DNA from: Candidatus Omnitrophota bacterium | GTDB taxonomy: Bacteria; Omnitrophota; Gorgyraeia; Gygaellales; Profunditerraquicolaceae | Assembly (NCBI GenBank): GCA_028717245.1 | Contig: JAQUOD010000002.1 | Location: 76,772-140,771 of the forward strand | Length of the DNA: 64,000 nt | Direction: 5' to 3' | Part shown: positions 1 through 64,000 of the stretch, piece by piece | Layout of the letters: every line of letters begins with the position of its first letter | Position numbering within the stretch: the first letter of the stretch is position 1 | Made by a program: the position numbers and the translations under genes | The notes under the pieces: model-generated | What the model saw: only the letters and a program-made list of their open reading frames with translations | The model's database searches: none | What the model was told of the DNA's origin: nothing

Positions 1-330
1 ATTAAGGTTGTGGGGCAACCATCAACTGAAACAAGCCAGCCAGCAGAAACTACCACTTCGCCTGCGGATACAGGAACGAAAGAGCAGCAGCCAGCCCAAG
101 CTCCAGTGCCAGTCGAGCCAGAAACCCCAACCTCAGCTCCGACCGCGGTTCCTGCGTCAACGCCAACAGCCGAAGAACCTGCGCCTACTCTTGCTCCGGC
201 CGCAACAGAGCAGCCCGGCGAGCAAGAAGAGGCTGAGGTTAAGGTTGAGGGCGAAAAAGCTCCGGCCGCGGCTCCCGTTGAAGCGAAGCAAGCAGAGGAA
301 AAAGCAGCCGAAGCGCAAGCTGAAAAGGAT
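1..330 (+). other. Low-complexity Pro/Thr/Ala/Glu-rich linker ([16 protein letters not shown]...[16 protein letters not shown])
   Basis: Direct translation of frame +1. Confidence 0.6.
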
Positions 331-3300
331 TTTGAAGCTGTGGAGAAATTATATGAAGAAAAGAATTATGCGGATGCCATAGAGGCATATACCCGGATAA
401 TCAAACTAGCAGAACAGATGAGTAAACAGTCTGGTTGGTGGGTTACTAAATACGCATATTTTGGGCGAGGGATGTGTTATGTAAAACTTGAGCAAACCGC
501 AAGGGCAAGAGACGATTTCCTGATGTCGATAAAGAATGGTAATGACGCTTGGTCTAGCATTATGCTCTTAAAGTTCAAAGACGCCTCGCTATTAAATGAA
601 ACCATAGATAAGATTTTAGAAGTAAAGGTTAATGAAAAGGACGATGTGTATGCTTTAAGTAGCCAAGCATATTGCTTGTTAGATTATGCAAGACGCACAA
701 AGGGAACAGCAAGGCAGGCGCAGTTATTAAATAAGGCAGGGGAATGTTTTAAAGCAACAGTTGGAAGATGGAAAGAGGTCAAATACGAAGAACATGAAGA
801 AACGACCGAGAAAAATATAAAAGAGATAGAAAGCGAGTTAGCCAAATTAACAGGAAACAGGGACGGTTCTAACGGCCCGGCAGCACCCAAAGATGCTTCA
901 GCAAATGGATTACCCAGGCCGCTGGTGAATATAGCGGTGAAATTGTCGCAGTTATTAGCCGGCAAAAATATCAGGGATTGGGCGTGGAGGTTAACGGATG
1001 AAGACTTAAATAGAATACAGACGGCAGCAACTTTATTAAAAGATAAAGGATGCATAAAGGATGAAGAAGAAGCAATGGGTATCCGGTTTATCCGTGCCCC
1101 GCCATCTTGGCTGCTGAAGATTTTATGGAGAATTATTAGTGCTGTAAATTATGTGGATGCGCAAGGAATCATTTACATAATCCTGCCTGGAAATGCCCCA
1201 TCCTACAAGATTGCCCATGAAATCTGGGCAGTATTAAATGATACAAAATATCATACAGAAAATCCGATAAAACTCGGTAAAGATAATTCAGCCCAGCCGC
1301 AAGCCACAAAGAAAGCTACCACGCCAGACCCATCCGCCGCGCCAGCCCAGGTAACCCCCACCCGACATAATATTCTGTTATTCGGCGCAATAATTTTAGC
1401 TGCAGCGGTGTTCGGCGGATTGAATGTTTCGTTTGCTTATGCCTCAGCTAAGGCAGGGCAAACAGGAGAAGGCATTGCATTAGTTATTATTATACCTCTT
1501 GTTATTATCGGGTTTAGGTATTGCTTGCCATATATAATTAGAAATTGGCAGAGGCAAAGAAAGCAAAAGCTTAGCCGCAGACTCGGCAATTATAGGGATA
1601 AAAGCGGGGAGGCAGCTGTCATAAAGGAAATTGAGGGAATAGCAGAGTATAAAAATCCGGATGATCTAAAGAAAGTAAACGCTCTTATCGCATTATTATA
1701 TTGCGGGACTCCGGATATACAACAAGCTGCAGCGCAGGCCTTAGGTGAATTAAAAAGTGATAAAAAAGCAATTAAGAGGGCAATGCGCGTTTTGTCTAAA
1801 ATAGCTTGGAATAGCGGTATGGATAGTAAAACCAATAACGCAGCGGAAAAAGCTTATTTTAAGTTAGCGGATGAGATGGACTTAATAGAAAAAATAAAGG
1901 CCGCAATAGATGGTAATAAAGAAGCAAAAGAAGAAGCAATAGAAGCTATTTACAATAAGGCAGATGGGATAAATAAAGAACTTATTGTTCACAGCCAGGC
2001 AGTGTATGTGGATTTCTACGGTTGGGTAGAGCACTTAATAAGGAATGGGCATAGCAAGTCTTTGTATATGGTAATTACAGCACAAAGAGGAGAATTAAAA
2101 GAAATTAAGTCATTAGTAAATAAAATTATTGCTATACAAGGACGTTTCGAGAGAATTGAGCAAAGACACGGCGCTCTTTCTGAAGAAGAACTCGATGATC
2201 TCGATATAGCCGGGTCATGGTTTTATGCCGCTGATATAAATGAATTAAGAAAGTGTCTGAAGATTTTTAAAGATTTTACTAAGAGAAACGGGAATATACC
2301 TCTAATAGATGCCCTTAAGAAAATTGCGATGGTAGCGATGAGGACTTTATTCCAGCCGCGGGGGGAAAGAGTAAAAATAGGAAGTAGAACGCCGGAAGAC
2401 ATAGTTGATATGAAAACTAGAAGCCTGAGGATGCCTAGGGAAGAAGCGGATGCTTTAATAATACGAGGCAGGGTCATAGGTGTTAAAGATGTTTGTTGCG
2501 AATTGCCGGCTATGCGCGAAACTCCCGATATGGCTGAGGTGGCGGGTAATGTGCCGGGGGGTGATTATAAGATAACTAACGCAGGGTCCGGCTGCTCAAT
2601 ACTTAAAACTATCGAGGTGACATCCTGTTTAATTTTAGCAATTTATGATGACAAAAATCATGTAGGGCTTCTGGCGCAATTTCCTTATTTTTATTCCATT
2701 GAGGAAACCTTAGAAAAGATGCTCTCCGATTTAAAAGAAAAAGGCGCAGATAGAAATAATCTCAAGGTAAGAATTAGTGTGGGCTATACATGGTGGAATA
2801 CTCTTTATAGAGGTATGTTAAGCGAGCCAATAAAATCTTCTTATAACGGCTTTGATAATTACCTCGCTCAATATTTTGACCCGCGGGGGGCAGGGATTGA
2901 TAGGGAACTCATCGCTGCGTTTATTGATAAAAGAATCCCTGTGGAAATTATCTGGCATCCCGCAGAAGCCCGGTCTATCGCCTTTGATACTAAGACAGGT
3001 AAGTTATATAATTTGCGTGCTCCAATTGGCAGGGGGCGCAGTTTTAGCGGCTTAGCCGGTATAGCGCTTTTATTTGTAGCTGCGCTGGCGGTGGTAGATT
3101 TGATTGTGAGAGTGCCCGGACTTGAGTCTCCTATATTATTGGGAATGGCGTTTGGTATAGGGCCAACCGGTCCTTTTGGTAAGAAATATCCATATTTTGG
3201 TTCTGTAAGAGAACCGGCCAGGCAAATCTTATTAAAGTTGACCTATAACGATTTACCCGATAATGTAAAGAAAATATTTGAGGCAATGTATAGTGAGGGA

Positions 3301-6300
3301 GATATCAGTAAAGGCGCATTAGAGGTATGGGTAGAACGTACCTTCGGGAAATTTCAGGCCGAGCAGAAATTAAGGGAGGCGCTTGAGGTATTAAAAGATT
3401 TAACGCCTGAGAGACTTGAGGCCTTAGGCATTGCCAGAAGCGGTAACGGTATACCCCAAATAGGTAGTTTGGCAGGAAGAGCCTTCTTTAATGAACGGCT
3501 GGATTTGGATAGAGATATGTTAGAAGCGCTAAATGCTTTGGAAATAGTATCTAATAGAGATGTGCTTCCGGATTCCCAGTATGCTCATCTAGCCAATATT
3601 AGCCTGGTGCATTTGATAATTTTATATAAGGTTTACCGGAATAAAGTCTACAGGAGAGGATTGGGATTAAGCGAGAAGGATAATAATTTCATAGATTTCA
3701 TATATAAAGTTTACCGCGGAAGAGCGGAAACGGAAAAAATAAGAAAGTTATTTCAGAATCTTACCCTGCAAGACTTGCAAGAACTTTCTAAATATACAAA
3801 TCCTGAGGATAGGTTGAATACGATACAGCATAAATTGAAAGAAATGATTAACAAGCTTAAAAATGATTGTCCCACAGAGGGAGAGAGAATAGAAATGATA
3901 AAGGGGCTTTTAGAGGGATTACCGGCAGGGCAAGAGCCTATGTTACGCATCTTAAATGAAGACTGCGAAAGGTTAGCAAAGGCAGCGCCCCTCTATCCTT
4001 ATTTGATAAAAGCTATTTGTGACCACTACTCCCGTAAGTTCGGCAAGCATTGGCTTTTGCTTTTTGTGGCCAGAGACGCCGGATCATATTTTGAAACAAT
4101 TGACCAGATGGTTAAAGTGGGCTTGATAGATGCCATCTTTTCTATTATTTATGTAAGCGGAGCAAATTATCCCGAAGCAAGGAACGCCTTCTACCAGGGC
4201 ATTAAGACAAAAGAGGAATTTGAAAGGGAATTAGAAAATAATCCCGAACTCAGGTCAGAGGTTGAACGGCTTATCCAGCAGATGAAAGATTTGAAAATTT
4301 TAAATTATGAGCAGTTAGTCATTATGGATTCCTGGGGAACGGGGGCCACCCCTTTATTTATGAAATTGACTATGGAGCACTGTTTAGCTGAATTAGGCAG
4401 GAGGATGAAAGTAAAGCCGATAATAAACGCAGAAATACTGGAAGTAAAGCTTAAAGAAATTAATAGCAAGGGCGAAAAAGTAAGCCCGAACACAGAAAGC
4501 CGTATTAATGTTACCACCCTATTGGAGTTACTCGATGATGAGAAACTTGATAAAGAATTAGTAGCTAAATTAGAAAATTCTATTAATGCGGTTGCGGCCG
4601 AATATAAACTTTGGCCGGTAGAACCCGGATTCCTGCCCGGTAAGCCCGAGGGCATACTTTTCTCTTATCTGCGCGCCATGCTTACCTATAATAGTATAAT
4701 TGAGTATATGAATAGTTCAAAAGGCCCGGATGATTCCGCTACCACAAACGGCAAAAATAACGCTCCTATGGGCGGCTTTGACCCGGCCCGCACAGACGGT
4801 TTGGATAGGCTCCCGGCAGAAAAAACAGAGGAAGCGCGGGCAAAGCTAAGAGGCATTATTAATGATTATGTCAGAAACTCCAAGGATGAGATTTTTGGCC
4901 TTAAGGAGATAGAGTCTGATGCGCAATCAAAGCTGAAGGTTATCGGTATATTGAAACAGGGAGGTTATCGCGATATAGCAAAAATCTTACGCCACTCCTT
5001 AGTAGCGCGCGCTCCGCCCGGATTCGGGTTAATAAAAGCAATCCAAGATTTTGAAAAAGAGTATGGTGTAATTGTGTATGCCGTTAACATCCCCGCCAAT
5101 CTTTCCCCGGTAAAGCAGAATATCATTGTAATCATTAATCAGGCAGAAGAAGAGTTAACCCCTTCTATTGCTCACGAAGCAGCCAGCCTCAAAGGGTTAT
5201 CCGATGAAGAATGTAAGGCATTTGAAGATAAATACACCCGTTTAGAAAACAGATACCTAAAAGCAGAAAACTCCGCGTTAAGAAATGAGGTTATGGTTGA
5301 TGGGCTAACCCGGTCTTTTAACCGCAGGTATTTTGACCTGTCTTTATCTACAGAAATAAAAGAGGCGCTAAGATATAAATACCCCTTGTCTTTATTGATT
5401 TGCGACATAGATAATTTTAAGCGCGTCAATGATAGCTATGGCCATCAGGCAGGGGATTCTGTTTTGCAAGAATTATCCGGGCTCATAAAGAACGCGGTAA
5501 GGGCAAGCGATATAGTCTGCAGGTATGGGGGAGAAGAATTCGTGATTATATTGCCTCATACCAGCGAGGAAAAAGCAGCGGTTGCCGCTGAAAAGATTAG
5601 AAAGATAGTTAAGATGTACAGATTTAACGCCCTCGCAGATGGCATAAAAATAGGGCTTACAGTAAGTATAGGAGTGGTGAGTTTAGGGGATTGCGTTTCT
5701 ACGGAAGAACATCTCATAAAGAGTGCGGATGCTGCCTTGTATTATTCTAAGGCGCAAGGAAGAAATCAGGTTACCCGTTATTCCCGGATGCCAAGAGCCG
5801 TCGATTCCGCCTGCGAAGCGGACAATAATGATTCTTATAAAGTCCTTGAGATGGGCGCGGGCTACGGGTATTCCTTACTTCAGTTAAGAGAACTCCATCC
5901 TGAATGGGAGATCACTGGTATTGATAAGGACAGCCTTGTAATTGAAGTAGCCAAAGAAAGCTGCGGCGAAAAGATTGAAAACATGGATGCTACGAGTACT
6001 TCCTTTGCAGATGGAACGTTTGATTTAGTCATCATAAATTATCCTTTGGATACCAATACGGTCCTGAACGGTTTCTTGAAGGAGGCGTGTCGGGTTCTCA
6101 AAGTGGACGGAAGAGTAGAAATTGTGACTGAGGCTCCTCGCTTTGGTAATCATTTCTCGGTTGAGCAAGCAAACATTTTACTTTCTGAAAATGGCTTTAG
6201 GAAGATAAAGATAGGCCCGCGGCCAGCAGATTATCCTAAATCTAATTTTGATTATCTTGACCTTGATCCTACCGGAAAATTCCACCCCATAAATCCGTTC

Positions 6301-9300
6301 CTTATTGCCGGGTATAAAAAGTCTTTCGCGCCCGTTCCCGGATTGAATATGCCTCCGGCGCAGGAAACGGGAGAAAATGCTCTCGCTCAGCTTTTTTTAA
6401 ATCGCTTATATACGGCTGCTAAGGAGAAATCAGGGGTAAGGGCCATGGCGATGGTGGATACTTACTTGAAACTCTATCTTTATGATTCCGTGCCTGTTGT
6501 GGCTTTACCCGGCTCTTTTACGTTAGAGCTGTTTAAAGGAAAAGCAACGCAGGAACAGTTAGAGCAGATTAAGGCCGTGAAAGAAATATTATCCATACCC
6601 GAAATTAGCGCGTTGACCGGGCACGATAAAAATAAGGAGAACGAATTCCTGACTAAATATGTTTATGCACATTTTGCGTCTCTTAAAATTGGAAAAAAGC
6701 AAAGCATCCTTTCCATATTGCCTTTTATCGGTGCCACTCTTCAAGGGGCAGTAATTCAAGGAACAGCTTATTCGTCCAACATCCTTAGCAGTCCTATTTT
6801 CTGGGGGTTAGTGGTTGCGGTTGGTTTGACAGGTGCATTGGTTTATATGGTTAGGAATTGGGGGAAAGTTAAAGATGTTCTAATCCGCAGCCCGCCTGCC
6901 TTAAAGAAGGCAGTTTCTGTCTTTGCGGCGGCATTAATATTTATTGCCATTCCTGCGCTTACTTTTACCTGCACGCCGCAGTCCGCTACACCGCCTATTA
7001 TTCCTCCAGCACAAGAACAACCCGTAATTCCCCTCACAGAGGAACCCGTAAACATAAAGATTGCCCCTGGAGATGTTGTTGCCGAAGAGCTAATCAAGAC
7101 AACCATAGCTAACCTTTCTTCTTTACCCACTCGTTATATTGGCACTCCTGAGAATATAGGAACCGCAATATTTATAAAAGACCTGCTAAAAACATATGGC
7201 TATAAAGATGCAAAGAACACTAATAACGAACCTTATTATTTGTACAAAGAGTTAGAAAGCGGCATACCCTTATATGTTGCGGCAGTTATTCCAGGAAAAG
7301 TTAACGGCGCGAAAAATATTATCCTCTCAGCCCATTTTGATGCTTTTTATGCCGGCGCAGATGATAATGCTTCGGGCGTTGCGGCGCTGTTAGAGATATC
7401 AAGGTTATTAACAAATACGCATCCTGATAGCGCTATTTATGTTGTATTTACAAATGCTGAAGAGTTTGACGGCTTGGGAGTAAATTCCTTTATTAAAGAT
7501 ATGGTTGAAGAGGAGCGCGTAGAACCAGCGAATAGTATAGTGTTGGATGTTGATTCCATTGGCCAATCGCACCTTAGTATTGAGGATAATAATGGAGAAA
7601 ACAGAGAACCCCGGATTTGGATAACTTCAGTAGATGCTCCGAACCAGATAGAGCCAGTATCCTTATATTACGATACTTCATTGCCGTATAAATTATATGT
7701 AGACTCCAATAAAATGCAGCCACTCTCCGGCGAAAGTAATGCGTGCGTGTTTGCTTATTATGGATTTCCTGCAGTAACTATTTCTGGCATATCGCGTTCA
7801 CAAGCCCAAGAAGTTAAAATCTTTCATACAACCAAAGACGCTTATGGCCGGGTATCCACCGAAGCAGTTAATAGTATTACATCCTGGTTATTAGAAGTTG
7901 TATCCAAGAGGTCAGGTTTATCCGAAGAAATAAAATCCGCAGAAAGTGTGCTTATTTATTCCGATTTGAAAGTTGAAACTTCTGATTATACGGATAATTT
8001 AAGTATTTCATGCAATAAATCGGGTTTTGACTTTATGAATTTGGGTGATTTTGTGGTATCAGAGAGAGGTTACTCTATGGTTTCCGAGTGGACAGAGTTT
8101 TTAAAGAAGAGGTTCCCAACGTATGGTGAATATTTAAAAGGGATTAAATATGGTTATATAAGAGGCCAGTGGGGGGTATCTGGTAATACAGTTGCACACG
8201 CAGATACAAACGGAGGTATAATCGAGGTCGGATTTCCTTTGGAACCTTACCCGATGCGTAATGGTTTATTTGTTTCTTCTCCGTATGGAGGGCATTATTT
8301 CTCTCCTGAAGTTGTAATAACGCATGAATTGGGGCATCTAATTTTGGAGAAAAAGTTTGGCATAGACAAAGGCCAACCGGCATCTGTGGGTGTAAGCAGC
8401 AAAATAGAAGACTTAGGTTATAGCATTCCTTATGTAAATCAATTAGACGAGCTCATAGTTACAGATCTTGCATATAAGTTGTTATACGGAAGAATACCAA
8501 CCGAAGGATATTTTACCGGAAAAATATTCGAATCAAAGGATTACGGCTCTAAGATTAATTGGGAAAGTGTAAAAATAGATTTAAGTTCTACTGAAGAAGC
8601 AAGAGAAGCATTTCTTAAATACTTATTTAATGAAATAGGAGTTGATCAAGATACAGATTTGTTAAAAGAACCTGATTTATCTATTTCAAGATACATTCCA
8701 TTTTTACCCGTTGGAACCGTTATCTCTGGCGGGATTATAGTAAAACCCGAAGATGTAAAAGACGCAGGACCATTCTTCCCGAATTCATTATTACCTACTG
8801 TTATCCCGCAGATGTTATTGCCGGTTGCAGGCGCAATTAACCAGAGAAATAAGAGACTTGTTCAGAAAGGCAAAGTTACTATATTACGTTCAATCATTGT
8901 TGTTTTAGTGGGCCTGGGTGTGGGGCTTGGTGCGTGGTTATCGGCAGCTTTCTTTGGCCCTTCAGCTCCTGTTAACGCCGCCGAGCTTCAAGCGGCAGTA
9001 ACTCCGGCGGAAGCTTCTTCGTCCAACATCCTTAGCAGTCCTATTTTTTGGATAGGAGCAGGGATAGCTGGATTAATGGCTGCGTATCGCTTGGGCATAC
9101 TTAAGAAGGCCTGGCAGGTTGTCCACAGGGCTCTCAGCCCGCCTGCTTTGAAGAAAGCTTTCCTCGGCTTCATAGCATTAGTGCTCATTTCTATTTCTGT
9201 ATCTATCTCATCCTGCAGCTGTAAACCAGAATCAACTCCAACGCCGCCTGCCGCTATAGAAAAATCGGCTCCACCAATTTCAACATCTATTGCGCCAGCG

Positions 9301-12300
9301 CCAACCGCACAGGCGCCTATCTCCCAGAAAGATATTTTAGCTATTACCAATTGGCTGAAAGCAAACGTCAGCACTACCACCGGCTTACCTTTCAGCTTCC
9401 AGATACCCGAAGATAAGAAGAAAGAAGTCTATAGCCGTATGGGAGAAGCTAATTCTGTAAAGGGGATTATTGAACGAATGATTGTAAATGAAGGCTTGGA
9501 AGTATATGACGGCGCTTGCTGGGGGATACTTCTTACAGCGAGCGGCGACAATAAGAACTTAGAGTTAGCCTTTATACCTATTAATACTTATTGGAACGGC
9601 TCCTTAGGCCAGTTGCAGACCATTAGGGCGGGTTTTGCAGGAAAGAATACAGACCAACCATTTATCTATGATATAAATAGCCCTACTTCCGTATCCGCTT
9701 CTTTGGCGGATAAAGGAAAACGCGGCTTTATCTTCAGGATTATTGATGCCAATGGAAAATATAATACTGCTGACCCGTTAGATGGGAAGACTTATCTCCA
9801 AGGGTTCCCTACCTGGCCTACTATCCACTGGGAAGATTGGAAACCTATTGCCGGCGAGAACGCTTGGATAAGTATGCAGGCAGCGCAGTATCATAACGTT
9901 AAGCATGACGCCGTTTCATTACAATTAGCAGAAGAATTAGCCAGGACAGCCATATTACTGCAGGCAGAGAACGGCGGTATTCGGATGGCTCCCATTGGCA
10001 CTTGGCATGAGCAAGGTTCCGAATTTTATTATTATGAAATCTCTACGGAAAATAACCACTCTTGGTATAGTGCCTTCAGGATGCTTTATCAGATAACCGG
10101 TAAGGATATTTACAAAAAAGCAATGGAAGGAATTGAACGCTACTTTAAATCTGTTTGGGATCCGGAAACCAATACCTTCTATCAGGGCGCGCATTACACT
10201 AATGGCCGGTGGGTTCTTAATAAGAGTGACTTTGCGGAGGATTGTCAGAGCTGGGGAATTGATGTCTTAGGGCCGCAGAAGATAGATTCCTGGTTTGGCG
10301 AAGGCGCCTCTTATAAGATGTGGAAGAAGACCAAAGAATTATCCGGATATTATCAGGGGAATAAATTATTGGGCGTGGGGTACACCGCTGAACATGATCA
10401 GCTTTCAGTAGAATGGACAAACGGTGGGATTTTTGCTACCAGAGAGTTAGCTACTTATTATCAAAATACCCATCCAGATTGGGCAAAAGAATGCGCTGCT
10501 GATGCCCAGAGCATGAGAGATGGAGTTGAGACTCTGAAACAGGAATCAAATGGCAAAACCGGTTACTCTTATTCTTTAAAGAGAGAATATATACCGTTTG
10601 GATGGTATTCACACGAACCGTCAGTTTTAAGCACTACATCTACTGCCTGGGTGGGATTTGTAGATTTAGGTTATAATCCTTTCTATTTAGGCGGAAAGTC
10701 AGGAGTAGTTCCTGCTACGGCACAATTACCGGCAGCTACTGCGAAAGCGACGCTGACTCCGACACCGACTCCAACTTCTGCTCCAATAACTCCCCAGCAG
10801 CAAGTGAAAAAGGCATTAGAGGTAGATTTAGGAAACTTACAATATTATTCCGGCACAGGCTGGGCTTCTTGCGCTGTGGACGTGGTCAATATTGACGCTT
10901 CAGGATACGATACGCTTAGAATTAAGGCATCAGGCAAGGCAGGGGATAAGTTTATTGTGCAGTTGCTTGATTCCTCTATGCACGATGATAGTTCAAGCGG
11001 GATAAGTTCAACAAAGGCCCTTTCCGGTAGCTCTCAAGAAGTAAATATACCTCTTTCAGAATTCCGCGGCGTAAATCTAAAGAGCGTGCGCCGGATTGCT
11101 ATCCATTATGGCCGAAGCGCCTGGGGCAGTGCTCTTAACCCGCAGGGAGCAGATATCGGATTAAACGGCATTACCTTTATTTCAACACGGACAGCCGGAC
11201 TTCTGCCGGTTGCGCCAACCACAGCTTCATTACCTTCTGTTCCTTTAGCCACTATTCCGTTAAATATGCTTCTAGCGTTGGCAGTTGGGCTTATCCAAAT
11301 AAAGAAAAGAAACAGCAAAATAAAAGGTTCTAATGTCGGACTCCTAAAGAAATCCGCAAAAGAATCTTTACAAGGTAAATCTAACTTTATAGGCGATTTA
11401 GCTATTAAGGCATATTTAACGAAGGGTTGCCTGTCAGGATTAAACAGGAGAGCGGCGATAGGAATACCTGTCGCGCTTATGCTCGCAGTAATCCCCGCCA
11501 TAATGCAAAACATCGAAGTTCGGGCGCAATCCGGGACATTACAGATAACCCCGCCAAGTAATCCACAATACGCTTCAGGCACGAATTGGGCCGCTCGTTG
11601 GGTAGATGTAGGAAATATCAATGTTTCAGAATACAGCGTTTTAAGGCTTAATCTATCAGGCAATGTTGGAAATAACTTTATTGCACAGTTATTAAATACC
11701 TCTATTACCGATGATAATAGTTCAGTTGGCAAAAGCCCGGTATATACTCTGACTGTTGCTTCTCAAGACATAGATATACCTCTTTCGGCATTCGCTGGCG
11801 CTAATTTGAGTAGTATTCGCAGGATTACTGTCCATTTCGGCGCGACCGCTTGGGGGAACTACCTTAATCCTCAAAACACAAATATAATAGTAAACAGGAT
11901 TGCCTTTGTTGACACTATTGCGCCTGCTATCTCCATAGTTGCTTCTTCAAACATCACCAGCTCTTCAGCGGTGATTACCTGGACTACCAATGAGCCAGCA
12001 GATTCGCAGGTAGAATACGGCACCGGCACAAGCTACGGCTCAACTACCAGCTTAGATGCTGCTTTAGTCACCAGCCATTCAGTTACTCTCACAGGCCTTG
12101 CACCCGGCACTACCTATCACTACTGCGTAAAGAGTAAAGATGCCGCAGGAAATCTCGCTCCCGGAACGGACAATACCTTTGTTACTCCTGCAGCTCCGAC
12201 TCCCACTCCGACGCCTACGCCTACACCGACGCCTACGCCGACACCTACACCAACTCCAACTCCAACTCCAACTCCGACTCCGACACCGACACCAACGCCG

Positions 12301-15300
12301 ACACCAACACCAACGCCTACACCCACTCCGACGCCTTCTAAAATAAAGGGAGTTACCTTATCCACGGTACCCAAAGGGAAAACCGATAAAGACTTAATTC
12401 TCGATTTAGCCTCTGTGGGCGAAGCCAATATTAAATTAATGTCTCAAGCAGGAATAAATACAGTAAGGACCTATTATCCTCCTTCCGGAGACTTATTAGA
12501 TGCCTTTGCCAGATATAATATAAAAGTAATTATAGGATTCCCGAAGGATGATTTGAGAAATATTCTTGAACAGTATAAGGCGGATATTAAAGGAGGCAAA
12601 TACAAAGATTACATAAATCAGTATAAGAATCATCCTGCGGTCTTGATATGGGAGCTGGGTAATGAATATAACCTGCATCCGGAGTGGTTCGGCGGGGATT
12701 TAAACAATTGGTGGTCAATGCTGAAAGACGCAACCACTGTAATCCATAGCATTGATCCTAATCATCGGGTATCCACTACTTTAGGATACGCGAATTTATC
12801 CAGCGATATCCCGCAAGTAGTGGCTGCGGGCGTTGATGTGATTGGCTTAAATTACTATGCAGGGGGGGATAATTATTCAGCTGCGGTTACGGAACTAAGG
12901 GCGCTTACAAATAAACCCATCTATTTTTCCGAAGGCGGGACAGACTCTTACAATAACAGTATAAATAAGGAGAGTCAAGCTGAGCAGGCCCAGGCAGTGG
13001 TAAATATTTGGAATTCAATTAAAGATGCGGATGTTTTGGGGATTACCTTTATGACTTGGCAGGATGAATGGTGGAAATCCGGAAATCCTGCTGCCCAGGA
13101 TATGGGTGGATGGCCTACTCTTGCTGCCTATGATAATTTTATAAACGATGAATGGCTGGGCTGGAAAACTATAGACAAAATACGTAAATTGGTTTTAAAT
13201 GAAATTGCTAAGCTGTGGACAGGGGCGCCTCTGCCAGCAGCGCCTGTTGTTTCACCAATTGTCCTTTCTGGTATCACCACTGGCTCAGCTGTAATTACCT
13301 GGGAAACCGATGGGCCAGCGGATGCGCAGGTAGAATATGGCATCGACACAAGCTATGGTTCAGCCACTACCTTAGATGTTGCTTTAGCCATCAATCACTC
13401 AGTTACTCTCGCAGGCCTTGCCTCCGGCACTACCTATCACTACCGCGTAAAGAGTAAAGATGCCGCAGGAAACTTGTTTACCAGCAATGACTATGTCTTT
13501 AGCACTCTTGCGCCACCTGCTCCGCCTTCAGGCGGCGGCGGTGGTGGTGGAGGCGTAGCACCGATAAACGCAAACAAGCCTCCGGTAATAAAAGATATAC
13601 CGCCACTCAACTTAACTCTCGGCCATAGAAGGCTTCCTATAAACTTAAAGGATTATGTTTCTGATGATACGACCCCCGATTCTGATTTAATCTATAATTT
13701 TAACCCCGCTGATTTAGACCCCGATGTCAACGCTACTTTAACCGGCCCTATCTTAACTATCAGCGCTCCGCCGACTTGGGAAGGGCCGACTTCGCTGGAT
13801 ATCACGGTAACGGATACAGGAAAGGCCTCTGCCTCATATACATTGACGATAAAAGGTAAAGCTAATAAGGCACCGGGAGTAATAAAACCTATACCGCAAT
13901 TAAATTTCTTTACCGATAGGAGAAAAGACAGCAGAGACTTAAAAGATTATTTCTTTGACGAGACTATTGTGTCTCCTTTGACTTACCGCCTTGATAAATC
14001 TTCGTTAAACCCCGATGTCAACGCTACCTTAACCGGTTCTATCCTGACTATCAGCGCCCTACCGAAGTGGGGAGGCACAACTTACCTTAATATTACGGCA
14101 TCAGATACAGAATTAGATACTACATATAAGTTAACGATAACCGGCGAGGCTAATAACCCGCCGGTAATAAGAACAATGCCGCCAATCGCCGTCTTCGCTG
14201 TCGGCAATAAATGGCCCGGCATAAACTTAGAGCAATATGTTTCTGATAAAAACACTGCAGCGTCCAAATTAAGCTACGAAATCATTAATCCCCAAAGGAT
14301 AGACTCCCGCTTGAACGCAACTATTGATGGCAGCCATATTTTACATATTTCTACCTCGGCCAATTGGAAAGGCACAAGCAGCGTTACGCTTAGAATAGGC
14401 GACGGGGAATTGTCAACTGACTGTACTTTAAATGTTTCTGTTAACACCGAAATCCCGGCTCCCACGCCTACGCCTAATCCGATACTTCAGCCTGTTGTTG
14501 ATTTATGGCAGAATACCTGGGTTAAAGTAACTGTGGCAGTAGTAGGGGTAGCCGTTGTATTTAGTATTATCCTTGCTTTCTTAATGAGGATAAGGAAACA
14601 GGGTGGAAATGTTACTGCTTTAGGTTCAATGATTGCCGGCTTAAGTTTCATTGCTGCTGGAGTTCTGGCAGGCTTATTTATTCCTGTCGTCGGTCTCATT
14701 GTGGGCGGGCTACTGGGCGCCGCAGGAGCCTTCTTCATCGCCCAGGCAATGGCAATTGTTTATGCCTTTGTAAAGCAAGGCGGAATCAGGGGCCAGCCGC
14801 GGTATAAGTATCTTACTACTCCTATTGCCCAGCCTACTTATCGCCATCTCGCCTTCAAATATTTGCCAATAATATTCAGAATCTCCATTAACCGCCACGA
14901 ACGGACCCACTTTAAACACAAAAGTGAGATAAGGGCTTACCTTAACCAGGCCTTATATCTAATACCAGATGCTATTAAATCTACGAAAGAATCCATAAAG
15001 GAATCCGCAAAAGAAGCCTTGAAAGGTAAGCCTACCTTTATAGGTAACTTAGCTCTTAGGATTGCATTAACCGAAGATTATTTACCGCGGTTCAGCAGGA
15101 GAGAGGTAATTGCCATACCAGTTGTAGCTGTAATAATTGCTGGCGCAGCAATTCCAGCTATAGTTCAGACTGTTGAAGCGAAGGAAGAATCCGAAGTAGT
15201 TGTTTTTGTTTTGGATAGCGGAGAATATTTTGATTGGCAAGATGCGGTAACGGTTATACTTAAGGATGAGTCTAAGAATATACCGGTTGAAGATACCATG

Positions 15301-18300
15301 AATAAAGTTCATGGTAGCATTGTAACGAAAATTATTAAAGATGCTTGCAGTGGTGCGAAGATAATTTACAAAAATGTTGGCGTAATTAGACCTTCTATAT
15401 ATATGCCGAATGAGAAAAAGTTTATTATCCCCGGTTTTACAGTATCTGTTGTGAAATATCTAACGGAATTAATAGACATTTTAGACTATGTCAAAGTTCA
15501 TCCGCAGGAAAAAATATTAGTTAATATGAGTTTCGGTAATTATGAATACGATCCTTTAGAGTACGCAGTCATAGAAACTCTCGCAGAAAAGGGAGTGATA
15601 TTTGTAGCGGCAGCAGGTAACGATGATACTGACGAGCCTATGTATCCTGCTGCATATGAAGAGGTGATTAGTGTTGCTGCCGCAGGCGATAAATCTAAAG
15701 CGGAATATTCAAATTACGGAGAGACTGTGGATATAATGGCAAGAGGTAAATTTGAGGCAGAAATATTACCCGGGATGGGAATTACATTTGGATTTGCAGG
15801 AACTTCTATGGCAGCTCCTCGAGTGACTGGTTTATTAGCCAGTATGCTTATGGAGAATCCTGAGATTTCTGCTCAAGAGGCAAAGGGGATAATTTTAAAA
15901 ACAGCAGATCCTATGAGTGATCCGCTCTATAAAAAAGGCATGTTAGGAGCGGGGATAATAGATAGCGATGAAGCATTATATGAAACTTCAGAAATAGTAT
16001 TTTTTAGACGGTATCCATCCGGTGTAATTAAGAGTTGGGTAGCACAAGGGAACAGCATATATTCTGTATTCTTATCGCCTGATGGAACAAAATTAGCCCT
16101 GGTTTACAAGGATAAAAATATAGAAATCATTGATTTTGCTAGTGGAAATGTTAAGGTTACCAATGAACGTGCCGATTACGCAAGTCCCATCGCCTTTTTA
16201 CCTCAAGGAGAAACGTTATTCTTTATTAGTAATAAATCTGTAAAGATTATGGATCTCGCTACGGAAGAAGTTAGAACTATGGATGTGCCTAGAGGATATA
16301 TAAGCGATATCGCCTTCTCGCCCGATGGAAATAAACTTGCGTTGAGATTAGGAATAGAGGATAAAATCGATATTTTAGATCTTGCTACCGCAAAGTTGGA
16401 AACCATCGCTATTCCATCAAGCATTATTAGTATCGTATTTTCTCCTGACGGAGCTAATCTGGTAACAAGCTGTTATAATGGGAGTATATATGTTTATGAT
16501 TTAAATGCCGGAAAGGTTAAAGAACTGATAGGATATGAGGATACTTTTGATTTAGTATTTTCCATGGCCTTCTCGCGTGACGGAACTAAATTAGCCTTGG
16601 GTCATGGTACGGGTAATATAACTGTTTTAGACCTAAATGCAATAACGGCTAAAGTGCTAAAAGGGCATATAGATTCAATAAATACTATTGCTTTCTCCGC
16701 GGATGGGGCAAAATTAGTTTCAGGTAGCGTAGATAAAACTATAAGGATTTGGGATTTTAATAAAGAAGAAACCGAGACAATAAGAGATACTAATGAAATT
16801 CTTGCTGTTTTTTTATCGTCCGATGGTAATACGTTGATATCAGCGACCGGAAAAAACGTCAGAGCGTGGGATTATAAAAATATTAAAGCGTCAATAGATA
16901 AATTTAATTATTCTGAAAGACCATTCAGTTTTTTAGAGAGATCTTACATCCTTTCTTGGTGGGAGGGGCTAATATTTTCTGTTTCATCTTGGTGGGAGGG
17001 GCTATCTCTTGGGATACAGGTTTTAATAGTTTCTATCGGTCTCATAATACTTCTTGTAATAATAGATGAGTTAAATAATAGAAATTCTGAAAAAAACGTT
17101 TCTGCAAGAGGCTCTCTTATGGCAGGAATGGCTGCTTGGGTAGCCACAGGTATTATTTTAACTATACCTTTTATTTGGTCAATGATTCCTATGGTAGTAA
17201 TTCTTCCTGTTGTTTTATCGTTGTTTAGTTTCGGAGCTATATTCATCTACAAAGGGATAAGGATTTGGTTAACTAAGGCAGAGGCGAGCCGTGCGCCACC
17301 CACAAAAAAACAGCTTGAAGAATTAAAGAAAAGGATTGGAACTGGTTATAATCTAACGCTTCTTCCCCACGATGGTAGAACCGCCATCGCCTATGTTAAT
17401 AATAAGCGAGTACATATTGACCTATCTCGCTTCTATTATCTCTCCACTCTGATTCAAAAATCTATTCTTGCCCACGAGCAAGCCCATCTTAGAGGCCATG
17501 GCGAAATAATAGCATATTTTAACCAGGCCTTATATTTTATAACCAATATAATCAAAGATATTAAATGGTTACGTAAAGCCTACGACACGTTAAGTAAAAT
17601 AAGAATAAGAATACCTTGGCAAATACCCATCATTAGTAGCTTCATTACTTTGTTTGTATATGGCCTATTCGTATTTTGTAAAGGTGTCCTTGGCGTCATA
17701 CTCTATAACCTCGAGATATCTTTTATTAATGTTTACGCTAATTTATCTTATAGTACTGTTATCAGAGAGCTTACTCTTATTGATGTAGGGAGAGCCATTA
17801 AATCAATTGGATCTCTTCTCGCTCCCGTTACTGCAACCGTGAATTTCCTCTTTCCCTTTGCAATGGCAGGAATAGTAATACTTATGGTCGTTACATTCAT
17901 TGCAAAATGCCAGGATATTTATATCGGTTTACCTAAAGCCCATGTTTTCCATAAGGCACAAAAGCCATTGGTTAACCTCTATTTATCCTTAGAAGGGGAG
18001 AATTTAGAAAATAAGGTACAAGAAGAAATAAAAGATTTACGAGAACAGGTAGAAAATAAACAGATTTCATTAGGAGAGGTTTATTGGCGGGTAGCGAATA
18101 TATGCGAAGGAGCACTTAAAGAAAGAGACAGGGTAAAGAAGGACGCACAAAAAGAAGGAAAAGCTGGCGCAGCTTCTACGTTTGAAAACTGGAACGAGAC
18201 ACAAATAAAAGCTATAGAGCAAATCTGGCAGGATATTCAGGGGGCAGAGGAAGGCAATATTAGCAATATAAGTAAACTTGCCTATGAATTGATAATGTCC

Positions 18301-21300
18301 GGCGGCAAAACAGAATTAGCTTTCTTCATTTTAACATTATGGTATGTAGCAAAGAGTTATTTAGGCCTTGATAAAATAATTTATACCAGCTGCAACGAAA
18401 ATGCAGTAGAAGCTGATTTCGAGGCATTAAAAAAGGCATTTGAGATTATTAATATAAATGTTAACAAAAGATTAAAAGAGAAAGCAGATGAGCGGGATTT
18501 GAATGAATATGCCGCAGACGCCATTACCTTTGTCCCTTATCAGGTCTTCTCGATTGACTGGGAGAGGCATTCAATGGATACCAATCCAGTGATTAATACG
18601 GCAAAAACAGCGTTGCTGGGCTTAGAGTTTGATGCGCTCTTTGATGACCTATTTACTCCTCAGATTCTCTTAGGGGATCCCATCGGGCCGAGCGATATTT
18701 CAGACACTCAACATAAAGAAGTAATAAAAGAAGCAGTCTATTCTTATGCTGAGATACAAAGAATATATTCATTTGTCAAGGGAGAGCTTGAATGTGGAAG
18801 GGATTTTATAGTCAGGCAGTACGCTGATAAAGATGCAGAGGCGGAATCAGAAGGCGCGCGTTTTGAAACGCATTATATTGAGATTACAGAGGAAGGTTTA
18901 GACTTAATATTTAAAAAACTCGGGAATGATAACCGTTATGTAGCTTTGGTGAAAGGCTGTTTAGATGCAATGTACCTTTATCATCAAGGCATACATTATG
19001 TCACAAAGGCGGATGGCCTTCAATTAATACATACGCCTACAGGCCAGATTTTTGAAAATCGCCAATTACAGGACATCAATGTCTGGTTTGCGCTTTATGT
19101 AAAAGAAGGTTTATTCCAAGATAACCTTACGTCGGAGAATATGCGGATAGTCCTAAGTAGTTATTCCGAAACCAAGGATTATAGCAATCTTTTTTCTCTA
19201 TTGGATGCAATGGGTTTAGTCTGGGGCTTAAGCGGGACCTTGGAGCAGGCCCTTTTGGAGCAATTTGGCTATAGCGTAAAAATTATTGATGGCCAAGAAA
19301 TTGAAAAGGCAAGAAGAGGAGCGACCAAGGAAGAGCCCGCCCTGTTATATGCAGGAAAAAATTTCGCTATAGGAAAAGTAATTTTCGAGGCTAAAAAACG
19401 TGCCGACAAGAAAGAACGGGTAGTCATTTATGTGGAGGATGTAGAGAGTGCCGAAGAATTAGAGAAAAGATTTAGAGAACTTGGCATAATAGCGAATTGC
19501 TTAACTCAGGAAATGAGCCCGAAACAGATATCGGAGGTAGTAAAGAATGTCGCAGGTAGGAAGGAAGAGATTACTATTATTACTTCTTCTTCCAGCCGCA
19601 ATACCAACTTCAAATTAATTCTCGACGAGGATCACGGGGAATCAGAGGATTCCGAGTCGGCCATATTTAATTTCCTTATTCTCGGCGGAAGGGATGTCTG
19701 GCGCTGGCAGAGACAGCTTTTAGCGCGTATCCCGCGTTTGACAGGCTATAACGAAGGAATATACCATTTCGATCCTGCGCGAATTAAGAAATTCTATTAT
19801 TTAGAGCAAAGCCTATTCCAGAAATATCCTTCTGTGGCAGAGGAATTAAAGAAAACATTGCGAGGCAGAGAGAAATTAGAATTGGACTCTTTCTCTCATG
19901 AAGCAAGGTGCGCAGATAGCCTTATAGAAAGCATAATGGATATGGCAACTACGGATTATAACCAGCAGTTAGCAGAGCAGAGGATAGTGGAGAAGCCGCT
20001 TACTGTATTAAGGAATGAGTTTATTACAAGGCGGAATGAGCTTGATGACGATAGCCAGAAATTATTAGATGAGGCCTGGAGATTATTCTTAGCGAAAGTA
20101 GAAGATTTAAGGATTCTTCTGAGCGTGCCTTCAGCAAGCAAAGAAGCAACGATAGGCTATTGGGCGGTTCAACTACAAGAGGCGTTTGATAATACGGTAA
20201 TGAAGGCATATAGAGGAGAGGAATTAGAGAAAGAGAAACCCGTAGAAATCGTTGAGGATATATACGGGAGAGAAGTCGTGCCGGGTAGATTAGGGCGATG
20301 GTTAAAAGAATGTGTAATAGAAGCTTTGCGGGGAAGACCCAATCTTATAGGTAAATTAGTTGTTCGGTTATATATTTTATATAAAAATTTTGCAGCAGGT
20401 TTAAAACGTATGGTGCCCTCTTTGTCCTGGTCAACGGCAGGCACAACGGGAATAGCAGTAGTGATAGTGATTAGCGCCGTGGCTAGTACTGGCACACAAA
20501 ATGTTTATGCTCAGTCAAATAACAAAGTTAAAGTTGAAGGTTATCAATTATTAGTGGATGGCAAGCCGTATCAGATTAAAGGCATTACCTATAGCCCTGC
20601 CGGAAAAGGCACGCAGGGAGGCCAGTTCAGCCAATGGTATGAGAAGGATATCCCCTTGATGCAGGCAGCAGGGATAAATACTATCCGCACTTATGGAATT
20701 ATAACTGATAAAAATGTTTTAAAAGCATTTGCCGATGCAGGGATAAAAGTGATTGTAGGTTTTGATAATGCAAAAGATATAGCGACAGGCAACTATAAGG
20801 GTTATATAACCGAACACAAGGATGACCCGGCAATCCTAATGTGGGAATTCGGCAATGAATATAATTATCATCCGGAATGGTTTAGCGGAAATATTGATAC
20901 TTGGTATAACGCCTTAGAGCAGGCTGCCCAGGCCGCCCATAAATTAGACCCTAATCATCCGGTTTCAACTGCTCACGGAGAGGTGCCCGGTAAAGATATA
21001 GTACAAAAGGTTCCTTCGGTTGATGTCTGGGGAATGAATATCTATCGAGGCCAGTCTATCCAATCCGCGCTCTCCCAGTGGGCAAGCCTCTGCGATGAGC
21101 TCGGGATCACCAAGCCAATGTATGTTTCGGAGACAGGCACGGATTCTTTTAATAACTCTAAAGATGCGATAGATGAAGAGGCGCAGGCAGAGGCAACAGA
21201 GAATCTTTGGAGCCAGATAGACGGCTCAAGTAGTATCCATAATTCTAAGAATCCTTCTTTAGGAGTTACTTTTATGGAATGGAATGACGAATGGTGGAAG

Positions 21301-24300
21301 TCAGGAAGCCCTTCAACACAAGATAAAGGTGGTTTTGCGTTTAGCGTAGCCAGTGATAGCTTTGGTAATGAGGAATACTGGGGTTTTGTTGATATAGATA
21401 GAAAACCCAGATTGGTTTTAACTGAAATGGGTAATCTTTGGAAAGTGAAAGAAGCGGTTACGCCTGAACCTCAAGTTTCTCCTACGCCTGCAAGAGCGCC
21501 GCCTGTTACGCCAACACCTACGCCTACGGTTACATCTACACCGTCTCCAACCATAACCGCCGAGACACCAAGCCCGACACCCACTACCGCAGTAATTCCG
21601 GAAAAGACGACAGGGATCAAAGAAGAAATCAGTACGTGGGATAAGATATTAGATACTTTTAGAGAGATATTTAGTTGGGGTAACGCCGTTACTCAAACCT
21701 ATAACGGCGCTGAATTTGCTCCGGCTCCTACGTCGACACCTACGCCAACCATCAAACCCACACCTACGCCGACGCCTAAGCCTACCTTGACTGTGGGAGA
21801 AGTAATCGGCCAGAAAGACGTAAAGGGATTACAGTATCCTGTAACGCTGGAGACCGTAATTGCTATAGAAAAAGCGAAGCAGGTTTACATAGCCAGGCAA
21901 AAGGCGCTGGATGATCCCAACATCTGGGCTTATATTGAAAAAGATAACGATAACAATGATTACCCGGATGAACTGATTATCTTGAATAAGGCAGCTTATA
22001 ATGAGCTTTTGGAAAATAAGAAATTAAATCAAGAGGCGATAACTACCAAAGAAGGCGGCCTCCCCATCTATTATAAGATAACCTTAAAAGATACTGGCGA
22101 AGAGGTTCATTTTACGCCGGTAGGCGCAGAAGAAGAATTCACTCAAGCCGCTTCAGCCTTAGAAATCACTAAGGCAGCCAATGAGTCCTGGTTGAATTTT
22201 GATACCTACCCGGCATATATCACACAAGATACTAACGGCGACAGGCGGCCGGATATCGCGATTAAGCTTACCAAGAAAGACCTGCAATACCTTATTAATA
22301 ACGGGCTCCTCTTTTCAGAGCCGATAAATGATGCCCAAGGGAAGCTCTTATATTATAAGGTAACCTTAAGATATAATGCGACCTTGCCGGCAGGAGATGC
22401 CCTGAAAGCCGGTAGTGAGGTGCACTCCACCACGGATAAGGCGTTGATGGAGTTTCTTTCCGATGACCTGAAGGAGAGTCAAACAAGCATCCAGAATTTC
22501 CTGAATACTTTGGCTGGTGACAGGGCCGCAATCATAAATTTCCTGAATACTTTAGCTAACGATAAGGCCTTAATGCAAAACTTCCTAAATGCCTTAGCTA
22601 ACGACAAGGTCTTAATGCAGAATTTCCTGAATACTTTAGCTAACGATAAGGCAATAATGGAGGCCTTTGCAGCTACCTTAGCCAACGACAAAGTAGCTAT
22701 AATGTCATTTATAGACGCCGCCAATAACGGAGTTACTGATACCCAAAGGCTTCTCCAAGATGCAAGAGCAGGCGTAGGGGCAGCTCAAGCTAAAATTACT
22801 GACGCCCAAACAGAAATGGCCAAGTATGCTGACACTACTAACCCTGAAAACTACTCTATGTATCAATACTGGAATATGGTTACTTATATAAGGACAGCAG
22901 GAGGGGCAATCATACGTGCCGGTAATAATGTCAGTATTGTGGATATCAATGGCTCGGTAATATACGCTAATCCATTTGACTATAGAATGTATGTATCTGA
23001 AGGGACAAGCTATGAGCCGGGCTTAAACGGAGCGAATTGTTACGTAACCCTGATGCAGAAAGGCGGCTATATAGAAAGAGTTTCACAATATCAGATAGCT
23101 TATCATGAAGTTTCAGGCGGCGCGGTTAATTTGATTGGTTATGGAGGGTTTTCCGGAGGCACGCTTAATGTAGGCGAGAGCGTGGCTATGACCGGCGTGG
23201 ATGTTGCTAAAGCTTTCTTGAATTATATGACTAAGGGCGGGAATATGAAAGTTATGAATGACAAAGTTGTTGCCCTGAATATATTCGGTATGGGCACAGT
23301 TTATGCGCCGGCAGGGCTTAAAGTTGTTGCTTATCCTGATAACACAGCCGGGTTAGAGGGAATTAATAATATGATAGATGCTATGAATAACGATTATTCA
23401 TTTGAGGTCCAGGGCGATTTAGTAAAGTGGACAGTGCTGAATGTGGTTTCGGGCAAGGTAAGCACTTTTTCTGTTCCCGTATCCGCTACTATTGATGCCG
23501 CCCATACATTCCCCAAGACCGGCGGCTTAGGCGCGGTAAATAATATTATTACTGCTATGAATAATAATTATAGCTTTGTGGTGGGCGCTGACAATGTCAA
23601 ATGGGTGTCAGTAGATCCGGCTACGGGCAAGGTTTCCATCTTCTATACCGCAAAGACAGCAGCTGATGCGAGTCACCAGTTTCCCTCCAGCGGCGGCTTA
23701 GGCGCGATTGATAATATAGCTGTTGCCTTGCAGAATAGCTACGGTATGCATATAGTTGGCGACAGCGTCAGATGGGTAGTGGTGGACGTAAACACAGGTA
23801 ATATTATTGCTACTTTCTACACCGTCAATGTCCCTGCTGCTAATGTTGACGCAGCGCATCAGTATCCGTCTTCCGGCGGCTTGGCGGCACTTGACAAGCT
23901 ACCCATTGCCTTACAGAATAGCTACGCTATGGATATATCGGGCGACGTAGTCAGATGGAGAGTCGTGGATGTAGGTTCTGGAAATCTGGTTGCATCCTTC
24001 TATACAGCCGCGACTTCTGTTGTAAGCTCAAATCCATTACCGTCTTCCGGCGGCTTGGCGGCAATTGACAGGATACCATCTGCCTTACAAGGCAGTTATA
24101 CTATTACGCCGCTTGGCGGGGACAGCGTCAGATGGACATTATGGGATATGAAAACAGGATATGCCAATAGCTTTTTCTTTACGGCCTCAATCTATAGCGG
24201 TGACTCTGCGCATCAATTCCCGCGAAGCGGCGGCTTGGCTGTTATTAATAACCTGCTTTACGCCTTAGAAAATACTTATGTGCGGGAAGATTTAGTTGAT

Positions 24301-27300
24301 GCTTCCGATAGTTTTAAATCTAAATCCAAGTGGACAGTAGTATACAGCCCGACCGGGCAAGTGGATGAATTCTACACCCCGATGAGCAGCACAGAGACCG
24401 AGCCCAAACATCAGATACCGGCTTTTGGCGGTTTAGGCAGGGCAAGCACGGTAATTGACATTTCCCGCAGCACCTATACCAAAGAGGAGCTGCCTGATCC
24501 TGCTCAAGTGGCATCGCGTGATAAAACCAAATGGACAGTGAAGGATAAGGCAACCGGCGATGTCTCCTCTGTTTTTTATACGGTAAAAATAAACGAGGAG
24601 AGCCTGCTGATAAGAGAAGCCCATTTCATCGGGTGGGGTTACGAAATAAAAGACGGCATAGTTACAAAAATCTTCCAGACTGCCAGCGATATACCTAAAG
24701 ATATTAACCGGCTTGCTGACGGGACTAACATTGATAATGAGAATGAAAATGTCATAGAATACGGGCTTAAAGCAGCGCAATTCAACTACGATAGGGCTGA
24801 GAAAATGAGGGACAATAGTTTAGAGGCAAGAGAGGCGCTGCGCACCTGGGGATACTGGACTGTTAAAGATCCCGCCGCAGATATAAAGGATTTGGAGGAC
24901 CTTATCGTCCTCACTCCTGAAGAGATCCTGGAAGAGATAGAGAACCACAAGGCAAAGCTAACCATAAGCGGGCCGGATGAGAAGAGAAGGTATACGGCTA
25001 ATTATACAGTTGAAGGCAAAGAAGAAAAAGTTTTAATCTTTACCCCCGGCCTCAAAGGCACAGAGCAATATATTGCTGCTTTAGAAGGCAAAGATAATAT
25101 ATTCGGCGGCTATATGGAAGTGGGGATGGACGGACAGAAAACCTGGGTTTATAGCCTACAAGCCAGCCGCGAAAATCATGCTACCTCTAATCCGGTTGAA
25201 ACAACCTTTGATGAGGCCAAGATAACAGGAATCTTTAATAAGGTAGGCGTTCCGGCTGCGCAATACTTAGACCAGTTAAAATACAGCTCTACTAAAGAAA
25301 TTGCGTATTACATTCCATTCAATAACCCCGAGGATAGCTTTGTCCCTCAAGGCAAACCCGAGACTAATACCTATTTTGGCGGGTTATTGATAATGCAGGT
25401 CAGGGACGGCGTAGTAACCTATAATATCTACGACGGCACATTTGACCAATACGGACTGCCGCACATAAGCATCGGTTACGCCGTTGATACGGGAAAAATA
25501 AAGACTAAAACCATTATTACGGGCGTTGATGTTGAGAATAAAACTGTCAGCAAAGATGTTATTTATTATAACTCTGCCGAGCAGGAAGGCCGGACCGAAC
25601 AGCAAACCTTTGATGTTAAAGGCAGGATTCTAAACCAGCTTTATGGAGAAAACGGAGTTCGATACGGCTATGCGGGCACAGCCGGTGAATACGGCCAGCC
25701 GAGCACAATTACTACTTATCGAATTTTTAATGGAGGAGAAATCCCTATCCCTATTCAGGAAGGCGGACTTGTTGGCGCAGACGGACAGATTAATACAAAC
25801 GGCACAACCCTTGCTGATTTAAAAGCCCTTATCACATCCGGTGAGCTTGCAAAGAGGGGGTTCGTCTTTACGGATGAACAGAAGAAATACTTCCTTGAGG
25901 CTACCGGCTCCGAGCTCTTCTGGATTTATCAGTTTAATGCCGCAACCACCAGCAAAGATTTCTTGAGGCTTGAGATTTTTGACGGTTCTGCTTCTGTGCC
26001 CGTGGCCATACTGAGCGATGTAGAAACATCCGTCAGGAAGATAGAAAAAATTAACGGCGAAGACACGATAATAACCCATTGGAACTGGGATCTGGCGCAT
26101 AACGTAAGCTTTAAGGGCGAAGGAAGAGGCTCTTCTGTTTCCGAGCTTGAAAGTTTAGGCCTTACGCCTCCTCAAATAGAGCGTTTTAATGAAACATACG
26201 GCTTAAGTAATATATGGGTAGATACTATCACGAGTATGGATATAAAAACAAACCCCGTCATCAAATACGACATCTATGATTATGCGCATTCTAACCCCAT
26301 TGTGGTTATTTATAGGGAATATGCTGTTTCCGGCTCAGTTATTTCTAACGCCTACGTTATTTTCAATATTTATAATCCGGAATCCCAGGTCATTAGGGAG
26401 TCCACTTATTACGATATTAAGACAAACAAGAAATTATTATCCGATGTGCTTGGCGAAGAAATTACCCCTGATAAATTAACTAAAATTCTAGAGGATAACA
26501 AAGTGGATTTATCAGAGGCAAGAGAGGATAATTTTGCCGATAAACTTGGCAAGCCGGGAGAGCTTAGTAATCTCATCACTTATTTAGACAAGCTACCCTT
26601 ACGTGTTTACAATAGGACCGTATACCAAAATGATAATGAATTTACGACCATACTCGTATATGACGGCATCCAAAAAGAGCCGCGCCTATTTATCGGGTCC
26701 GATAATGTAGAAATCACCTATCCTAAAGGAGTATACCAAGTCCCCGCCAGCGCTGTCGGGCTGGATATAGCGCGGTATTTCTCGGGAAACTATACAGTTC
26801 ATTCTGACATGCCGTATGTAACCTTGGATAAGGGAAAACTTTTCATGGGAAGTAAGCCTTTTGAGATTAGGGCTATTACCTTATCTGCTGTTCCGGTGGG
26901 CGGAGAACGCGTGAATTTCGTATTCGATCTTTATCGCGATGAAGATAGGGTAGCTGTTGAGGCCTGGAAAAACGATAATGCGGATAAGCTGACAGAAGCT
27001 AATATAGGTAAATTTTATACCGAAGCATCCAATATAAAAGGGAAATATTATGCTACTATTCCCGCTAACTACAACGGGCTAAACAACAGGGAGATATTTG
27101 CGATAATCAGTAAAGATAAAAATACAAACGCTATTTCCGTTGAATATAATAACGGGACAATAAAAGAAGTTTGGATTGCAGGGCTTAAAGGTAAAGGGAT
27201 AAATACAGTAAGGACTTATGTCGTGGCTAGTGAAGACTTATTGGCCGCTTTTAGAAAGTATGGTATCAGTGTAATTCAGGGGATACCTTATTTTGACGAC

Positions 27301-30300
27301 AGGCAGCCCGGCACTCCGATTTTTGACGCCAATGGAAAACTTTTGAACCCTATCGCCGGCCCGGATATCAAGACCGGAACTTACATACCATATATTGAGG
27401 CCCATAAAGACAACCCGAACACACCAGAAAAAGAATACCCGGAGATTATAGGAGATGAATATGGCAATGAATATAATTACCATCCCGAATATTTTGCCGC
27501 AGATGCTGAGGAGGCCTCAAAAGCGTCCGGCGTAAAAATAAAGCCGCTTGATTTTTATTATCAAGCATTAGAGAAAGCAGCCCAAATAACCCACCAAAAA
27601 GACCCTAATCGCCTGGTTTTCTCAACCTACGGGTATGACGGAGTCCCTTCCACTAAAGATGATTTTGGCTTGGTAACCAGGCAAGTTCCGTCAGTAAATA
27701 TCTGGGGCTTGAACGTTTATCACTGGGATAATCCTTCAGGGGCCGTAGAAGAAGCAATAGCGGCTTCTGGTAAACCCATATATATCTCTGAAACAGGCGC
27801 TGATTCCTGGAATCAATACACAGGCAAGGAAGATTTGGCAGCGCAAGCCAGGGCAGTAGAAAATATATGGAAATCTTTATTGGATGATTTGGATGATGAG
27901 GATAACTTGAAGAAGAATGTCTTAGGCGCAGCATTTATGACTGCTTTTGATGAATTCTGGAAAGGTGGCGCCCCTGACAGGCAGACCACAGCAGGCGCTG
28001 TTTTTGATGTTTACCCCGATACATTTGGTAATGAGGCGCACTTTGGATGGTGGAGGGCTGACGGCACGCCTAAACAAGAAGTAATCGATGCTGTTACGAG
28101 GATGTGGGCAAATAGATCCAAAGGGTATGTTCCTACCGTAGCTATAGATGCTAATAGCCAACGCGCCCCTCCGGAGGAGATTTCACCCGAATATCTTAAG
28201 CCGCAAGATAACGAAACTCCAACCTTAAGCCCATCCGCAGTATTAACTTATTATAAAAACCCTCAGCCATTACCCGCGTTCCAGCCATCATTAGGCGTTA
28301 TTACATATATGTTAGGCGAGAGCCCTGATTGGGAGAATATCCAAATCTTTGACCCTCTGACCGATACGCTTACTTCATTTCCGCTCGCCGGGCTTAAACT
28401 CACAAAGTTTGGCACTTACACTCAAGATGGGCAGTTAGTTAACTTTACTTATCGCGAACCCCTCGATGCCTTTGGCAGGGTTAGGATTAGCGCTTCGCTT
28501 GACCTCAAGGACGTATACCTGATTACCAAATTCCAGGATGTGAATGTATATCAGCCGGAAGAAGCAAGGCTTCTTCAGCTGCTGGATAAAGAGGGCGTAA
28601 AACTTCTTAATCTGCCGGATGAAAAGGAAAAAGAGCTCCTCCAATTATTAGATGAAAATAAGCAAGTATATATAATAGCAAAGAGAATGGATTCTAAGGA
28701 ATCAGCCAAAGTAACTGATATATATAATTTCAGCGATGCGCAAAAAGCAGATATCAAAGGCGTAATAGCGCAGATAAAGAATAAGCCCGTAGAATCTTTA
28801 ACTGAAAATGACTTAACTCTGGTTAAGACAGAATCCAATATTGACGGTGAGATTTTCTATGAATACGCTGTCCCCGGAGATACGCTGGGAGGTTCAGTTA
28901 TTATTGACCGCGCCAACACCATATTTATCACTAAGCAATTTATCAGCTTAACCAGGATTCCTTACGAAGGGTATTTTATTGATAAAGCACCCGGCGGCGA
29001 GCCCATCTTAGAGCTTAAGAATACGGATGATAAGGATGTAGAACACGGCTTGGGTATGGATGATGAACAGCGCTTCTACAGGGTAAGATACACTAACCTG
29101 AAGACAGGCAAGGTTTGGTATCGTTGGCAGTATCCTTCTCATATTTGGGGCGGCTATGCCTATGAAGAAACAGGCCGTTTTGTGGAATTAGAGCAGGCAT
29201 ATTCTTACGTAGATAATTTAGGCCAGACAGTCGATGTAACCCAGAGATGGGTTCCCGAAACCCGCACCTGGGTAGATGAGTGGTCTACTATTAAGGATGA
29301 ACCTGCCAAGACAAGATTTGTCTATGTAGTAAATGGCCGCGAGCTGCCCGCGGATAATATCCAGACCGATGGCGTAAAACTTATGAAAGATATAATTACT
29401 CGCGATATGGAAGATGCCTACAGGAAGGAATCTAATAATAGAGATTTATGGGAAGATATGAAGTTGAGTGCAATAGGAGAAATAGACCAGGCCCAGCGAG
29501 ATGCTCTGGGAGATTGGGAAAAGGATAATTCTAATGTCTTTACTTCCGTAAACCTTGGCAAAATCTATAATATTCCGGATAATTATAAGAATCGCGGCAA
29601 TAAAGCCTTCCAGATAATCATTGGAATTACACCCGATACAAAGCTTACGCAGGTAAAGAAGACCCCAATTTTATGGCAGGGGAGCACAGATACGGAAATC
29701 CAAGCCACAGAAAAAACCGGCCCAGTTTCTTACTTCTACACCTTACCCAGCGACCCGTTAGGCAGGGGATTATTGATAGTTGTTCCTACTGGTGAGAATA
29801 CTTCAAAGATTATCCTTAATATGTGGTGGGTTAAGAATTCTGCGCCTTTAACTGTCTTGTCAAAGAGTATAACCTTAAAGCCGGGAGGCATAGAAATAGC
29901 AACTTTTGAAAGCAAGGTAATCCTGAATGGAAACGAAGTTTATAAATATTCCATCAAAAATGGCAATTATAAACTTGCCGAATATTATATTCCTACACGC
30001 ATGGACGTACCTTATGCTGAAGAATGGCAAATCAAGCACGGTCCCCTGGATTTTTTATTGGGTATACCCGATACCAAAATTATTTATTTTGATACAAAAG
30101 TTCCTTATCCCTCGCCTGTTTACTCAAAGGCAGACAATAGAGTAGAAGATATAGAAAAACTGCAGAAGATTATTTTCCTTGAAGATGGGTCACAAATACA
30201 GGTTTTTGATTCCGAAAATCTCTGGCCAAGTTGGGTAGTCGGAGACAATAAATGGGAAGAAAAAATAATTGTATACGATAAATACGGAAGAACAGGGACC

Positions 30301-33300
30301 TTAAGTCCTGAAGCGGAGAAGAAATTAGTTAAAAAACCTGTGGCTTCGGGCAATAATGCGCCCTTACCATTCCTTTCCAATGGATTAACATTGGGAATAA
30401 TCTGGGGAGCGCTTTTTGTGATTTTGACTATAATTGCCCCTTCCTTTTATTTTGTTCATCTCTACAAAAGATACAAAGAGAGAAGGAAGAGAAGTGGATT
30501 GAAGAAATTCACTGATGATATTTCGAAAAAAGCCTATGAACGGTTGCAGAGCAAAGTATTAGGCGTTGGAAAGGCTTCTATGCCTGGTGGCGCTCTTGCT
30601 GATAATGTCCTCGCAGGTAAAGGTGAATTTGAAATAGCTTTTCATCCCGAGATAGTTCACCTTTATAGTTATGTTTATGAGTTTTTGGCAAATAATTACA
30701 TACGTGAAGATAGCCCGGAGGGGAGAGAAATATTAGAGAAATTAGATACGTTTATAAAAGGCCTGGCAAAATATTACGCTTCTGAAATAGCAAGGGGTGC
30801 CATAGAGATACAGCCAAGCGGTAAAGATGAATGGAAAGTAAAGATTGTTGGTTTACCTAACGTAGAAGCCTCTCCAAAGTATTCTCTAATTGGTCCGGCT
30901 GATGCAGAAATAAACGATAAAGTAAAATATTATATCTCTAAATTTATAAAAGGATTGGAAGGCAACTTAGATAATAGGGATAAGTTTATAAAAATTATTA
31001 AAGAAGATTTTGCAAAAGACGGTTTTGAATTTAAACATTTTAAAGAAACGCTCCGAAAAGACGGATTTACATATTTACCTATTAGAGAGGAGATAATAGA
31101 GGAGTTAGGATTAGATGTGGGAGAAGCAGGGAGGGGTGCATTAAGAGGAGACATCGGGCTTGATGAAGTAAGTAGAGCGAGTGGAGATCCCGCAAGAAAG
31201 GAAATAATTGAGAGAAAATTGCTAGAGGCCGGCATATTGAAAAAGATAGACAAAGAAAAGATGAAAGAAGTATTGAAAAAGTTAGCCGGTGAATACAGCG
31301 CTTTAACTTTAATGGGCATATATAATCCTAAAATAAAGAAATATTTTATTGACGCCCCCTCGAATGTACGCCTTGCCTGTATATTATCCCCGATAATAGG
31401 AATTGCATCTTATCTTCTCTTACATGTATTGGGTGTACCCATACCCCTATTCGTTTATCTTGTAGCTGCATTTGGAGTCTATCCTATTCTTTTGAATATT
31501 GTTATGGCTATAGGGTTGTATATAATCACAAGGTCTCCCAAGGCAACATTTTTAAGTCTATTTCCTGTATCCTTAAGAAGATTTTCTGGTATTGCTAAAG
31601 GAACTAAGGCTCTGCATCCGTTTGCAACGGAAATAGTTGCTTATTTACCCCATTTTGTAGGCACAGGTATTCTTATTTCCTGGATATTCAGCGGATATAA
31701 TATATCCAGCCTGGCATTCTTGCCTCCCATTTTATCTTCTCTTCCTCTTACAGCGGTAACTATAGGAATTTCTGCAATTCTTTTGTTCAGCATAGTATTT
31801 GGAATTACGAAGTTTCACAGCGGGCGTTATTTCGGTATAATAGAAATGATTATACGCAGCGTTTTCAGCTTTAGTTTTCTTGCCTTAGGCGTTCTCATCT
31901 TACTTTCTCCTGTTTCTTTAACCGGTCAGTGGTTCTTAAGGAATATTGTTGGTATTCTTTTCTTGGTTGAAGCTTGGGGATGGGCCGCCTGGAGCCAATC
32001 TTTAATAGGCCTATCGCTATATTATCATTTTAGGCCAACAACAGGTTTCGGAAGGCTAAGAACAGTGATTTTGGTCTCTCTGCAGATAGTTTTATTCTAC
32101 GCCCTTAGCCTCTGGATGTCAGGTTTTACCGCGTCTTATTTTATCGGGCATATCCAGGCAGGCATATTCTTCAGAGCCACATTGGCGCAATTAGTCCTTT
32201 TCAATACCGCTTATCTTATGTATTCCGGAATCTGGTTTTTATTACAATCCCTGGCTTCTGTAATAAGACCTACAAGGGGTCCTGCAAAGATTGATCCTGC
32301 CGAGATAGAAAAATTTAAAGCAAGCGGCGATTATATTTTGACTAACTATGTCGGTCCCTTTTTCCATGGCGCGAGGAGAGCAAGTGATATCGAAGACGCC
32401 CCTGATGGTAAGAAAGGTAAACTAACTGAGACAATGGATGCCTTAAATTGGTTAATAGACAATAGGGTTCCTACTATTCTTGAGTTGGTTAAGGAAGTGA
32501 AGAGTAAGTGTGGGCCGTCATTCACTGATGAAGAAGCGAAAGAAAAAATAAAAGAATTACTCCACAGCCTCCTTACGAAATATATTCCAATCTGGAGGGT
32601 TATGGCAAAAGTAGCTGATAAGACATTAACTTCGGATGAAGAGTTGGCCTTAAGAATTTATCGAGAAATAGTGATGAAAACAGGAATAGATAACACTGAT
32701 ACCGCTCTTAATATATTAGAAAAGGCGCTTGTTTTAAGAGAAGCAGGCTTTGGCAAAAATCTTTTATTAGTACTTACTGATAACAAATTTGATTTGCATC
32801 AGGATCTTCCTGAAGATTTAAAGGTAAGAGGACCCTTTCAGGCATGCAAAGAATATTGTGAGCTTTTCGAAAGAATTTCTGGCGGTAAAGCATATTATAC
32901 CTATATCGGGACTCCTTTCACTTTTAAGTCCTTGGCAATGAATGGTATATTTACTCTCCCTTATGATATTATCACTAAGATTAAATATCTCCACATCATA
33001 GATAGAAATGCCAACAATCTAAATTTGGATTTGTTTGTGAAAGACATTAAAAGATTAATCTCCAATAATATCGTTGGTATGGTTGGTTATCGAGATACTA
33101 CGAGTTACGTGATGCCCGCAGGAGACGGTTCCCGCTTGGTAGAGCAAGGCCACGGGAATTCTTTATTGGGCTGGAATGACTTTACTGCTACGGGTTGGGA
33201 GAATAATCAGCGTGTATTTTTAGGAGATATTTTAACCACGCCTTCCAATGGTTCCTCCTTATATCCTTTAATTCCTTTTAACTGTAACGCTCCTTACGCA

Positions 33301-36300
33301 TCTGAAGATATTGCCGCTCTATGGGAGGCAGCCTCTAATGCTATTGCGTTGGATGAAGAGCCGCGACCGGCCTTAACCGAGTCCACAGGGCATAAATTCA
33401 GGGAGAGTTTTAGCACGGCCGAATGGGATAAGGCTCCCCCGCGCTGGTCAGGCCGGATAAACCAAATCTTGGAAAGTTACTATATGCAAAGAATATCTGA
33501 TTTTGGGCCATTGCCTCTCTCTGAAAGGTTGGCAATTAGAAATGAAAGGAGATTTTATGTCAGTAACCCATTTGGGCTTATAAACATATTAATTATTCCT
33601 TTAGCAATTATCTTTGATTTTATGCCTTTTGTTGGCCTATCGGCCCTTTTCTTAGTTACAGGTATTTTATTTAATCAAATCTTAACCTTCAACGGGCTTT
33701 TTAACACCTGTAGATCCACGGGATTTTCTAAAATAAGAGCTTTTTTTGGCGTAGCTTTTGGGTTGATGGCGGGATGGTTCATTTTTCAGTTGCCATTAAT
33801 AGGATGGCCGTTCTCTTTACTTACCTTTGGCGTAATAGGATTCTTCTTAGGGGGATGGCTTATCGGATTTTCTATATGGTTATCTCAAAGAATAAGGGAT
33901 ATCTTCCTTTTTGCCACTCGCTATGGGATTGAGGTTGTCTCCCAAGTTTTAAGTTATAAGGGTTCGGACTTCCAATTTATAACTTCTAAAGCAGCTAACT
34001 ATACTAACTATAGATTATGGGAAAAGGTCCAAACAGTGAAGCCTCTAACAACCTATTTAATCTGCTATGCCCTTGGTATCACCTTCACTCTATTAAACTT
34101 CCTTGCTTTGAGTTTAGGCATGGATTTAACCAATGTTTTAGCTTTGTTTATCTCCCTTGTTTTCACCACTTCTTTATTCGCCGGCGGGTTTTTAATGGAG
34201 AATAAACCGGGTAAGAGTGGGTGGAAGGACGGTTGGGGTTGGTTAGATGCCTTGGGGAAATACGTAGGAATAATTGTTGCTATAGGAATAATGATTGCAA
34301 GTTATTTCCTTAAAGAAGCGAAGATTATCCCCTCATTTTCAGTCTTTACGGGAACATTTTTCGTCTTTATAGGGACATTAGGCATAGTGGGCATCTTTAT
34401 TGCTTTAAGATGTTGCTTAGTCAATTTGGTGGAGTCCAAGCACATTCAAAACCACCGCACTTCCCAACGAATCCTCTGGAATATAGTAAATTATGCCTTG
34501 ATGACGTTTATATGCCTGATTTGGTTTATGGCTATTCCTACCCCGGATTACTTTACCCTGATTTTACCAAGCGGCTCTGTTTGGGAAGTTCCTTTTATAA
34601 CTGTAATCCAGTATATAGGAGGCGTTATCGGGGTCATCATTCTTTTAAAGATTGCAGAGTATATTGTTTCAAGGTGGGAATTTGCTCAAATTCAAAAAGA
34701 ATTAGCAGAAATAAAGAGAAATATGCCTCCTTCCTTGATGCCAGTAATTCAACCATTGCTTTGCCAAATAGATATTTTCCTTGATAAGAAAGGTTTTGGC
34801 GATGCCAGGAGGACAATGAATACGATATATGTTATCTTTGACTCTATGGTCGATGCGTTCGTCAGCTTAATTCCAGATAATCAGAAGAATTCGCCACGAA
34901 TTCTTGAATTACGCAATAAAGGGATAACAAGAAAGCAGGCTCATATCGTCAAAGGGTTTCATATTTATATATTGTCTAATGAATTGATACAAGGCGTACC
35001 TGAAAATGTACAAGGATTGGTTAAGAAAATTATTGCTGATTTGGGCACGGAAAGAGAAGACTTGAAGAATCTGTTGTTAGCTACTCAGGATGAAGCGCAG
35101 ATAATACAAAAGATTTCCCATATAGAATTACTTATTAATATATTGAACGCTGCTGTGGCAGTGCATAGGTTACTTTTTGGTTTGCCGTTTGAGGTAAATA
35201 ATCAAGCTAATACAGTCATTACAGACTTAAACACTGCGCTCGAAAGGTTAAAAACCGAAAGAGGCCCGGATAATACAAAAGCAATTATAAAACAAATAGA
35301 TTTTCTTAAAGAAATATTGGATGTTTTTGTCCAAACGCTAAAATTTGTTACCGGGCTTACAACTGGAACACGGGCTCAAGGAAACGACGTTATTCAGAAC
35401 CTAAGAGATCTACTTAGTCGCTTAAATACCGAACGTAATCCGGATAATATTAAAGCCATTAAGGGCCAAATAGAATTTCTCAAAGATATTCTGACTACCT
35501 TTGATAATGTAAATAAAGCTATAGCTGGCCTTTCTCCTGAAATACGAAAGGAGGCCGATAAATTCATTAATGAACAACTTATGCCTACCCTCAGCCAGCT
35601 CAATAGCGAAAGGAATTCAGACAGAGTCACAGCGATTAGGAAGATGATAACAGATGATTTACTTAAAACACTTTCTGATTACTTTGTCCAGGCTAATAAA
35701 CTAATAAATAGTCTTCCCGTAGAAACTAGAAACAACCTAGCGCGTGTTATCGAAGACCTTAATAATACGCTTAATCAATTAAACTTAGAGAGGAATTCAG
35801 ATCGAGTAAAAGCTATTAAACAACAAATAGTGTTGCTCATGGATATTTTAAATGCAGTTGTTAATACCCCAGAATTTCTCCAGAGAATTAGATTTGGATT
35901 CATATGTACTGTAGCGAGTCAAATTATCACTGAACTCGAGACCACATATAAGCAGTTGAATGCTGAAAGCGACCCGGATAAGATACCTAAAATATCAAGA
36001 CGGATTTATTTCCTTAGAAGCCTATTAGATACTATTCTCTCTGCCCGCGAATTCATTGCAGAGCTACCGGAAGGTGTAAGAAACCAAGGAACTGACGTCA
36101 TCAATGACCTTAACAGTCAGCTTAGCAGTTTAAATACCGAAAGGGACAAGGATAAGGTTAAAAATATTAAGAGCAATATAGATTTATTGAAAGACATTTT
36201 AAATACTTTTACTTCTACTCACCAGTTATTAGCTACGTTGCCAAGAAGCGTAAGGAGGCAGGCAACGCAAGTTATTGCTGACCTGAATACCCAGCTTGAC

Positions 36301-39300
36301 ACACTCAACACCCAGCGCAATAACCCCGAAGCCATTAACAAAGCCAAGACAGAAATTTCCCGGCTCAAAGACTTAGCCACCACCCTTAAAGAAGGCTTAA
36401 GCTTCATCTCAGCCTTACCTCCTGATGTCCAAACCAGAGGCACCGGCATCATCACTGACCTGAATATCCAGCTCAATACACTCAACACCAAGCGCAATAA
36501 CCCCGAAGCCATTAACAAAGCCAAGACAGAAATCTCCCGGCTCAAAGACTTACTCACTACTTTTAAAGAAGGCATTAGCTTCATCGCTGCCCTGCCTCCC
36601 GATGTCCGACAAACCAGAGGCGCCGGCATCATCACTGACCTGAATATTCAGCTCAACACACTCAACACCAAGCGCAATAACCCCGAAGCCATCAACATAG
36701 CCAGGGAAAAAATCTCCCGGTTAAAAAATTTACTTACTAACCTTAAAGAAGAACTTCGGTCAGGACAAAATGTAGATAAGGCAAAAGAATCTCCAAAGCC
36801 TGCTGCGGCCAAAGAAGGCGAAGCTACTGGTAAGCCTGCCGGAGCTGCAACATCTACTGCTACGGAAGGTGAGCCAGCTGGTACTGTGCCTGGTCAAGGA
36901 GCAGCTACCGGAGCAAATAATGCAGGGACAACCGGAACTACGCAAGGGCCAACAATTAATCAGCAGGCAGCTGCAGACCTTGAAGCCGAGTTATCTGAAA
37001 TCCTAAGGGATTCTTTGGCCGGAGCGCAGCCCCATGCGCCGCCAATTGTCAACATAAAGAAAGGTAATAAGCTGGAGATAATTTTGGGCACTCCTAAACT
37101 TACTAAGCAGCAACAGAAAGAGATAAGGCGTTTAATCATAGACAAGGTAATTCAGATTCAACTTCAGGATGAACAGGGCAGGTTTGTCTCTGTTGCGCCA
37201 GCAAATATTACCCTAAGGTTCGCCAGTATTCATTTCGAGTTTAAACTCAATAAACTTCCTCCTGCAACCTATCAGGCAGTAAAGCTAATATTCGAAGGCT
37301 ATGAATACGTTCACCGGTTCATTCCTCCTCTTTTCATTGGTAAAGCAACTAAAGAGCCCTCTCAACCAGTTGATTCAACCGGAAAATCTACTGAACAGCC
37401 AACAGATACCTCCGATAAGTCAAAGCCAGCGGAAATAAAACAACAAGCTCCATTTATAGCGGAGCTATTTAAGAATATTATCACAGTAGCTATTATATTT
37501 ATTACTTCGCCGCTCCTGTTTCTAGCCCTACTTTTTATAGCTTTAGTAAGCCTAGAGGCATTTAATACAGTTACCGATATAGTTATAGCGATTCCTTGGA
37601 ATATTTTTACAGCACTTGCTAACAAAACTAAACATACACCAAAGCCGCCAAAAGATCCCAGTGATTCCATTTCTTCCTTACAAGACAAACGCTCACCCGA
37701 AGATATCCAGAACTACAGGGCAAGAGTTGCCAAGGCTAGGAAAGAAGGCAGATTATTCAATATCACTCAGGATAATATCATCCAGCAGGCAGCGGATTTA
37801 TTAAGGGGTAAAGTCGTATTATTGCCGGGCGGCTTTGAGACATTGGATATCTCAGATGCCCTCAGCTCAAAACAAATCTTCTGGATTTCTGAGCCAGCGC
37901 GCGGCCCGCCTGATGCCTTTGCCGAAGGTAACGAAATTTATGTATTCTTACACGAAGGCCAATTAACAGCTATTGAGTTAGCTGGTGATTTGCTCCACGA
38001 AGCAGTTGAACTCCACCTTATAAAGAATGGCGTTGAGCCAAAACAAGCCTGCGAATTTGCTACTGAAATACACAAAAACTTTGCTGACCAAAACCAGAAA
38101 CCCCAAGCACCGAATTCAGGAAATAAAGAAAAATTTGATGGAGTGGATATTAGCATAAAGAAGATGCAGGAAGTAGTAAGGGGGGTATTTAGTAGTGGTT
38201 GGGAAATAGGAAGGATTATTGTCAGTGCCTTTATACCTGAGCAGGCAAAGGTTCTAGAAGAAAGTATTGGGCCTAAAGTATTCCCTCAAACCAAGGCAAA
38301 AGCACCTACTTTCATTAAAGGCAACCCTGATCCCGAAGGAGGCAGAGGTAATGGTATGGCTACCATTGCAGCCGGAAGAGCGGCATTCAAGGAGATGATA
38401 GAAGAGATTAAGTTAGCCAGAAGCAAATACAGCCTCTTAGAGCTTATTAGGCATGCTAGTGAGATTACGCATTCTGGCAGTACTATAAATGAAGCCATAG
38501 TAGGTTCCTCTATGGTATTACACAGTGGTGGCGAGGCCAAAAGGAACCACGCCCACGGCCCAGCTGGTGGCGGCAAGATTAACGCCGTATTACCCGGTGG
38601 AAGGTTATATGAGATGTTGAGCGTAATTATGGTTAACTTGGCAGGGATGGCAGGAGATTATCCTTTGTTTGGTAATATCTTTGGTGATGCGCTCATTTGT
38701 TTTGATCCCGACAACATAGGCGGGATGGTAAGAGAAGCGCTCGAGAGAGGTGACTCAGTGTTGCTATTAAGGAAGATATCATATCTTGAAGCTCCCAAAT
38801 ACGGCGTGGCAGTATTAGACAATGAAGGCAGGATAGTGAAGTTTGTGGAGAAGCCAGGTGACCACTTTAAGTTTTCAGGGGCAGACTTAGAGAAACCTGA
38901 GAATCGGAAGAAGTTGCTTGATTATCTTAAGGAGATAGGAGTGCTTATGCGTGGCACCGAGGATAGCAAAGAGCCTTTGGTATTGATGAACCCTGCCTTT
39001 ATGTTGAATGGCCTATACGACATCTTGGCAATGCTTTATCTGGCAGGTTTAATTAATAAAGAAGGCAACCTTGAGATAGATCAGAATGGAAAGATTAACT
39101 TGCAGGCCGATAGTGTGTTAGAAAGAGCCTGCGTCTATAAGATTCCCATTGATACCTATGGTGACTTGATTCCTGCCAAGACTGCGGGCAGGGGGGAATA
39201 TATTGCTGCACGCATAGGTGGTACGGTCAGAAGAATTGCTGATAAAGGTGTAGCAAAAGAAGAGGCAAAGCAGAAAGCGGAGCAATTTTGGTCAGATATA

Positions 39301-42300
39301 CACGCTGCTATGAATGGCGAGGTATTTGCTGAGAAGTTTAGCAGAGGCAGGTTAGTGGGTATTCCCATAGACAGCTACTGGGGCGATACCGGTGCTAAAG
39401 ACACCGAGTTAAATATGCTCTTAGGCGAAGGCAATGAGGGAAACTTGGTAGCGAAAGCCAATGAATTTCCTAGCCGCAGAGACGCCCAGGTGGCGGGTCA
39501 CTTAGGCGAAGGAGGCAGGGTTTATGAATCAGAGGTTTATGCTCAGGGTCAGCAAGAAAGCTTTAAGCTACCTGAACAGGCAGTTGTCTGTGATGCCTAT
39601 TTGGGTGAGGATGTAAGACTCTATATGCAAAACAGGTCAATGATAATAAATGTGGGTGCCAAGAGCGGTATTATCTCAGTCTTTGGTAATTGGAGATTTT
39701 ACTATGACTGGACAAAATTTGATCCTGTTGGAGTAGTGGAATACAATGAAGATAATCCGAACCAAGATGCATGGGCAAGTGAAAGTTTAAGTTTATTTAT
39801 GGTAAGAGCATATGAGCATTATAAGGAAAAAGAACAAATTAATGTGGGTCTGGCTAAATTCTTGGAATTAATATTTGGCAAGGATTTATTACAACCTGAC
39901 AAAGCCAGAATCTATCCTAATCCCGAAAAGATGGAGAAGACTCAGTACGATGAGATTATAGAATGGTTACGTCGTCACGAAATCTCCCCTCCGCCTGAGG
40001 CGTGGTTAAAGGCGCTTGGTTCAGACAAACTGGTTACTCAGGATAAAACAAGAGAAGAAGAACGCATTAATTTAGGTAAAGAAGAATTGGTAGACTGGAT
40101 AGCAGCTGTAGCAAAGACTAATAACTTTGGCCTCGGTAAGATATGGGACATAAATACCTACACTGCTAAGCTATATCCCGAGGTGCCTAGGGGTGAGGTG
40201 GGTAGAGAAGACACAAAGGATAACAGGATAAACTGGCAGGAATTCGATGCCACAATGAGGTGGCTACAGACTCAAATAGAAGAACCTCCTGTGGCTTGGC
40301 TAAGATTATTATTAAACAACAAGCTTCACTCTATGGGAGAAAATTCAGCTCAGGCAGACCAGGAAGCAGTGTTTGAACACCTAATTGGTGGCGGAAAAAA
40401 GAGCGGAAACAATCAGCCGCAAGCCACCGGACCTACCCTGCCTATCGAAGATGCCAAACAAAAAATTGAACAGAAAAATCAAGGTCCCGCCTCCAGCTCT
40501 TCCTTACAGGGTAAGCACTCTTCCCAAGACATCCAGGACTACAGGGCGAGAGTTACTAAGGCCAAATCTGAAGGTAGATTATTCAACATCACTCAGGATA
40601 ACATCGCCCAACAGGCAGCGGATTTATTAAGGGGTAAAGTTGTATTATTGCCGGGCGGCTTAAGGACGCTGGATATCTTAGACGTCCTCGCCGCAAAGCA
40701 AATCTTCTGGATTTCTGAACCGCAGCGCGGCCCGCCTGATGGCTTTGCCGAAGGCAATGAAATTTATCTCTTTCTACATCAGGACGATTTAGCCGCATTA
40801 GAGTTAGCCGCATGTTTACTCCACGAAGTAATTGAGTTGCACCTTATTAAGAATGGCATTGAGCCAAAACAGGCCTGCGCATTTGCTGCTCAAATATGCG
40901 AGAAATTTATAGAAGATGTCCGCAACGCGCGAGGCTCTATAAAATTGCAACCCACTGCCTCCAGCTCCCGCAGAGGCCGCCTCTCCCACGATGACCATTT
41001 AAGGGTTAATGCCGAGATAGAAGTAGCTCAGATGGAATTCCGCGGTTGCCTGCTCTCCGGGACAATTGATGGTTGGCAGATGCCCTTCTGTCAGCAAGAC
41101 CCACAGCTCTACTATACTGCCAGAGAACTCACCCAAGGCTTAGTGGCTAAATTGCCCCAGGTCTTAGGGCAGATAGACATTTACGAAATCCTCAAAGCAG
41201 CTAACGTAATCCTGGTTGTTAACCGTAACCGCTCACCCGGAGATATTGACGATCACATTGGCGAAAAGCGTAACTCTATCTATATTCTTGTTCATTCGGA
41301 AGAAGAATTCCTGAACCTCGCCGCACCGGAATTAGCCGCCATTCTTGCCCACGGGGCAATAGAGCTCGCCACCAAAGAACACGCCTTGAAGAAGGGCATT
41401 GCCTGGGATGATATAGCAGATGAGGCCCATCTAGAGGCGCAAGCCTTCGAAGAAAGCAACCGCGAAATCCTCTCCCATAGATACAACCGCATGTTGATGA
41501 AAATCGATATGCAGGCCGCCTTCAAAGAGGGCTGGCGTATAAAGCGCATCTTCCAGACCGCCTTTAATAAAATCCAGGCTGCTATGTATGCCTCTCAAAT
41601 TAATCCTGAAGATTATCCCAGAGACACTAAAGTTATCCCTGTGGCAGACCCAGAAACTTACAGGAGGGGAGCCAGGGTGCGCGGTAATGGCATTGCTAAT
41701 TTAGGTATCATCAGGGCCTTAGCAGAAGAATTAATTAAAGAGCTAAACTTAGCTCCCGGCACATATAATTTGATAGATTTATTGGGTAACAGCCTAACCG
41801 TCGGTTTACACGGCGGTGGGCAATCCTCTCGTAATCCCAAATATACCCAGATCGGCAAGTTCAATGGTTATCTGCCTATAAAGAGTTTGAATAAAAACCT
41901 CCCCGCCACATTGCAAGAAGAACTCTTGGTTCCCGCTGCAGTATTAAGCCAGATTTATCCTGAGAATATGCCGGCCTACATCAATACTTATGGCGATGCC
42001 CTGATTACCTTTAATCCCGGTATGGTTAAGCAAATTATTAGTTCTAGTCCTGAGATGGTCAACGGGATGATGGTCTTTGTAAGAAAAGTTCCCGCTAGAG
42101 AGTCGCCTTGCTGGGGAACAGCTAGCGTAGCGTCTAATCTACGCATAGTGCAATTCATAGAAAAACCTTTGGGAGATACAGGGGAGGTAGTCAACGGCAT
42201 TATCAGAGTAAATAAAGAAAAGTTTGTCATAGACGAAGATTTAGATAAAGCCAAAGATATTTTAAGAAATAAATATAAGGTATTGGTTGACGACGAATAC

Positions 42301-45300
42301 ATCCTCATGAATACTGCCTTTGCTGTCTTGGGGCCGCTAGCCTTAGTGCGCTGGGCGATCTTAGCCGGCATTGATGTAGACATAGATGGCAAATTTACCG
42401 TTATCGAACAAGGCAAAGTCCCCTATAACAAAAATAGTTTCTATGATAAAGCCCTAACTTATGGCGCAAATGTGGACACCTTCGGTGACCTGGTGCCTCC
42501 TATGAGCGAGAACGTAAACATACTTGAGTTTATCTTTAGAGGCAACGTAAAGCAGATAGAAGATGCCAAGAAGAAATTCAATGCCTCAAGCCTCTCCATA
42601 TTAGAAGATATCCAAACCAGGCTACATGGCCTGCGCGAAGGCTTCAATGGAAAGACAATCTCCTTGAATGAGTTAGGCCAGGAACTTGAAAAGTTAGCTA
42701 AATCCCTGGAAAAGAGATTTACAGAGGCACAGGAGGTAAACGATATTCAGGCGTTAGATACCTGTTTATCTAATGTAACCCAGATTTTAATGCGCCAGAT
42801 ATTGGCTGAAGTCTTACGCCATCCGGGCGCAGGCTCTAATCTTTGGGCAATTCCCATAGAAGGCGACTGGCTGGATACAGGTAGGACCATAGAAGAATCT
42901 CAGATTATCTTAGGCCAGGGCCAGGCGAATAAGGAGTTAGGTTTAATCTTTGGTTTTGAGCAATCGATTGCGTCTAAGTCTAACGTTACAAGCCATAGCT
43001 ACGCCAGTATCATTGAAGCCGGCCCCGATTCACACATTGCTCCGGACTCCATACAGATTGCCTCATACCTTAACGGAAGAATTCAATTAGACAGCGAATC
43101 TCAGGCCCACATGGTAAATTGGAGAGGAGACTTGCATCTTTATCCGCAGGTAGTAATGTCTGAGGCGCCCATATTACATAAAGATAAAGGTGAAGATAGA
43201 AGTAAAGATAAAAGCTGGATAGTGCATTTACTCTGGAGCCTGCAGGATGGAGAAACTAACAAAATCACTACCCATATGAACCGCTCCTTAGAAGAGTGGC
43301 TTAGCGCCTTGGGTATTGATATGAATAAGATTTGGGCCCCTGGCGCAGCACATATGTTAACCACTGCCAGAATTTTCCCGGGCCTTAGCCAGCAGGTCTT
43401 GGAACAAGGAAAGCCAATTGACAACCTTGATAGAGAACTCTATGAGTCCATGTATGAAATCTGGGGTTTCTTACAAGGCCATACTTCTCCTGCACCTGAA
43501 GCCTGGAAGAAAGCCTTAGAACAAGAGCGCCTATTCTCTATGACTGATGTCTATAACGAACCCGCTACTGAACTATTGCAGCAGAGGAGACAGAAGTTAA
43601 TAGAGGAATTAAAACAAAAAATTGACCAAGAAAATTCAGGCATCGCCTCCAGCTCAAGCCAGATACCCTTAGGCTGGCTCTATGATGCAATAGAGGATGA
43701 ATACTACAACCCCGCCAATCCCACTATCCGAGGCAAAATAGTAAATGGCGAATTTGGAGTATATGGGGGAGGCCTGCCTTCACAGGATTGGCTGCATATC
43801 CGCCAGAACGCCAAAGAAGGATTTAAGCTTCCTACCAGCGTATATCTGTCAATATATGACCAAGAGCAGAAGAACGCTTTTAAAGAATACTTTAAGGTCT
43901 ATAACTGGCCTAACAATACAATATTCGATGAAGGTACCATTGTCATTGATGAAAAGGTGCCGGCTGAGGTAAAGCAAAGACTGCCAAAAATAGTAGTAAA
44001 AGGTAATGGCTTAGGCATCTTAAGCGTGATCAGGGCAGATATCAATAGATTGGCAAAAGAATGGAATCTTGCGGATGGAGATTACTCATTAGAAACTCTC
44101 CTTAGGCAACATAAGCCGCACAGCGTGGTAGTAACCGCAGGCGGTCAGGCCCAGCGTAATCCTAAATACACCCAGATAGGAAAGATTTTAGCCACCTTGC
44201 CTATTGAAAGTAAATCTAAGGGTCAGCCTTCCTATATTTTGGAGTCGCTCTTAGATATCTCTATCAACATCGAGCACAACTACCAGGACAGCTTTATGTT
44301 TGCCGTAATCTACGGCGATTCCCTGATCACCTTTAACCCTGAGCAGATGCAGGAATACTTCGCCCAGCATTCAGCGGTAAAAGAAGGCCTCTCCTGCCTA
44401 TTCTTGAAGATGGGCTATAAAGAATGTGAAAGATACGGCTTCGGAAAATTAGCAGAAGGCAGTCTAAAAGTAGAGGTATTCATAGAAAAATATGACGACT
44501 TCCAGAAAAGATACAGCCTGCAAAAAGCCAGTACCCCCGATGAGATGAAAGAGCAGCTTAAAGGAAAGGGAGCTTTGGTGGATGGCGAATGCATCTTAAT
44601 GAATCCTGCCTTCTCTGTCATAGGAATCAAGGCCTTCTTAGGTTATACGCAGCTGGCAGGGATTGTTGATCAGCAGGGGACGATGACGATTGAATCAGGT
44701 GAAGTGAAATACACAACGGATAATTATTTAGATAAAGTATTAAACGGAAGGGAAGGTGAAAGTGTAGACATAGATAATTTTGGCAAGATTGTCCCCAGCT
44801 TTGCTACCCAAACCCAGGACACCCCTATTACCAGAATACTTAAAGACTGCCAGGGCCTGCTTTACGCTGTCCCTGTGGAAGGGGTATGGTTCGATACAGG
44901 AGGGATAAAACAGGAGCGGGATATCTCCTTGCAGGATGCTGCCTATAGCGAAATCATCAGCACTTATGGATTAAGGCCTTCAATTAACAGCGCATTAACC
45001 GTTGCTGGACAAAGAATATCCAAGGATTATAGCTACAATTGCCGCATTGAAGCCGAAAGAGGAAACATCCATCCTAAGAGCCTGCAGATTAACAGCGTAG
45101 TAAGGGCTTCTGAGATTATCTTAGAAGAAGACTCACAGCTTTATAACGTGCTCTTAGAGAATATACCAAGCTTAAGATTATATAAAGATTACATCTTCAT
45201 TGAGGCAGCAGCAAAGATAAATGACCGGGATTTTATCGTGCCGATTGTCTGGAACCAAGCCACTGATGACGTCAAGAAAGATTCCTTTGCCGGAAAGAAG

Positions 45301-48300
45301 CTCCAAGAGTGGGCGCAAGATTATGGTATGCGCATTCAAAATCAAGGCAGCCTCTTTACCGCAAGGCTCTTCCCTGGGATTAGCCCCATGCTTTTAGAAG
45401 AAGGGAGAGCCACTGATGACTTAGATAGAGAACTGCTTAATGACTTACCGCAAATCTTAGAATTCTTACAGCAGAAGATTAAGTCACCGCCAGAATCCTA
45501 TAAACGGGCACTCGCAGAAAGAAGAGTTGCTTCATTCGAAGACACCTACAAGAATCCAGCTTCTAAAATCTTTGTAGAAAGAAGAAAGAAGATCCGGCAA
45601 GCAACCCAGATACCTTTAGGCTGGGTTTATGACAAAGTAAGAGATGACTACTACAACCCCGCTAACCCCAGCATCAGAGGCAAGATAGTAAATGGCGAAT
45701 TTGGGGTATATGGGGGCGGTCTGCCTGCTAAGGAAGTTGTCTTTACCGATGGGAATAAGATTAACTGGCAGGCTCCGGTTATTATTGCTCACGGAATGAA
45801 AAACATAGAACAAGCAAAAGAGGCCATGGCTCAAGGCGCAAAGATACTTGAAATAGATACACAGCTTACCAAGGATGGCAGACTTGTTGCTTGGTGGGGC
45901 AAAGTAAATACCAAAGATGGAGAAAGGTTTGTATATGAGCTAACAAAAGAAGAGATTGACGGTATCTTGGGCATAAAAACACTCGATGTGGAAGAATTAT
46001 TTAAGCTGGTCAGCGGTAAAGGGGTTGGTTTATTATTAGATACGAAAGACTGGGCAAGGGATATACCGGGTTATACCGATACTTTTATAAATAAACTTGC
46101 AGAGATTATTACGGCTTACCATATGGAGGGCTACATCTTTAGTTCGTCTTTCGGAGATTACCCCACCCTATTAAAGAAAATTGTGCCTAAGGTTCTTGCG
46201 GGGATAGGCATCCATAATTCTGAGAAAACAGTTAAGGTATTAGATAGATATATTAAAAATGCTAAATTATCGGGCTGTTCTGTAGTGGGGGCATATGGTA
46301 AAGAATTAACTGATGAGTTGATTGATAAAATACATAATGAAGGGTTATTAGTTGTTACGGGCTGGGCCGATTTAGATGGAAAGTTAATTTCTAAGGTTGA
46401 TTTAATCTGGGCAGATGATTATAGAGGAGCAGCGCGGGCCATCGGATCCGGCAGGATCAATAATGCCCTTGAACTGCAAAACATACCTTTGGAATTGGAG
46501 GCGCTTCTCACTAACCTAAAAGACTTAGGCGCATTTTTGGATAATGCAGGCGCAAGGCTGCAAATTGCAGGTTATTCTATTGACCCTCAAATACCCATCT
46601 GTATCGAAACCTTCTCTTTAGTTATTTTAGGTTATCTTGCAGGCCAGCTCTTTAGAGCAAGGCAAGATTCTGATACTATTGCTTACCTATATATGCTCTC
46701 TTATTTGAGAAGCCTCCCTATTGAAAAACGCCGCCCAGTAGTTGAGGAGCTAGGCGCATTAGGAAACAAGCTCTTTAGAGAGGTCAACTTAGACTTGGAT
46801 GAAGTAATTATAAATAACCCCAGTTTGAAAGATTTAGTCCTTCTAAGGGATAGAGTAGTCAGCCGCACCAGGGCATTACGTATTGCTGTGGAGACCGCAG
46901 GCCTTAATATGGAGGACTTAGAATTAATAACCGGGCATACAGATTTACTCAAGGTGGCCTTAGGCTTACGCCCGGCAGCCCGAATAGAAAATAACTACAC
47001 TCGAGAAGAATTAGAGCGCCTCAAAACATTACTTAATGTCTTTGACCATATTGAAGGCGCAGCCATAAATATCATTAGCTTAGTTGATGGTAGTCTCTAT
47101 GCTTATGATGAATATCAAACTAAGCTAACAGCTTTCAATTTAGATAATCACAAAAAGTCCGCGCTCTCTTTGACCAACGAAGGAGTAGAGCATTTAATCC
47201 GTCTGCATATGGCCAAGGCGCGTGGCGAATTCTACGCTTTAGCCGCGCAGGCATCTGCCATAGACGAAGCTCTTATTAATTTCTTAATCAGCAATATCGC
47301 TTTACCTCTATTGACTATGCATCAGTTCGATAAATTAACCCGTTGGGATATGGAGAAACGTATCTGGCGCTCTGCCGGTTTAGGCAGCCGTTTCTATGAG
47401 CTGGAGCGGCCTAATGTGGATGTCGTAGCTATGGCTACCATAGACAGACCAACAGCTGCCGTAAATCAGATTGAGACAGAACTGGAGAACTGGAGAATAT
47501 TTAATCGCCGCCCAGTATTTATATTAATTGATGACTCAGGCGTAACCCGTCCCGGGAGACCCGCCTCACCTAACTACAACCTGGATACCAACCGTAAGAA
47601 CATTACCTGCTTGCATGATACCTACGGCGATAGCTTTGTGCATTTAACCTACGAAAACAGGGATAGCGACCAGCAAGCTTGGGCATTGGGCACTTTAGAA
47701 CACCTTGAAGCAAAACTTAAAGCAGAAACCCTGGAGCCCGTCTTTATGGCTATCTTAACAGACAATAAACTTTTGGACCAGAACGGCTCAATTAATAGGG
47801 AGGCATTTATTAAGTACATATTCGGTAACATTTTTAAGAACATCTCAGGCGTGCGCAATTACACTTTTTTAAAAGCTTTAGGTTACCGCGTAATGAGTGA
47901 GGATGATGATGCGCCATCCGAAACCTATGTAGTGCTGCCTGAAGAATTAGAAAGTATCAGAGAAAAGAGAGAGGTTTTACGGGAAGCCGCCATGAACAAA
48001 CTCTTTACTGAGGCATCCGCTATCTTTGCCCAGCCGGTTACTAAAGAAAAAGAGCTATATGCGCTCTGGGCAAAAGAGGCCGACCAGGTAAAACTGGCTA
48101 AACTTGAAGCGTTAGAGAATGCTTACTTTGGTTACAGTGAAGACGGATCAAGCGGGATTATTCCTCAGGCTATGGAGCAGGTGCGTAGATATTCCAGCCA
48201 CTATATGGACCCGCGTTACAGGCGTACACATCAGCGCTATGAGGGGTTAAACCGTCCCAAAGCAGGTTATGATAAAGAAGGCCACATACTTTATAAAGAT

Positions 48301-51300
48301 ATGCCGGAATACTTAGTAGCCATTGATGATTTCTACTACAGGTACAGGCCAGGCCGCATAGAAAAGACGGATGGTAAATCCATGGTCTATCCGGTAAATA
48401 TTATCGGCAGCACAAGAGACTTAGGTAAGAAAGTCAAGGATACCAATTTAAGTGTTTTCTCCAATAGTTTACGCGGCACAGTAGCTATACCCGCAGACTT
48501 ACAGACCGTTATGTCAAGTCAGGATAAGATAATTGAATATATTGCATATCCATTTATCAATGACCATGATACATCAGGTATGGCTCAATTTATCCAATAT
48601 CTCTTAAGCGATACTAAATTCTGGTATGATTTACAGCATACCCACCAGTCAGCTTTAGTGGTTAATTCTATCAGAGGCTATGCTGCCTCAACCTATGTCA
48701 TCTTCAACCGCTCTGTCTTCCAAAACTTTATACCGGGAGTATCTATCGGAAGAGAGCTACGCTTGGAAGAGCCTCCGTATATGCTCTGGGTTAAGTCGCC
48801 TATATTTAACGGTGCACTTATTGTTTCTTTAGGCAAAGTAGCCGGCGCTCAACAGCGCCAGGTAAATGAGCGCAACTACTGTATCAGCCAGCAGGATTAT
48901 ACTGAAATCCTCGGTACTTCAGCAAGGCGTATCTATGAAAAAGCGGTGGAGAATTTCTATAGTTATATGGCGAAGCTACCAGCCAATCATGTGCTTAATA
49001 AAGAAGATAACCATTATGGCCGTTCGCTACTCTTGGGCCAGATGTATATAGAGGAAGCTAAGGCCTTTAAACTTACTCGTCAGGAAACAGAGCAGTTGAA
49101 GGCTGAACGTAACTTCCGCGCTCAGATGGCCACTACATTAGGTATTCAGATAGCGCAGATGCAGAATAGGCTATTGGAAATCCAAAAAGAAGCATTAACT
49201 GAACAAGAAAAAGCCTTGCGCGCCCAGTTCCAGGATATGGTTGCAATTTTGGCGCAGATGGCTGACTATTTTGACTTATGCGAAGTCTCAGACCGCAAGA
49301 AATGGTTACCTAAAGACACTCAGGTTGATTATTTCTATCGCTTGAAGATAGAAGGGAATAAGCTCTTCTTTAAGAAAACCATAGCGCAGCTTATGGTAGA
49401 GAACATTAAAGGCATTGATATTGCTACTGAAGCCAACTGGCTTGATGACAAGGATTGGCAGGAGAGGGACTTTAATCAAATCTCTACCCAAATAAAAGAT
49501 GAACTCTGTGATGCTATCCGGTTTGAAGTTGAACCCGGTCGCTACGTCTTTATAGAGAAGGCACGTTTACCTCAAGATAAAGAAGAATTTATTGCTGTAG
49601 CCGCTCCCAAGGGCTACGAAGATAATTTCATCGAGACCATTGAAAAGAATATTAAAGAATACGTCCAGAAGGACGGCGAGGCTATCGCCCTCTGGGCAAT
49701 ATTGGCTAATGCCGCCCAGAAAAACAAATCTTCCCGCGAGATAGATGATTTACTGGGTAGCAACGCTAACCGTGCTCCGCAGGATATTTATAGAGAGATA
49801 GAAGATACTTCTGTCAAAGCCAGTTTGTGTAAAGAAGAAGCTTCATTGCCCGGGCTGAATTTTGGATTCCATGGATTTGAGATCTCTGAGTCACAAGTTG
49901 GAGGCATTGCTGATGTTTTAGAAGCCTTGCCTGTTGCTGTGTTAAGAGCATATACAACTAACGGAAAGGGCCACGCTGTATATCGAGTAACTCCATATTA
50001 TCGGAATATGAAGACGATGACAGATGCAATTCACTTGAAAGACCTCGAGAAACGAGTTGAAATATTGATTCCTTATCAGGGTAAATCAATAAAAGTTATA
50101 GCCTACAAAAGAATGCTTCCTTCTGGTATTGTAGATTATCTTTTGGTTAGCGATGTGTTTACTGCTCCTTATGAAAAATCAGATGTAACTAAGCCGGAAG
50201 AGGCGCTAAAGGAAGTAGTTGTATTTAATGCTGCCGCTGCGATGTTGATTGTGCTAGGTGAAACTAAACCGGATGTTTTATTTTTGGCAGATTGGCAGAC
50301 ATGCTTATTATTCTCATATTTGTTGGAAAGCATTTCAGAGCCAAGAGCGCTATTGAGGAGGATGGTTGTTCAGGCGCAAGGCAGCCTATTATCAGGAGAA
50401 GAATTGGTGGATAAATTTATCAATTCGGGTAGAGCAGCGCGTATCACGCCGATCCTTTGGATTAATAACGCAGTGTACCTGGGGCAGTTTAAAATATCCG
50501 GTAAAGAAGATTTTGAATTTAAGACAGGGTTAGTTTCCCAGCAGGCTTTTGAGCACGCACGATGGATTACGCCCAAGAGGCCGCAAGACGTATGGGCGGT
50601 TTTGTTAAAACTGGGAGCAGAGACTGTTAATTTTTGTGGCGGACGGCCAATCGCGGTAAGCCAGGACTACGCCAATGATATTATGGGTAAAAACTTGCAA
50701 CAAGGCGGCTGGCCGGGAATATTAAACGTTATTTTTGACAGGATTGGCGTACCAGGTGTTATGAACGGCGCTTCTCCCGGATGGCGTTATATTTGCGATA
50801 TAAAAGAAAAACAACCGGCAAAGCTGCTTCTTCAGGAGCGTTTAGGATTGGAAAAAGGGATTGGCAAGAAGATTGTATTTATGTTAGGCAGGTTAGCTAC
50901 TCAGAAGGGGGTCTCTTTGTTCATCGACGGGAGAGAGCAGATTAAAGAACTACTTAGGGCATATCCTGATATGGAGTTGTTTATCGGTGGCAAACCAGAG
51001 ACAGAATGGGTCCAACCCTTAAGCCGGATAAAAGAAGAGTTAGAAAATGAATTCCCAACCAGGGTGCGCATTATGCCGGGCTTTATTCCGGAAGATTTAA
51101 CGCAGCTTGTTTACAAGGCGGGGGATATGAATTTGTATCCGTCCTTATTTGAGCCGGCAGGTTCATTGTATAAGAATGCTTTAAATATGATAATTACGAT
51201 AGTAAGATTAACAGGAGGCCTTATTGAAAGCGCAGTGCCTATAGAAAACGATAAAGGTAATGCCGTTGTCTTTAAAGATTATACACCTGAAGCTTTTATC

Positions 51301-54300
51301 GGAGCATGGAAGCAGGCATTAGAATTAAGCCAAGATAAGGAACGTTGGCAAAGAATACAGGCCAGCGCCCCGGCAACAGTCAAAACTTGGGATACCCAGT
51401 TTATCAAATACGCCAAAATTATGAAGGAGGCAAGGGCCAGGCAACATGCTACCAGGGTAGTAAAGGATATTTTAGGTTATATCAAGAGCAATATCGAAAC
51501 TTCAGGCCCGCAGGTGGCAGTTAAGCCAGAGTCATTTCTCTATCGCCTTTACCATAGCTTAAATAGGACAATTAATGGGATTATGAAAGAGATTGAGGAA
51601 AGAAAAATTAATCCTTTTGTTAAACTAAACCTGATGAAATTCTCAGAGGAGCCCAAGGACGACCGGCTTTTAGAAGTTGACCGCGAGATGCGTGTAGGGT
51701 TCTTCCCTATAGCAGGAAATCCTCTAACTTGGGCTCATATTTTAACTTCATTAATGGCATTAGAGCTTTTGGGGCTTGATACTGTAGTCTATCGGGTACA
51801 AGGTGAAATACGCTATAAAGAATTACCGGAATCAGACCGCGTTCCGGTAAAGGAGCGTCATGAAATGGCGCAGAGAGTAGTAAATAAATTTTATCCTTTA
51901 CTAAGATACACTGATTTAGGCAGTGAACCAAATAATGAAGAAGAGGGTTTTGAAGAGATGTATAGATTCCTCAAGATGAATTCTAACCACAGGATACACC
52001 TTTATTATTTGCTGGGAGTAGAAAACAAAGAACGGGTTTTAAGATATGCTAAACAACAGTATGGCTTACAATCCCGGCATAAAATTGATTCTAACCACGC
52101 TGTAACCGTAGCGTGGATACAGCGGGGAGAATATGGAACCAACATCACTTTAGAAGAATTAAAGGAGACTTACCGGAAAGTGAAGGAGGAAATTGGAGCG
52201 CAGCAGGATATAGATTTAGCGCTCGTTCAACATCCTGAAGTAGATATCAAAGTGAATTCCGGTGATTATCGCAAAAGCCATGATTCTACTATGGTTCCTT
52301 GCGAGATTGATAAAGACGCAAAAGCACATGGTTATTACGGGTATCCCGCGGTTGATTCCGGGAGGACCGGCTCAATTGTTTCTGACCCCGCCCGCTCAAA
52401 GCCAGATAAACCCAATACCTATGATTTGGATGTTCCAGATGATACATTGAGATTTATTGAAGTAAAGACAGAACCGTCTCCGATAAGCCCTAACATTAAC
52501 TTACCTGCCTATCAAATCCAGAGAGCAATCAGAGATAGAGCAGGTAGAGATATCCCCCTTGAACTCATAAGAGAAGCCCTAAGAAAAATACAACTACATT
52601 GGATGGGCATGCCAGTTAAAAATGACAAGATTCATATTTTTTTACCAAAGACTAAATTAGATACGGATGGGATGAGCTCAAGAGATAAATTAGGGATATA
52701 TATTGATGTAGAGCAACGTGCAATCATGGTAAGCAAATACGGAGATAAATTGTTGCAGCTTGGATTAGCAAATTCCTTTAACGTAGAACAAACAAAGATA
52801 AAAGATATTGAAGTAACGACACCAAAAGGAGATATGAAATGGATAGATTTTATACATCAGCAAGGTTTAATCGATAATAAATTGAAAGAGAGATTATGCG
52901 CTCATAGTTTTTCGTTAGAATTCGACCTCTTTATAGTCGAAACATCTGCAGGTAATACCGTAGAATGTAATTATGTCATTAAAGATCAGAGCATCATTTT
53001 CTACTATAAAGGTAATAACATATACTCACAAGTAAAAGGTGGCGTGCCTTTAGATGAACTTGAGCGCATAAGAGGCGTTATAGCCCATATCCATTCACAT
53101 CCAGGAAAGAAAGTTTGGACGAGCATAGGAGATGCTGAGATGTTCAGGAGCCTTGATGAATATAACAAATCTCCTATATTGCATCTGATAATAGGTTTTG
53201 GTTCCAAAAAGGAAGATTATGTTGTGAAGAGTTATAGAATAAAACCGGATTCTATTTTGTTAACTATAAGACCCTCAGATATTGGTTATTATTTTTATCA
53301 AGAATTTTTTGGTCAGCGAAAAACTACAACAGATATAGAGAGAATTCTCTCTGAAGAATTCAACGAAAGAGAGGAAAGCGGGGGGAGTAGTTCTAAGGAC
53401 AACAGAGATGGTTCTATTTCTGGCACTGATCCCGCCTCCTCCAAGTCCGGTAAAGAGATGACTGATGAAGAAGTGGATGCGGAAATTGCCCAGGCCGGGC
53501 CTAAGGTTAGGGAATTTGCTTTGGCCGATAAAGACAACTTTAGGATTCAAGGTGAGGACTTAAGGCCATTCATCAGCCAGTGCCATCCGGAATTCATACC
53601 TCTCTTAAATGAGCAACTCGCAGATTTAGGCCACCTAAGGGCAGGGCCATTTAGTGACTTAGCCGGCGCTATCCGCAACAAACTCTTCTACATTGATGAA
53701 CAAATCCTCATCCAACCTTTAAAACTGCGGCTTGTTATTCTGCATGAATTAGGTAAATTATCCGGAAGGACCCACCAGCAGAACCTGGAGTTAGAAGCAG
53801 AGTATTTAGTAGCTTGCGTTCAAGAGCAAATCAACTCCCAGAAGAACGCTCCTTCTCAAGTTCCCGCTCTCTTTAAGATTACCCTAGAGAATCCTCTTAT
53901 CATCCAAGACGGTGAGGAAACCATCAAGATAACCTATGATGAATTACAGAACTTAAAGAAAAACCTCCCCAAGGTCCTTGCAGAATATGACGTGCGCGGT
54001 AAGGATGAGTATTTTAGCCGTGAGCTCTTAGTCCTCTTAGGTTTAGCATTAGGCACTGCTACCTTTAACTCCCACCACGGGAAAGAGTCTTTGAAGCCAG
54101 GAGATGTTTATTTAGTGGCAGGAGACAATGGCCCCACAACCCCCAAGATGCGTAAATACCTCTCTATGGGTTTAAGGGCAGCAGGCGTAAATGTGGTAGA
54201 TTTAGGCATCATTGTCAGCGGCCAGCTCTATAGCTCTATCTTTAGATTAGGCGCCCAGGGCGGCCTTTACATTACCCGTTCCCATGTTGAAGTAGGCATA

Positions 54301-57300
54301 AACGGCTTTAAGCCCATTGTCGGCAAGACCACCCTTTATGGAGATATGATTCAAAATATTGGCACTCAGATTGATGAAGGCTTAAGGGTTATGCCTGAAG
54401 CAGACAGAGGCAGCACCATCACTAACCTCACCGAATTCACCACCGCTATCTATCAGGCAAAGCTCTTCCATGAGTTCTCTAGCTTAATGAATACCATTAA
54501 GAATCTCCCCCTTAAGGTTGCGGTTGACTTTGGCGGCGGTTCAGCCACCTGGTATGTGGACTTTGCCAAACAGATGTTAGGCGATAAATTAGTCAAGGTC
54601 TTCCGCAGCGAATCTGACCCCACCTGCACCAAGGGCCTGCCTGACCCATCCAGAGCAGATGATAAGTGCGTAGGGCATCCTAAGTCAGCAGGCGATGAGA
54701 GTATCCTGGAGTGGTCCAAGAAAAACCCGGATGTCATCATCTTCCATTTTGACCTGGATACAGACCGCTGCGGCATTACCATTGCCGGCACCCTTTATAA
54801 AGGAGACATCTTATTTTATCCTGTCATTGACTATGCCTTAACCCTCTCAGCCTACAAAGAACACCATAAGGAGTTTTATTTTGATGCCAGGATGAGCCCG
54901 GCTATCGCTGAGCTAATCCAGAACCTTGGCGGCATTGCCAAGATACACCCTAAAGGACATTCCAAGGTTAAGGCCACTGTTGAGAAATTCCTCCAGGGTC
55001 TTGCTCAAAGCTTAGGCTTTGCTTCAGCAGAAGAACTCGTCTCCAAGCTCGGCATTAAGAACCACCAGATGGAATACAGCCTGCATCCTTTTATCACAAT
55101 TGAGAACGGCGCCTGCATTGACGATGCCTTAAGATTTATGTTTAGCTGGTTGGATGCCTTTATCCAGATAAGGCAAAAATACAACCAGCCAAACTGGCTC
55201 TTGGCGGATTATCTTGATTACCTTAAAGACAATAAGGTCATCAGCAACTGGTATTCGCTTAACGAACAGCGCACCCCTATGCAGGAGGAATATAAGAAAG
55301 ATGTGATGAACGAAATGAGGGACGCAGTCACTAAAGCATTTAAAGGAAACAATGATTTTGAATATGTCCTCTGGCAGGACTTTAAAGTAGCCGCCAAGCC
55401 CTTTACCTTAGTGGATATTGAAGGCGTCTATTACTTCCTTACCCCCAAAGGCATCTTCTACTGGGGCTGGTCAAATACCTCCAGCAAAATCACCTTTGGC
55501 GCGCACTCGCGAAGCCAGGAGGATTTACGCGCCTTAGTTGAGATGATGCTGTCTGTTTACCTTAATATAAGGAATGCTAAAACCAATCTTAAGCCCGATT
55601 CAGCGCATATCATACCCCAAGAGACCGCTGCCTTAATGGCGCTATTTAATCAAAAGGACTTGGTAAAGTTGGAAGGGGATATTCTTAATAGATATCCTTC
55701 AGTAGATGTGGCATTGGAGGAGTTGAGGATAAAGTCTGGGTTTAGTAATCTTATATTGGAAACTATAGAAGGACAATTGAGGAGGACATCCGAGATGTTA
55801 CAAATATCCGAGAGCGTAGCGCAAGCGGCAATACTTAAGAGCATAAACAAAACTATGCTCCTGAATGATTTCGCAGAATCAGTGGGTATATCTACAAAGC
55901 AGGCAATTGAGAATATGGTTAAAGCGGGCCTTGCTATAGCTAAAGGCAAAGATGACTATGATTTGACCGGCGATTTCCATAATGAGGATAAATTAAAGGA
56001 ATTTATTAAAATTCAGGTTGCAACATCAAGCAACCCCAAGATGGTAGACCTTACCTTTATTAGAATAGAAAGGATTATCCTCAATTCTATTAATGTTAAT
56101 GAGTTTATAAAGGGGTTAGCAGGGGATAAAGAGCAGAGCGCAGTAATAGATGTCTTAAGCAAGAATAAATTATTCGCCACATTGGTCGCGGTGTGGAAAT
56201 TAAACCGCGCCTTTAAATCAGAAGCCAAAGATGCAATAGGGCTAAAAGTAGAGGATATAGTTGATATTAAAACTACTGAGTTTTATCGCGAGAACGGCGT
56301 AGAAGTAAGTTTCAGCTTGCCTTCTGGAACTTCCGTTAAGAATAAAGAAGTTTTAGCAACGCTCTTAGAATACCAGGCAGCGCTCATGCAGGATTTGGCC
56401 AAGGGCCAATTTAATTATCGCGGCACAGGCACCAGGCAAACCGTAGAACAATTCTTTAACGATTACTTTATGCCAGAGTGGTATGGAGTAATACATAAAT
56501 TTATCCGCCAGCAATTTGATGAACAGGGAGAACCTTTAGAAGCAATCATCAGCAACGGCATCGGCGCCAATGACCAGTTTATGTGGTCGTTGGTTGAGAT
56601 GTATAACCGTAACAAGCCTGCTGGCGCGCCTACGTGGTACCACATAGTTACAGCAAGAGATTTGGTTAAATTACAACATTTGAACCCGGGAAGGACCCTT
56701 TGCATGGAAATTTCCCGTTCCGGAAGCACTTGGGAAGGGATAGAGGCAGCTATCCGCCTGCTCGCCAAGGGCTTTAAGAAAAGAATCACCCTTGCTAACG
56801 GCGGCGCGCTTGCCGCTATAGCTAAGGCAGCCGGTGATTCTGCGTTGATAATAGGTATGAGCCCGGATATCGGCGGAAGGAACATGCACCGTAAAACTAC
56901 GATTTATTATACCGCGCAAACAATAATGGGCATGTTCTTGCCCGAAATGGATTCTAAGGTATTTGCCGCGCTGCATCATAAATTTGATGCGGCTAATGAT
57001 TTTGCTAACAAAGGCAGCATAGCAGTAAGCTCCGGTAAATTCCTGCACGCAGCTATGAAACTGCTGGGCGTTGAACATATCAGCCTTATAACCAATACCG
57101 AGCAGCTGGCATTAATCGGCTCAGAATGGAGCCAGTATGTTATGGAAGGCAGCAATAAAGAAGACATTATCTCCTTAGGCGCGCACAACCTTATCACTGA
57201 ACCCGAAAGCGTCCTGGCCAATTTAGCAAAGAGCCCCGCAGGAAAGATAACCATTGCCATGGCGCTTCTGGATAAAGCCTCAAATAACTATACAAGAGAT

Positions 57301-60300
57301 TTAGCCAGGGTTGAAGAACTAAAAGCGCGTATGCCGCTTATGCTTTTTGTGATTGATTCCAGCGCTTCAGCATTTAAGGGCTTAGACCCGAAACTCCAGG
57401 CGCCATTTGATATATTGTGGACAGATTTTATTACGGTTCTTACTACGTTCTTACGAGTGGATGCGAATTCCAATCCCAATGTTAAAGTAGTGCGCACACT
57501 CACTGCCTCTTATGTAGCAAAATGGAAAGAAACCAAAGAGAGGTATACTAATGATCTCATTGGGAAAAAAGCTACTGACCTTCTTCTAAGTTTTGGTTAT
57601 CCCGGAAAAGAGGAAGAGCAATCAATCGGAACAGTAGAGAAACAAAAGGCCGTAAATAGCGTAGAGGAAGCAAAAGAAAAAGGCCGTAACTTAGCTAGGT
57701 TCTTAGCCAATAAAGGAATGCTTACCGGCCGTAACCGCTTGAACATTTTCTTCGGGGCGGAGGGCCTGGTCAATCTCGCTGTCGGTTTAAGGAATTATAC
57801 CTATAGCACAGATTTATTAACGAAGTGCGGCTGGATTACTGAGACTGGAATCTATCCTATCCGCGCGCATAAAGGCCATGAGGCAACCTTAGCATATTCC
57901 ACAGATCCTAATAGGCCGCTTTTGGCAAATAGGAGTATTGATATATTCTTAAATGTAAGGCGCCTGGGCGATGAGGCTTACTATAATGAGCCTTTCCAGG
58001 ATGTAGCCAGCCAATATACAAATGTTAACGGCGCTAATATACACCAGACCAATGATTCCATGACTTTCCCTAACATCCAGCGCACGGCGCAAGTCTCTCC
58101 GACCATCCTCTTTGAATTTAATGAAACTACCCCAGATGTTCAAAATAAGATAGAGGCCTTTTATAAAGCATTTGTGGATGAGCTGGCAAAAGGGAGTCTT
58201 GGCGATACGGTTGATGGACCTAAATTACCTGATAACGGCGGCGCCAATCTTTCTTCGTCCAAGACGCCGTTAGCAACCAAAGATGCATGGGAAAAGATCG
58301 GAGCGCAGAAGAGGGCCGGGGTTTTAGTGTCGCTATTTTTCGTATATTCTAAAAAAAGTGCGGGCATTGGAGACTTTAGAGACAAAAGGTTAGTGATAGA
58401 TTGGGCTGTTTTGACCGGAAATTCAATACTTCAGGGCCTACCGCTAAATGATATGGGCGCTAATTTTTGTCCTTACGATTCCGACAGTTCTTTCGCCTTA
58501 GATCCCGTATACACATCATTAGAAATGTTATCTACCGGAGAACAGATCAAGGCTAAGATAGAAAAAATAAGGGAGATGTTTCCTGTTGGTAAGCCTTATG
58601 TGGATTATGGAATAAAGAAAGCAAAGATCCAGCTCCTTTGGGAGATTTACACGGGAAATCCTAACCTTGACTCTTCGGAATTCAGAAAATATAGAGAAGA
58701 AAATTCTTATTGGATGGATGATTTCGCGCTCTTTAAAGTCCTGAAAGATTTAGAAGGCGGGAAACCCTGGTATGAATGGGAAGAGGGATATAAAAACCAC
58801 GATAAAGAGGCCTTAGAAAGTCTTCGCAGAGAACACACAAAAGAAATAACTTTTCATATGTGGGTTCAATGGCAGCTGTATGAGCAGCTTAAAGAGGCTA
58901 AAAAATATGCCGAATCCAGAGAAATTTTGCTAAAGGGCGACCTGCCCCTTTTGGTATCTAAGGATAGCGCAGATGTCTGGGCGCATCCGGAATTCTTTAA
59001 ATTGGAGTTTGCCAGCGGGGCGCCTATGGATATGTATTCTGCTTTAGGACAGCGTTGGGGCATGCCTACATATAACTGGGAAACTATTAAAGCCGATAAT
59101 TTTGGATATTTGAAAGAAAAGCTAAAGTATGCCCAAAATTTCTATCACATTTTAAGGATAGACCATGTCGTAGGTTTATTCCGGATTTGGAGCATACCTT
59201 ATAATGAGCCTTTGGAGAATCAAGGCTTAAATGGATTCTTTGACCCTTGTGAAGAGAATAAATGGGAAGGGCACGGCAAAGAGATATTATCCGCGATGCT
59301 TGAGAGCATAGAGATGCTCCTTTGCGCCGAAGATTTAGGGGTTATCCCCAAGGTATGCACTGACACCTTAAAGGAATTCGGTATCCCGGGTAATGATGTC
59401 CAGCGTTGGGCGAAAGACTGGAAAGGAACACGCAATTTCTTGATGCCTGAGGATTACCGTGAACTTTCTGTGGCAATGTTATCTACGCACGACACGACTA
59501 ACTGGCCGGCATGGTGGGAAAATGAAGCCGGGACTGTTGATGAAAACCTTTTTATCAGAAAGTGCGCGCAGCAGGGAATAGATTATAGCAGCGTAAAAGA
59601 GAAATTATTTGATTTAGGCCTCTCAAGGCATGCAAGATTACGCTGGTTAAATAGCGTTACCTCTAGCGATATCTTGGCCGATATTCTAGGAAAAAGAAAA
59701 GAAGAAATAGCTGATTTTATAGAGATGTATGAAAACACATATCAGGAAAAAGAGAAACTCTGGGAAATCCTAAAGCTTATTGGGCCGATGAGAGAAGAAT
59801 GCGATAGTGATATTCTTAGGGCGGCATTGAAACTCAGTTTAGATTCTAATGCAAGATTCTGCGTAAATACTATTATTGATTACCTGTATTTAGCTTCCGA
59901 TATCTTTAAAGGCGACCCATATCAATATCGGATTAATACTCCGGGCACGGTCAGCGAAAAGAACTGGTCTCTTGTTATGCCCATTCCTCTTGAAGAGCTG
60001 TTAGAGCATGGGATAAATAAAGATATACGTAAGATGGTTGAATCTTCGGGAAGGCGCGCGCCTCAATCAATAAAGGAAGACAATTTAGGCCTTACCTTAA
60101 TTATAAATATACACGATCTAGGAGCAGCAAACGTAGATGAAGCAAGGGGGGGGCTATATATTGATGGTGAAAAAATTGTGACTGGCCTCGAAGACCTGAT
60201 AGGCCTCTTTAAAGAAATTGATTTCCCGCTGACCTTTTATCTTTGGGGTTTATTGAAGACCTCTATTGTGTCTCATTTAGTGCACGGACTTGATTACCCG

Positions 60301-63300
60301 GAGGCGACGAAAGAGCAAGATATTAAAGCATATATAGAAGAGCGCAGGGATTATTTTGGCATAGGCAATGAGATAGAAATAATTGAGGCCAAAGCAATTG
60401 GCGGGGATAACCGCCTTTACCTGCAAATGAAAGTGAACGGAAGAACGCTTTCTATGGCTATCGGGTATCCTACTAAACATGCCACCTATAATTATGCAGG
60501 AAAAGAGATTAAACATAGTGAGCGATTTGGTAATTTCTTCTCTCTTGCTGATTATTCTATCACGCCATATTTAAAGGATCGGGTTGAAGCATTGAGAGGG
60601 TTGATAAAGAAAGCGCAAGGTACTAAAAAGAAGGTTATCGTGGATTTTATTCCTTGGTTATCTCCTGAGGTGCTCACTGACGAAAATTATCATTATTTTA
60701 AACATAAGAAGATAGTCTCGGATAAGACCGACGAGGAGATTTTGAAAGAGAAAGAATGCTTCGGCGTAGTATTCTATCCGCAAGACAATGGAAGAGTTTT
60801 TGTATATTGCAGAACAGACTCACAAGATCAGCTTCGCCCTAATTTAAGCGCTAAAACCGAAGATGGCAGATATTATTGGGAAGAATACTATTTAAATTAC
60901 CTGAAATATTTTATAGATGAGTTTGACGTTGATGGGTTCAGGGTGGATATGGCAGAAGAGTTGTGCGACGAAAGCGGCGATTATTCTCTCCTCAAAAGAG
61001 CGCTCTTTAACGCGATAAACTATGCCTCAGAAAAGAATGGAAGAAAGCTGTATTTTGTGCTCGAGGCCTATGCTAATGTTCACCGCAATATTTTCAGGCC
61101 CTGGAACAAAGAATTAAGTTATTATGCGATTAAGACTTATTATAAGGATGTGATGGATAACATTATTAAAGCTGATACCTTGGGGTTACAAGGTTCTTTA
61201 AACTGGGTGATTAATAACCTAGAGGCAGCCCGCACAGAGGCGGTTTTAATTACTCAGTATGACGATGAGAGCCTCGTAGACTCTGTACCAGACGAAGACA
61301 AAAGGCAACAAGTGATAAAAGAGTATATTGCTCTTGCTAAAGGAGGCTACAATGTCATTTTTTATCTTAACTACCTGGCAGGATTTGCCGGTTGCCTGAC
61401 CCCTGCGGCTGGAGGAATGCGCAAGCAATCTGAAGAAGGGCATACATATTATACACATAAGTTTGCTACTCAAGAAGAATTCAAAACAGTAATGGAACTT
61501 TCTTTGCCTGAAATAATCAAGGGTTCTTATTTCTATAAGCTTATGAAAGAATTACCCGAAGTAGAACGTGTAGAGCTGGAAGGGGGAAGATTAATTATAC
61601 ATTATTCAAATACTTTTAGTTGGATTAGGAGAAACGTGCCTGAGCTTGTGGATAAAGTCATTGTCACTCTTTCAATGGAAGGAAACATCCCTGAGTTCGA
61701 AGGATTTGACGCGCAGGATGCCAATACTAAAGGCGGTATGGGCGCGCACTATGGAGATAAGCTGGAAGGCCTCTTTAAATTGGGTATTAAGGCATATGGC
61801 ATCCAGCCGGGATACTCAAAGATGATGAAGGCAGGAAGATTCGATGATGTTGATTACAGCGGGATTATAAATAAAGGTATCCTACAAAGGGTTTATGATT
61901 CTGAAAACAAGCCGCTTGTAATTCCGGTATATGCCTGGGATAATAACGACCCCAATAATGCATATAATAATCCTTTAATCAATGTTGAGGCTTGGAAAGT
62001 CATCCGCGCAGGAACCGTTGATTTCATCTTAAAGTCGCCTATCTTTGATATCCTCTACACGGATGATAGGGTTTGTCGGTTTGCGCAGGAGATAGTTTTT
62101 GGAAAGGCGGCATTCCAGCTTCTTAAGAGGCTAAATATCATTCCTGATATATTACATTTAAATGAAGCGCATACGGTGGTTGCTGCGGCGCTATTAAGAG
62201 CTGATGACTCAACTTTCAGGAAGACAGCAATTGTGTACACTAATCATACGATTGTGCCTGCTGGCCTTGAAGTTTTCTATTCAGGGCAACTAAAGACTGA
62301 TGTAGACCGCATGATGTATCAGATAGGTATTCCCGGAGAAAGGCATAATGAATTCCGTTCGAGATTCTTAAGCTCAGCCGACGTGGTTAATTTCTGCTAT
62401 GCTGCCACCTACTTTGCGGATGTAATAAACGGTGTCAGTAATGAGCATGCCCGGGCGACCGAAAAATTATTTAAAGCTATGTACGGAAAAGGATTTGATG
62501 TGAGTGTTGTGGGCGTTCTTAACGGTTCTGGGAATAGCTGGAAGAATGATAAGTTACTTTCCATCGAGAAGAAAGGAATGACTCCTGCAGAAGAAGAACT
62601 TTGGAACATTCACGAAGAAGGAAAGGCACTTGCCTATACAGAGGTTGAGGCGAGAACCGGCGTTAAACTTGATCCGCGCAAACCAGCACTTTGGGCGGTC
62701 AGAAGGATTGTGGATTATAAGAGCCAATATCCGATGTTAAGATTCTTAGTCGGGCTTATTTGCGCTGAGCGAGAGGCTCGCTTTACAAGAGATGAGCTCA
62801 AGAATTTAATGTTTAAATTTACCCCTGATTTGCAGATAGACTATAACAGGGAATTAACAGAAGCTGTGCTCGATTATATTTTCCAAGATAGAGAATACGT
62901 AAACGGTTTGGGGATGCAGGTTGTGGTAGGCGGGCCTGAGTATAAGTATATGAGATTCTGGGTTGAAGAGTTTAAGAGATGGTCCGAGATACCCGAGCTT
63001 AAGGGCAGGTTTATTTATGTTCCTGACTCTGACACCCGGCTCCTTAAGATGCAGGCGATCGGAGCGGATATATGTATTAATATGCCTAGGCCCCTTGAAG
63101 AAGCCTGCGGTACTTCTGACCAGAGAACAGGCATAAATGGAGGAGTGAACATTGCTATAAGAGGGGCAGGGCCTGTTGAATGGATAACGGATTATAATGA
63201 AGAGACGCGTGAAGGGAGCGGATTCCTGCTTGATTCATACACTAAACTTTCTTCTGAAGGTTTGGTTGCGGATAATGCGCTATTTTACCGTAAAGCCCCT

Positions 63301-64000
63301 GCTGATATTCTGCAGAAGCTTGAGATAGCTGCAAGAATATTCTATACCGATAAGGCTCAATGGAAGTATCTGATGCATAATTCATATCTGGCAAGCGCAA
63401 AGGTTACAGCCATAGCGATGGAACAAAGATACGCTAGAGATGTGTATAGGCTTGCGCTTAAAAATAGGGAAGATGTATTAAGGAGCCAGAATCCCGCTAA
63501 TAAACCTGATAGCACCTACCCCGGCACCGAAAAAACAGAAGACGTCGGCCTTCCTAATGCTGAGGTAACAGTTGCTTTGGAAGGCAAGAAAGTGAAAGAT
63601 TGGAAGTTATCTATGCCGGAAGGTATTGAGTCAGAATTAGAAGGAAGAATCAAAGCTAAGGCAGATGGGCTTCATAGAGAGTTAATCGCCTGGCTTGCCC
63701 AAACAGAGCATGCCCCACCTTCGGGAATCTATAAATTTCTTCTTTCCTACATAGTTACCTCTCCAGAAAAAGACTTACCTCCTGATGAAACCCTCCTTGG
63801 CAAAGTAGAAATAGCCGATAAAATAATCCACATTGCCTACGCTACCTTAAATAAACCGCAAGCTGTTATTATCTTTGACTTCTTCCGCCACGAAATCCTC
63901 GGCCATATTGCCAAGAATACAGAAGATGAAGGGCTCGCCTGCCAGCCGAGTGAGATTTATTTTAGTACCCATCCGGATGAGCTCTCAAGATTTTTAGAGG
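1..64000 (+). CDS. Internal fragment of one giant multidomain protein gene (frame +1; partial at both ends; more than 21,333 codons in the window)
   Basis: Frame +1 has no stop codon in any region read codon-by-codon (most of 1-37.7 kb, plus spot checks to 64 kb). The ORF track has no complete frame +1 ORF and only ORFs of 208 aa or less in other frames. Recognisable protein domains follow each other in the same frame. Confidence 0.9.
337..552 (+). other. TPR-like helical repeat region ([17 protein letters not shown]...[19 protein letters not shown])
   Basis: Spacing of Ala, Tyr and Gly residues resembles a TPR repeat. Confidence 0.3.
1366..1545 (+). other. Two predicted transmembrane helices ([17 protein letters not shown] ... 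[13 protein letters not shown]) followed by a basic [10 protein letters not shown] stretch
   Basis: Hydrophobic stretches in frame +1. Confidence 0.5.
5299..5780 (+). other. GGDEF diguanylate-cyclase domain with intact GGEEF motif ([10 protein letters not shown]; GGEEF at 5527-5541)
   Basis: Motifs [29 protein letters not shown] and RYGGEEF are all present. Confidence 0.8.
5836..6200 (+). other. Class I SAM-dependent methyltransferase domain ([10 protein letters not shown] motif I; GIDKD; FDLVII; LKVDGRV)
   Basis: Canonical methyltransferase motifs I, post-I, II and III in order. Confidence 0.7.
6760..7010 (+). repeat. Membrane module copy 1 ([13 protein letters not shown]-...[10 protein letters not shown]); its paralog is at 9010-9250
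   Basis: A nucleotide block of about 30 nt, ttcgtccaacatccttagcagtcctatttt, is shared with 9018. The minus-strand track ORFs 6843-7130 and 8988-9380 share the peptide AFFKAGGLR. Confidence 0.65.
7081..7910 (+). other. M28-family zinc aminopeptidase-like domain (SAHFDA ... DDNASG ... NAEEFDGLG ... FHTTKD)
   Basis: The His/Asp, Asp, Glu-Glu and His metal-ligand pattern of M28 is present in order. Confidence 0.6.
8100..8420 (+). other. Zincin-like metallopeptidase motif region ([17 protein letters not shown]; HELGH at 8323-8337)
   Basis: HExxH motif in frame +1. Confidence 0.4.
9010..9250 (+). repeat. Membrane module copy 2, ending in the lipobox-like stretch [22 protein letters not shown]
   Basis: Same evidence as copy 1. 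Confidence 0.65.
10800..11215 (+). other. CBM-like beta-sandwich module copy 1 ([13 protein letters not shown]...[22 protein letters not shown])
   Basis: Paralog of the module at 11545-11905 ([13 protein letters not shown]...[22 protein letters not shown]). Confidence 0.4.
11260..11530 (+). other. Junction cassette J1: TM plus KKRNSK anchor, conserved leader [27 protein letters not shown], then RR-containing signal-peptide-like segment ending VRA/QS
   Basis: Aligns with J2 (14890-15190) and J3 (20290-20515). Confidence 0.5.
11545..11905 (+). other. CBM-like beta-sandwich module copy 2
   Basis: Paralog of the module at 10800-11215. Confidence 0.4.
11915..12195 (+). other. FN3-like (purple-acid-phosphatase N-terminal type) domain copy 1 ([22 protein letters not shown]...[14 protein letters not shown])
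   Basis: About 88% nucleotide identity to copy 2 at 13240-13500. Confidence 0.65.
12199..12336 (+). repeat. Perfect (Thr-Pro)x23 dipeptide linker
   Basis: The acg/act/aca cct/ccg/cca hexamer repeats. The antisense track ORF 12120-12428 reads (GV)n. Confidence 0.95.
12337..13220 (+). other. Clan GH-A TIM-barrel glycoside hydrolase domain #1 (GINTVRTY; acid/base WELGNEYN with Glu at 12664-12666; nucleophile FSEGGTDS with Glu at 12931-12933; [10 protein letters not shown])
   Basis: The GH-A beta4 NE(Y) and beta7 SE(G)G motifs are present. Family (GH5-like or GH72-like) not resolved. Confidence 0.7.
13240..13500 (+). other. FN3-like domain copy 2
   Basis: Paralog of the domain at 11915-12195. 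Confidence 0.65.
13561..14455 (+). other. Three tandem cadherin-like / He_PIG-type beta-sandwich repeats of about 95 aa (PPVI..IP...dL.DYV.D...NATLTG.ILTISA...W.G.T...ITV.D)
   Basis: Three tandem units. A Gly8 tract at 13513-13560 precedes them. Confidence 0.55.
14515..14775 (+). other. Cluster of 3-4 transmembrane helices ([27 protein letters not shown] ... [26 protein letters not shown])
   Basis: Hydrophobic stretches in frame +1. Confidence 0.5.
14890..15190 (+). other. Junction cassette J2: HExxH block ([25 protein letters not shown]; HERTH at 14896-14910), leader [27 protein letters not shown], then SRR plus hydrophobic segment ending VEA/KE
   Basis: Aligns with J1 and J3. The HExxH block recurs at 17473-17550. 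Confidence 0.5.
15190..15960 (+). other. S8 subtilisin-like serine peptidase domain (Asp in VFVLDSG, His in KVHGSIV, Asn in NMSFGN, Ser in GTSMAAP)
   Basis: The Asp/His/Ser triad motifs occur in canonical order. Confidence 0.75.
16020..16890 (+). other. WD40 / PD40-like beta-propeller repeats ([62 protein letters not shown])
   Basis: Six or more repeated blades. Confidence 0.6.
16950..17270 (+). other. Transmembrane cluster; contains an exact 18-nt direct duplication tcttggtgggaggggcta (SWWEGL x2)
   Basis: Direct sequence and hydrophobicity. Confidence 0.5.
17610..17920 (+). other. Transmembrane cluster ([22 protein letters not shown] ... [20 protein letters not shown])
   Basis: Hydrophobic stretches in frame +1. 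Confidence 0.45.
18200..19800 (+). other. Divergent SecA-like / SF2 DEAD-type motor ATPase module (Walker-A-like [24 protein letters not shown]...[14 protein letters not shown]; NBD2-like [24 protein letters not shown]...[22 protein letters not shown]; motif-VI-like [10 protein letters not shown])
   Basis: Residue-by-residue correspondence to the SecA blocks [31 protein letters not shown] and AGR...VTIATNMAGRGTDI / QLRGRSGRQG. The Walker B segment appears degenerate. Confidence 0.4.
20290..20515 (+). other. Junction cassette J3: leader [21 protein letters not shown], then hydrophobic segment [15 protein letters not shown] ending VYA/QS
   Basis: Aligns with J1 and J2; lies immediately upstream of GH-A domain #2. 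Confidence 0.45.
20520..21450 (+). other. Clan GH-A glycoside hydrolase domain #2 (GINTIRTY; [15 protein letters not shown] with Glu at 20857-20859; [12 protein letters not shown] with Glu at 21130-21132; [12 protein letters not shown])
   Basis: Paralog of domains #1 and #3. Confidence 0.7.
22489..22698 (+). repeat. 5 tandem in-frame repeats of 42 nt (14 aa: (I/M)[13 protein letters not shown])
   Basis: Direct sequence. The antisense track ORF 22479-22724 shows the repeated peptide [10 protein letters not shown]. Confidence 0.85.
23335..24600 (+). repeat. About 7 tandem repeats of about 180 nt (60 aa; consensus [21 protein letters not shown]....[12 protein letters not shown]....FYT); unrecognised family
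   Basis: Direct translation. Confidence 0.7.
27190..28090 (+). other. Clan GH-A glycoside hydrolase domain #3 (GINTVRTY; [14 protein letters not shown] with Glu at 27469-27471; [11 protein letters not shown] with Glu at 27790-27792; [10 protein letters not shown])
   Basis: Paralog of #1 and #2. The 17-mer ataaatacagtaaggac is shared with 12454. Confidence 0.65.
31370..32270 (+). other. Polytopic membrane block 1 (about 10 predicted TM helices)
   Basis: Successive hydrophobic stretches of 18-24 aa in frame +1. Confidence 0.55.
33560..34660 (+). other. Polytopic membrane block 2 (about 8 predicted TM helices)
   Basis: Read codon-by-codon across 33.5-34.7 kb; hydrophobic helices separated by short loops. 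Confidence 0.55.
35200..36750 (+). repeat. About 10 tandem alpha-helical repeats of about 60 aa (LP..VR.....VI.DLN.QL..LNTERN.D..KAIK..I..LKDIL); the last three units (36235-36750) are nearly identical in nucleotide sequence
   Basis: Direct translation. The antisense track ORF 36219-36635 contains two copies of the same peptide. Confidence 0.75.
37680..38100 (+). repeat. Conserved module A copy 1 ([37 protein letters not shown]...[25 protein letters not shown]...[21 protein letters not shown]); function unknown
   Basis: About 93% nucleotide identity to copy 2 at 40510-40920. The frame-2 track ORFs 37616-37804 and 40385-40630 give paralogous peptides. Confidence 0.7.
38330..39700 (+). other. 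NTP_transferase-like (sugar-1-phosphate nucleotidylyltransferase fold) module B1 ([19 protein letters not shown]; SYWGDTG)
   Basis: The YGV..D..G.I..F.EKP and W.D.G motifs are typical of RmlA/GlgC/GalU-type pyrophosphorylases. Confidence 0.5.
40510..40920 (+). repeat. Module A copy 2 (second half of a tandem segmental duplication of about 2.8 kb)
   Basis: Same evidence as copy 1. Confidence 0.7.
41640..43000 (+). other. NTP_transferase-like module B2 ([17 protein letters not shown]...LPI; [10 protein letters not shown]; FIEKP; GDWLDTG)
   Basis: Has the GG.G.R...K..LPI, EKP and W.DTG motifs; paralog of B1 and B3. Confidence 0.55.
43930..45100 (+). other. NTP_transferase-like module B3 ([24 protein letters not shown]; [10 protein letters not shown]; GVWFDTGG)
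   Basis: Paralog of B1 and B2. Followed by the conserved tail IPLGW(L/V)YD...YYNPANP(T/S)[18 protein letters not shown], which occurs at 43660-43790 and again at 45607-45726. Confidence 0.55.
45766..46440 (+). other. Glycerophosphodiester-phosphodiesterase (GDPD)-like TIM-barrel region (IIAHGM..NIEQ...[15 protein letters not shown])
   Basis: Partial GDPD motif set. The second catalytic His is not evident, so the region may be degenerate. Confidence 0.3.
49852..51420 (+). other. GT-B glycosyltransferase, GT5 glycogen/starch-synthase-like domain ([20 protein letters not shown]; [10 protein letters not shown]; [10 protein letters not shown])
   Basis: Matches the GlgA-type N-terminal KTGGLADV..ALP motif and the C-terminal GRL..QKG and PS.FEP.G motifs. 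Confidence 0.65.
51650..52100 (+). other. Possible HxGH-class (cytidylyltransferase/NadD-like) Rossmann nucleotidyltransferase ([17 protein letters not shown])
   Basis: G.F.G.F.P.H..H-like N-terminal motif with T/A substitutions. Confidence 0.25.
53975..55350 (+). other. Alpha-D-phosphohexomutase (PGM/PMM)-like domain (DVRGK...; active-site loop [18 protein letters not shown]; metal loop [12 protein letters not shown])
   Basis: TRSHVE sits in place of TASHNP (the Ser is retained) and DLDTDR in place of DGDGDR. Confidence 0.55.
56690..57300 (+). other. SIS-domain, phosphoglucose-isomerase-like region ([17 protein letters not shown]; SPDIGGRNM)
   Basis: Resembles the PGI blocks ISKSGTT.ET and GGRYS. 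Confidence 0.3.
58300..59750 (+). other. GH77 4-alpha-glucanotransferase (amylomaltase/MalQ-like) domain (SAGIGDFRD; [17 protein letters not shown]; [21 protein letters not shown]; [12 protein letters not shown]; CAEDLGVIP; [12 protein letters not shown])
   Basis: All GH77 signature blocks are present, including the catalytic Asp (RIDH), Glu (AEDLG) and Asp (THD). Confidence 0.8.
60620..61480 (+). other. GH13-like (alpha-amylase family) catalytic region ([13 protein letters not shown] resembles conserved region II with the nucleophile Asp)
   Basis: Region II motif at 60934-60969; regions I and III are not clearly canonical. Confidence 0.35.
61880..63420 (+). other. GT35 alpha-glucan phosphorylase-like domain ([18 protein letters not shown]; [15 protein letters not shown]; [26 protein letters not shown])
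   Basis: Matches the short archaeal/bacterial GT35 blocks YTNHTPVPAGHD and EASGTS.MK. The PLP-binding Lys position aligns with Arg. Confidence 0.6.

What the first reader, a model, noticed from the sequence alone, without database searches (positions are those of the whole stretch)
1..64000. The whole 64-kb window is one uninterrupted ORF: a fragment of a giant gene longer than 64 kb
Frame +1 contains no stop codon in any region I read codon-by-codon, and no complete frame +1 ORF appears in the supplied track. Stops are abundant in the other five frames, whose longest ORF is 208 aa. Recognisable protein domains succeed one another in the same frame from the first base to the last. The window has no start, no stop and no intergenic DNA. 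Genes of this size are extremely rare and have been reported mainly in Omnitrophota-type candidate phyla and a few other bacteria. The low GC content and AGA/AGG/ATA codon usage would fit such an organism, but that is inference.
Basis: seen in the sequence. Interest (0 to 1): 0.95.

Follow-up and report, generated by a model that had tools for sequence, protein, structure and literature searches.

The report
Fragment of an Omnitrophota giant gene
The whole 64-kb window really is one stop-free reading frame, a piece of one of the giant membrane-threaded multi-enzyme genes already known to be common in Omnitrophota bacteria, and it appears to be built by joining complete ordinary genes end to end in frame.

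Summary
Observation confirmed. Frame +1 has 0 stops in 21,333 codons, against about 1,350 expected. The other five frames have 761-1,972 stops. The coding signal is uniform, and there are no RNA genes or long near-identical repeats. The protein is a mosaic rather than a repeat adhesin or NRPS. It has about 35-44 hydrophobic membrane segments and a very divergent SecA-like module. It also carries GGDEF, a SAM-methyltransferase, M28 and S8 peptidases, a WD40 propeller and three GH158-like TIM barrels. An Omnitrophota-specific (alpha/alpha)6 barrel is present, followed by about 5,700 aa with no detectable homology. The last third is alpha-glucan enzymes: GlgA-like, PGM, MalQ/GH77 and a phosphorylase-like module. 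The closest relatives (48-58% identity) are in Omnitrophota MAGs, several of them also inside giant open frames. This matches the published Archaeovorin-type or multi-enzyme class of Omnitrophota giant proteins, so it is a new member of a known kind. One new detail: three modules match complete free-standing genes from start or signal peptide to stop, and the exported ones keep an internal signal-peptide-like or lipobox-like segment. This suggests growth by whole-gene fusion and points to candidate cleavage or start-transfer sites. The gene's ends and the host genome could not be recovered.

The parts
1..64000 (+). One open reading frame (frame +1, 21,333 codons), open at both window ends
   Evidence: 0 stops against about 1,353 expected; uniform coding signal
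1..351 (+). Pro/Thr/Glu/Ala-rich linker (aa 1-117), like the internal linkers
349..531 (+). TPR repeats (aa 117-177), below Pfam cut-off
5293..5769 (+). GGDEF diguanylate cyclase module (aa 1765-1923); GGEEF at aa 1843 with an RxxD I-site upstream
   Evidence: Pfam E 1e-48; motifs
5827..6150 (+). SAM-dependent methyltransferase module (aa 1943-2050)
   Evidence: Pfam E 1e-12
6772..6981 (+). Junction cassette 1: '[11 protein letters not shown]' + TM, a positively charged loop 'SPPALKK', then a signal-peptide-like TM ending in Cys, then a Pro/Thr linker
   Evidence: 87% DNA identity to cassette 2 over 67 nt
7276..7899 (+). M28 aminopeptidase-like module (aa 2426-2633); metal-ligand motifs present
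   Evidence: Pfam E 2e-20; sequence
8323..8337 (+). HExxH motif (HELGH, aa 2775-2779) in an unannotated stretch
   Evidence: not followed up
9019..9231 (+). Junction cassette 2: same build as cassette 1, ending in the lipobox-like 'ISSC' (Cys at aa 3072) and a Pro/Thr linker
9352..10695 (+). (alpha/alpha)6-barrel module (aa 3118-3565) of an Omnitrophota-specific family that has no Pfam model
   Evidence: 224 homologues, the top 120 all free-standing at 465-679 aa; AF2 pLDDT 94.8; Foldseek matches to AGE-type epimerases and GH76, E 6e-9
10831..11826 (+). Two CIA30-like (beta-sandwich) modules (aa 3611-3699 and 3854-3942) either side of a TM hairpin
11938..13500 (+). fn3/purple-acid-phosphatase-N domain, (Thr-Pro)n linker (nt 12194-12332), GH158-like TIM barrel 1 (aa 4112-4419), second fn3
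15208..15915 (+). S8 subtilase module with an intact Asp/His/Ser triad (DSG aa 5072, HGS aa 5105, GTSMAAP aa 5267)
   Evidence: Pfam E 5e-23; motifs
15988..16890 (+). WD40 beta-propeller (aa about 5330-5630)
17008..17901 (+). Cluster of 5 hydrophobic TM-like segments (aa 5670-5967)
18178..20100 (+). Very divergent SecA-like module (aa about 6060-6700) with degenerate ATPase motifs: MSGGKT, LEFD in place of DEVD, SRNTN in place of GRGTD
   Evidence: the only PDB hits are SecA/SecA2, E 2e-7; in 1.84 billion representatives the annotatable hits are canonical SecA at about 25% identity; Pfam sub-threshold; motifs
20404..20514 (+). Internal signal-peptide-like segment '[36 protein letters not shown]|Q' directly before TIM barrel 2
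   Evidence: aligns with the N-terminal signal peptides of free-standing homologues
20527..21483 (+). GH158-like TIM barrel 2 (aa 6843-7161); both clan GH-A glutamates conserved (GNE, SETG)
   Evidence: PDB GH158 E 5e-11; 2,232 homologues; end-to-end alignment
23338..24600 (+). About 57-aa beta-rich tandem repeats, about 7 copies (aa 7780-8200)
27157..28143 (+). GH158-like TIM barrel 3 (aa 9053-9381)
30370..34644 (+). Two polytopic membrane blocks (aa 10124-10706 with about 6 TM; aa 11187-11548 with about 10 TM) with no detectable homology
   Evidence: no Pfam, NCBIfam or PDB hit
35038..36750 (+). 59-aa helical tandem repeats, about 10 copies (aa 11680-12250); the last copies are 87% identical in DNA
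37789..46005 (+). Three diverged paralogous nucleotidyl-transferase / fucose-pyrophosphorylase-like modules (aa about 12597-15335) and a weak GDPD hit
49879..51435 (+). Glycogen-synthase-like GT5+GT1 module (aa about 16627-17145); KTGGL replaced by QVGGI
53968..54990 (+). Phosphoglucomutase/phosphomannomutase module (aa about 17990-18330); active-site 'TRSH...NGFK' present
58228..60054 (+). Complete GH77 4-alpha-glucanotransferase (MalQ) module (aa about 19410-20018); catalytic RIDH / CAEDLG / STHDT conserved
   Evidence: Pfam E 9e-108; TIGR00217 malQ above cut-off; end-to-end alignment with free-standing genes
61618..63495 (+). Alpha-glucan phosphorylase-family / GT5-like module (aa about 20540-21165)

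Best explanation
The window is an internal fragment (at least 21,333 aa) of a genuine giant protein-coding gene from an Omnitrophota bacterium. It belongs to the published 'Archaeovorin-type' or 'multi-enzyme metabolic cluster' class. Shown here: one selected open frame; a mosaic of enzyme modules that keep their catalytic motifs; about 35-44 hydrophobic membrane segments in clusters; a highly divergent SecA-like module; and closest relatives in Omnitrophota. Also shown: at least three modules (GH77/MalQ, an Omnitrophota-specific (alpha/alpha)6 barrel and a GH158-like TIM barrel) each correspond to a whole free-standing gene, from its start or signal peptide to its stop. They are as conserved as those free-standing genes are among themselves. 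The gene therefore grew by in-frame fusion of complete genes, joined by Pro/Thr linkers and reusable transmembrane 'junction cassettes'. Inferred: the polypeptide is threaded back and forth through the inner membrane. Signal-peptide-like segments act as start-transfer signals that place the hydrolase and peptidase modules outside the cytoplasm: M28, (alpha/alpha)6, GH158-like x3, fn3, and S8 with its WD40 propeller. The NTP- and SAM-dependent modules stay inside: GGDEF, the methyltransferase, the SecA-like module, and the C-terminal 8,800 aa of sugar-nucleotide and alpha-glucan enzymes. The product would thus couple extracellular glycan and protein breakdown to intracellular sugar handling and storage, either as one tethered assembly or after proteolytic processing.
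For: Open frame and coding signal. Domain map. Membrane segments. SecA-like module: the only PDB hits are SecA/SecA2, and a full HMMER scan of 1.84 billion representatives gives 35 hits whose annotatable members are canonical SecA. Omnitrophota affinity. Related loci L001, L002, L007 and L008 are likewise entirely open frames sharing modules at 45-56% identity, from independent assemblies. Whole-gene correspondence: GH77, (alpha/alpha)6, GH158-like. Conservation is equal to that among free-standing genes: 64% against 65%, and 51% against 54%. Catalytic motifs are intact. Topology heuristic: the outside segments after M28 are each flanked by an N-in TM and then an N-out TM, and the SecA-like module follows an N-out TM. 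The M28 segment and the placement of GGDEF and the methyltransferase inside each need one further weak TM. Each outside block begins with a signal-peptide-like segment...ISS|C...TFT|C, VRA|Q, VEA|K, VYA|Q. The architecture matches the literature: GT5/GT1, PGM, methyltransferases, peptidases, TPR, SecA-like and many TM helices. The V. archaeovorus 39,678-aa protein has 42 TM helices and peptide support.
Against: The gene's ends, its neighbours and the host's marker genes were not recovered. The window's own contig is absent from both collections searched. No reads were available, so a chimeric join cannot be directly excluded. The topology rests on a Kyte-Doolittle plus positive-inside heuristic, not a trained predictor, and some parities need an additional weak TM (between M28 and aa 2965; before aa 2266). 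The side of the membrane for the C-terminal third is undetermined. About 27% of the window (aa about 7,200-12,900, apart from TIM barrel 3 and the repeats) has no detectable homology. The SecA-like ATPase motifs are degenerate, so it may not hydrolyse ATP. HEAT repeats, C39 peptidase and NUDIX, which are frequent in Archaeovorins, were not found in this fragment. There is no expression evidence for this gene.
Confidence: 0.82

Rival explanations
1. Polyprotein precursor. The giant ORF is translated once but is not the working unit. Internal signal-peptide-like and lipobox-like segments are cleaved by signal peptidase I/II, possibly together with the built-in S8 and M28 peptidases. This releases ordinary-sized secreted, lipid-anchored or membrane-anchored enzymes. 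This rivals the 'single tethered assembly' reading, not the identity of the gene.
For: Every predicted outside block starts with an n-region, an h-region and a small-residue (-3,-1) site or a Cys: aa 2323, 3072, 3842, 5060, 6838. These segments align with the cleavable signal peptides of free-standing homologues. The S8 triad is intact. West-Roberts et al. proposed cleavage but had no cleavage points.
Against: No experimental data. Bacterial signal peptidases acting on internal sites of a polytopic precursor are not established. Only one site fits the canonical lipobox (ISSC). The cytoplasmic modules have no comparable boundary signals. The sample is small (5 sites) and no trained predictor was run.
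Confidence: 0.3
2. Extracellular prey-cell-wall-degrading effector or coat, the hypothesis of Kizina and of West-Roberts. Most of the protein, sugar enzymes included, is displayed outside the cell and attacks or processes host surface polymers during epibiotic predation.
For: Outside-type hydrolases and peptidases are present: GH158-like x3, an (alpha/alpha)6 barrel, M28, S8, fn3 and CIA30-like beta-sandwiches. The literature links giant proteins to attachment and predation.
Against: About 40% of the fragment is alpha-glucan and sugar-nucleotide enzymes whose free-standing GH77 homologues lack signal peptides. Those enzymes need cytoplasmic substrates such as NTPs and sugar phosphates (established biochemistry). 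GGDEF, the SAM-methyltransferase and the SecA-like module also need cytoplasmic cofactors. No lytic transglycosylase, dockerin or adhesin repeats were found.
Confidence: 0.25
3. Assembly or sequencing artefact. Several ordinary neighbouring genes, or pieces from different genomes, were joined so that they merely look like one frame.
For: No reads were available. Relative L001 contains an exact 2,388-bp tandem duplication that could be an assembly artefact, which shows that such contigs are not error-free.
Against: A chance frame without any of about 1,350 expected stops has P about 1e-607. Module boundaries lack both the ancestral start and stop codons. Composition and codon signal are uniform. 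No repeat over 90% identical is longer than about 50 bp, so there is nothing to seed a misjoin. Independent MAGs carry homologous modules inside fully open frames of 13-28 kb.
Confidence: 0.03
4. The host is not Omnitrophota but another PVC-group or related bacterium, such as Planctomycetota, as two related MAGs are labelled.
For: L001, L002 and L005 are titled 'uncultured Planctomycetia/Planctomycetales'. Giant proteins of 30 kAA or more also occur in Verrucomicrobiota. The GH158-like modules are closest to Bacteroidota and Sumerlaeota genes.
Against: All other related loci and nearly all named members of the (alpha/alpha)6 family are Omnitrophota. The automated TPA labels are probably coarse. 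The architecture matches Omnitrophota giants.
Confidence: 0.1

Closest known systems
Archaeovorin-type giant proteins of Omnitrophota (West-Roberts et al. 2023, bioRxiv 10.1101/2023.11.21.568195); type sequence is the 39,678-aa protein of 'Ca. Velamenicoccus archaeovorus' LiM
   Same: A single enormous ORF with many TM helices. It has a divergent SecA-like module with no detected wing/scaffold domain, plus GT5 and GT1 glycosyltransferases, PGM/PMM, methyltransferases, glycoside hydrolases, peptidases including S8, and TPR. Most of the sequence is poorly conserved.
   Different: Only a fragment is available. No HEAT repeats, C39 peptidase, NUDIX or SLT domain were detected in it. No sequence-level relative of its SecA-like module was found among giant proteins. 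Neighbouring secretion and pilus genes could not be checked.
'Class 1 multi-enzyme metabolic cluster' long proteins and Pfam 'Module 2 sugar metabolism' (Nielsen & Lui 2026, bioRxiv 10.64898/2026.06.07.730766)
   Same: Many distinct Pfam families tile the polypeptide with none dominating. PF08323, PF00534 and PF02878/PF02879 co-occur. TM density is about 1 per 500-600 aa. There are few recent nucleotide tandem repeats.
   Different: That paper does not discuss end-to-end correspondence with free-standing genes, retained internal signal peptides or junction cassettes. No response-regulator, radical-SAM or ROK domains were found here.
Canonical SecA / SecA2 preprotein translocase ATPase
   Same: The alignment is colinear over NBD1 (C-terminal part), the preprotein cross-linking domain, NBD2 and the start of the helical scaffold. 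These are the only detectable relatives.
   Different: Identity is about 25%. The Walker A motif is shortened (MSGGKT), DEVD is replaced by LEFD and GRGTD by SRNTN. There is no SecA_SW hit. The module is embedded between TM clusters in a giant ORF.
Free-standing MalQ (GH77), GH158-family beta-1,3-glucanases and the Omnitrophota (alpha/alpha)6 'hypothetical protein' family
   Same: Full-length colinear homology at 44-67% identity with catalytic residues conserved.
   Different: Here they have no start or stop codon of their own and are continuous in frame with their neighbours.
Viral polyproteins with internal signal sequences (for example Flaviviridae), a functional analogy only, from general knowledge
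   Same: One long membrane-threaded translation product in which internal signal and stop-transfer segments set the side of each module and mark signal-peptidase sites.
   Different: No evolutionary relationship. Cleavage is untested here. The host is bacterial and the product is 5-10 times longer.

Membership tests
Omnitrophota giant proteins, Archaeovorin type (West-Roberts 2023) | Single ORF above 90,000 bp (30,000 aa) | not testable with these tools
   The window is open at both ends, so at least 64,000 bp is certain. The contig could not be found or extended.
Omnitrophota giant proteins, Archaeovorin type (West-Roberts 2023) | Numerous transmembrane helices | tested here: met
   About 35 distinct segments at KD19 >= 1.8 and 44 at >= 1.6, in clusters. 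This is a heuristic, not DeepTMHMM.
Omnitrophota giant proteins, Archaeovorin type (West-Roberts 2023) | Divergent SecA DEAD / preprotein-binding domains without the wing/scaffold domain | tested here: met
   SecA_PP_bind and P-loop_SecA appear in the right order below cut-off, with no SecA_SW hit. The only PDB hits are SecA/SecA2, E 2e-7. The full-library scan finds canonical SecA only, at about 25% identity.
Omnitrophota giant proteins, Archaeovorin type (West-Roberts 2023) | SecA-like module falls in the giant-protein-specific SecA clade | tested here: inconclusive
   No giant-length protein was among the 35 hits. Two Pfam-less fragments (P0241, P0247) may be such modules. No phylogeny was possible.
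Omnitrophota giant proteins, Archaeovorin type (West-Roberts 2023) | Domain set: glycosyl transferases (GT5, GT1), methyltransferases, glycosyl hydrolases, peptidases, NUDIX; HEAT repeats most frequent | tested here: inconclusive
   GT5, GT1, methyltransferase, GH77, GH158-like, M28, S8, PGM and TPR were found. NUDIX, HEAT and C39 were not found in this fragment.
Omnitrophota giant proteins, Archaeovorin type (West-Roberts 2023) | Encoded in an Omnitrophota genome | tested here: inconclusive
   The closest loci and family members are Omnitrophota. There are no marker genes in the window.
Omnitrophota giant proteins, Archaeovorin type (West-Roberts 2023) | Proximity to type II secretion / pilus and carbohydrate import genes | not testable with these tools
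   No flanking DNA was available.
Long proteins of 10 kAA or more, class 1 multi-enzyme (Nielsen & Lui 2026) | At least 10,000 aa; many distinct Pfams with none dominating by copy number; TM or signal-peptide content | tested here: met
   The fragment is 21,333 aa. At least 20 distinct families were found, with a maximum of about 3 copies each. TM segments are present.
Dockerin-type giant proteins | Many dockerin (PF00404) and TSP3 (PF18884) repeats | tested here: not met
   No such Pfam hit in any of 30 overlapping chunks.
NRPS/PKS megasynthases | Condensation, AMP-binding, PP-binding, KS and AT domains in repeated modules | tested here: not met
   None detected.
Giant repetitive adhesins (RTX/Bap/cadherin-like) | Most of the length is made of tandem Ig-like, cadherin or RTX repeats | tested here: not met
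   There are only three short diverged repeat arrays and two fn3 domains. Tandem DNA repeats cover under 2% of the window.
Canonical SecA | Intact Walker A (GxxxxGKT), DEVD box, GRGTD arginine finger, and wing/scaffold domain | tested here: not met
   MSGGKT, LEFD and SRNTN replace them, with no SecA_SW hit. It resembles SecA but is not a standard member.
GH77 4-alpha-glucanotransferase (MalQ) | Family HMM above cut-off and a conserved catalytic Asp/Glu/Asp | tested here: met
   PF02446 E 9e-108. TIGR00217 scores 231 bits against a cut-off of 205.65. RIDH, CAEDLG and STHDT are conserved.
GH158 (clan GH-A endo-beta-1,3-glucanase family) | Sequence similarity to characterised GH158 members and both catalytic glutamates | tested here: inconclusive
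   The best PDB hit is GH158, E 5e-11, but over only half the barrel. GNE and SETG are conserved. Substrate was not tested and no CAZy model was available.

The most novel reading that the evidence does not exclude
Omnitrophota giant genes are bacterial polyproteins assembled by in-frame fusion of complete genes that keep their own export signals. The internal signal-peptide-like and lipobox-like segments and recurring three-TM 'junction cassettes' serve as start-transfer signals that restart translocation module by module, perhaps aided by the built-in SecA-like module. They also serve as signal-peptidase I/II cleavage sites. If so, one 64+ kb translation product would yield a fixed-stoichiometry set of secreted, lipid-anchored and cytoplasmic enzymes. 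This would supply the cleavage points that earlier work lacked.
Probability: 0.25. Interest if true: 0.75.

Novelty: new member of a known kind. Interest (0 to 1): 0.45.

Why it matters
Giant genes of tens of kilobases challenge ideas about how long a bacterial mRNA or protein can be, and about how such a protein is inserted into the membrane. The kind itself is already documented in Omnitrophota, so this window adds one more example rather than a new phenomenon. Its specific value lies in the module boundaries, which can be read at residue resolution against free-standing homologues. That gives direct evidence for growth by whole-gene fusion and a short list of testable candidate start-transfer or cleavage sites. 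It also suggests a clear split between outside hydrolases and an inside alpha-glucan pathway. The published 'all extracellular cell-wall degradation' reading does not predict that split.

Tried and rejected
1. Extending the gene failed. The search for related loci refuses queries above 5,000 aa. The window's own contig is not in the species-representative genomes or the JGI metagenomes, where the best matches are 54-67% identical. Start, stop and neighbours therefore remain unknown.
2. The search for homologous proteins with the SecA-like region returned nothing.
4. I first read L001 as colinear with aa 1760-4986. tblastn showed that it shares only modules, in a different order and copy number, so this reading was rejected.
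5. I looked for synteny between the neighbours of free-standing GH77 genes and the domain order in the giant gene. None was found at E < 1e-8, apart from one GGDEF gene in L077.
6. The dark region (aa about 7,200-12,900) gave no significant Pfam, NCBIfam or PDB hit beyond the TIM barrel.
7. Dockerin-type, NRPS/PKS and repeat-adhesin classes were rejected for lack of their defining domains.
8. Stop-codon reassignment was rejected as an explanation, because no stop codon of any kind occurs in frame.
9. No embedded RNA genes were found.
10. The junction-cassette motifs 'SPPALKK' and 'SSPIFW' were not found in the related giant frames L001, L002, L007 or L008, so those exact cassettes are specific to this lineage.
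Full report
**1. The observation**

Frame +1 of the window contains no TAA, TAG or TGA in 21,333 codons. Base composition predicts about 1,353, so the chance probability is about 1e-607. The other five frames carry 761-1,972 stops. Their longest stop-free stretch is 219 aa.

All 42 consecutive 1.5-kb windows show the same coding signature in frame +1. Purine at codon position 1 is 0.58-0.74, GC1 exceeds GC2 in all but three of them (where the two are roughly equal), and codon log-odds are positive in frame +1 only. The two GC dips at 16-20 kb and 32-36 kb coincide with clusters of hydrophobic segments.

There are no tRNA or tmRNA genes and no Rfam families. The longest internal DNA repeats are 78-87% identical, and nothing over 90% identical exceeds about 50 bp. 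The window therefore has no repeat that would invite a misassembly.

**2. What the protein is**

I scanned 30 overlapping 1,000-aa chunks against Pfam and ran NCBIfam on the second half. The result is a mosaic of unrelated modules rather than a repeat protein. In order along the frame:

| Position (aa) | Module |
|---|---|
| about 117-177 | TPR |
| 1765-1923 | GGDEF, E 1e-48 |
| 1943-2050 | SAM methyltransferase |
| 2426-2633 | M28 peptidase |
| 3118-3565 | Pfam-less module |
| 3611-3699, 3854-3942 | CIA30-like beta-sandwiches |
| about 3980-4050, about 4420-4500 | fn3 domains |
| 4112-4419, 6843-7161, 9053-9381 | clan GH-A TIM barrel, three diverged copies |
| 5070-5305 | S8 subtilase |
| about 5330-5630 | WD40 propeller |
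| about 6060-6700 | SecA-like module |
| about 7,200-12,900 | almost no detectable homology |
| about 12,597-15,335 | three nucleotidyl-transferase / fucose-pyrophosphorylase-like modules |
| about 16,627-17,145 | GlgA-like GT5+GT1 |
| about 17,990-18,330 | PGM/PMM |
| about 19,410-20,018 | complete GH77 MalQ, Pfam E 9e-108; TIGR00217 above its cut-off |
| about 20,540-21,165 | alpha-glucan-phosphorylase-family module |

Catalytic motifs are intact in most modules:
- GGDEF has GGEEF plus an RxxD I-site.
- S8 has DSG, HGS and GTSMAAP.
- M28, PGM (TRSH...NGFK) and GH77 (RIDH, CAEDLG, STHDT) keep their motifs.
- The TIM barrels keep GNE and SETG.

A Kyte-Doolittle scan finds about 35 strong hydrophobic segments, or 44 at a looser threshold. 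They lie in clusters, and there are practically none after aa 12,516.

**3. The SecA-like module**

Pfam gives two sub-threshold SecA families in the correct order. phmmer against all PDB sequences finds only SecA and SecA2, with E 2e-7 to 4e-6 over about 400 colinear residues. A filter-free HMMER scan of 1.84 billion representative proteins gives only 35 hits at E <= 1e-3. Those I checked are canonical SecA at about 25% identity, plus two Pfam-less fragments.

The ATPase motifs are degenerate: MSGGKT; LEFD in place of DEVD; SRNTN in place of GRGTD. No wing/scaffold domain is detected. So the module derives from SecA but is not a standard SecA. This matches what West-Roberts et al. describe for giant proteins. 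I could not test whether it belongs to their giant-specific clade.

**4. Where it comes from**

The window's own contig is not in the 185,579-species genome collection or the JGI metagenome collection. With aa 1-5000 as query, all eight related genome loci are Omnitrophota MAGs, including Ca. Gygaella obscura, or MAGs with coarse 'Planctomycetia' labels. Four of them (L001, L002, L007, L008) are themselves entirely open frames of 2.5-28 kb. They share modules with the window at 45-56% identity, but in a different order and copy number.

The Pfam-less module at aa 3118-3565 has 224 homologues, and nearly all named ones are Omnitrophota/Omnitrophica. An Omnitrophota origin is therefore well supported but not proven, since the window holds no marker genes.

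**5. Whole genes fused in frame**

Three modules could be compared with free-standing homologues at residue resolution.

- **GH77.** Nearly all of the 80 metagenome loci carry a 590-640-aa gene bounded by stops. These genes align with the giant protein from their first residues to their last ('...SSGRI*' against giant '...[13 protein letters not shown]...'). Neither the ancestral start nor the stop survives in the giant gene.
- **The (alpha/alpha)6 module.** Free-standing 465-679-aa homologues begin with ordinary signal peptides. At the same position the giant protein has '[23 protein letters not shown]|[12 protein letters not shown]', and relative L001 has '...FAPALS|CGSKEEP'. With a 60-sequence alignment AlphaFold gives pLDDT 94.8. 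Foldseek places the model among (alpha/alpha)6 barrels (cellobiose 2-epimerase/AGE family, GH76, MmpH) at about 10% identity. It is therefore a new carbohydrate-active-like family specific to this phylum.
- **TIM barrel 2.** The best PDB hit is GH158, E 5e-11. There are 2,232 homologues. The top ones are free-standing 330-575-aa secreted proteins of Flavobacteriaceae (T9SS) and Sumerlaeota. Their signal peptide or lipobox aligns with the giant's internal '[36 protein letters not shown]|QS'. Their C-terminus aligns with the start of a Pro/Thr linker.

The embedded copies are as similar to free-standing genes as those genes are to each other: 64% against 65% for GH77, and 51% against 54% for the barrel. 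They are therefore under comparable constraint. Neither preprint mentions fusion, free-standing counterparts or internal lipoproteins.

**6. Junction cassettes and topology (inference)**

Two 87%-identical DNA stretches encode the same cassette. It consists of '[11 protein letters not shown]' plus a TM, a positively charged loop 'SPPALKK', a signal-peptide-like TM ending in Cys, and then a Pro/Thr linker. One cassette lies upstream of M28 and the other upstream of the (alpha/alpha)6 barrel. Two other paralogous cassettes (aa 3782-3846 and 4999-5065) end in VRA|Q and VEA|K.

A positive-inside count places several blocks between an N-in TM and an N-out TM, which means outside:
- the (alpha/alpha)6 barrel with a CIA30-like module;
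- CIA30-like, fn3, TIM barrel 1 and fn3;
- S8 with the WD40 propeller;
- probably TIM barrel 2, the beta repeats and TIM barrel 3.

M28 follows an N-in TM, but closing its block needs one further weak TM before aa 2965. The SecA-like module follows an N-out TM, which places it inside. GGDEF and the methyltransferase are assigned inside on cofactor grounds and one further weak TM before aa 2266.

This is a heuristic, and some parities need one more weak TM. The C-terminal 8,800 aa has no convincing TM. Its enzymes use sugar phosphates and NTPs, and its GH77 homologues lack signal peptides, so I place it in the cytoplasm by inference.

**7. Mechanism**

Most likely the gene encodes one membrane-threaded product. 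It would display glycan- and protein-degrading modules outside the cell. It would hold signalling (c-di-GMP), methyl-transfer, SecA-like and alpha-glucan synthesis and turnover modules inside.

Whether it works intact or is cut is open. The internal signal-peptide-like and lipobox-like sites, together with the intact S8 and M28 modules, make a polyprotein reading plausible. I put it at about 0.3, with 0.25 for the full version stated as the novel case. The published reading of an extracellular wall-degrading coat fits the N-terminal half but not the C-terminal third.

**8. Comparison with what is known, and novelty**

- Giant ORFs over 20 kb are common across Omnitrophota classes, and the V. 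archaeovorus ORF has 39,678 aa and 42 TM helices (PMC10066038).
- West-Roberts et al. report up to 85,804 aa. They define Archaeovorins by the domain repertoire seen here.
- Nielsen & Lui report up to 147,155 aa and 5,761 proteins of 10 kAA or more. They describe a 'multi-enzyme' class whose sugar module (PF08323, PF00534, PGM) matches this window.

The window is therefore a new member of a known kind. HEAT, C39 and NUDIX were not found in this fragment. Total length, neighbouring genes and SecA clade membership could not be tested. Dockerin-type, NRPS/PKS and repeat-adhesin classes fail their defining features.

**9. Verdict**

Interest is 0.45. The finding is striking to a non-specialist and expected to a specialist. 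The added value is the residue-level evidence for whole-gene fusion and the candidate start-transfer or cleavage sites.

Noticed in passing
L001:6228-10999 (CAZSDJ010000009.1): The related giant frame contains an exact, 100% identical 2,388-bp tandem duplication carrying the (alpha/alpha)6 module, a CIA30-like domain and a junction. This is either a very recent duplication or a short-read assembly artefact.
   Followed up: partly
window 8323-8337 (aa 2775-2779): An HExxH zinc-metalloprotease-type motif (THELGH) lies in an unannotated 300-aa stretch after the M28 module. It has no Pfam hit.
   Followed up: no
window 12194-12332: A nearly perfect (Thr-Pro)23 linker is encoded by a 6-nt tandem repeat. 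Similar Pro/Thr-rich linkers lie at module boundaries (aa 1-117, 3070-3111, 3563-3608, 7150-7272).
   Followed up: partly
window 35038-36750 (aa 11680-12250); 23338-24600 (aa 7780-8200); 22495-22691: Three diverged tandem arrays have no family match. The first is about ten 59-aa helical repeats directly after the 10-TM block, with the last copies 87% identical in DNA. The second is about seven 57-aa beta-rich repeats ('SGGLGA...V.W.V.D..TG'). The third is five 14-aa '[14 protein letters not shown]' units.
   Followed up: partly
window 30370-34644 (aa 10124-11548): Two polytopic membrane blocks of about 6 and about 10 TM segments have no homologue detectable by Pfam, NCBIfam or PDB sequence search. 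A possible transporter or glycosyltransferase-like core was not resolved.
   Followed up: partly
window 20527-21483 and paralogues 12334-13257, 27157-28143: The closest free-standing relatives of the GH158-like modules (44-50% identity) are T9SS-sorted or lipoprotein enzymes of Flavobacteriaceae/Bacteroidota and a Sumerlaeota MAG, not Omnitrophota. This hints at cross-phylum acquisition before fusion.
   Followed up: no
L001, L002, L005 (record titles): MAGs deposited as 'uncultured Planctomycetia/Planctomycetales bacterium' carry Omnitrophota-type giant frames or the Omnitrophota-specific (alpha/alpha)6 family. They are probably coarse or wrong taxonomic labels.
   Followed up: no
window 11106-11732, minus strand: This is the only ORF of 150 aa or more outside frame +1 (208 aa, TTG start). 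It is antisense to the CIA30-like and TM-hairpin region. It is most likely a chance antisense frame and was not scanned for homology.
   Followed up: no
P0241 (359 aa), P0247 (606 aa): P0241 is the best library hit to the SecA-like module, and P0247 aligns over most of that module. Neither has a Pfam domain. They may be fragments of other giant-gene SecA-like modules on short contigs.
   Followed up: no
window 37666-38070 vs 40492-40896: This is the longest internal DNA repeat (409 nt, 81% identical; aa 12560-12694 against 13502-13636, 75% identical). It lies at the head of two of the three nucleotidyl-transferase-like modules, which indicates module duplication inside the gene.
   Followed up: no

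Follow-up and report, generated by a model that had tools for sequence, protein, structure and literature searches.

A predicted diguanylate cyclase domain followed by a class I methyltransferase within a giant membrane protein of an Omnitrophota bacterium

Introduction

Giant genes of more than 90 kb have been compiled by West-Roberts et al. (2023; 10.1101/2023.11.21.568195), with the protein from Velamenicoccus archaeovorus as the type of the Archaeovorin class. According to the available text of that report, GGDEF domains are "observed in many Archaeovorin sequences" and rank among the 20 commonest domains, methyltransferases belong to the defining domain set of the class, and pilZ genes are found downstream of Omnitrophota giant genes; a GGDEF-methyltransferase pairing is not described in this text. 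In a separate survey of 916 long Omnitrophota proteins, 137 contained PF08241 (10.64898/2026.06.07.730766). A GGDEF domain inside a giant Omnitrophota protein is an already published type of occurrence, and the domain described here is another case. The sequence-only reading of this DNA had called the finding unexpected, a view that cannot be kept given the GGDEF domains and methyltransferases already reported by West-Roberts et al.

The closest known cyclases of the stalk or coiled-coil type with an RxxD I-site are WspR (3bre, 3i5c), PleD (1w25) and DgcB of C. crescentus (6ttr). These proteins comprise 200-460 residues, have REC or short inputs at the N-terminus and act as free cytoplasmic dimers. 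In contrast, the GGDEF domain studied here lies inside a polypeptide that is threaded through the membrane and exceeds 21,000 residues, and it carries a methyltransferase on its C-terminal side. Tethering of a GGDEF domain to the inner membrane through helical linkers is known from YfiN/TpbB (DgcN). Unlike YfiN, however, the present protein has no PAS-like periplasmic sensor and no HAMP domain, and its GGDEF domain lies about 700 instead of about 60 residues from the membrane. The NCBIfam model for DgcN/YfiN (NF007423) matches the domain with 132.6 bits, far under its equivalog cut-off of 325.

The giant reading frame

The window, i.e. the whole stretch of 64,000 nucleotides analysed, consists of one stop-free frame (+1, nt 1-63999) of 21,333 codons that is open at both ends. 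Both window edges fall inside the gene, which comprises at least 21,333 codons, and the location of the cassette inside a giant protein, as claimed from the sequence alone, is thus confirmed. Across the whole window, 65 hydrophobic windows with a KD of at least 1.6 are found, many of them overlapping, so that about 35-40 separate candidate helices remain. In its codon usage, the cassette resembles the gene as a whole.

Besides the domains discussed below, Pfam recognizes GT5 (twice), GT1, PGM, GH77, a GH2_C-like domain, M28, S8, HEAT, TPR and fn3 in this frame. The mosaic of GT5, GT1, glycoside hydrolases, peptidases (S8), HEAT, TPR and PGM is shared with Archaeovorin, as are giant size, many TM helices, a GGDEF domain and a methyltransferase. 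Candidates for the divergent SecA-like domains of that class are two sub-threshold matches about 90 residues apart, namely SecA_PP_bind at aa 6290-6358 (20.2 bits, cut-off 23.5) and P-loop_SecA at aa 6444-6546 (20.9 bits, cut-off 27). This position below the Pfam cut-offs sets the frame apart from Archaeovorin, and so does the lack of a NUDIX domain within the window, past which the gene extends. Further differences are the adjacent GGDEF-methyltransferase pair and its 675-residue orphan input without detectable relatives.

The cassette (Table 1) is arranged as a TM helix, about 675 orphan residues, a 31-residue stalk, the GGDEF domain, a 19-residue linker and a class I SAM methyltransferase, followed by about 130 orphan residues, a TM pair and an M28 peptidase. 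Its position between TM segments upstream and downstream had been recognized correctly in the sequence-only reading, and the interval of nt 5299-6200 given there is right overall but cuts the C-terminus of the methyltransferase short by about 120 nt. On balance, we favour the view that this region is probably a membrane-tethered signalling cassette with a working cyclase, facing the cytoplasm from within an Archaeovorin-like giant multi-pass membrane protein.

Table 1 Features of the cassette and its surroundings in the giant reading frame
Feature	Residues (aa)	Position (nt)	Strand	Basis
Two strong TM helices	458-476; 491-509	1372-1428; 1471-1527	+	KD 2.38, 2.41; dG19 -0.55, 0.76
Strong TM helix, preceded by GRGRSFSG	1018-1036	3052-3108	+	KD 2.77; dG19 -0.73; GES 1.97
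Marginal Pro/Gly-rich hydrophobic stretch	1041-1059	3121-3177	+	dG19 +10.2; GES 1.47
Orphan, mostly helical region between membrane and stalk	1060-1734	3178-5202	+	Composition index 0.189
Stalk helix, running directly into GGDEF	1735-1765	5203-5295	+	AF2 helix, PDB alignment
GGDEF diguanylate cyclase domain	1765-1923	5293-5769	+	Pfam, TIGR00254, PDB matches, fold, residues
I-site RASD	1834-1837	5500-5511	+	Read in sequence
A-site GGEEF	1843-1847	5527-5541	+	Read in sequence
Interdomain linker, 19 residues		5770-5826	+	AF2 pLDDT 36-69
Class I SAM-dependent methyltransferase	1943-2106	5827-6318	+	Pfam core to aa 2042
Orphan region, methyltransferase to membrane	2107-2235	6319-6705	+	No Pfam family
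Marginal hydrophobic stretch, preceded by KIGKKQS	2236-2254	6706-6762	+	dG19 +6.1; GES 1.43
Two strong TM helices, K/R-rich loop between	2266-2284; 2304-2322	6796-6852; 6910-6966	+	dG19 -0.28, -0.23
Peptidase_M28	2426-2633	7276-7899	+	Pfam E 8.9e-21, profile 2-192/193

The GGDEF domain and its stalk

Assignment of the GGDEF domain does not depend on a single method. Pfam PF00990 matches with an E-value of 1.2e-48 (165.4 bits versus a cut-off of 23.8, profile positions 2-161 of 161), NCBIfam TIGR00254 reaches 179.4 bits (cut-off 37.4), and phmmer searches against the PDB return WspR, PleD and DosC at 1e-32 to 1e-35. In agreement with these matches, AF2 predicts the domain with a pLDDT above 93 throughout, and Foldseek superimposes the model on 3ign (164 columns, rmsd 1.3 A, target-normalised TM 0.94). 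With WspR, PleD and DgcB, the domain shares 40-45% identity, the same A-site/I-site spacing and a helix leading into the DGLT domain start.

Inspection of the I-site and GG(D/E)EF residues revealed RASD, followed by IVCRY and GGEEF, i.e. the spacing between RxxD and GGEEF is five residues, and the whole segment aligns with the RSSD and GGEEF of WspR. In an alignment of 65 sequences, D1802, D1804, N1810, D1819, R1841 and K1917 occupy invariant columns, and R1921 falls into a column in which at least 90% of the sequences agree. The conserved set comprises GGEEF, both metal-binding Asp, the guanine-binding Asn and Asp as well as the phosphate-binding Lys and Arg, and the apparently active site proposed earlier is thus well founded. 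A Hypr-type (cGAMP) GGDEF domain was considered as well and is ruled out by D1819: when GHQAGDSVL of the query is paired with GHLVGSQVL of the cGAMP-making GacA (6d9m), this residue lies opposite Ser. With Asp at the base-specificity position, canonical and not Hypr specificity is indicated.

Directly upstream, the coiled coil typical of such domains had also been postulated. The stalk is modelled as one unbroken helix of 31 residues (AF2 pLDDT 81-94), which in its best heptad register is hydrophobic at 8 of the 12 a/d positions and can be aligned with the zipper of 3i5c, a fusion of GCN4 and WspR. Moreover, the model of stalk plus GGDEF matches the coiled coil and GGDEF domain of DgcB (6ttr) over 194 columns. 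In its profile match, fold and active-site residues, the domain looks catalytically competent, a textbook-like predicted c-di-GMP synthase domain.

A diguanylate cyclase needs two GTP-loaded half-sites. The GG[DE]EF motif is present in only one copy among the 21,333 residues of the window, and a giant polypeptide locked in the membrane might be unable to find a second GGDEF domain; hence, the domain could instead bind c-di-GMP or GTP as a regulatory or scaffold module, with the intact I-site as receptor site. Receptor-type GGDEF domains usually have degenerate A-sites, whereas GGEEF and the metal-, guanine- and phosphate-binding residues are all conserved here and the stalk helix is of the type through which active cyclases dimerise. 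Although GGDEF domains of the receptor type are established (e.g. PMC7996900), we regard such a non-catalytic role as very unlikely in the present protein.

The methyltransferase and its pairing with the GGDEF domain

Separated from the GGDEF domain by the short linker only, a class I methyltransferase with all SAM-binding motifs follows, as had been stated beforehand. Methyltransf_31, Methyltransf_11 and Methyltransf_25 match aa 1943-2042 above their cut-offs, with E-values of about 1e-12 and scores of 48.5 versus 27, 48.7 versus 21.2 and 48.1 versus 27 bits. The SAM motifs include motif I (VLEMGAGYG), the acidic end of beta-2 (D1975), MDA (D1996) and FDLVI on strand 4, all of which align to 3mgg and YcgJ (1xxl), the best PDB matches at 1e-6. 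Like YcgJ, 3mgg and the PmtA-like 8ys9, the domain thus displays the GxGxG of motif I, an acidic residue at beta-2, a DA motif and an FDLV strand, while no solved structure is matched with more than about 30 bits. In comparison with the Methyltransf_11/25 type, the N-terminal helices that usually precede motif I are missing. This part of the cassette offers no alignment depth, and AF2 pLDDT amounts to 50-74 over aa 1950-2050 and falls below 50 beyond.

None of the substrate-specific NCBIfam families is matched at its cut-off; the nearest ones are PmtA (37.9 bits, cut-off 390), DVU_1556 (37.1 bits, cut-off 155) and UbiE/MenG (36.9 bits, cut-off 158), with BioC likewise among the nearest families and far under its cut-off. 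A stretch reading NYPL was rejected as a degenerate NPPY amino-methyltransferase motif, because its counterparts in 3mgg and 1xxl are non-catalytic positions. The methyltransferase is, as predicted from its sequence, a competent SAM binder of generic type without a specific family.

Searches for relatives of the tandem returned GGDEF proteins only. Among 1.84 billion representative proteins searched by HMMER, the GGDEF-methyltransferase tandem is absent from the 150 best matches, all of which are GGDEF-only; nearly all carry several GGDEF domains, mostly two, and two carry a single one. As this list reaches down to about 167 bits, it rules out close orthologues of the cassette only, and not the architecture as such. 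Metagenome proteins gave 550 matches, the best 80 of which were inspected and contain GGDEF only, with no tandem. In a word-index search with the cassette, none of the 120 best matches carries a methyltransferase Pfam domain, and the GGDEF-only matches cover at most 54% of the query; the methyltransferase alone has no homologue in the word-index search. Searches of genome contigs and metagenome contigs likewise yielded ordinary GGDEF genes only, and neither set contained a match to the window itself. Without supporting conservation, the tandem should not be over-read.

These results bear on the possibility that both domains form one functional unit. Proposed examples of such a unit are a gating of c-di-GMP synthesis by SAM or methylation status, or a methyltransferase that modifies the product or a partner of the cyclase. 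The distance of just 19 residues between the domains speaks for this idea, as does the grouping of PF08241, in long Omnitrophota proteins, with signal-transduction domains in one co-occurrence module (10.64898/2026.06.07.730766). However, no conserved fusion emerged from the homologue searches, the methyltransferase is generic with PmtA, UbiE and BioC so far under their cut-offs, the NYPL stretch does not align with the NPPY catalytic motif, and domain combinations in these proteins are highly diverse. A functional unit is therefore considered distinctly improbable, and the methyltransferase is most simply taken as one more enzymatic "bead" in the mosaic rather than an established partner in cyclase function.

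Flanking regions

The orphan region between membrane and stalk is presumed to be an input or scaffold part. It belongs to no Pfam or NCBIfam family, and a word-index search with aa 1060-1760 (about 700 residues) found no homologue among 5.8 billion proteins. Single-sequence AF2 modelling of aa 1290-1770 gave a pLDDT of 38, too low to show an input domain. Several candidate features in and around this region were rejected: the similarity between aa 365 and aa 1670 that suggested a repeated "RAPP" domain is not significant (E 0.09 over 8 residues), a CheD-like NCBIfam match at aa 862-934 (E 0.0065) has no Pfam corroboration, and aa 1370-1388, containing K and D (dG +6, GES 0.85), were judged unlikely to form a TM helix.

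Location relative to the membrane

Topology predictions for the cassette depend on the method. Five K/R residues lie within 15 residues after the helix at aa 491-509, which places aa 510-1017 in the cytoplasm. If only the confident helices are counted and the positive-inside rule is applied, the stretch of aa 1037-2265 falls on the extracytoplasmic side. Enumeration of models scores this outside placement best; the top inside model with M28 kept outside is 9-10 units worse. Here, the peptidase serves as marker of the extracytoplasmic side after the TM pair, whose loop contains 4-5 K/R and whose second helix resembles a signal anchor, ending in Cys and a Pro/Thr linker. An inside location of the cassette takes two extra marginal helices (GES 1.47 and 1.43): aa 1041-1059, a candidate second half of a helical hairpin that is not TM on the Hessa scale (dG19 +10.2), and aa 2236-2254, a candidate TM segment. 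Both are adjoined by K/R-rich flanks, whereas GES false positives inside the globular S8 and fn3 domains reach 1.67, above either of them.

Composition provides a second line of evidence. An index of KRELI minus STNGP, calibrated on other segments of the same protein, ranges from 0.106 to 0.214 in five inside-assigned and from -0.179 to 0.047 in five outside-assigned segments; with 0.189, aa 1060-1735 fall into the inside range. At the TM boundaries at aa 5670-5949 and 6813 the index changes, and it also does so, weakly (delta -0.10), at aa 2266/2304. Across the helix at aa 1018, the shift of +0.10 is of similar size, and both flanks stay in the inside range. A classifier based on 20-residue composition is weak (55 of 74 windows correct in leave-one-segment-out).

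Diguanylate cyclases and methyltransferases need cytoplasmic substrates, GTP and SAM. It is this enzymology, together with the composition index and not helix parity, that makes us lean towards a cytoplasmic location as the more likely one. The sequence-only reading had taken a cytoplasmic location to be implied. This agrees with the inside-like composition and with enzymology, not with topology, as the extracytoplasmic prediction named there as counter-evidence does occur, with confident helices only.

Alternatively, the cassette might lie outside the cytoplasm, away from GTP and SAM, either as an inert passenger or as an enzyme unit that works only once it has been delivered into a prey cell or that cell has lysed. 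With aa 1037-2265 outside, the strong helices (aa 458, 491, 1018, 2266 and 2304) satisfy the positive-inside rule at every flank, and the outside placement is the top-scoring topology model. Furthermore, a homologous, duplicated TM module, to a loop of which aa 2241-2262 align, in overlap with the marginal helix at aa 2236-2254, shows the stretch ahead of the helix as outside loop. In line with this, TMHMM puts most domains of such proteins on the extracellular side in the analysis of West-Roberts et al., although the same authors call such localisations "highly unlikely" and unreliable (10.1101/2023.11.21.568195). The strict helix model itself violates the positive-inside rule at the helix at aa 2965 unless a marginal helix is admitted, which shows that strict helix calling is incomplete in this protein. 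Moreover, all catalytic and allosteric residues are intact, arguing for selection on GTP-dependent catalysis, and the composition of the orphan flanks matches that of inside segments. An extracytoplasmic cassette is hence rated as unlikely.

Highly improbable is a variant in which the cassette, on the non-cytoplasmic face and exposed to or inserted into prey, acts as a working enzyme pair using GTP and SAM of the prey. Conceivable activities include draining of GTP, synthesis of c-di-GMP or methylation of a prey target. If true, the cassette would represent the first GGDEF enzyme that is extracytoplasmic or delivered across kingdoms.

Possible function and significance

For the favoured cytoplasmic cyclase, a simple mechanism can be proposed. 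With the cassette presumably facing the cytoplasm, two stalks would have to pair, since there is a single GGDEF domain in 21,333 residues and two half-sites are needed; these stalks may belong to separate giant polypeptides or to a pair of fragments set free by proteolysis. Once paired, the GGDEF domains would condense two GTP to c-di-GMP, the RxxD I-site may confer product inhibition, and PilZ proteins, reportedly encoded just downstream of such giant genes, could read the signal. The window, which ends inside the gene, shows no dimer partner, PilZ protein or phosphodiesterase.

With its conflicting topology predictions, the cassette is a small, expressible and concrete test object for telling inside from outside parts of giant proteins, and domains that depend on GTP or SAM are well suited as internal markers when topology predictors are calibrated on proteins of this kind. 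An active cytoplasmic cyclase in the cassette would mean that the giant protein is more than a surface or digestive machine and also reports to the cell via c-di-GMP, for instance by linking PilZ effectors to prey contact or to the assembly state.

A giant gene and its domain mosaic

According to the ORF listing, frame +1 is stop-free from nt 1 to 63999 (21,333 codons, both ends open) and, hence, the cassette, consisting of stalk helix, GGDEF domain, linker and class I SAM methyltransferase, sits within a genuinely giant gene; across the whole window, no other ORF exceeds 208 aa. The encoded mosaic opens with TPR and HEAT-like repeats, followed by the cassette, Peptidase_M28, a HELGH motif, two fn3/PurAcPhosph_N units, GH2_C-like and Big_9 segments, an S8 subtilase with WD40 propeller, sub-threshold SecA_PP_bind and P-loop_SecA matches and a polytopic block (aa 10,122-11,557). 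It ends in about 8,800 TM-poor residues (no strong TM helix) with a glycogen/starch-type enzyme set (nt 38704-62457, + strand), whose domains are tabulated from NTP_transferase to GH77.

Several members of this mosaic, all on the + strand, are of interest in themselves. Peptidase_M28 (aa 2426-2633, E 8.9e-21) precedes the zinc-protease-like HELGH motif (aa 2775-2779; together nt 7276-8337), which is covered by no family in the Pfam search. The fn3/PurAcPhosph_N-like units (nt 11938-12141 and 13261-13458) are related, have near-identical 16-residue cores and lie on either side of the GH2_C-like TIM-barrel match. The S8 subtilase (aa 5163-5305) runs directly into the WD40 propeller (aa ~5331-5631; together nt 15487-16893), both within a predicted exported segment; S8 domains have been proposed to cut giant proteins into pieces (bioRxiv 10.1101/2023.11.21.568195). 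Giant Omnitrophota proteins are reported to carry divergent SecA domains, and two sub-threshold matches ~90 residues apart (nt 18868-19638) are consistent with this, one to SecA_PP_bind (20.2 bits, aa 6290-6358) and one to P-loop_SecA (20.9 bits, aa 6444-6546). NCBIfam also matches aa 862-934 (nt 2584-2802) weakly to CheD, a chemoreceptor deamidase (E 0.0065); Pfam gives no confirmation, and the match is probably noise.

Features of the cassette, of the two marginal helices and of the C-terminal enzyme set
Feature	nt	aa	Strand	Evidence
Marginal helix		1041-1059	+	Pro/Gly-rich, dG +10, GES 1.47, flank GKK..R..R
Stalk helix, continuous, 31 residues		1735-1765	+	AF2 pLDDT 81-94, runs into GGDEF domain
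GGDEF domain, full-length	5293-5769	1765-1923	+	Pfam E 1.2e-48, 165 bits, profile 2-161/161
Class I methyltransferase (Methyltransf_31/11/25)		1943-2042	+	Pfam E ~1e-12, above cut-offs
Marginal helix		2236-2254	+	dG +6, GES 1.43, flank KIGKK
NTP_transferase	38704-38859		+	Pfam
Fucose pyrophosphorylase	42952-43386		+	Pfam
GT5 starch synthase, copy 1	49879-50331		+	Pfam
GT1	50863-51351		+	Pfam
PGM	53983-54375		+	Pfam
GH77 4-alpha-glucanotransferase	58348-59979		+	E 3.6e-114
GT5 starch synthase, copy 2	61984-62457		+	Pfam

Diguanylate cyclase and methyltransferase

The sequence-only reading had described an active-looking GGDEF domain, and both profile search (besides Pfam, the NCBIfam GGDEF model with 179 bits, cut-off 37) and inspection of its motifs agree. 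WspR, PleD, DosC and other solved structures match at 1e-32 to 1e-35. In an alignment of 65 sequences, comprising the cassette domain and ordinary diguanylate cyclases, all invariant columns are retained (D1802, D1804, N1810, D1819, R1841, G1843-G-E-E1846, K1917), as is R1921, whose column is conserved in at least 90% of sequences. The I-site RASD (aa 1834-1837) is separated by five residues from an intact GGEEF, the spacing of WspR (RSSD....GGEEF). Since the base-specificity position holds Asp, versus Ser in the cGAMP-making Hypr enzyme GacA (6d9m), c-di-GMP is the expected product. An AF2 model based on the same alignment has pLDDT >93 across the domain and superposes on 3ign at 1.3 A and, including the stalk helix, on the coiled coil and GGDEF of DgcB (6ttr). 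With 8 of 12 a/d positions hydrophobic in the best heptad register, the upstream segment previously called a coiled coil of the dimerisation type is, as modelled, a real amphipathic stalk helix, which may mediate dimerisation.

The methyltransferase was likewise correctly recognised: it follows after only 19 residues, and motif I (VLEMGAGYG), D1975 at the end of beta-2, D1996-A and FDLVI align with the Methyltransf_11-type structures 3mgg and YcgJ. No specific family could be assigned (best NCBIfam models PmtA, DVU_1556, UbiE/MenG and BioC, 30-38 bits against cut-offs of 155-390), no homologue was found by word-index search, and AF2 confidence is only 50-74. It is best regarded as a separate bead of the mosaic with no assigned substrate.

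Membrane side of the cassette

Confident helices lie at aa 458, 491 and 1018 upstream and at aa 2266, 2304, 2965, 3010 and 3054 downstream, so that TM segments flank the cassette as claimed. Together with the positive-inside rule, they give an extracytoplasmic cassette as best model: the K/R-rich stretch past helix 491 places aa 510-1017 inside, after helix 1018 the chain is outside, helices 2266 and 2304 form an out-in-out pair around a K/R-rich loop, and M28 then lies outside. The rule is obeyed at every flank, and in an enumeration scored by Hessa dG and K/R bias this model ranks top, 9-10 units ahead of the best inside model with M28 outside. Strict helix calling is, however, self-consistent at helix 2965 only if a marginal helix near aa 2928 is allowed.

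A cytoplasmic cassette requires the two marginal helices of the table, both with K/R-rich, cytoplasmic-type flanks. Their GES values exceed the nominal cut-off of 1.0 (TopPred-like window), but have no discriminating power because segments within S8, fn3, M28 and WD40 domains score up to 1.06-1.67. Helix 2236 is further weakened by a homologous TM module (aa 2990-3059; 72 residues, 49% identity), in which aa 2241-2262 correspond to a loop.

Composition points inwards. An index of K+R+E+L+I minus S+T+N+G+P per segment ranges from 0.106 to 0.214 in the other inside-assigned segments (aa 510-1017, 4924-5035, 5968-6812, 11558-12482, 12531-21333) and, without overlap, from -0.179 to 0.047 in the outside-assigned ones (aa 2323-2926, 3073-3748, 3837-4842, 5055-5669, 6832-7500). 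For the orphan region between membrane and stalk (aa 1060-1735) the index is 0.189, and for the segment as a whole 0.154. The index changes at the TM boundaries 2266/2304 (weakly, -0.10), 5670-5949 and 6813; a change of similar size at helix 1018 (+0.10) leaves both flanks within the inside range, and adjacent TM-free blocks differ with a standard deviation of 0.085. A 20-residue logistic classifier, 74% accurate in leave-one-segment-out, also favours inside (P 0.77). GTP and SAM are cytoplasmic, which was counted for the same side together with the fully conserved catalytic machinery. The cytoplasmic location proposed from sequence, the weakest part of that reading, is probably right, albeit against helix count and positive-inside rule. 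For giant Omnitrophota proteins, TMHMM and DeepTMHMM are reported to disagree, some predicted localisations being 'highly unlikely' (bioRxiv 10.1101/2023.11.21.568195).

The homologous TM module just mentioned is one copy of a membrane module duplicated at nt 6721-6930 and 8968-9177 (+ strand; 49% identity, 72 aa, E 3e-11). A helix marked by an 11-residue sequence is followed by a K/R loop with SPPALKKA and a signal-anchor-like helix ending in Cys (LTFTC/ISSC), then a Pro/Thr-rich linker; the layout suggests an internal unit of export or lipobox-like type ahead of each exported block. The single helix aa 6813-6831 (+ strand) ends in a signal-peptidase-site-like VYA-QS before a GH2_C-like segment (together nt 20437-20754), and exactly there the composition index falls by 0.31, the protein's largest flip.

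Relatives and significance

The searches brought up no close relative of the GGDEF-methyltransferase tandem. Among the best 120 word-index matches, none spans more than 54% of the query and none carries a methyltransferase Pfam (0/120). All of the best 150 among 1.84 billion representatives contain GGDEF domains only, nearly all of them several and two a single one, and the best 80 of 550 metagenome relatives match the GGDEF part alone. Because the representative list reaches down to ~167 bits, what it excludes is a close orthologue of the cassette rather than the GGDEF-methyltransferase architecture in general. For the 700 residues upstream of GGDEF, the word-index protein search returned no homologue whatsoever, and the window has no match in genome or metagenome contig collections.

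The domain repertoire fits that described for Archaeovorin, a class of giant multi-pass Omnitrophota proteins. GGDEF, among the 20 commonest domains, occurs in many Archaeovorin sequences, methyltransferases belong to the defining domain set, and most giant genes have small pilZ genes downstream (West-Roberts et al. 2023, bioRxiv 10.1101/2023.11.21.568195); of 916 long Omnitrophota proteins, 137 carry PF08241, which falls in a signal-transduction co-occurrence module (10.64898/2026.06.07.730766). Given these reports, a c-di-GMP synthase within a giant protein is already known, and the 'unexpected' of the sequence-only reading falls away; its observation is confirmed, its interpretation partly supported.

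Domain order and intact motifs are the observed part of a mechanism in which two stalk helices, each from its own giant polypeptide or processed fragment, would pair, the paired GGDEF domains would synthesise c-di-GMP under I-site feedback, and PilZ proteins might read it out. Throughout the protein (window 1-21000, + strand), the composition index follows the side of the membrane that is predicted, and could check giant-protein topology independently. As a by-product, the cassette is most useful as a concrete case on which giant-protein topology can be tested.

Follow-up and report, generated by a model that had tools for sequence, protein, structure and literature searches.

Peptidase-type domains within a giant multi-enzyme membrane protein of a Candidatus Omnitrophota bacterium

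Giant proteins of the Omnitrophota and the present reading frame

The closest described systems are the giant proteins of Omnitrophota, which include the 'Archaeovorins' (West-Roberts et al. 2023), the 39,678-aa protein of Velamenicoccus archaeovorus, and the 'multi-enzyme metabolic cluster' (Nielsen & Lui 2026). These proteins exceed 20 kaa and contain dozens of transmembrane (TM) helices, as does the protein described here, and their published domain sets (10.1101/2023.11.21.568195; 10.64898/2026.06.07.730766; PMC10066038) match those of the present open reading frame (ORF). The shared domains are GT5 starch-synthase-like, GT1, PGM/PMM, SAM-methyltransferase, GGDEF, glycosyl hydrolase, TPR, and S8 peptidase domains, while most of the sequence is unannotated in both cases. 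The roles proposed for these giants are the degradation of host or prey envelopes and possible self-cleavage; it has already been proposed that their S8 and C39 domains cleave the precursor (10.1101/2023.11.21.568195). An M28 domain, an HExxH domain coupled to it, or an S8–WD40 fusion is not mentioned in the Omnitrophota giant-protein papers.

The window, i.e., the whole 64-kb stretch of DNA that was analyzed, is occupied by a single ORF (1..63999, + strand) of 21,333 codons, which is open at both ends. Frame +1 contains no stop codon, against 761–1972 stops in each of the other five frames, and RNA genes were not found in the window. The giant precursor invoked in the original prediction is confirmed, and it takes up the entire window. 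SecA-DEAD-like, C39, NUDIX, and HEAT domains were not detected in the 64-kb fragment, and they may lie outside it, since the gene continues beyond both ends. The same polypeptide contains enzymes of the cytoplasmic type, including GGDEF, methyltransferase, glycogen synthase-like GT5/GT1, PGM/PMM, and GH77 domains, and TPRs are present beside the peptidases and the SAM-methyltransferase. A hydropathy scan of the giant ORF produced 65 overlapping peaks above the threshold, corresponding by eye to approximately 40 distinct TM helices. The peptidase region covers aa ~2361–5635 of the >21,000-aa ORF, and all features described below are in frame +1 on the + strand. The peptidases constitute a small share of a multi-enzyme polytopic protein. 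The protein matches the kind of giant that has already been described, and what is new is a rare zinc-protease-like domain, assigned to no family, that is invariably found after the aminopeptidase.

The M28 aminopeptidase-type domain and the HExxH domain that follows it

The M28 aminopeptidase-type domain (7081..7920) was identified by a Pfam match and by alignment to homologues and M28 chains from the PDB. The match to Peptidase_M28 (PF04389; E 1.1e-19; 71.4 bits against a cut-off of 21.3) spans aa 2426–2633 and is nearly complete (profile positions 2–192 of 193). All the zinc ligands (H2445, D2455, E2488, D2518, and H2609) and the catalytic E2487 are present; we take these motif positions to be ligands by analogy with SGAP, AAP, and glutaminyl cyclase. 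H2445, D2455, E2487/E2488, and D2518 are invariant in the alignment of M28 homologues (A3), while H2609 takes the position of the His in the 'YHT..D' motif of aminopeptidases from the PDB. The subfamily profile matches 36 M28 chains in the PDB (best E 3.9e-16); the comparison of the domain with individual PDB sequences yields just 23–31 bits. The M28 enzymes of Streptomyces griseus (SGAP), Vibrio (AAP), and Bacillus (YwaD), which also match PF04389, share with it the H/D/EE/D/H(T..D) ligand pattern and the near full-length profile match. However, the M28 domain of the window is embedded in a giant protein, lacks a PA domain, and is fused at its C-terminal side to an HExxH domain.

Non-catalytic binding or adhesion modules with the M28 fold are exemplified by nicastrin and the transferrin receptor. 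The peptidase-like domains of the giant could likewise be catalytically dead scaffolds serving only in binding or adhesion, as might be suggested by weak Nicastrin Pfam matches among the homologues, by the replacement of the last M28 ligand His with Asn in three of five M28–HExxH homologues, and by the frequent reading of giant ORFs as adhesins (PMC10066038). Since this last ligand is lost in some relatives, the M28 part of the M28–HExxH family may not always be catalytic. For the protein of the window, however, we consider the scaffold explanation very improbable, because all catalytic residues of its M28, S8, and HExxH domains are kept, and those of the S8 and HExxH domains are invariant across homologues at 25–45% identity.

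The domain following M28 (7978..8640) carries the HELGH motif at aa 2775–2779 (nt 8323–8337), which is one of three HExxH motifs in the ORF, compared with 0.28 expected from composition. Such a motif would count for little by itself, but here it is unchanged in each of the eight homologues that span the site, as is an E...TD further downstream, so that the invariant positions are H2775, E2776, H2779, E2817, T2821, and D2822 (HExxH...E-x3-TD). In alignment A2, HExxH is kept in each of the nine sequences at 25–37% identity. Many gluzincins contain ExxxD after the Glu, in place of which this domain displays E-x3-T-D. The family is very rare, with about nine true relatives among 1.84 billion representatives, and neither the domain nor its homologues or their profile gave a match in Pfam, NCBIfam, or PDB sequences. 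Judged from its sequence conservation, it is a conserved zincin-like domain outside any of the MEROPS- or Pfam-type families tested, and it probably represents one new peptidase-like family. The original calls of M28 and S8 domains were correct, whereas the predicted HELGH zincin is conserved and zincin-like but belongs to no curated family among those tested.

The pairing of the two domains is conserved, an observation absent from the original prediction. M28 lies directly upstream of the HExxH domain in six of eight family members, the other two being located on contigs of 996 and 1719 bp; every full-length member places the HExxH domain directly after M28. The stand-alone M28–HExxH homologues are proteins of 630–2274 aa with N-terminal signal peptides.

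The AF2 model of the HExxH domain (pLDDT 77.8, pTM 0.82) contains a β-sheet, an HExxH helix (130–147), and a Glu helix (176–190). E2817, a candidate third zinc ligand 38 aa beyond H2779, is placed by the model on the latter helix. PPEP-1/Zmp1 and Wss1 ranked at the top of a PDB fold search, and a BFVD search retrieved a phage 'Metalloprotease' (probability 0.98) as well as SprT-like and IrrE-like proteins. These best matches are zincins, but the similarity is weak, with TM-scores of 0.33–0.44 and none at E <= 0.001. The small gluzincin PPEP-1/Zmp1, a Pro-Pro endopeptidase (MEROPS M34), and the minimal zincins Wss1, SprT, and IrrE have in common with the HExxH domain an HExxH helix after a β-sheet and a conserved Glu approximately 38 residues on, in the next long helix; in contrast to them, the domain shows no sequence-level relationship to any of these proteins and is always coupled to M28.

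The S8 subtilase, its WD40 propeller and the flanking membrane segments

The S8A subtilase domain (15193..15990) is supported by Pfam, by PDB matches, and by homologue alignment. HMMER aligned only profile positions 99–276 of 288 of Peptidase_S8 (PF00082; E 6e-24; 85.3 bits against a cut-off of 21.8), and the N-terminal Asp and His, which lie outside this alignment, were recovered in alignment A1. The active-site residues D5072 (15214–16), H5104 (15310–12), the oxyanion N5207 (15619–21), and S5269 (15805–07) do not vary among the 20 homologues and align with D32/H64/N155/S221 of subtilisin BPN'. The D–H spacing of 32 aa is the same as in BPN', and 149 subtilases in the PDB match the domain at E <= 1e-3. 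A propeptide of the I9 type is typical of S8A enzymes, although not defining; no Pfam match to one precedes the domain, and the nearest homologues lack it as well. These homologues are stand-alone, membrane-anchored proteins, not giants, and consist of a signal peptide, S8, and C-terminal TM helices. The same order of signal/TM, S8, and C-terminal TM helix(es), with D-H-N-S intact and no classical I9, is found in membrane-anchored S8A subtilases such as the mycosins of type VII secretion. However, the mycosin NCBIfam model matches only partially (72 bits against a cut-off of 279), the domain of the window has a seven-bladed propeller between S8 and the TM helices, and there is no association with a type VII system.

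This propeller (16018..16905) is fused directly to S8 and was delineated with Pfam WD40 and repeat analysis, which point to seven repeats with a period of ~41 aa over aa 5340–5635 (WD40 E 3e-21; more than 20 propeller models match). Where "six or more" PD40/WD40-like blades had been expected after S8, seven WD40 blades were found, but not PD40 blades: the TolB/PD40 models remain far below their cut-offs. A PD40/TolB identity was rejected with TIGR02800 at 50 bits against a cut-off of 343, while WD40 models score far higher. No counterpart of the S8–WD40 fusion occurs among the best 120 matches of either homologue search, which leaves its role without a precedent. Taken together, the three peptidase-type sites predicted at 7081–7910, 8100–8420, and 15190–15960 lie in one frame with their active-site residues present; the M28, HELGH, and S8 domains are real and apparently active.

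We infer the membrane topology from a Kyte–Doolittle scan combined with the positive-inside rule. Published work cautions against relying on TM predictions in giants of this kind, and the alternating pattern here is consistent only with the inclusion of two weak hydrophobic segments, aa 2234–2255 (score 1.51) and aa 2928–2947 (score 1.28). With these, K+R counts are mostly 2–5 per 15 aa on the 'in' flanks and 0–2 on the 'out' flanks. A TM hairpin (aa 2266–2284 and 2304–2322) with a lipoprotein-signal-like element (26 residues followed by Cys) and a Pro/Thr-rich tether, recognized by hydropathy and motif (6796..6972), is the predicted in-to-out entry to the M28–HExxH ectodomain, which begins after the TM helix, Cys, and Pro/Thr tether. 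A paralogous copy of this hairpin element spans aa 2990–3099. A second internal lipoprotein-signal-like element (9130..9222; 25 residues followed by CSC) has the canonical I-S-S-C lipobox pattern and also a Pro/Thr-rich tether. A further element combines a twin-Arg, an h-region, and 'VEA', and such signal-like elements sit exactly at the ectodomain entries.

Between the two peptidase loops, profile searches and paralogue comparison delineated a predicted ectodomain block (11938..14385) composed of an fn3/purple-acid-phosphatase-N-like domain, a GH2-type TIM barrel (aa 4112–4399, one of three paralogues), an fn3/DUF7800 domain, and three Big_9 Ig-like repeats. The peptidase loops adjoin CBM-like, fn3, glycosidase-TIM, and Ig-like domains. 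Hydropathy, charge bias, and the signal peptides of stand-alone homologues predict that M28–HExxH, the glycosidase block, and S8–WD40 are all outside the cytoplasm.

S8–WD40 itself is bracketed by TM 5036–5054, which lies no more than 10 residues ahead of the 'VVVFVLDSG' strand of S8, and by TM 5670–5688. These helices belong to two further HExxH-containing membrane modules that, like the internal lipoprotein-signal-like elements, were absent from the original prediction. Module 1 (14494..15180) comprises three TM helices and a juxtamembrane core (H4966-E-R-T-H plus an 11-residue segment), and then TM 5036–5054 out to S8. Module 2 (16963..17700) comprises TM 5670–5688, TM 5707–5749 (two helices), a core (H5825-E-Q-A-H plus an 11-residue segment), and TM 5875–5893. 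The modules have four TM helices each and are paralogous (27–36% identity); a β-strand insert of module 2 is missing from module 1. They match no family, including the M48, M50, and M56 models, and no homologues of module 2 were found.

This arrangement could be read as a device for regulated proteolysis or signaling, in which WD40 senses an external ligand or partner and S8 and the membrane HExxH modules relay by cleavage, in a BlaR1- or site-2-protease-like manner, to cytoplasmic domains such as GGDEF. The modules do flank the ectodomain with cores predicted to face the cytoplasm, a GGDEF domain is present in the same polypeptide, and PilZ genes are reported downstream of such giant genes. 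However, neither module matches an M48, M50, or M56 model, module 1 is without the insert of module 2, the AF2 model of module 2 is unusable (pLDDT 45), and GGDEF is more than 3000 aa upstream, and we therefore regard this reading as improbable.

Working model and biological meaning

As a working model, which we consider reasonably likely, the region supplies consecutive loops of a single giant protein (>21,333 aa) that crosses the inner membrane many times, is of the multi-enzyme Omnitrophota kind, and carries a membrane-tethered set of hydrolases. Outside the cytoplasm, the first loop would present an M28 aminopeptidase with co-catalytic zinc, joined to the rare, unclassified HExxH...E gluzincin-like domain; the second, the carbohydrate-binding/fn3/glycosidase/Ig-like block; and the third, a prodomain-less S8A subtilase fused to the seven-bladed WD40 propeller. 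The tethered hydrolases would act in the periplasm or at the cell surface, where the putative endopeptidases, S8 and the HExxH domain, may cut proteins, either those of the host or prey envelope or the exposed linkers of the giant itself, and M28 would trim the N-termini thus produced. The WD40 propeller may serve as a substrate- or partner-binding platform for S8. We infer these activities and substrates; the "macromolecule-degrading surface machine" originally envisaged is plausible in light of the predicted extracytoplasmic loops, the neighboring CBM-like, fn3, glycosidase-TIM, and Ig-like domains, and published hypotheses.

Subtilases are classic autoprocessing enzymes. The peptidases could accordingly form a self-processing cassette, in which the main task of S8 on the outside, and possibly of the HExxH modules at the cytoplasmic side of the membrane, would be to cut the giant precursor into discrete functional parts, with host signal peptidases possibly helping at the internal signal-like elements. 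The two paralogous 4-TM HExxH modules that bracket S8–WD40, the two lipoprotein-signal-like elements and the twin-Arg/h-region/'VEA' element at the ectodomain entries, and the S8/C39 cleavage already proposed for Omnitrophota giants (10.1101/2023.11.21.568195) are in line with this explanation. On the other hand, S8 lacks an I9 prodomain that it could remove from itself, and there are no known cleavage sites. The closest relatives of S8 are common subtilases that stand alone, anchored in the membrane, and do not form part of giants, and M28, as an exopeptidase, cannot cut the precursor internally. M28–HExxH also occurs in stand-alone proteins and would therefore have a job independent of giant processing. 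Hence, we regard self-processing as the main function as rather unlikely, although the degradative and self-processing roles of the peptidases are not separable from these data. A more speculative and somewhat less likely proposal is that the HExxH domain is a new metallopeptidase family with M28 as its obligate partner, so that a single secreted module would unite endo- and aminopeptidase, and that the exported units of the giant are released or regulated by built-in processing through the internal lipoprotein-/signal-peptide-like elements and the subtilase–WD40 unit bracketed by the two paralogous membrane HExxH modules.

The giants of Omnitrophota, which are ultra-small bacteria dependent on a host, belong to the largest proteins known. 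Whether such proteins remain whole or are cleaved, and which parts of them face outward, can be approached here through three peptidase domains whose active sites are intact, through the explicit topology model, and through candidate processing elements at module boundaries. The M28–HExxH tandem, a two-peptidase module that is rare and lacks annotation, has been conserved in evolution. As ordinary secreted proteins contain it too, it could be expressed and assayed without handling the giant. If a built-in processing system does exist, the long-standing whole-or-cut question on Omnitrophota giants would become directly testable at defined sites; if the domains are only degradative, M28 and the new zincin-like family would join the hydrolases already known from these proteins.

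Reading frame and domain content of the giant protein

The whole window is occupied by a single open reading frame, since frame +1 contains no stop in 21,333 codons, against 761–1972 stops in the other five frames. The frame is open at both window ends (nt 1–63999), so that the gene exceeds 64 kb; a giant precursor, as assumed in the original prediction, is therefore present, and the peptidase region at nt 7081–16890 corresponds to approximately aa 2361–5630 of one protein that extends past both ends of the window. Searches across the window for tRNA genes and Rfam families found none. An exact 51-mer had no match in the genome or metagenome contig collections; pattern and tblastn scans retrieved nothing from the genomes and, from the metagenomes, a single 3.9-kb contig that was already known. 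The GC content is approximately 0.42, with a positive GC skew in every 2-kb window except three. Cysteine is scarce (113 of 21,333 residues), and the HExxH motif occurs three times in the frame, compared with 0.28 expected occurrences.

Upstream of the peptidase region, a GGDEF diguanylate cyclase domain (E 4e-48) is followed directly by a SAM-dependent methyltransferase (nt 5293–6126). Three paralogous GH2-type TIM barrels, which share 35–43% mutual identity, are located at nt 12334–13197, 20566–21420, and 27157–28050. The stretch at nt 42950–63999 carries cytoplasm-type sugar and glycogen enzymes, i.e., a fucose pyrophosphorylase-like domain, a nucleotidyl transferase, GT5 and GT1 (glycogen synthase-like), PGM/PMM, a GH77 4-alpha-glucanotransferase (E 5e-114), and another GT5. 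Dense hydropathy peaks, dozens of them overlapping, characterize nt 30382–34671 (aa 10128–11557), in which roughly 20 transmembrane (TM) helices are counted by eye; this block has no match in Pfam and may be a polytopic domain of a transporter- or glycosyltransferase-like type. Tandem repeats of approximately 120 aa are found at aa 11626–12252. Additionally, two 139-aa segments at nt 37666–38082 and 40492–40908 (aa 12556–12694 and 13498–13636) are 75% identical, far above the identity of other internal repeats, which suggests a recent internal duplication.

The M28 domain and its HExxH partner

Three peptidase-type domains lie where they had been predicted. Two of them, M28 and S8, score above their Pfam cut-offs with intact catalytic residues, whereas the third, the HELGH domain (aa 2640–2960), is conserved at HExxH in its relatives but has no match in Pfam (E ≤ 10), NCBIfam, or PDB sequences, and falls into none of the curated families searched. 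A purely non-catalytic role of these peptidase-like domains is very improbable.

Peptidase_M28 matches aa 2426–2633 with an E-value of 1.1e-19 and 71.4 bits against a cut-off of 21.3, covering positions 2–192 of the 193-position profile. Residues were checked in an alignment with five homologues, and the resulting profile was compared with PDB sequences. H2445, D2455, E2487–E2488, and D2518 are invariant in this alignment, and H2609 is located within an 'xHTxxD' motif; as in SGAP, AAP, and glutaminyl cyclase, these fall on the two-zinc-binding and catalytic-Glu positions of M28 enzymes, all six of which are kept in the window protein. A suspected loss of the last ligand His, based on 'SNA' at the 'SDH' position, was rejected because this His sits in the later motif, where F-H2609-T-T-K-D is matched to 'YHT' in the aligned PDB enzymes; the corresponding ligands are those of C-Y-H247-S-S-C in SGAP and W-H330-T-M-D-D in glutaminyl cyclase. 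Three of the five aligned homologues carry Asn in place of the last His.

When 1.84 billion representatives were searched exhaustively with HMMER, 14 matches to the HELGH domain were obtained. Five of these proteins (P0242 and P0251–P0254) were rejected as TPR/STAND or phage-tail-like, with a match confined to a helical stretch, leaving about nine true relatives. Each of the eight relatives whose sequence spans the motif keeps the pattern 'VV(L/I)xHExGH', and H2775, E2776, H2779, E2817, T2821, and D2822 are invariant in an alignment of nine sequences with 25–37% identity, the profile of which found nothing among PDB sequences. The AlphaFold2 model built on this alignment (pLDDT 77.8, pTM 0.82) contains several short β-strands, the HExxH helix (130–147), and a later helix with an invariant Glu (176–190); as modeled, this is the layout of a gluzincin. 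Foldseek searches with the model gave no match at E ≤ 0.001 in PDB or BFVD, the two libraries searched, and the top matches in both are zincins: PPEP-1/Zmp1 (E 0.06, prob 0.6, TM 0.33–0.44) and Wss1 in PDB, and a phage 'Metalloprotease' (E 2.8e-3, prob 0.98), SprT-like, and IrrE-like proteins in BFVD. The HELGH domain is thus likely to be a real metallopeptidase-like domain that represents a new, very rare family.

Peptidase_M28 is positioned directly upstream of the HExxH domain in six of eight homologues; the remaining two, from contigs 996 and 1719 bp long, are probably truncated. The M28–HExxH homologues are ordinary proteins of 630–2274 aa with N-terminal signal peptides, which indicates that the adjacent M28 and HExxH domains of the window form one evolutionary unit, exported when stand-alone. 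The gene for the 2274-aa homologue P0247 (loci L001 1–16971, JGI contig Ga0247727_10002901, and L002) lies downstream of MshEN/T2SSE/T2SSF (type II secretion/type IV pilus-like) and PBP2/RodA genes, surroundings that resemble the pilus loci reported near Omnitrophota giant genes. Another M28–HExxH homologue adjoins GGDEF and PAS-kinase genes.

The S8–WD40 unit and its bracketing membrane modules

Peptidase_S8 scores 85.3 bits against a cut-off of 21.8 and is aligned only over profile positions 99–276; the alignment of PDB subtilisins to the window domain begins only at the 'NMSFG' region. In an alignment of BPN' with 20 homologues from the database, which reach 45% identity, D5072, H5104, N5207, and S5269 are invariant, aligning with D32, H64, N155, and S221 of BPN', and the D–H spacing is 32 aa in both. 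No I9 propeptide is found at the window S8 domain, and a TM helix (aa 5036–5054) stops ten residues ahead of its first strand. The nearest S8 relatives are stand-alone proteins consisting of a signal peptide, the S8 domain, and C-terminal TM helices; the gene context of one S8 homologue was uninformative.

The propeller that follows was expected to be PD40/WD40-like with six or more blades. Its WD40 nature is retained, with seven repeats of approximately 41 aa at aa 5340–5635, but PD40 is not, as the TolB/PD40 models score far under their cut-offs. With the whole S8–WD40 unit as the query, generic WD40 proteins swamp the search, which carries no information on the fusion; coverage is at most 54% among the best 120 matches listed, none of which spans both halves. 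With S8 only as the query, a WD40 Pfam domain is present in none of the best 120 matches listed. Within the best 120 matches listed for either query, the S8–WD40 ectodomain appears unprecedented.

Two paralogous membrane modules with 27–36% identity bracket this unit at nt 14494–15180 (aa 4832–5060) and nt 16963–17700 (aa 5655–5900). Each is predicted to comprise three TM helices, then a juxtamembrane HExxH core, then a fourth TM helix that runs to the outside, and an invariant 'EIxAYxNQALY' follows HExxH in both. The modules have no match in Pfam, their profile retrieves only designed coiled coils from PDB, and a word-based homologue search gave no matches; an AlphaFold2 model from the two-sequence alignment (pLDDT 45, pTM 0.27) was too poor for a fold search. 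Judged by their sequence, they are possibly a cryptic membrane metalloprotease.

Predicted topology, internal signal-like elements, and proposed function

Dozens of TM helices are detected by a hydropathy scan. TM predictions are described as unreliable for giant proteins (West-Roberts et al., 10.1101/2023.11.21.568195), and the topology model, which depends on two weak hydrophobic segments, is provisional. An alternating topology would place outside aa 2325–2927 (M28–HExxH), 3075–3740, 3843–4834 (CBM-like, fn3, a GH2-type TIM barrel, and three Big_9 repeats), and 5055–5662 (S8–WD40), with mostly 2–5 Lys and Arg per 15 residues on the 'in' flanks versus 0–2 on the 'out' flanks. This arrangement is consistent with the signal peptides found on the stand-alone homologues and with the cytoplasm-type chemistry of the upstream GGDEF/methyltransferase and downstream GT5/GT1, PGM/PMM, fucose pyrophosphorylase-like, and GH77 domains. 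Two β-sandwich-like repeats, 49% identical, stand on either side of the TM pair ahead of the glycosidase block (nt 10834–11214 and 11560–11943; aa 3612–3738 and 3854–3981), the first of which has a weak CIA30/galactose-binding-like Pfam match.

Lipoprotein-signal-like elements are placed at the entries to predicted ectodomains at nt 6889–6972 ('...IPALTFT|C' at C2324, just ahead of M28) and nt 9130–9222 ('...VSISS|C' at C3072). Both end paralogous TM hairpins, in which 'PPALKK' and a hydrophobic helix precede the Cys and a Pro/Thr-rich tether, and they might be signal peptidase II-type processing sites. The TM helix before S8 (nt 15082–15180) has 'FSRRE' at its start and 'VQTVEA' at its end ('[12 protein letters not shown]...IVQTVEA'), and its paralogue precedes the glycosidase block at nt 11428–11526 ('[12 protein letters not shown]...IMQNIEVRA'); in sequence, both resemble signal anchors that open with twin arginines.

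Omnitrophota are characterized by giant ORFs that exceed 20 kb and encode many TM helices (PMC10066038). 'Archaeovorins' are rich in GT5, GT1, methyltransferases, glycosyl hydrolases, peptidases, GGDEF, and PGM/PMM, and S8 domains have been seen and autocatalytic cleavage proposed in giants (West-Roberts et al., 10.1101/2023.11.21.568195). A class termed 'multi-enzyme metabolic cluster', which shares these Pfam modules, has been defined, and 94% of long proteins are membrane-targeted (Nielsen & Lui, 10.64898/2026.06.07.730766). The window protein fits these closely and belongs to the already known giant multi-enzyme membrane proteins. The M28 domain, its HExxH partner, and the S8–WD40 fusion are unmentioned in the texts of all three reports; a peptidase-like family in conserved tandem with M28 is probably new here, together with the S8–WD40 ectodomain.

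Self-processing of the giant precursor is made more concrete by the bracketing HExxH membrane modules and the internal signal-like elements; however, the M28–HExxH module and the S8 subfamily both occur stand-alone, which shows functions independent of a giant precursor, and self-processing is rather unlikely. Signalling via regulated proteolysis, which is considered improbable, and non-catalytic readings are less likely than either self-processing or a hydrolase set. The observation underlying the original prediction is confirmed, and its interpretation is supported in part. The most likely reading, which we favor with some reserve, sees these domains as hydrolases tethered to the membrane on its extracytoplasmic side, among which S8 would act as an endopeptidase with the WD40 propeller as its binding platform, the HExxH domain would serve as a second endopeptidase, and M28, adjoining the glycosidase block, would trim N-termini; together, the peptidases and the glycosidase block would act on external polymers in the envelope of host or prey cells.

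Follow-up and report, generated by a model that had tools for sequence, protein, structure and literature searches.

Why do segments that look like the N-termini of independent secreted proteins stand inside a single open reading frame, and is the chain cut at them? Across the window, the whole 64-kb stretch of DNA analysed here, + frame 0 contains no stop codon, compared with 761–1972 in each of the other five frames, and Pfam domain matches in this frame are spread over the entire length. The in-frame fusion without a stop described in an earlier note on this DNA is thus borne out, with 21,333 codons open across the window, and every string quoted there is found in + frame 0 where that note had placed it. 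The whole window is one enormous bacterial gene, which holds all the cassettes discussed below (Table 1).

Table 1. Positions of the junctions and of the blocks that they separate
Feature	Residues (aa)	Nucleotides in window	Strand	Remarks
Uninterrupted reading frame	at least 21,333 codons	1–63999	+	runs off both window ends; all features lie inside it
Second junction type, copy a	2241–2324	6721–6972	+	TM helix, then a basic loop (...PPALKK) and a hydrophobic core that ends in LTFT-C2324
Second junction type, copy b	2990–3074	8968–9222	+	...PPALKK, 20 residues to 3072, SC, KPESTPTPP
J1 stop-transfer TM helix	3747–3767	11239–11301	+	21 residues; KD 2.1–2.2
J1 leader	3778–3817	11332–11451	+	40 residues; basic; predicted cytoplasmic; paralogous to J2 and J3 leaders
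J1 signal-peptide-like segment	3816–3842	11446–11526	+	RR, 18 residues, QNIEVRA
Exported block 1 (predicted)	3843–4842	11527–14526	+	beta-sandwich (CBM-like?), FN3, (TP)n linker, GH158-like TIM barrel, FN3-like DUF7800
Three TM helices	4843–4924	14527–14772	+	KD 2.5–3.0; basic flanks
HExxH module	4952–4996	14854–14988	+	adjoins J2 leader upstream
J2 leader	4995–5035	14983–15105	+	41 residues; paralogous to the other cassette leaders
J2 signal-peptide-like segment	5033–5060	15097–15180	+	RRE, 20 residues, QTVEA
Exported block 2 (predicted)	5061–5666	15181–16998	+	subtilisin-like S8 and WD40 beta-propeller
Divergent SecA-like motor region	6129–6691	18385–20073	+	predicted cytoplasmic; ends about 75 aa ahead of J3 leader
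J3 leader	6765–6803	20293–20409	+	39 residues
J3 signal-peptide-like segment	6802–6837	20404–20511	+	KR, 13 residues, 12 residues, STGTQNVYA
Exported block 3 (predicted)	6838–10112	20512–30336	+	GH158-like TIM barrel from +10, tandem repeats, third GH copy

A leader and signal-like module in three copies

A module of about 65 residues, made up of a leader and a signal-peptide-like segment, is copied three times in this one gene, at the junctions J1, J2 and J3. The paralogy proposed in the earlier note holds in alignment: in a search of the whole ORF, J1 (aa 3782–3844) matches J2 (aa 4999–5064) over 66 aa with 45% identity (E 3e-14), and J3 (aa 6768–6841) gives reciprocal matches with both at 27% identity (E about 3e-4). 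Scored with an HMM built from J1 and J2 only, J3 reaches 26–28 bits (E 1.5e-7, 531 windows), whereas the best unrelated window reaches 4.5 bits, and the maximum over 5000 block-preserving shuffles, 14.2 bits, lies below the J3 score. Since that score comes mostly from the leader (18 bits for the leader alone, 5 bits for the hydrophobic part), the similarity is not an artefact of hydrophobic composition. With all filters off, the HMM search of the 64-kb window finds exactly three copies and no fourth.

Each copy runs from a basic leader through RR or KR and a hydrophobic core to a Q-(N/T)-V-x-A tail. The leader, about 35–40 residues long and not notably amphipathic, contains the conserved core E-(A/S)-L-x-G-(K/R)-(P/S)-x-(F/L)-I-G-x-L, around which it possibly forms two short helices. 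The hydrophobic core of 12–20 residues is followed by a polar tail, Q-(N/T)-(I/V)..V-x-A, with Pro or Gly at the boundary of the h- and c-regions in all three copies. Constraint on the cassette is judged from three copies in one gene, two of them recent copies.

Between J1 and J2, the likeness in both DNA and protein begins at the leader and ends at the predicted cleavage site. DNA identity rises from about 25% to 67–80% at nt 11329–11344, stands at about 80% in the leader across nt 11344–11403, and drops back at nt 11526–11540, which is the V-R-A|Q-S site; the shared stretch of about 200 nt has 63.5% nucleotide identity. Of the 30 identical residues, 18 share their codon, against 9.9 expected, and synonymous sites are unsaturated. 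The blocks downstream of the two junctions are unrelated (CBM-like/FN3 versus S8). Because the similarity is bounded by the leader and the site, and because its DNA edges are sharp and its synonymous sites unsaturated, the pattern points to a module that spread by duplication inside the gene, rather than to the fusion of three separate genes.

Probable export re-initiation at the junctions

We propose that the cassettes are probably reiterated internal start-transfer (export re-initiation) signals within a giant membrane protein with multiple passes, of the 'Archaeovorin' kind found in Omnitrophota. The topology behind this proposal was derived from hydropathy, the positive-inside charge rule and the types of domain rather than from a trained predictor, and the parity of the TM clusters at aa 5670–5967 and from aa 1014 onward was assumed. 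It is self-consistent, in agreement with the repeated membrane threading considered in the earlier note. GGDEF, the SAM methyltransferase, the SecA-like motor, the HExxH modules and the basic leaders lie inside, the M28, GH158-like, FN3 and S8/WD40 hydrolase blocks lie outside, and every cassette falls at an inside-to-outside crossing, directly before an exported block. The site is separated by 6–10 residues from the start of the folded domain, the arrangement known from secreted enzymes that stand alone.

As the chain is synthesized at the membrane, the hydrophobic core would enter SecYEG with its basic side kept in the cytoplasm, and its insertion would restart translocation of the next hydrolase block of 600–3,300 residues, until transfer stopped at the following hydrophobic helix that bears a basic tail. 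The driver would presumably be SecA or, for J3, the SecA-like motor of the same chain about 75 residues upstream; we infer both this engagement of Sec and SecA and a role for the leader.

The earlier note had placed an anchor-like helix with a basic tail at the head of every junction, which is right for J1 only. There, the TM helix is followed by the tail KKRNSK, with five K/R in the next 15 aa and one before, and is predicted to close the preceding exported block. The loop at aa 3768–3817 has 13 K/R per 50 aa, and the 50 aa past the site have two; a signal peptidase I site is predicted at A3842|Q3843, where V and A obey the −3/−1 rule. An AlphaFold model of this junction is unreliable (pLDDT 38). 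Block 1 has Pfam matches to fn3, Pur_ac_phosph_N, Glyco_hydro_2_C and DUF7800; its FN3 domain (aa 3980–4054) is followed by the (TP)n linker and the GH TIM barrel (aa 4114–4399), which is 42% identical to the GH after J3 (E 5e-62). The downstream blocks are as previously described, with FN3 and GH after J1, S8 and WD40 after J2 and GH after J3, except that the supposed CBM after J1 matches a galactose-binding-like domain only weakly (E 0.076).

What had been taken for the anchor of J2 is the non-hydrophobic HExxH module, and the real TM helices lie about 75 aa upstream, beyond the range that the earlier note gave for this junction. These helices, with uncharged hydrophobic runs of 20 aa and 58 aa, are predicted to end block 1 and bring the chain back to the cytoplasm before J2. 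The HExxH module has no Pfam match and is paralogous to aa 5811–5855 (47% identity, E 5e-7), HE..H being seen three times in the ORF against 0.28 expected. The loop at aa 4925–5035 (111 aa) carries 22 K/R versus 9 D/E, and the chain after the site, predicted at A5060|K5061, carries 5 K/R and 11 D/E. The subtilisin catalytic-Asp strand VVVFVLDSG begins six residues past this site. Block 2 matches Peptidase_S8 (E 4e-22) and WD40 (E 3e-21) in Pfam, and its S8 domain, with an intact D5072/H5104/S5269 triad, matches subtilisin BPN' in the PDB (E 2e-15).

Upstream of J3 there is no TM helix, and the anchor previously assigned there gives way to the soluble SecA-like region, which matches SecA and SecA2 chains in the PDB (E 2e-7 to 4e-6) and, under the gathering score, Pfam SecA_PP_bind and P-loop_SecA. 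J3 has a short hydrophobic core of about 12 residues, a polar c-region and a predicted site at A6837|Q6838. The GH domain of block 3 aligns with the GH158 structure 9oro_A from query residue 10 (E 6e-11), and a TM scan finds no helix in this block for about 3,290 aa.

Cleavage or anchoring

Export re-initiation has a more specific form, in which the product is a processed polyprotein. Signal peptidase I would cut after V-R-A (A3842), V-E-A (A5060) and V-Y-A (A6837), and Lgt and signal peptidase II would process the two lipobox-type junctions upstream. Separate enzymes would result, each of them either tethered through a C-terminal TM helix or lipid of its own or released when a second cut is made, for instance by the S8 domain. 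We regard this as quite possible, at somewhat below an even chance; for the individual sites, cleavage at J3 comes close to even, and at J1 and J2 it is somewhat less likely.

The earlier note's AxA-type site survives insofar as every copy obeys the −3/−1 rule and lacks Pro at +1. The generic AxA pattern is so frequent, following 17 of the 34 hydrophobic cores and occurring in 45% of random 15-mers, that it is uninformative by itself, whereas the specific V-x-A follows only four of the 34, three of which are J1–J3. Processing is favoured by the Pro or Gly at the h/c boundary, by the end of the duplicated unit at the site, and by the c-region, which is a conservation hotspot: J1 QN(IE)VRAQS and J3 QNVYAQS have six of seven residues in common (QN..V.AQS), against 27% identity overall. 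The J3 core, with its S/T/G flanks, is signal-peptide-like and short for a stable anchor.

The second junction family argues in the same direction. Its two copies are 48% identical (E 2e-6); copy a is followed by a P/T-rich linker and an M28 peptidase block (M28 E 1e-19), and copy b has an ISSC motif that fits a lipoprotein lipobox and a weak match to the N-terminus of the lipoprotein family PG1828_fam_lipo (E 0.054). Cys makes up 0.53% of the ORF's residues. A Cys-ended core with a P/T linker is best explained by lipidation and cutting, although the lipobox of copy a is non-canonical, with T at −1. There are precedents for internal cutting: in Staphylococcus aureus, SpsB cleaves the polytopic LtaS at a point between membrane domain and extracellular domain (PMC12260438), and internal signals of viral polyproteins are cut by signal peptidase (PMC5402940, PMC5113920).

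Against processing, the J1 and J2 cores of 18–20 strongly hydrophobic residues (KD 2.4–2.6) look closer to uncleaved signal anchors, the generic −3/−1 pattern comes after half of the hydrophobic cores, recent copying accounts for part of the J1/J2 conservation, and no Pfam or NCBIfam signal-type model matches any cassette. The long, very hydrophobic cores, and a −3/−1 motif expected by chance about 45–50% of the time, suit a tentative alternative, that the cassettes are ordinary inside-to-outside helices in an intact chain, with an incidental AxA-like tail. Plain anchors, however, leave unexplained the conservation of leader and c-region over the hydrophobic core, the short J3 core and the Cys-terminated cores of the second family, and would keep hydrolases for prey walls bound to the inner membrane.

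Fusion, other signals and known giant proteins

It is improbable that the junctions are relics of three independent fusions, each joining an old C-terminal anchor to the next gene's N-terminal signal peptide. The blocks do resemble stand-alone secreted enzymes, and relatives of the GH block exist as separate Omnitrophota proteins, of which P0077 begins with an ordinary signal peptide and P0118 has a C-terminal TM anchor and then a stop codon. However, the three 'N-termini' are mutually paralogous, yet two of the three downstream blocks are unrelated; an anchor lies directly upstream at J1 only; and the leaders carry no relic of a Shine-Dalgarno sequence and start codon. The sharp edges of the 200-nt stretch shared by J1 and J2, with its unsaturated synonymous sites and the paralogous N-termini, contradict the simple form of the serial fusion suggested in the earlier note. 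The stand-alone secreted homologues that it proposed to look for did not appear either: when 1.84 billion representative proteins were searched exhaustively with an HMM, neither a cassette homologue nor a protein beginning with the leader turned up, the single match being a HEAT-repeat protein, and neither word-index search nor GTDB genome DNA yielded a cassette homologue.

Twin-arginine signals are a very improbable reading. The RR pair would then make the last helix insert by the Tat route and a folded domain be exported, on the pattern of the polytopic Rieske proteins of actinobacteria, which Sec and Tat insert jointly. J1 N-R-R-A-A-I and J2 S-R-R-E-V-I fit a loose polar-R-R-x-hydrophobic-hydrophobic pattern, the J1 c-region has a basic residue, and an internal twin-arginine helix has precedent (bioRxiv 10.1101/111781). 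But J3 has K-R, the strong hydrophobicity of the cores is at odds with Tat signals, which fall below Sec signals in this respect (PMC9360617), the absence of any Pfam or NCBIfam match extends to Tat-signal models, and the exported blocks, of 600–3,300 residues and tethered at both ends, need no cofactor. Separate production of the blocks from internal translation starts or transcription units near the leaders is hardly credible: RR of J1 and J2 is encoded by the Shine-Dalgarno-like AGG AGA, but every leader lacks an in-frame ATG, GTG or TTG with a Shine-Dalgarno sequence at a suitable distance, and promoter-like (19 versus 25.4) and terminator-like (12 versus 9.6) sites are not enriched relative to shuffled sequence.

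With its many TM helices, divergent SecA-like motor, and GGDEF, S8 and GH domains, the ORF resembles the "Archaeovorin-type" giant proteins of Omnitrophota. The earlier note had recognized neither this resemblance nor the extent of the frame over the whole window. The published giant proteins have numerous TM helices and divergent SecA domains, and their cleavage and cleavage sites are an open question (bioRxiv 10.1101/2023.11.21.568195). The authors of the giant-gene papers suspect cleavage, in line with processing, but lack sites; a 2026 preprint takes such proteins as intact membrane-anchored chains, in line with uncleaved anchors, and regards internal 'S' calls as chunking artefacts. For such giant proteins, the cassettes provide precise, testable candidate cut sites.

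Three paralogous cassettes in one giant reading frame

Frame 0 of the + strand has no stop between nt 1 and 63999 (21,333 codons), against 761-1972 stops in the other five frames. The giant gene exceeds the window at both ends, and its full length is therefore beyond 21,333 codons. We placed its domains by Pfam and PDB-sequence searches, converting coordinates as aa = (nt-1)/3+1. The last ~9,000 residues contain an NTP transferase, a fucose pyrophosphorylase, two GT5 starch-synthase domains, GT1, PGM and a GH77 4-alpha-glucanotransferase (E 1e-114). Cytoplasmic-type carbohydrate enzymes and exported hydrolases are found in one shared frame. The SecA-like region matches the Pfam families SecA_PP_bind and P-loop_SecA, both under the gathering score; it stops ~75 residues ahead of the leader of J3, the junction that heads the longest predicted exported stretch (~3,290 residues). 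Hydrophobic segments number 34 as hydropathy cores (15-aa window, hydropathy value KD at least 2.0), 43 as uncharged runs (17 aa, KD at least 1.5) and 65 as overlapping peaks in a raw 19-aa scan.

Coordinates of features in the giant reading frame
Feature	Residues (aa)	Window (nt)	Strand	Search or remarks
GGDEF	1765-1923		+	Pfam/PDB-sequence search
SAM methyltransferase	1943-2042		+	Pfam/PDB-sequence search
Lipobox-like junction, copy a		6721-6972	+	TM helix, basic loop PPALKK, core LTFT-C2324, Pro/Thr linker, M28 block
M28 peptidase	2426-2633		+	Pfam/PDB-sequence search
Lipobox-like junction, copy b		8968-9222	+	TM helix, basic loop PPALKK, core ISS-C3072-SC, Pro/Thr linker, unannotated block
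FN3 + GH TIM barrel	3980-4399		+	Pfam/PDB-sequence search
GH158-like TIM barrels, three paralogues		12340-13197, 20572-21441, 27157-28107	+	36-42% identity among themselves
HExxH modules, paralogous pair		14854-14988, 17431-17565	+	47% identity, E 5e-7
Subtilisin S8 + WD40	5072-5631		+	Pfam/PDB-sequence search
Divergent SecA-like motor	6129-6691	18385-20073	+	PDB SecA/SecA2, E 2e-7 to 4e-6
GH copies 2 and 3	6858-7147, 9053-9369		+	Pfam/PDB-sequence search
Large polytopic cluster	10128-12541		+	
Cytoplasmic-type sugar-nucleotide/glycogen enzymes	last ~9,000 residues	36000-63999	+	Pfam/PDB-sequence search

Repeated sequence occurs at several places in the frame. A 135-residue segment is duplicated at 75% identity (window 37678-38082 and 40504-40908, +), tandem repeats are found around aa 7778-8197 (window 23332-24591) and aa 11626-12274 (window 34876-36822), and a series of diverged repeats covers aa 12801-15335 (window 38401-46005); the gene appears to grow through internal duplication. 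The sole further ORF of at least 150 aa lies antisense over J1 (nt 11106-11732, - strand, 208 aa, TTG start); its translation is featureless and its frame is stop-poor (761 stops), so that it is probably there by chance and was rejected as a real gene. Scans of the window for tRNA and Rfam families gave no matches.

Three junctions in this frame, J1, J2 and J3, each carry a cassette composed of a leader and a signal-peptide-like segment. A 66-residue alignment gives 45% identity (E 3e-14) between J1 (aa 3782-3844) and J2 (aa 4999-5064); J3 finds each of them, and is found by them, at 27% identity (E ~3e-4). With an HMM built from J1 and J2 only, J3 reaches 26-28 bits (E 1.5e-7), as compared with 4.5 bits for the top unrelated window and a maximum of 14.2 bits over 5000 block-preserving shuffles, which excludes chance similarity. 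When the J3 score is split, the leader alone gives 18 bits and the hydrophobic part ~5 bits; as the leader carries most of the bits, the similarity is not an artefact of hydrophobic composition. Exactly three cassettes were found in a filter-free HMM search of the window. The resemblance of the junctions, which the earlier note had picked out by eye, thus withstands proper alignment, and the strings it quoted for them are all present.

At the DNA level, identity between J1 and J2 rises from ~25% to 67-80% at nt 11329-11344 and returns to background at nt 11526-11540, at the V-R-A↓Q-S site, the predicted signal peptidase I (SPase I) position of J1. Overall nucleotide identity is 63.5%, and the same codon is used for 18 of the 30 identical residues, against 9.9 expected. 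These sharp edges and shared codons indicate that the ~200-nt cassette is a discrete unit that was copied within the gene fairly recently. The J1 and J2 cassettes head unrelated blocks (CBM-like/FN3/GH versus S8/WD40). The GH158-like domains downstream of J1 and J3 are 42% identical (E 5e-62), at distances from the site of ~270 residues in J1 and 20 in J3; this would fit an older event that duplicated cassette and GH together, with a domain inserted later into the J1 copy. The block types listed in the earlier note (FN3/GH, S8/WD40 and GH) are as described, except that the CBM after J1 is a weak match (E 0.076). Two of the three GH158-like domains have a cassette ahead of them.

Cassette anatomy and proposed export topology

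Each cassette has ~65 residues, running from a basic leader through an RR or KR pair and a hydrophobic core to a polar tail. The leader has the conserved core (L/I)K(K/E)..(K/I)E(A/S)L.G(K/R)(P/S).(F/L)IG.L; an amphipathic leader was rejected, as its hydrophobic moments are unremarkable (28th-90th percentile of the ORF). The charge pair before the hydrophobic core, RR in J1 and J2 and KR in J3, corresponds to the positively charged n-region expected of a Sec signal peptide. K/R residues make up 13 of 50 positions in the loop preceding J1, 22 of 111 before J2 and 17 of 104 before J3, while the 50 residues past the site hold 2 K/R in J1, and 5 K/R versus 11 D/E in J2. The J3 core (~12 residues) fits a short h-region, whereas those of J1 (18 residues) and J2 (20 residues), both interrupted by Pro, are borderline or anchor-like. 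The tail reads Q-(N/T)-(I/V)..V-x-A and is followed by Q-S in J1 and J3 and by K-E in J2. Conservation is highest in the leader and tail and not in the hydrophobic core, and around the site J1 and J3 have six of seven residues in common (QN..V.AQS), compared with 27% identity overall.

A Sec signal is expected at the N-terminus of its protein, whereas J1-J3 lie thousands of codons inside the open frame. Pfam and NCBIfam scans of the cassettes (E up to 1-10) gave no match of the ESPR, Tat, lipoprotein-attachment, PEP-CTERM or LPXTG type, a PDB profile search with the cassette gave none at E up to 10, and the AlphaFold model of the J1 junction was too poor for use (pLDDT 38). The RR pairs of J1 (window 11446-11451) and J2 (15097-15102) are both encoded by AGG AGA, a Shine-Dalgarno-like AGGAGA inside the ORF with no start after it; this could reflect a pausing signal or no more than common ancestry.

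The cassettes probably serve as internal start-transfer signals, that is, as a transferable unit at which Sec translocation is started again for a large exported block. They occupy inside-to-outside positions, with a corresponding charge bias and corresponding domain types on their flanks. They would engage Sec/SecA, and both the SecA-like motor within the chain and the leader may have a role in the process.

Topology was derived from hydrophobic runs and flanking K/R counts, with the TM cluster after S8/WD40 assumed to be odd-numbered. On the path that we propose, the block before J1 would lie outside, one TM helix would lead inward, and the J1 cassette would lead outward again. The GH block would then be outside, followed by three TM helices and by a cytoplasmic HExxH loop and leader, from which the J2 cassette would cross outward. 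S8/WD40 would also be outside; after the TM cluster, a cytoplasmic HExxH and SecA-like region would precede the outward passage of J3, and ~3,290 residues would lie outside before the chain reaches the polytopic cluster and, in the cytoplasm, the metabolic enzymes. This path puts each confidently identified domain on the side expected of its type. In the first 10,000 residues there are five exported blocks, each with a signal-like segment ahead of it, and these segments are of two paralogous kinds. Folded domains come close to the sites, with the subtilisin Asp strand VVVFVLDSG at +6 in J2 and the GH158 alignment starting from +10 in J3.

One part of the earlier note's description fails, namely that a hydrophobic helix with a basic tail comes first at each junction. 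Such a helix does stand directly upstream of J1, but not of J2 or J3. The range taken for the J2 anchor holds a non-hydrophobic HExxH module, with three TM helices (aa 4843-4924) ~75 residues upstream, and J3 is preceded by the soluble SecA-like region, with the nearest upstream TM more than 800 residues distant. The two HExxH modules lie in predicted cytoplasmic loops, one of them directly ahead of the J2 leader. They may represent a minimal zincin-type protease; the module has no Pfam match, and its AlphaFold model is too poor (pLDDT 47).

Candidate processing sites and alternative readings

The Ala-X-Ala rule calls for a polar c-region, small residues at -3/-1 and no Pro at +1 (PMC9360617). 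All three copies conform to it, with V-R-A↓Q in J1, V-E-A↓K in J2 and V-Y-A↓Q in J3, which is weak evidence alone, given a chance rate of ~45-50% for the generic motif (found in 45% of random 15-mers). Cutting by SPase I at these predicted V-x-A positions is conceivable, with the balance leaning somewhat against it.

A wider reading is that the giant ORF encodes a bacterial polyprotein cut by signal peptidases at three SPase I-type and two lipobox-type cassettes, which we consider rather unlikely. A coding sequence of >64 kb would then yield a set of exo-enzymes in fixed ratio, each anchored or lipidated separately, and the leader would be a dedicated element passing each signal on to the Sec machinery or to the SecA-like motor of the chain itself. 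That the -3/-1 rule holds in all three copies speaks for cleavage, but the generic motif also follows 17 of the 34 hydrophobic cores in the ORF; the c-region is conserved, but between J1 and J2 this conservation is inflated by recent copying. The short core of J3 is in keeping with a cleavable signal and the long cores of J1 and J2 are not. Further points in favor of cleavage are that the module ends at the site, that a sister junction family ends in Cys, and that there are precedents in LtaS/SpsB (PMC12260438) and in viral polyproteins (PMC5402940, PMC5113920).

This sister family consists of copies a and b (aa 2241-2304 versus aa 2990-3053, 48% identity, E 2e-6). A lipobox has Leu-Ala/Ser-Gly/Ala-Cys at -3 to +1 after a short hydrophobic core (PMC9360617); I-S-S-C3072 of copy b fits a relaxed version of it, whereas T-F-T-C2324 of copy a does not. 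Copy b has a weak match to the N-terminus of the PG1828 lipoprotein family (E 0.054), the Pfam models of lipoprotein attachment match neither copy, and Cys makes up just 0.53% of ORF residues. In sequence, the family resembles a lipoprotein signal placed internally, with the M28 block following copy a and an unannotated block following copy b.

A word-index search with the three-cassette alignment gave no homologue, and an exhaustive search of 1.84 billion representative proteins with the cassette HMM gave a single match, judged spurious: a NACHT/HEAT-repeat protein that matches just 16 leader positions. The stand-alone secreted proteins beginning with the leader motif that the earlier note had suggested looking for were not found in this set. 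In GTDB genome DNA, none of 76 matches to the cassette pattern was confirmed. Searches with aa 5640-6900 or aa 3740-6900 gave no orthologue among proteins, GTDB DNA or viral contigs, and a metagenome scan with the same regions gave one locus, related via the GH domain only and without a cassette. The listed protein matches reach at most ~2,300 aa and do not include the protein of the window itself, so that giant ORFs are probably under-represented in the libraries; for ordinary-sized stand-alone proteins, the cassette negative is solid. Among relatives of the GH block that have substantial coverage, the closest are proteins of Omnitrophota MAGs (P0075, P0089 and P0115; 47-57% identity), which would place the source of the window in Omnitrophota; the window contains no marker gene. 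The contigs of three GH relatives (P0118, P0115 and P0077) have no cassettes, and serve as examples of stand-alone architecture. The metagenome locus (contig Ga0074195_1000320, 104 kb) is fully open over 1-13562 (4,520 codons); its GH158-like domain is 45% identical to that of the window and is followed by TM helices, with no cassette in those 13.5 kb. On this sequence evidence, the locus is taken to be another giant gene.

Independent gene fusions were rejected, because the junctions are paralogous, their DNA edges are sharp and no stand-alone protein among the 1.84 billion searched starts with the leader. Export by Tat was also rejected. [quoted passage not shown] Internal starts were rejected for lack of a start codon with a Shine-Dalgarno sequence at the leaders of J1-J3, and promoters and terminators are not in excess.

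Comparison with known systems

Start-transfer helices within proteins are already known, and so are the giant proteins of Omnitrophota. The accessible text of the literature has no description of a junction cassette that is conserved and duplicated and that offers exact candidate sites for processing. Whether proteins of 20,000-150,000 residues remain one chain or are cut, and where, is left open in the accessible parts of the giant-gene papers. For this question the locus, a single gene considered on sequence evidence, offers the exact candidate sites A3842↓Q3843, A5060↓K5061, A6837↓Q6838, Cys2324 and Cys3072, a pair of peptides by which mass spectrometry could discriminate, and the compact ~65-residue cassette itself.

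The frame resembles the giant Archaeovorin-type proteins of Omnitrophota (bioRxiv 10.1101/2023.11.21.568195; 10.64898/2026.06.07.730766). As far as the accessible text of these preprints goes, a giant ORF, numerous TM helices and a divergent SecA DEAD/preprotein-binding region are common to both, as is a repertoire of GGDEF, S8, GH, methyltransferase and starch synthase/GT1/PGM domains. The present frame has the ORF of tens of thousands of codons, the TM helices with SecA and the domain repertoire that mark this type. In the same text, no conserved junction cassette or candidate cleavage site is described: West-Roberts et al. (10.1101/2023.11.21.568195) suspected cleavage, with missing cleavage-site information obstructing their analysis, and the 2026 preprint (10.64898/2026.06.07.730766) downgraded internal signal-peptide calls as chunking artefacts.

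[quoted passage not shown] The cassette shares its N1-H1-N2-H2-C order, in layout only: ESPRs are N-terminal, are found in Proteobacteria and have no sequence similarity to the cassettes, which are internal and match no Pfam profile, that of ESPR included, at E up to 10.

Type II signal-anchor helices, the internal start-transfer segments of polytopic membrane proteins inserted by Sec/SRP, have the same basic-flanked hydrophobic segment, oriented N-in/C-out, and restart translocation until the next helix stops it. Here, however, the segment is part of a conserved, duplicated ~65-residue module that has a leader and a tail of signal-peptidase type, and what follows it is not a loop but an exported enzyme block of several domains and 600-3,300 residues. 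If the chain is uncut, giant genes would still grow by copying a self-contained export module ahead of new enzyme blocks.

With regard to cleavage, LtaS of S. aureus (PMC12260438) also has a polytopic part followed by an extracellular enzyme, and SpsB cuts it after the last TM helix. It differs in having one site in a protein of normal size, with the cut shown experimentally, as compared with three candidate sites and two more of lipobox type. Viral polyproteins (HCV core-E1, bunyavirus Gn/Gc; PMC5402940, PMC5113920) likewise consist of in-frame units, with an internal signal after the membrane or cytoplasmic part of the previous unit, but their signals are non-paralogous and are cleaved, as has been demonstrated, by host signal peptidase in the eukaryotic ER. 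If the giant protein is cut, it would be a bacterial counterpart of these polyproteins, and would illustrate a way for ultra-small predators among bacteria to supply many wall-degrading enzymes out of a single gene.

Follow-up and report, generated by a model that had tools for sequence, protein, structure and literature searches.

Three probable GH158-like glycosidase modules in a predicted giant multi-pass membrane protein of Candidatus Omnitrophota

The window (the whole 64-kb stretch of DNA that was analyzed, from a member of Candidatus Omnitrophota, which are tiny bacteria) encodes three paralogous clan GH-A domains that are, in our judgment, likely to be catalytically competent, GH158-like retaining beta-glycosidase modules of a giant membrane protein, predicted to be exported, with a beta-1,3-glucan-type polymer as the likely substrate. 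An earlier note described the domains as dispersed over 16 kb; they can now be placed as modules of one giant Omnitrophota membrane protein. All three lie in frame 1 of the + strand within a single stop-free ORF that covers the window, a point absent from that note:

1..63999, + strand: giant-gene fragment, a frame of 21,333 codons without a stop that runs off either end of the window (frame scan)
12334..13227, + strand: GH copy 1, aa 4112-4409, clan GH-A barrel without the N-terminal beta-hairpin (BLASTP, Pfam, family HMM)
20521..21450, + strand: GH copy 2, aa 6841-7150, complete barrel (BLASTP, Pfam, AF2, Foldseek)
26806..28128, + strand: GH copy 3, aa 8936-9376, complete barrel (BLASTP, family HMM, AF2, Foldseek)

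The paralogy described in the earlier note is real. The three domains (~300 to 440 residues) had pairwise identities of 36 to 45% (BLASTP; E = 1e-42 to 1e-69), with 42% between copies 1 and 2 (2e-68), 36% between copies 2 and 3 (2e-50), and 38% between copies 1 and 3 (1e-42), and a family HMM run on the 21,333-residue translation detected three full copies and no more. Two domain starts were revised: copy 2 begins at 20521 rather than at 20520, which is one base out of frame, and copy 3 begins near nt 26806, ~128 residues earlier than first thought; an 85-residue insert following beta1 sets its first beta-strands apart from the remaining barrel. Copy 3 also contains three loop insertions. The shared blocks GINT(V/I)RTY, GNEYN.HPE(W/Y)F, SE(G/T)G(T/A)DS, and FM(T/E)..DE(W/F)WK.G were present as reported. 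Clan GH-A enzymes act by double displacement, with the Glu of an N-E pair after strand 4 as the acid/base and a Glu after strand 7 as the nucleophile. Both glutamates, claimed earlier for each copy, were located in all three: E4222 (nt 12664-12666) and E4311 (nt 12931-12933) in copy 1, E6953 (nt 20857-20859) and E7044 (nt 21130-21132) in copy 2, and E9157 (nt 27469-27471) and E9264 (nt 27790-27792) in copy 3, acid/base first. The residues R(beta2), N-E(beta4), Y(beta6), E(beta7), and W(beta8) are present in copies 1 to 3 and in 149 to 164 of 166 family domains. AF2 modeled copies 2 (pLDDT 86.9, pTM 0.90) and 3 (pLDDT 82.3, pTM 0.85) as confident (beta/alpha)8 barrels in which both Glu sit right after strands 4 and 7. 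Judged by sequence, all three domains look catalytically intact, retaining the clan GH-A signature and both catalytic Glu.

Pfam thresholds and structure searches both assigned the domains to clan GH-A, as had been proposed. Copies 1 (30.6 bits) and 2 (32.8 bits) passed Glyco_hydro_2_C (PF02836; GH2 TIM barrel, clan GH-A; gathering score, 21 bits), and copy 2 passed Glyco_hydro_72 (30.4 versus a threshold of 25.9), although over profile positions 7 to 104 of 314 only. The earlier note had suggested a GH72/GH5-type resemblance; a search of the domains for Pfam Cellulase (GH5) gave no match. Sequence and fold searches against solved structures returned clan GH-A families only, led by GH158, GH2, GH157, and GH72. 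GH158 was the best sequence and fold match for both modeled copies; the best Foldseek match was GH158(Pro) for copy 2 (3.7e-19), and GH158, GH2, and GH157 for copy 3. The GH158 enzymes BuGH158 (PDB 6PAL) and GH158(Pro) (PDB 9ORO/9P25) are retaining endo-beta-1,3-glucanases of clan GH-A that likewise use an N-E acid/base following beta4 and a nucleophilic Glu following beta7, and they share 31 to 35% identity with the window domains across beta1 to beta6. This is comparable to the divergence inside GH158: copy 2 versus GH158(Pro) gave 32% (74 bits) and BuGH158 versus GH158(Pro) 35% (97 bits) over that span. However, the sequence match ends at ~beta6, covering the N-terminal half of the barrel only, and structure-based comparison gave only ~22% identity with a TM-score of ~0.65. 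The window domains also lack the C-terminal Ig-like domain found on helices 7 and 8 of GH158, and the GH158 enzyme is a lipoprotein of ~420 residues whereas the window barrel is a module inside a giant membrane protein. GH2, GH157 (LaGH157), and the GH72 glucanosyltransferases have the clan and barrel in common with the domains, and their profile and fold matches were significant, but identity to their structures was <20%, and the accessory domains of GH2 (N-terminal sugar-binding and Ig) are missing from the window. These results support a single GH158-like family within clan GH-A, with GH158 and GH2, not GH5, as the nearest families.

The families GH158, GH157, and GH72 have activity on beta-1,3-glucan in common; GH2 barrels are exo-glycosidases of other specificities. 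Stand-alone homologs of 330 to 430 residues occur in Bacteroidota and Sumerlaeota, where they carry the NCBI name "GH2 TIM barrel-domain containing protein," end after the barrel, and in many cases have a T9SS sorting tail. Across the entire barrel they share 46 to 50% identity with copy 2, as well as every signature residue; their divergence from copies 1 and 3 is greater (35 to 45% identity). Unlike the window copies, which are internal modules, they are separate secreted proteins in polysaccharide utilization loci. One flavobacterial homolog (P0049, Gaetbulibacter aestuarii; 46% identical) lies between a GH17 gene and an MFS transporter, adjoining a GH149 phosphorylase and GH16, a canonical laminarin locus. 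GH158 is listed in such loci (PMC10877868, PMC12961874), and the stand-alone homologs fill the slot labeled GH158 in marine laminarin loci (PMC10877868). The kinship with GH158, GH157, and GH72, together with the P0049 locus, fits the beta-glucan-active role first suggested from the motifs. [quoted passage not shown]

It is possible, though we think it doubtful, that they are instead glycosidases of another specificity (exo-beta-galactosidase, glucuronidase, mannosidase-like, or xylan/mixed-glucan active). Apart from the partial GH72 match of copy 2, Pfam and NCBIfam identified nothing but GH2 barrels, GH2 structures score nearly as high as GH158, and another close homolog, P0088, lies together with GH5+CBM6 and GH10 in a locus that is not of the laminarin type. 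The absence of the GH2-defining domains, the lead of GH158 in both kinds of search, the beta-1,3-glucan activity of the near neighbors GH157 and GH72, and the context of P0049 all argue for the beta-1,3-glucanase reading. We consider it improbable that the barrels are transglycosylases remodeling the cell's own surface glycan, like GH72/GH17 glucanosyltransferases, rather than degrading foreign polymers. Copy 2 exceeds the GH72 threshold, GH72 structures were matched at 4e-6, and the same polypeptide carries glycan-synthesis modules (an NTP-transferase, PGM, and two GT5 domains). However, the GH72 profile match is limited in span, those synthesis domains belong to the alpha-glucan (glycogen) type and sit ~5,000+ residues off, past a hydrophobic-helix cluster at aa ~10128-11548, and the closest characterized relatives are hydrolases (PMC7157763, PMC13195107).

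By a home-made hydropathy scan combined with the positive-inside rule, all three copies are predicted to fall in extracytoplasmic blocks. The polypeptide appears to be threaded to and fro through the cytoplasmic membrane, with each of three paralogous, signal-peptide-like export cassettes starting an extracytoplasmic block:

10834-11229, + strand: domain X1, paralog of X2 (sequence comparison)
11341..11535, + strand: export cassette A, aa 3781-3845 (paralogous to B and C)
11560..11958, + strand: domain X2, aa 3854-3986 (47% identical to X1)
11938..12180, + strand: FN3 domain a (Pfam fn3/Pur_ac_phosph_N)
12194..12332, + strand: (TP)23 linker (period 6, 23.2 copies)
13261..13500, + strand: FN3 domain b (Pfam)
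13567-13851, 14146-14436, + strand: G8 linker after FN3 b, then two Ig-like (Big_9) domains (Pfam)
14992..15192, + strand: export cassette B, aa 4998-5064 (opens the Peptidase_S8 and WD40 block)
15484-16896, + strand: Peptidase_S8 and WD40 block (domain search)
18388..20076, + strand: divergent SecA-like module, aa ~6130-6692, immediately 5' of cassette C (PDB, Pfam)
20302..20526, + strand: export cassette C, aa 6768-6842, whose final VYA|QS adjoins the start of copy 2 (paralogy)
21451..21780, + strand: Pro/Thr-rich linker after copy 2 (sequence)
26389..26805, + strand: conserved N-terminal extension of the copy-3 module, aa 8797-8935 (fragment alignment)
28129..30438, + strand: conserved C-terminal extension of the copy-3 module, whose last helix (aa 10128-10146) closes the exported block (alignment, hydropathy)

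Cassette A, 50% identical to cassette B, consists of an amphipathic G(K/R)xx(F/L)IGxL segment, RR, an 18-residue hydrophobic helix, and VRA|QS. Positive residues precede the helix, which gives a predicted in-to-out orientation. Block A would hold a CBM-like domain, FN3, the (TP)23 linker, copy 1, FN3, and Ig-like domains. The FN3-like flanks of copy 1 and the (TP)23 linker had already been recognized in the earlier note; the two FN3 domains are 69% identical. X2 is probably a galactose-binding-like/CBM-like beta-sandwich: it matched Mann_GBD weakly, X1 matched CIA30 weakly (7.7e-5), and in the Omnitrophota fragments P0128, P0129, and P0164 an X2 homolog comes right after the GH domain. Block B would present the subtilase and WD40 propeller. 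Block C (3,300 residues) would follow an in-cis SecA-like motor, which matched SecA2 (PDB 4uaq; E = 2e-7) and SecA (5k9t; 4e-7) and, weakly, Pfam SecA_PP_bind and P-loop_SecA, and would carry copies 2 and 3. Signal-like cassettes or linkers had been noted before both of these copies; a cassette precedes copy 2 only, where stand-alone homologs have their N-terminal signal peptide and where the family-HMM alignment extends into their signal-peptide columns. None lies directly before copy 3, which is further along the same hydrophobic-helix-free block. The N-terminal extension of copy 3 has aligning counterparts in P0125, P0127, and P0131, in each case ahead of the GH domain. For the C-terminal extension, the alignment with P0127 covers window aa 9053-10146 and that with P0124 covers aa 9050-9806. 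The closing helix is preceded by 0 positive residues and followed by 4. The cassettes and SecA-like module appear to match the published description of giant proteins (bioRxiv 10.1101/2023.11.21.568195; 10.64898/2026.06.07.730766).

A cytoplasmic location, or a role as inactive binding or scaffold modules, seems very unlikely. Counting helices from the GGDEF domain gives an ambiguous parity, a simple helix count upstream of aa 3000 contradicts itself, and predictors of topology reportedly give conflicting results for these giant proteins (bioRxiv 10.1101/2023.11.21.568195). Nevertheless, every catalytic and signature residue is present in copies 1 to 3; the neighbors (FN3, Ig, CBM-like, Pro/Thr linkers, subtilase) are those of secreted enzymes; the VYA|QS before copy 2 lies where homologs' signal peptides end; and Sec-, TAT-, or lipobox-like signals precede the domain in other Omnitrophota fragments.

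The carrier is supported as one giant multi-pass membrane protein of >21,333 residues. Both ends of the gene lie beyond the window, and with them its full architecture. The window's own giant sequence was absent from the sequence collections searched; the best family matches are partial ORFs filling their contigs, from Omnitrophota MAGs. No other long ORFs are listed for the window. Besides ~40 hydrophobic helices, the ORF encodes the divergent SecA-like module, GGDEF, peptidases, a glycogen-type enzyme cluster, a methyltransferase, glycoside hydrolases, and a starch-synthase/PGM sugar module; no dockerin was found in it. Its GH77 part is 54 to 68% identical to ~80 loci, nearly all in Omnitrophota MAGs. 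That three ordinary genes were merged by an assembly or annotation artefact is scarcely credible, even though the GH77 homolog elsewhere in Omnitrophota MAGs is a stand-alone gene (~600 residues) and a homolog search of 1,902 intervening residues detected none, because frame 1 has 0 stop codons across 64 kb versus a longest stop-free run of 218 codons in the other five frames, orthologous GH-containing fragments recovered from independent MAGs likewise fill their contigs as ORFs of up to 5,805 residues, and multi-enzyme giant proteins are documented (bioRxiv 10.64898/2026.06.07.730766).

The ORF matches the known "multi-enzyme" kind of Candidatus Omnitrophota giant gene, so the kind itself is not new. 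Known types include "Archaeovorin" (West-Roberts et al. 2023) and the "multi-enzyme metabolic cluster" class (Nielsen & Lui 2026), and the window ORF, whose parts have Omnitrophota as nearest relatives, resembles these proteins in its length far beyond 10,000 residues, ~1 hydrophobic helix per 450 residues, frequent internal domain repeats, and the SecA-like, GGDEF, methyltransferase, peptidase, glycoside hydrolase, and starch-synthase/PGM components. Neither the recurrent GH158-like module nor the repeated export cassette was found described in those two studies.

Outside the membrane, the barrels would cleave a beta-linked glycan by double displacement, and the most likely substrate is a polymer of the beta-1,3-glucan type, belonging to the envelope of a host or prey, to a biofilm matrix, or to dissolved glycans. 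Against this, beta-1,3-glucan is not known to be a main wall constituent in the archaeal prey of the only cultured relative. The nucleotide identity noted among the copies amounted to no more than 25- to 34-nt patches (88 to 92% identity) over conserved motif codons and does not indicate recent duplication. The paralogy is instead ancient: each copy has orthologs of its own with conserved flanks in other Omnitrophota giant-gene fragments, with separate orthologs demonstrated for copies 1 and 3 (clade bootstraps, 99 and 58; copy 1 orthologs, 54 to 58% identity), so the duplications are old. This supports three old paralogs, each part of a separate module lineage that is conserved among the giant genes of Omnitrophota, and suggests that the copies have nonredundant roles.

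The three paralogous glycosidase domains claimed in the earlier note were confirmed, and they lie in a single giant forward-strand reading frame. In BLASTP searches against the window translation, each copy matched exactly the other two, with 42% identity between copies 1 and 2 (E = 2e-68), 36% between copies 2 and 3 (E = 2e-50), and 38% between copies 1 and 3 (E = 1e-42). A family HMM recovered three full copies in the window translation, at aa 4112 to 4409, 6827 to 7163, and 9056 to 9376, together with a weak additional fragment at aa 8938 to 8975 (E = 0.04). The fragment was rejected as a fourth copy: it corresponds to copy 3's first beta-strand region, which an insert of 85 residues has displaced. 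Because it belongs to copy 3, that copy begins near nt 26806 rather than at nt 27190, where its start had been placed. The coordinates first proposed for copies 1 and 3 fall in open frames; the start of copy 2 was one base off frame, and this copy reads cleanly from nt 20521. Every motif block previously listed for the domains is present, as are the (TP)23 linker beside copy 1 and the two FN3 domains that flank it, both found by Pfam and 69% identical to each other. With coordinates and nearest families corrected, the original observation and its hedged interpretation stand.

AlphaFold (AF2) models of copy 2 (pLDDT 86.9, pTM 0.90) and copy 3 (pLDDT 82.3, pTM 0.85) are (beta/alpha)8 barrels with eight strand-helix units, and copy 1 aligns with the family throughout. 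In Foldseek searches with the two models, all top matches were clan GH-A barrels; the endo-beta-1,3-glucanase GH158(Pro) (PDB 9ORO/9P25) ranked first for both, followed by GH2 and, for copy 3, also by GH157, GH50, and GH53. In the model of copy 2, the N-E pair of the GNE motif comes straight after strand 4 (105 to 110), and the SE motif lies in strand 200 to 205, with the second glutamate at the end of strand 7. All three copies have both catalytic glutamates, which are also conserved in 160 to 164 of the 166 family domains. The set R (beta2), N-E (beta4), Y (beta6), E (beta7), and W (beta8) occurs in all three copies and in 149 to 164 of the 166. Sequence, model, and fold matches all lead to clan GH-A, and membership of the domains in this clan is established. 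By analogy with other members of the clan, the domains would follow a retaining double-displacement mechanism, which has been demonstrated by NMR for BuGH158 (PDB 6PAL), another endo-beta-1,3-glucanase (PMC7157763).

Within the clan, the best PDB sequence match was GH158(Pro), with an E value of 4e-11 for copy 2 alone and 1e-17 for a 25-sequence profile. It was followed in the profile search by GH2 barrels (1e-12), BuGH158 (6.5e-10, below several of the GH2 barrels), GH157 (8.5e-9), and GH72 (4e-6). From beta1 to beta6, copy 2 shares 32% identity with GH158(Pro) (74 bits), compared with 35% (97 bits) for BuGH158 against the same enzyme. The GH158 match covers the N-terminal half only and ends at about strand 6. 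GH158 enzymes are completed by an Ig-like domain (PMC7157763, PMC13195107), an eight-stranded C-terminal unit that packs on helices 7 and 8 and shapes the cleft, and this domain is missing in the window domains. Stand-alone homologs (331 to 334 residues) stop after the barrel; a Pro/Thr linker follows copy 2, and FN3 follows copy 1, but orthologs of copy 1 carry a different domain at that position. We call the family GH158-like, as a provisional name.

GH2 is, with GH158, among the nearest families. The Pfam model Glyco_hydro_2_C (gathering score 21) matched copy 1 with 30.6 bits and copy 2 with 32.8 bits, and copy 3 had no Pfam match. GH2 enzymes, however, carry N-terminal sugar-binding and Ig-like domains before the barrel; these are absent here (no Glyco_hydro_2_N or Glyco_hydro_2 matches), and the stand-alone homologs consist of a signal peptide and the barrel only. 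NCBIfam offered no specific model, and its GH2 equivalogs scored far below their cut-offs. The match to the GH72 glucanosyltransferase model (Glyco_hydro_72) is partial: copy 2 passed the threshold with 30.4 bits, but over profile positions 7 to 104 of 314 only, and copies 1 and 3 had no match. The suggested likeness to GH5 did not hold, with no match to Pfam Cellulase (PF00150) at E values up to 1 and no GH5 enzyme among the top sequence or fold matches.

A word-indexed search with copy 2 returned 2,352 homologs. The best of these are stand-alone proteins of 330 to 430 residues with 46 to 50% identity. They come from Bacteroidota, where a T9SS tail is frequent, and in one case from Sumerlaeota. 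One homolog, P0049 from Gaetbulibacter, is encoded in the gene order SusD, CBM-like, GH16, GH149, GH17, P0049, MFS, GH17, and its GH149 and GH17 neighbors are near-identical to solved structures (GH149 to 6hq6, E = 0; GH17 to 6fcg, E = 2e-167). This is a "variant-1" laminarin locus, a type for which GH149, GH17, GH16, GH158, and GH30 are listed (PMC10877868, PMC12961874). Since its neighbors are GH16, GH149, and GH17, P0049 is left as the only candidate for the "GH158" of such loci, which is indirect evidence for its family assignment. An abundant marine flavobacterial homolog with a T9SS tail, P0088, is encoded in a SusC/SusD locus together with a GH5+CBM6 protein and a GH10 (L002/L003, 10001 to 11185). 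As this is not a laminarin locus, the copy 2 homolog family is not restricted to laminarin loci and may cover more than one substrate. Beta-1,3-glucan is our best guess for the substrate of the window domains rather than a result.

When the three copies were used in an exhaustive profile search, 2,978 representatives were obtained, and the top of the list was dominated by long, contig-filling partial ORFs (850 to 5,805 residues) named as Omnitrophota MAG proteins. Copy 1 has orthologs with 54 to 58% identity in six of these relatives (P0122, P0123, P0128, P0129, P0132, and P0137). For copy 3, similarity to its orthologs extends far past the barrel, with 48% identity over 816 residues in P0124 and 37% over 1,147 residues in P0127, up to the helix at aa 10128. 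Copy 2 had no close ortholog among the profile search matches, and its tree placement is unsettled. In a neighbor-joining tree of 166 domains, copies 1 and 3 fell into separate ortholog clades with bootstrap values of 99 and 58, respectively, and a smaller tree agreed. The nucleotide identity between copies noted earlier does exist but is limited to patches of 25 to 34 nt over conserved motif codons. With this limited similarity, and with each copy having its own orthologs, recent duplication or gene conversion was rejected. Judging from these separate orthologs and clades, the three copies are old paralogs that belong to distinct, conserved modules. Repeats in Omnitrophota giant proteins have likewise been published as ancient rather than as recent tandem expansions (bioRxiv 10.64898/2026.06.07.730766).

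The frame that carries the copies is stop-free from nt 1 to 63999 (21,333 codons) and runs off both ends of the window; none of the other five frames goes more than 218 codons without a stop. As the whole window is one stop-free frame, a mechanical ORF list is nearly empty. Pfam-based domain order along the frame begins with GGDEF, an SAM methyltransferase, and peptidase M28, continues with FN3, copy 1, FN3, and Ig-like (Big_9) domains, and then with peptidase S8, a WD40 propeller, and copies 2 and 3. Two nucleotidyl-transferase-type domains, a starch-synthase-type GT5, and a phosphoglucomutase follow, and after these come a GH77 4-alpha-glucanotransferase (385 bits) and a second GT5. The long sequences flanking copies 2 and 3 gave no Pfam match. 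A hydropathy scan gave 31 to 49 hydrophobic 19-residue segments, depending on the threshold. Other features of the window are as follows.

Features of the window outside the glycosidase domains
nt 10834 to 11229 and 11560 to 11958, forward: duplicated domain of ~130 residues, 47% identity, weak CIA30/galactose-binding-like matches
nt 11106 to 11732, reverse: 208 codons from a TTG start, antisense to the cassette A/domain X region; apart from the giant frame, the sole ORF of at least 150 codons; probably a chance ORF
nt 11341 to 11535, forward: cassette A (aa 3781 to 3845), signal-peptide-like
nt 14896 to 14910 and 17473 to 17487, forward: two paralogous juxtamembrane HExxH segments (HERTH and HEQAH)
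nt 14992 to 15192, forward: cassette B (aa 4998 to 5064), paralogous to A
nt 18388 to 20076, forward: divergent SecA-like module (aa ~6130 to 6692)
nt 20302 to 20526, forward: cassette C (aa 6768 to 6842), paralogous to A and B
nt 21451 to 27156, forward: 1,902 residues between copies 2 and 3, with internal repeats (aa 7778 to 8197) and a 42/84-nt tandem repeat (nt 22495 to 22691)
nt 34876 to 36822, forward: repeat array (aa 11626 to 12274)
nt 37678 to 38082 and 40504 to 40908, forward: aa 12560 to 12694 and 13502 to 13636, 75% identity, higher than for any other internal pair of the window
aa 12597 to 15335, forward: several internal pairs with 27 to 42% identity
nt ~42950 to 63999, forward: glycogen-type run of fucose-pyrophosphorylase-like and NTP-transferase domains, GT5, PGM, GH77, and second GT5

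The stretch between copies 2 and 3 had no homolog at E values up to 1e-5 and no Pfam domain. A homolog of the duplicated ~130-residue domain lies directly after the glycosidase domain in three Omnitrophota fragments (P0128, P0129, and P0164), which suggests a carbohydrate-binding partner module. The GH77 part of the window is 54 to 68% identical to ~80 loci (L004 to L083), nearly all from Omnitrophota MAGs; none of these loci has the glycosidase module, and their GH77 homolog is a stand-alone gene of ~600 residues that is not in a giant ORF.

The signal-peptide-like cassette of ~65 residues occurs exactly three times. In order, it comprises an amphipathic stretch G(K/R)xx(F/L)IGxL, RR or KR, a hydrophobic helix of 15 to 20 residues, and an end of the type V-x-A|Q. 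A regular expression for the cassette core matched only these three sites, with an estimated ~0.06 expected from composition, and a three-sequence cassette HMM found no copy in the fetched relatives. A predicted exported block follows each cassette.

Predicted exported blocks, all on the forward strand
Block A, after cassette A: CBM-like, FN3, TP linker, copy 1, FN3, Ig
Block B, after cassette B: subtilase, WD40
Block C, after cassette C: copy 2 through copy 3, 3,300 residues without a hydrophobic helix

Assigning inside and outside by counting helices from the GGDEF domain was dropped as unreliable, and only locally consistent positive-inside signals were used; these are consistent with blocks A, B, and C all lying outside. 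Cassette C lies ~75 residues downstream of the SecA-like module, and its end coincides with that of the signal peptides in the stand-alone homologs. The SecA-like module matches SecA structures with E values of 2e-7 (SecA2) to 4e-6 and has weak Pfam matches to SecA_PP_bind and P-loop_SecA. The glycosidase domain often has such signals in other Omnitrophota giant-gene fragments: in P0122, P0128, P0129, P0133, P0153, and P0179, it lies behind internal sequences that are Sec-like, twin-arginine-like (SRRDFIGNLF, SRRSFLR), or lipobox-like (LSGC, LSAC). From the cassettes, the secreted-type content of the blocks, the local positive-inside signals, and the signals in relatives, we infer that the barrels are retaining glycosidases at work beyond the cytoplasmic membrane. 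A position at the cell surface, release by cleavage, or a supply of the cytoplasmic glucan modules would be speculative.

The pattern of the HExxH segments, ILxHExxH..G.GE..AY..QALY, is conserved in Omnitrophota fragments (P0129, aa 2207 to 2263; P0122, aa 1791 to 1843) and may represent a small metalloprotease motif. The segments had no Pfam match, and the HExxH-plus-cassette-B segment had no homolog in a word-indexed search.

The window frame matches the published Omnitrophota giant genes, in which numerous helices are combined with divergent SecA domains, GGDEF, peptidases, hydrolases, and a "sugar-metabolism module" (PF08323 plus PGM) (bioRxiv 10.1101/2023.11.21.568195; 10.64898/2026.06.07.730766). 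Like that class (ORFs of >10,000 residues with many transmembrane helices), it is long, at 21,333 codons or more. It contains the same mixture of GGDEF, methyltransferase, peptidases, GH, GT, and a sugar-metabolism module, and its SecA-like module, matching SecA structures, parallels their divergent SecA DEAD/preprotein-binding domain, which in that class lacks the scaffold and wing. The best relatives of the glycosidase module also carry Omnitrophota names and, with the GH77 matches, place the window in this phylum by homology. Exact 60-mers from the window had no match in the genome and metagenome collections searched.

One reading, to which we give only a small chance, is that the giant protein is a self-exporting, self-processing polyprotein that would let one gene link external digestion with internal storage. 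The internal cassettes, with their RR/KR, helix, and V-x-A|Q, would then be signals that re-initiate translocation, with the SecA-like motor acting in cis on the one that precedes the largest block. Cleavage at the cassettes, by signal peptidase or by the conserved HExxH segments close to them, would set free or tether individual hydrolase blocks, the three GH158-like glucanases among them. Imported glucose would be made into storage glucan by cytoplasmic modules in the same chain, namely PGM, NTP-transferase, GT5, and GH77.

With three paralogous cassettes each opening a hydrolase block, one of them right after a SecA-like module, the window offers a simple anatomical model of membrane threading. 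The current view is that giant proteins of Omnitrophota serve to attach to other cells and to break down the envelopes of these cells, and almost no module has an assigned substrate. The published general picture of these proteins is unchanged, and our results add detail to it: the GH158-like barrel, which many Omnitrophota giant-gene fragments also carry, as at least three old lineages, and whose nearest characterized relatives cut beta-1,3-glucan, is a concrete, cloneable candidate module.
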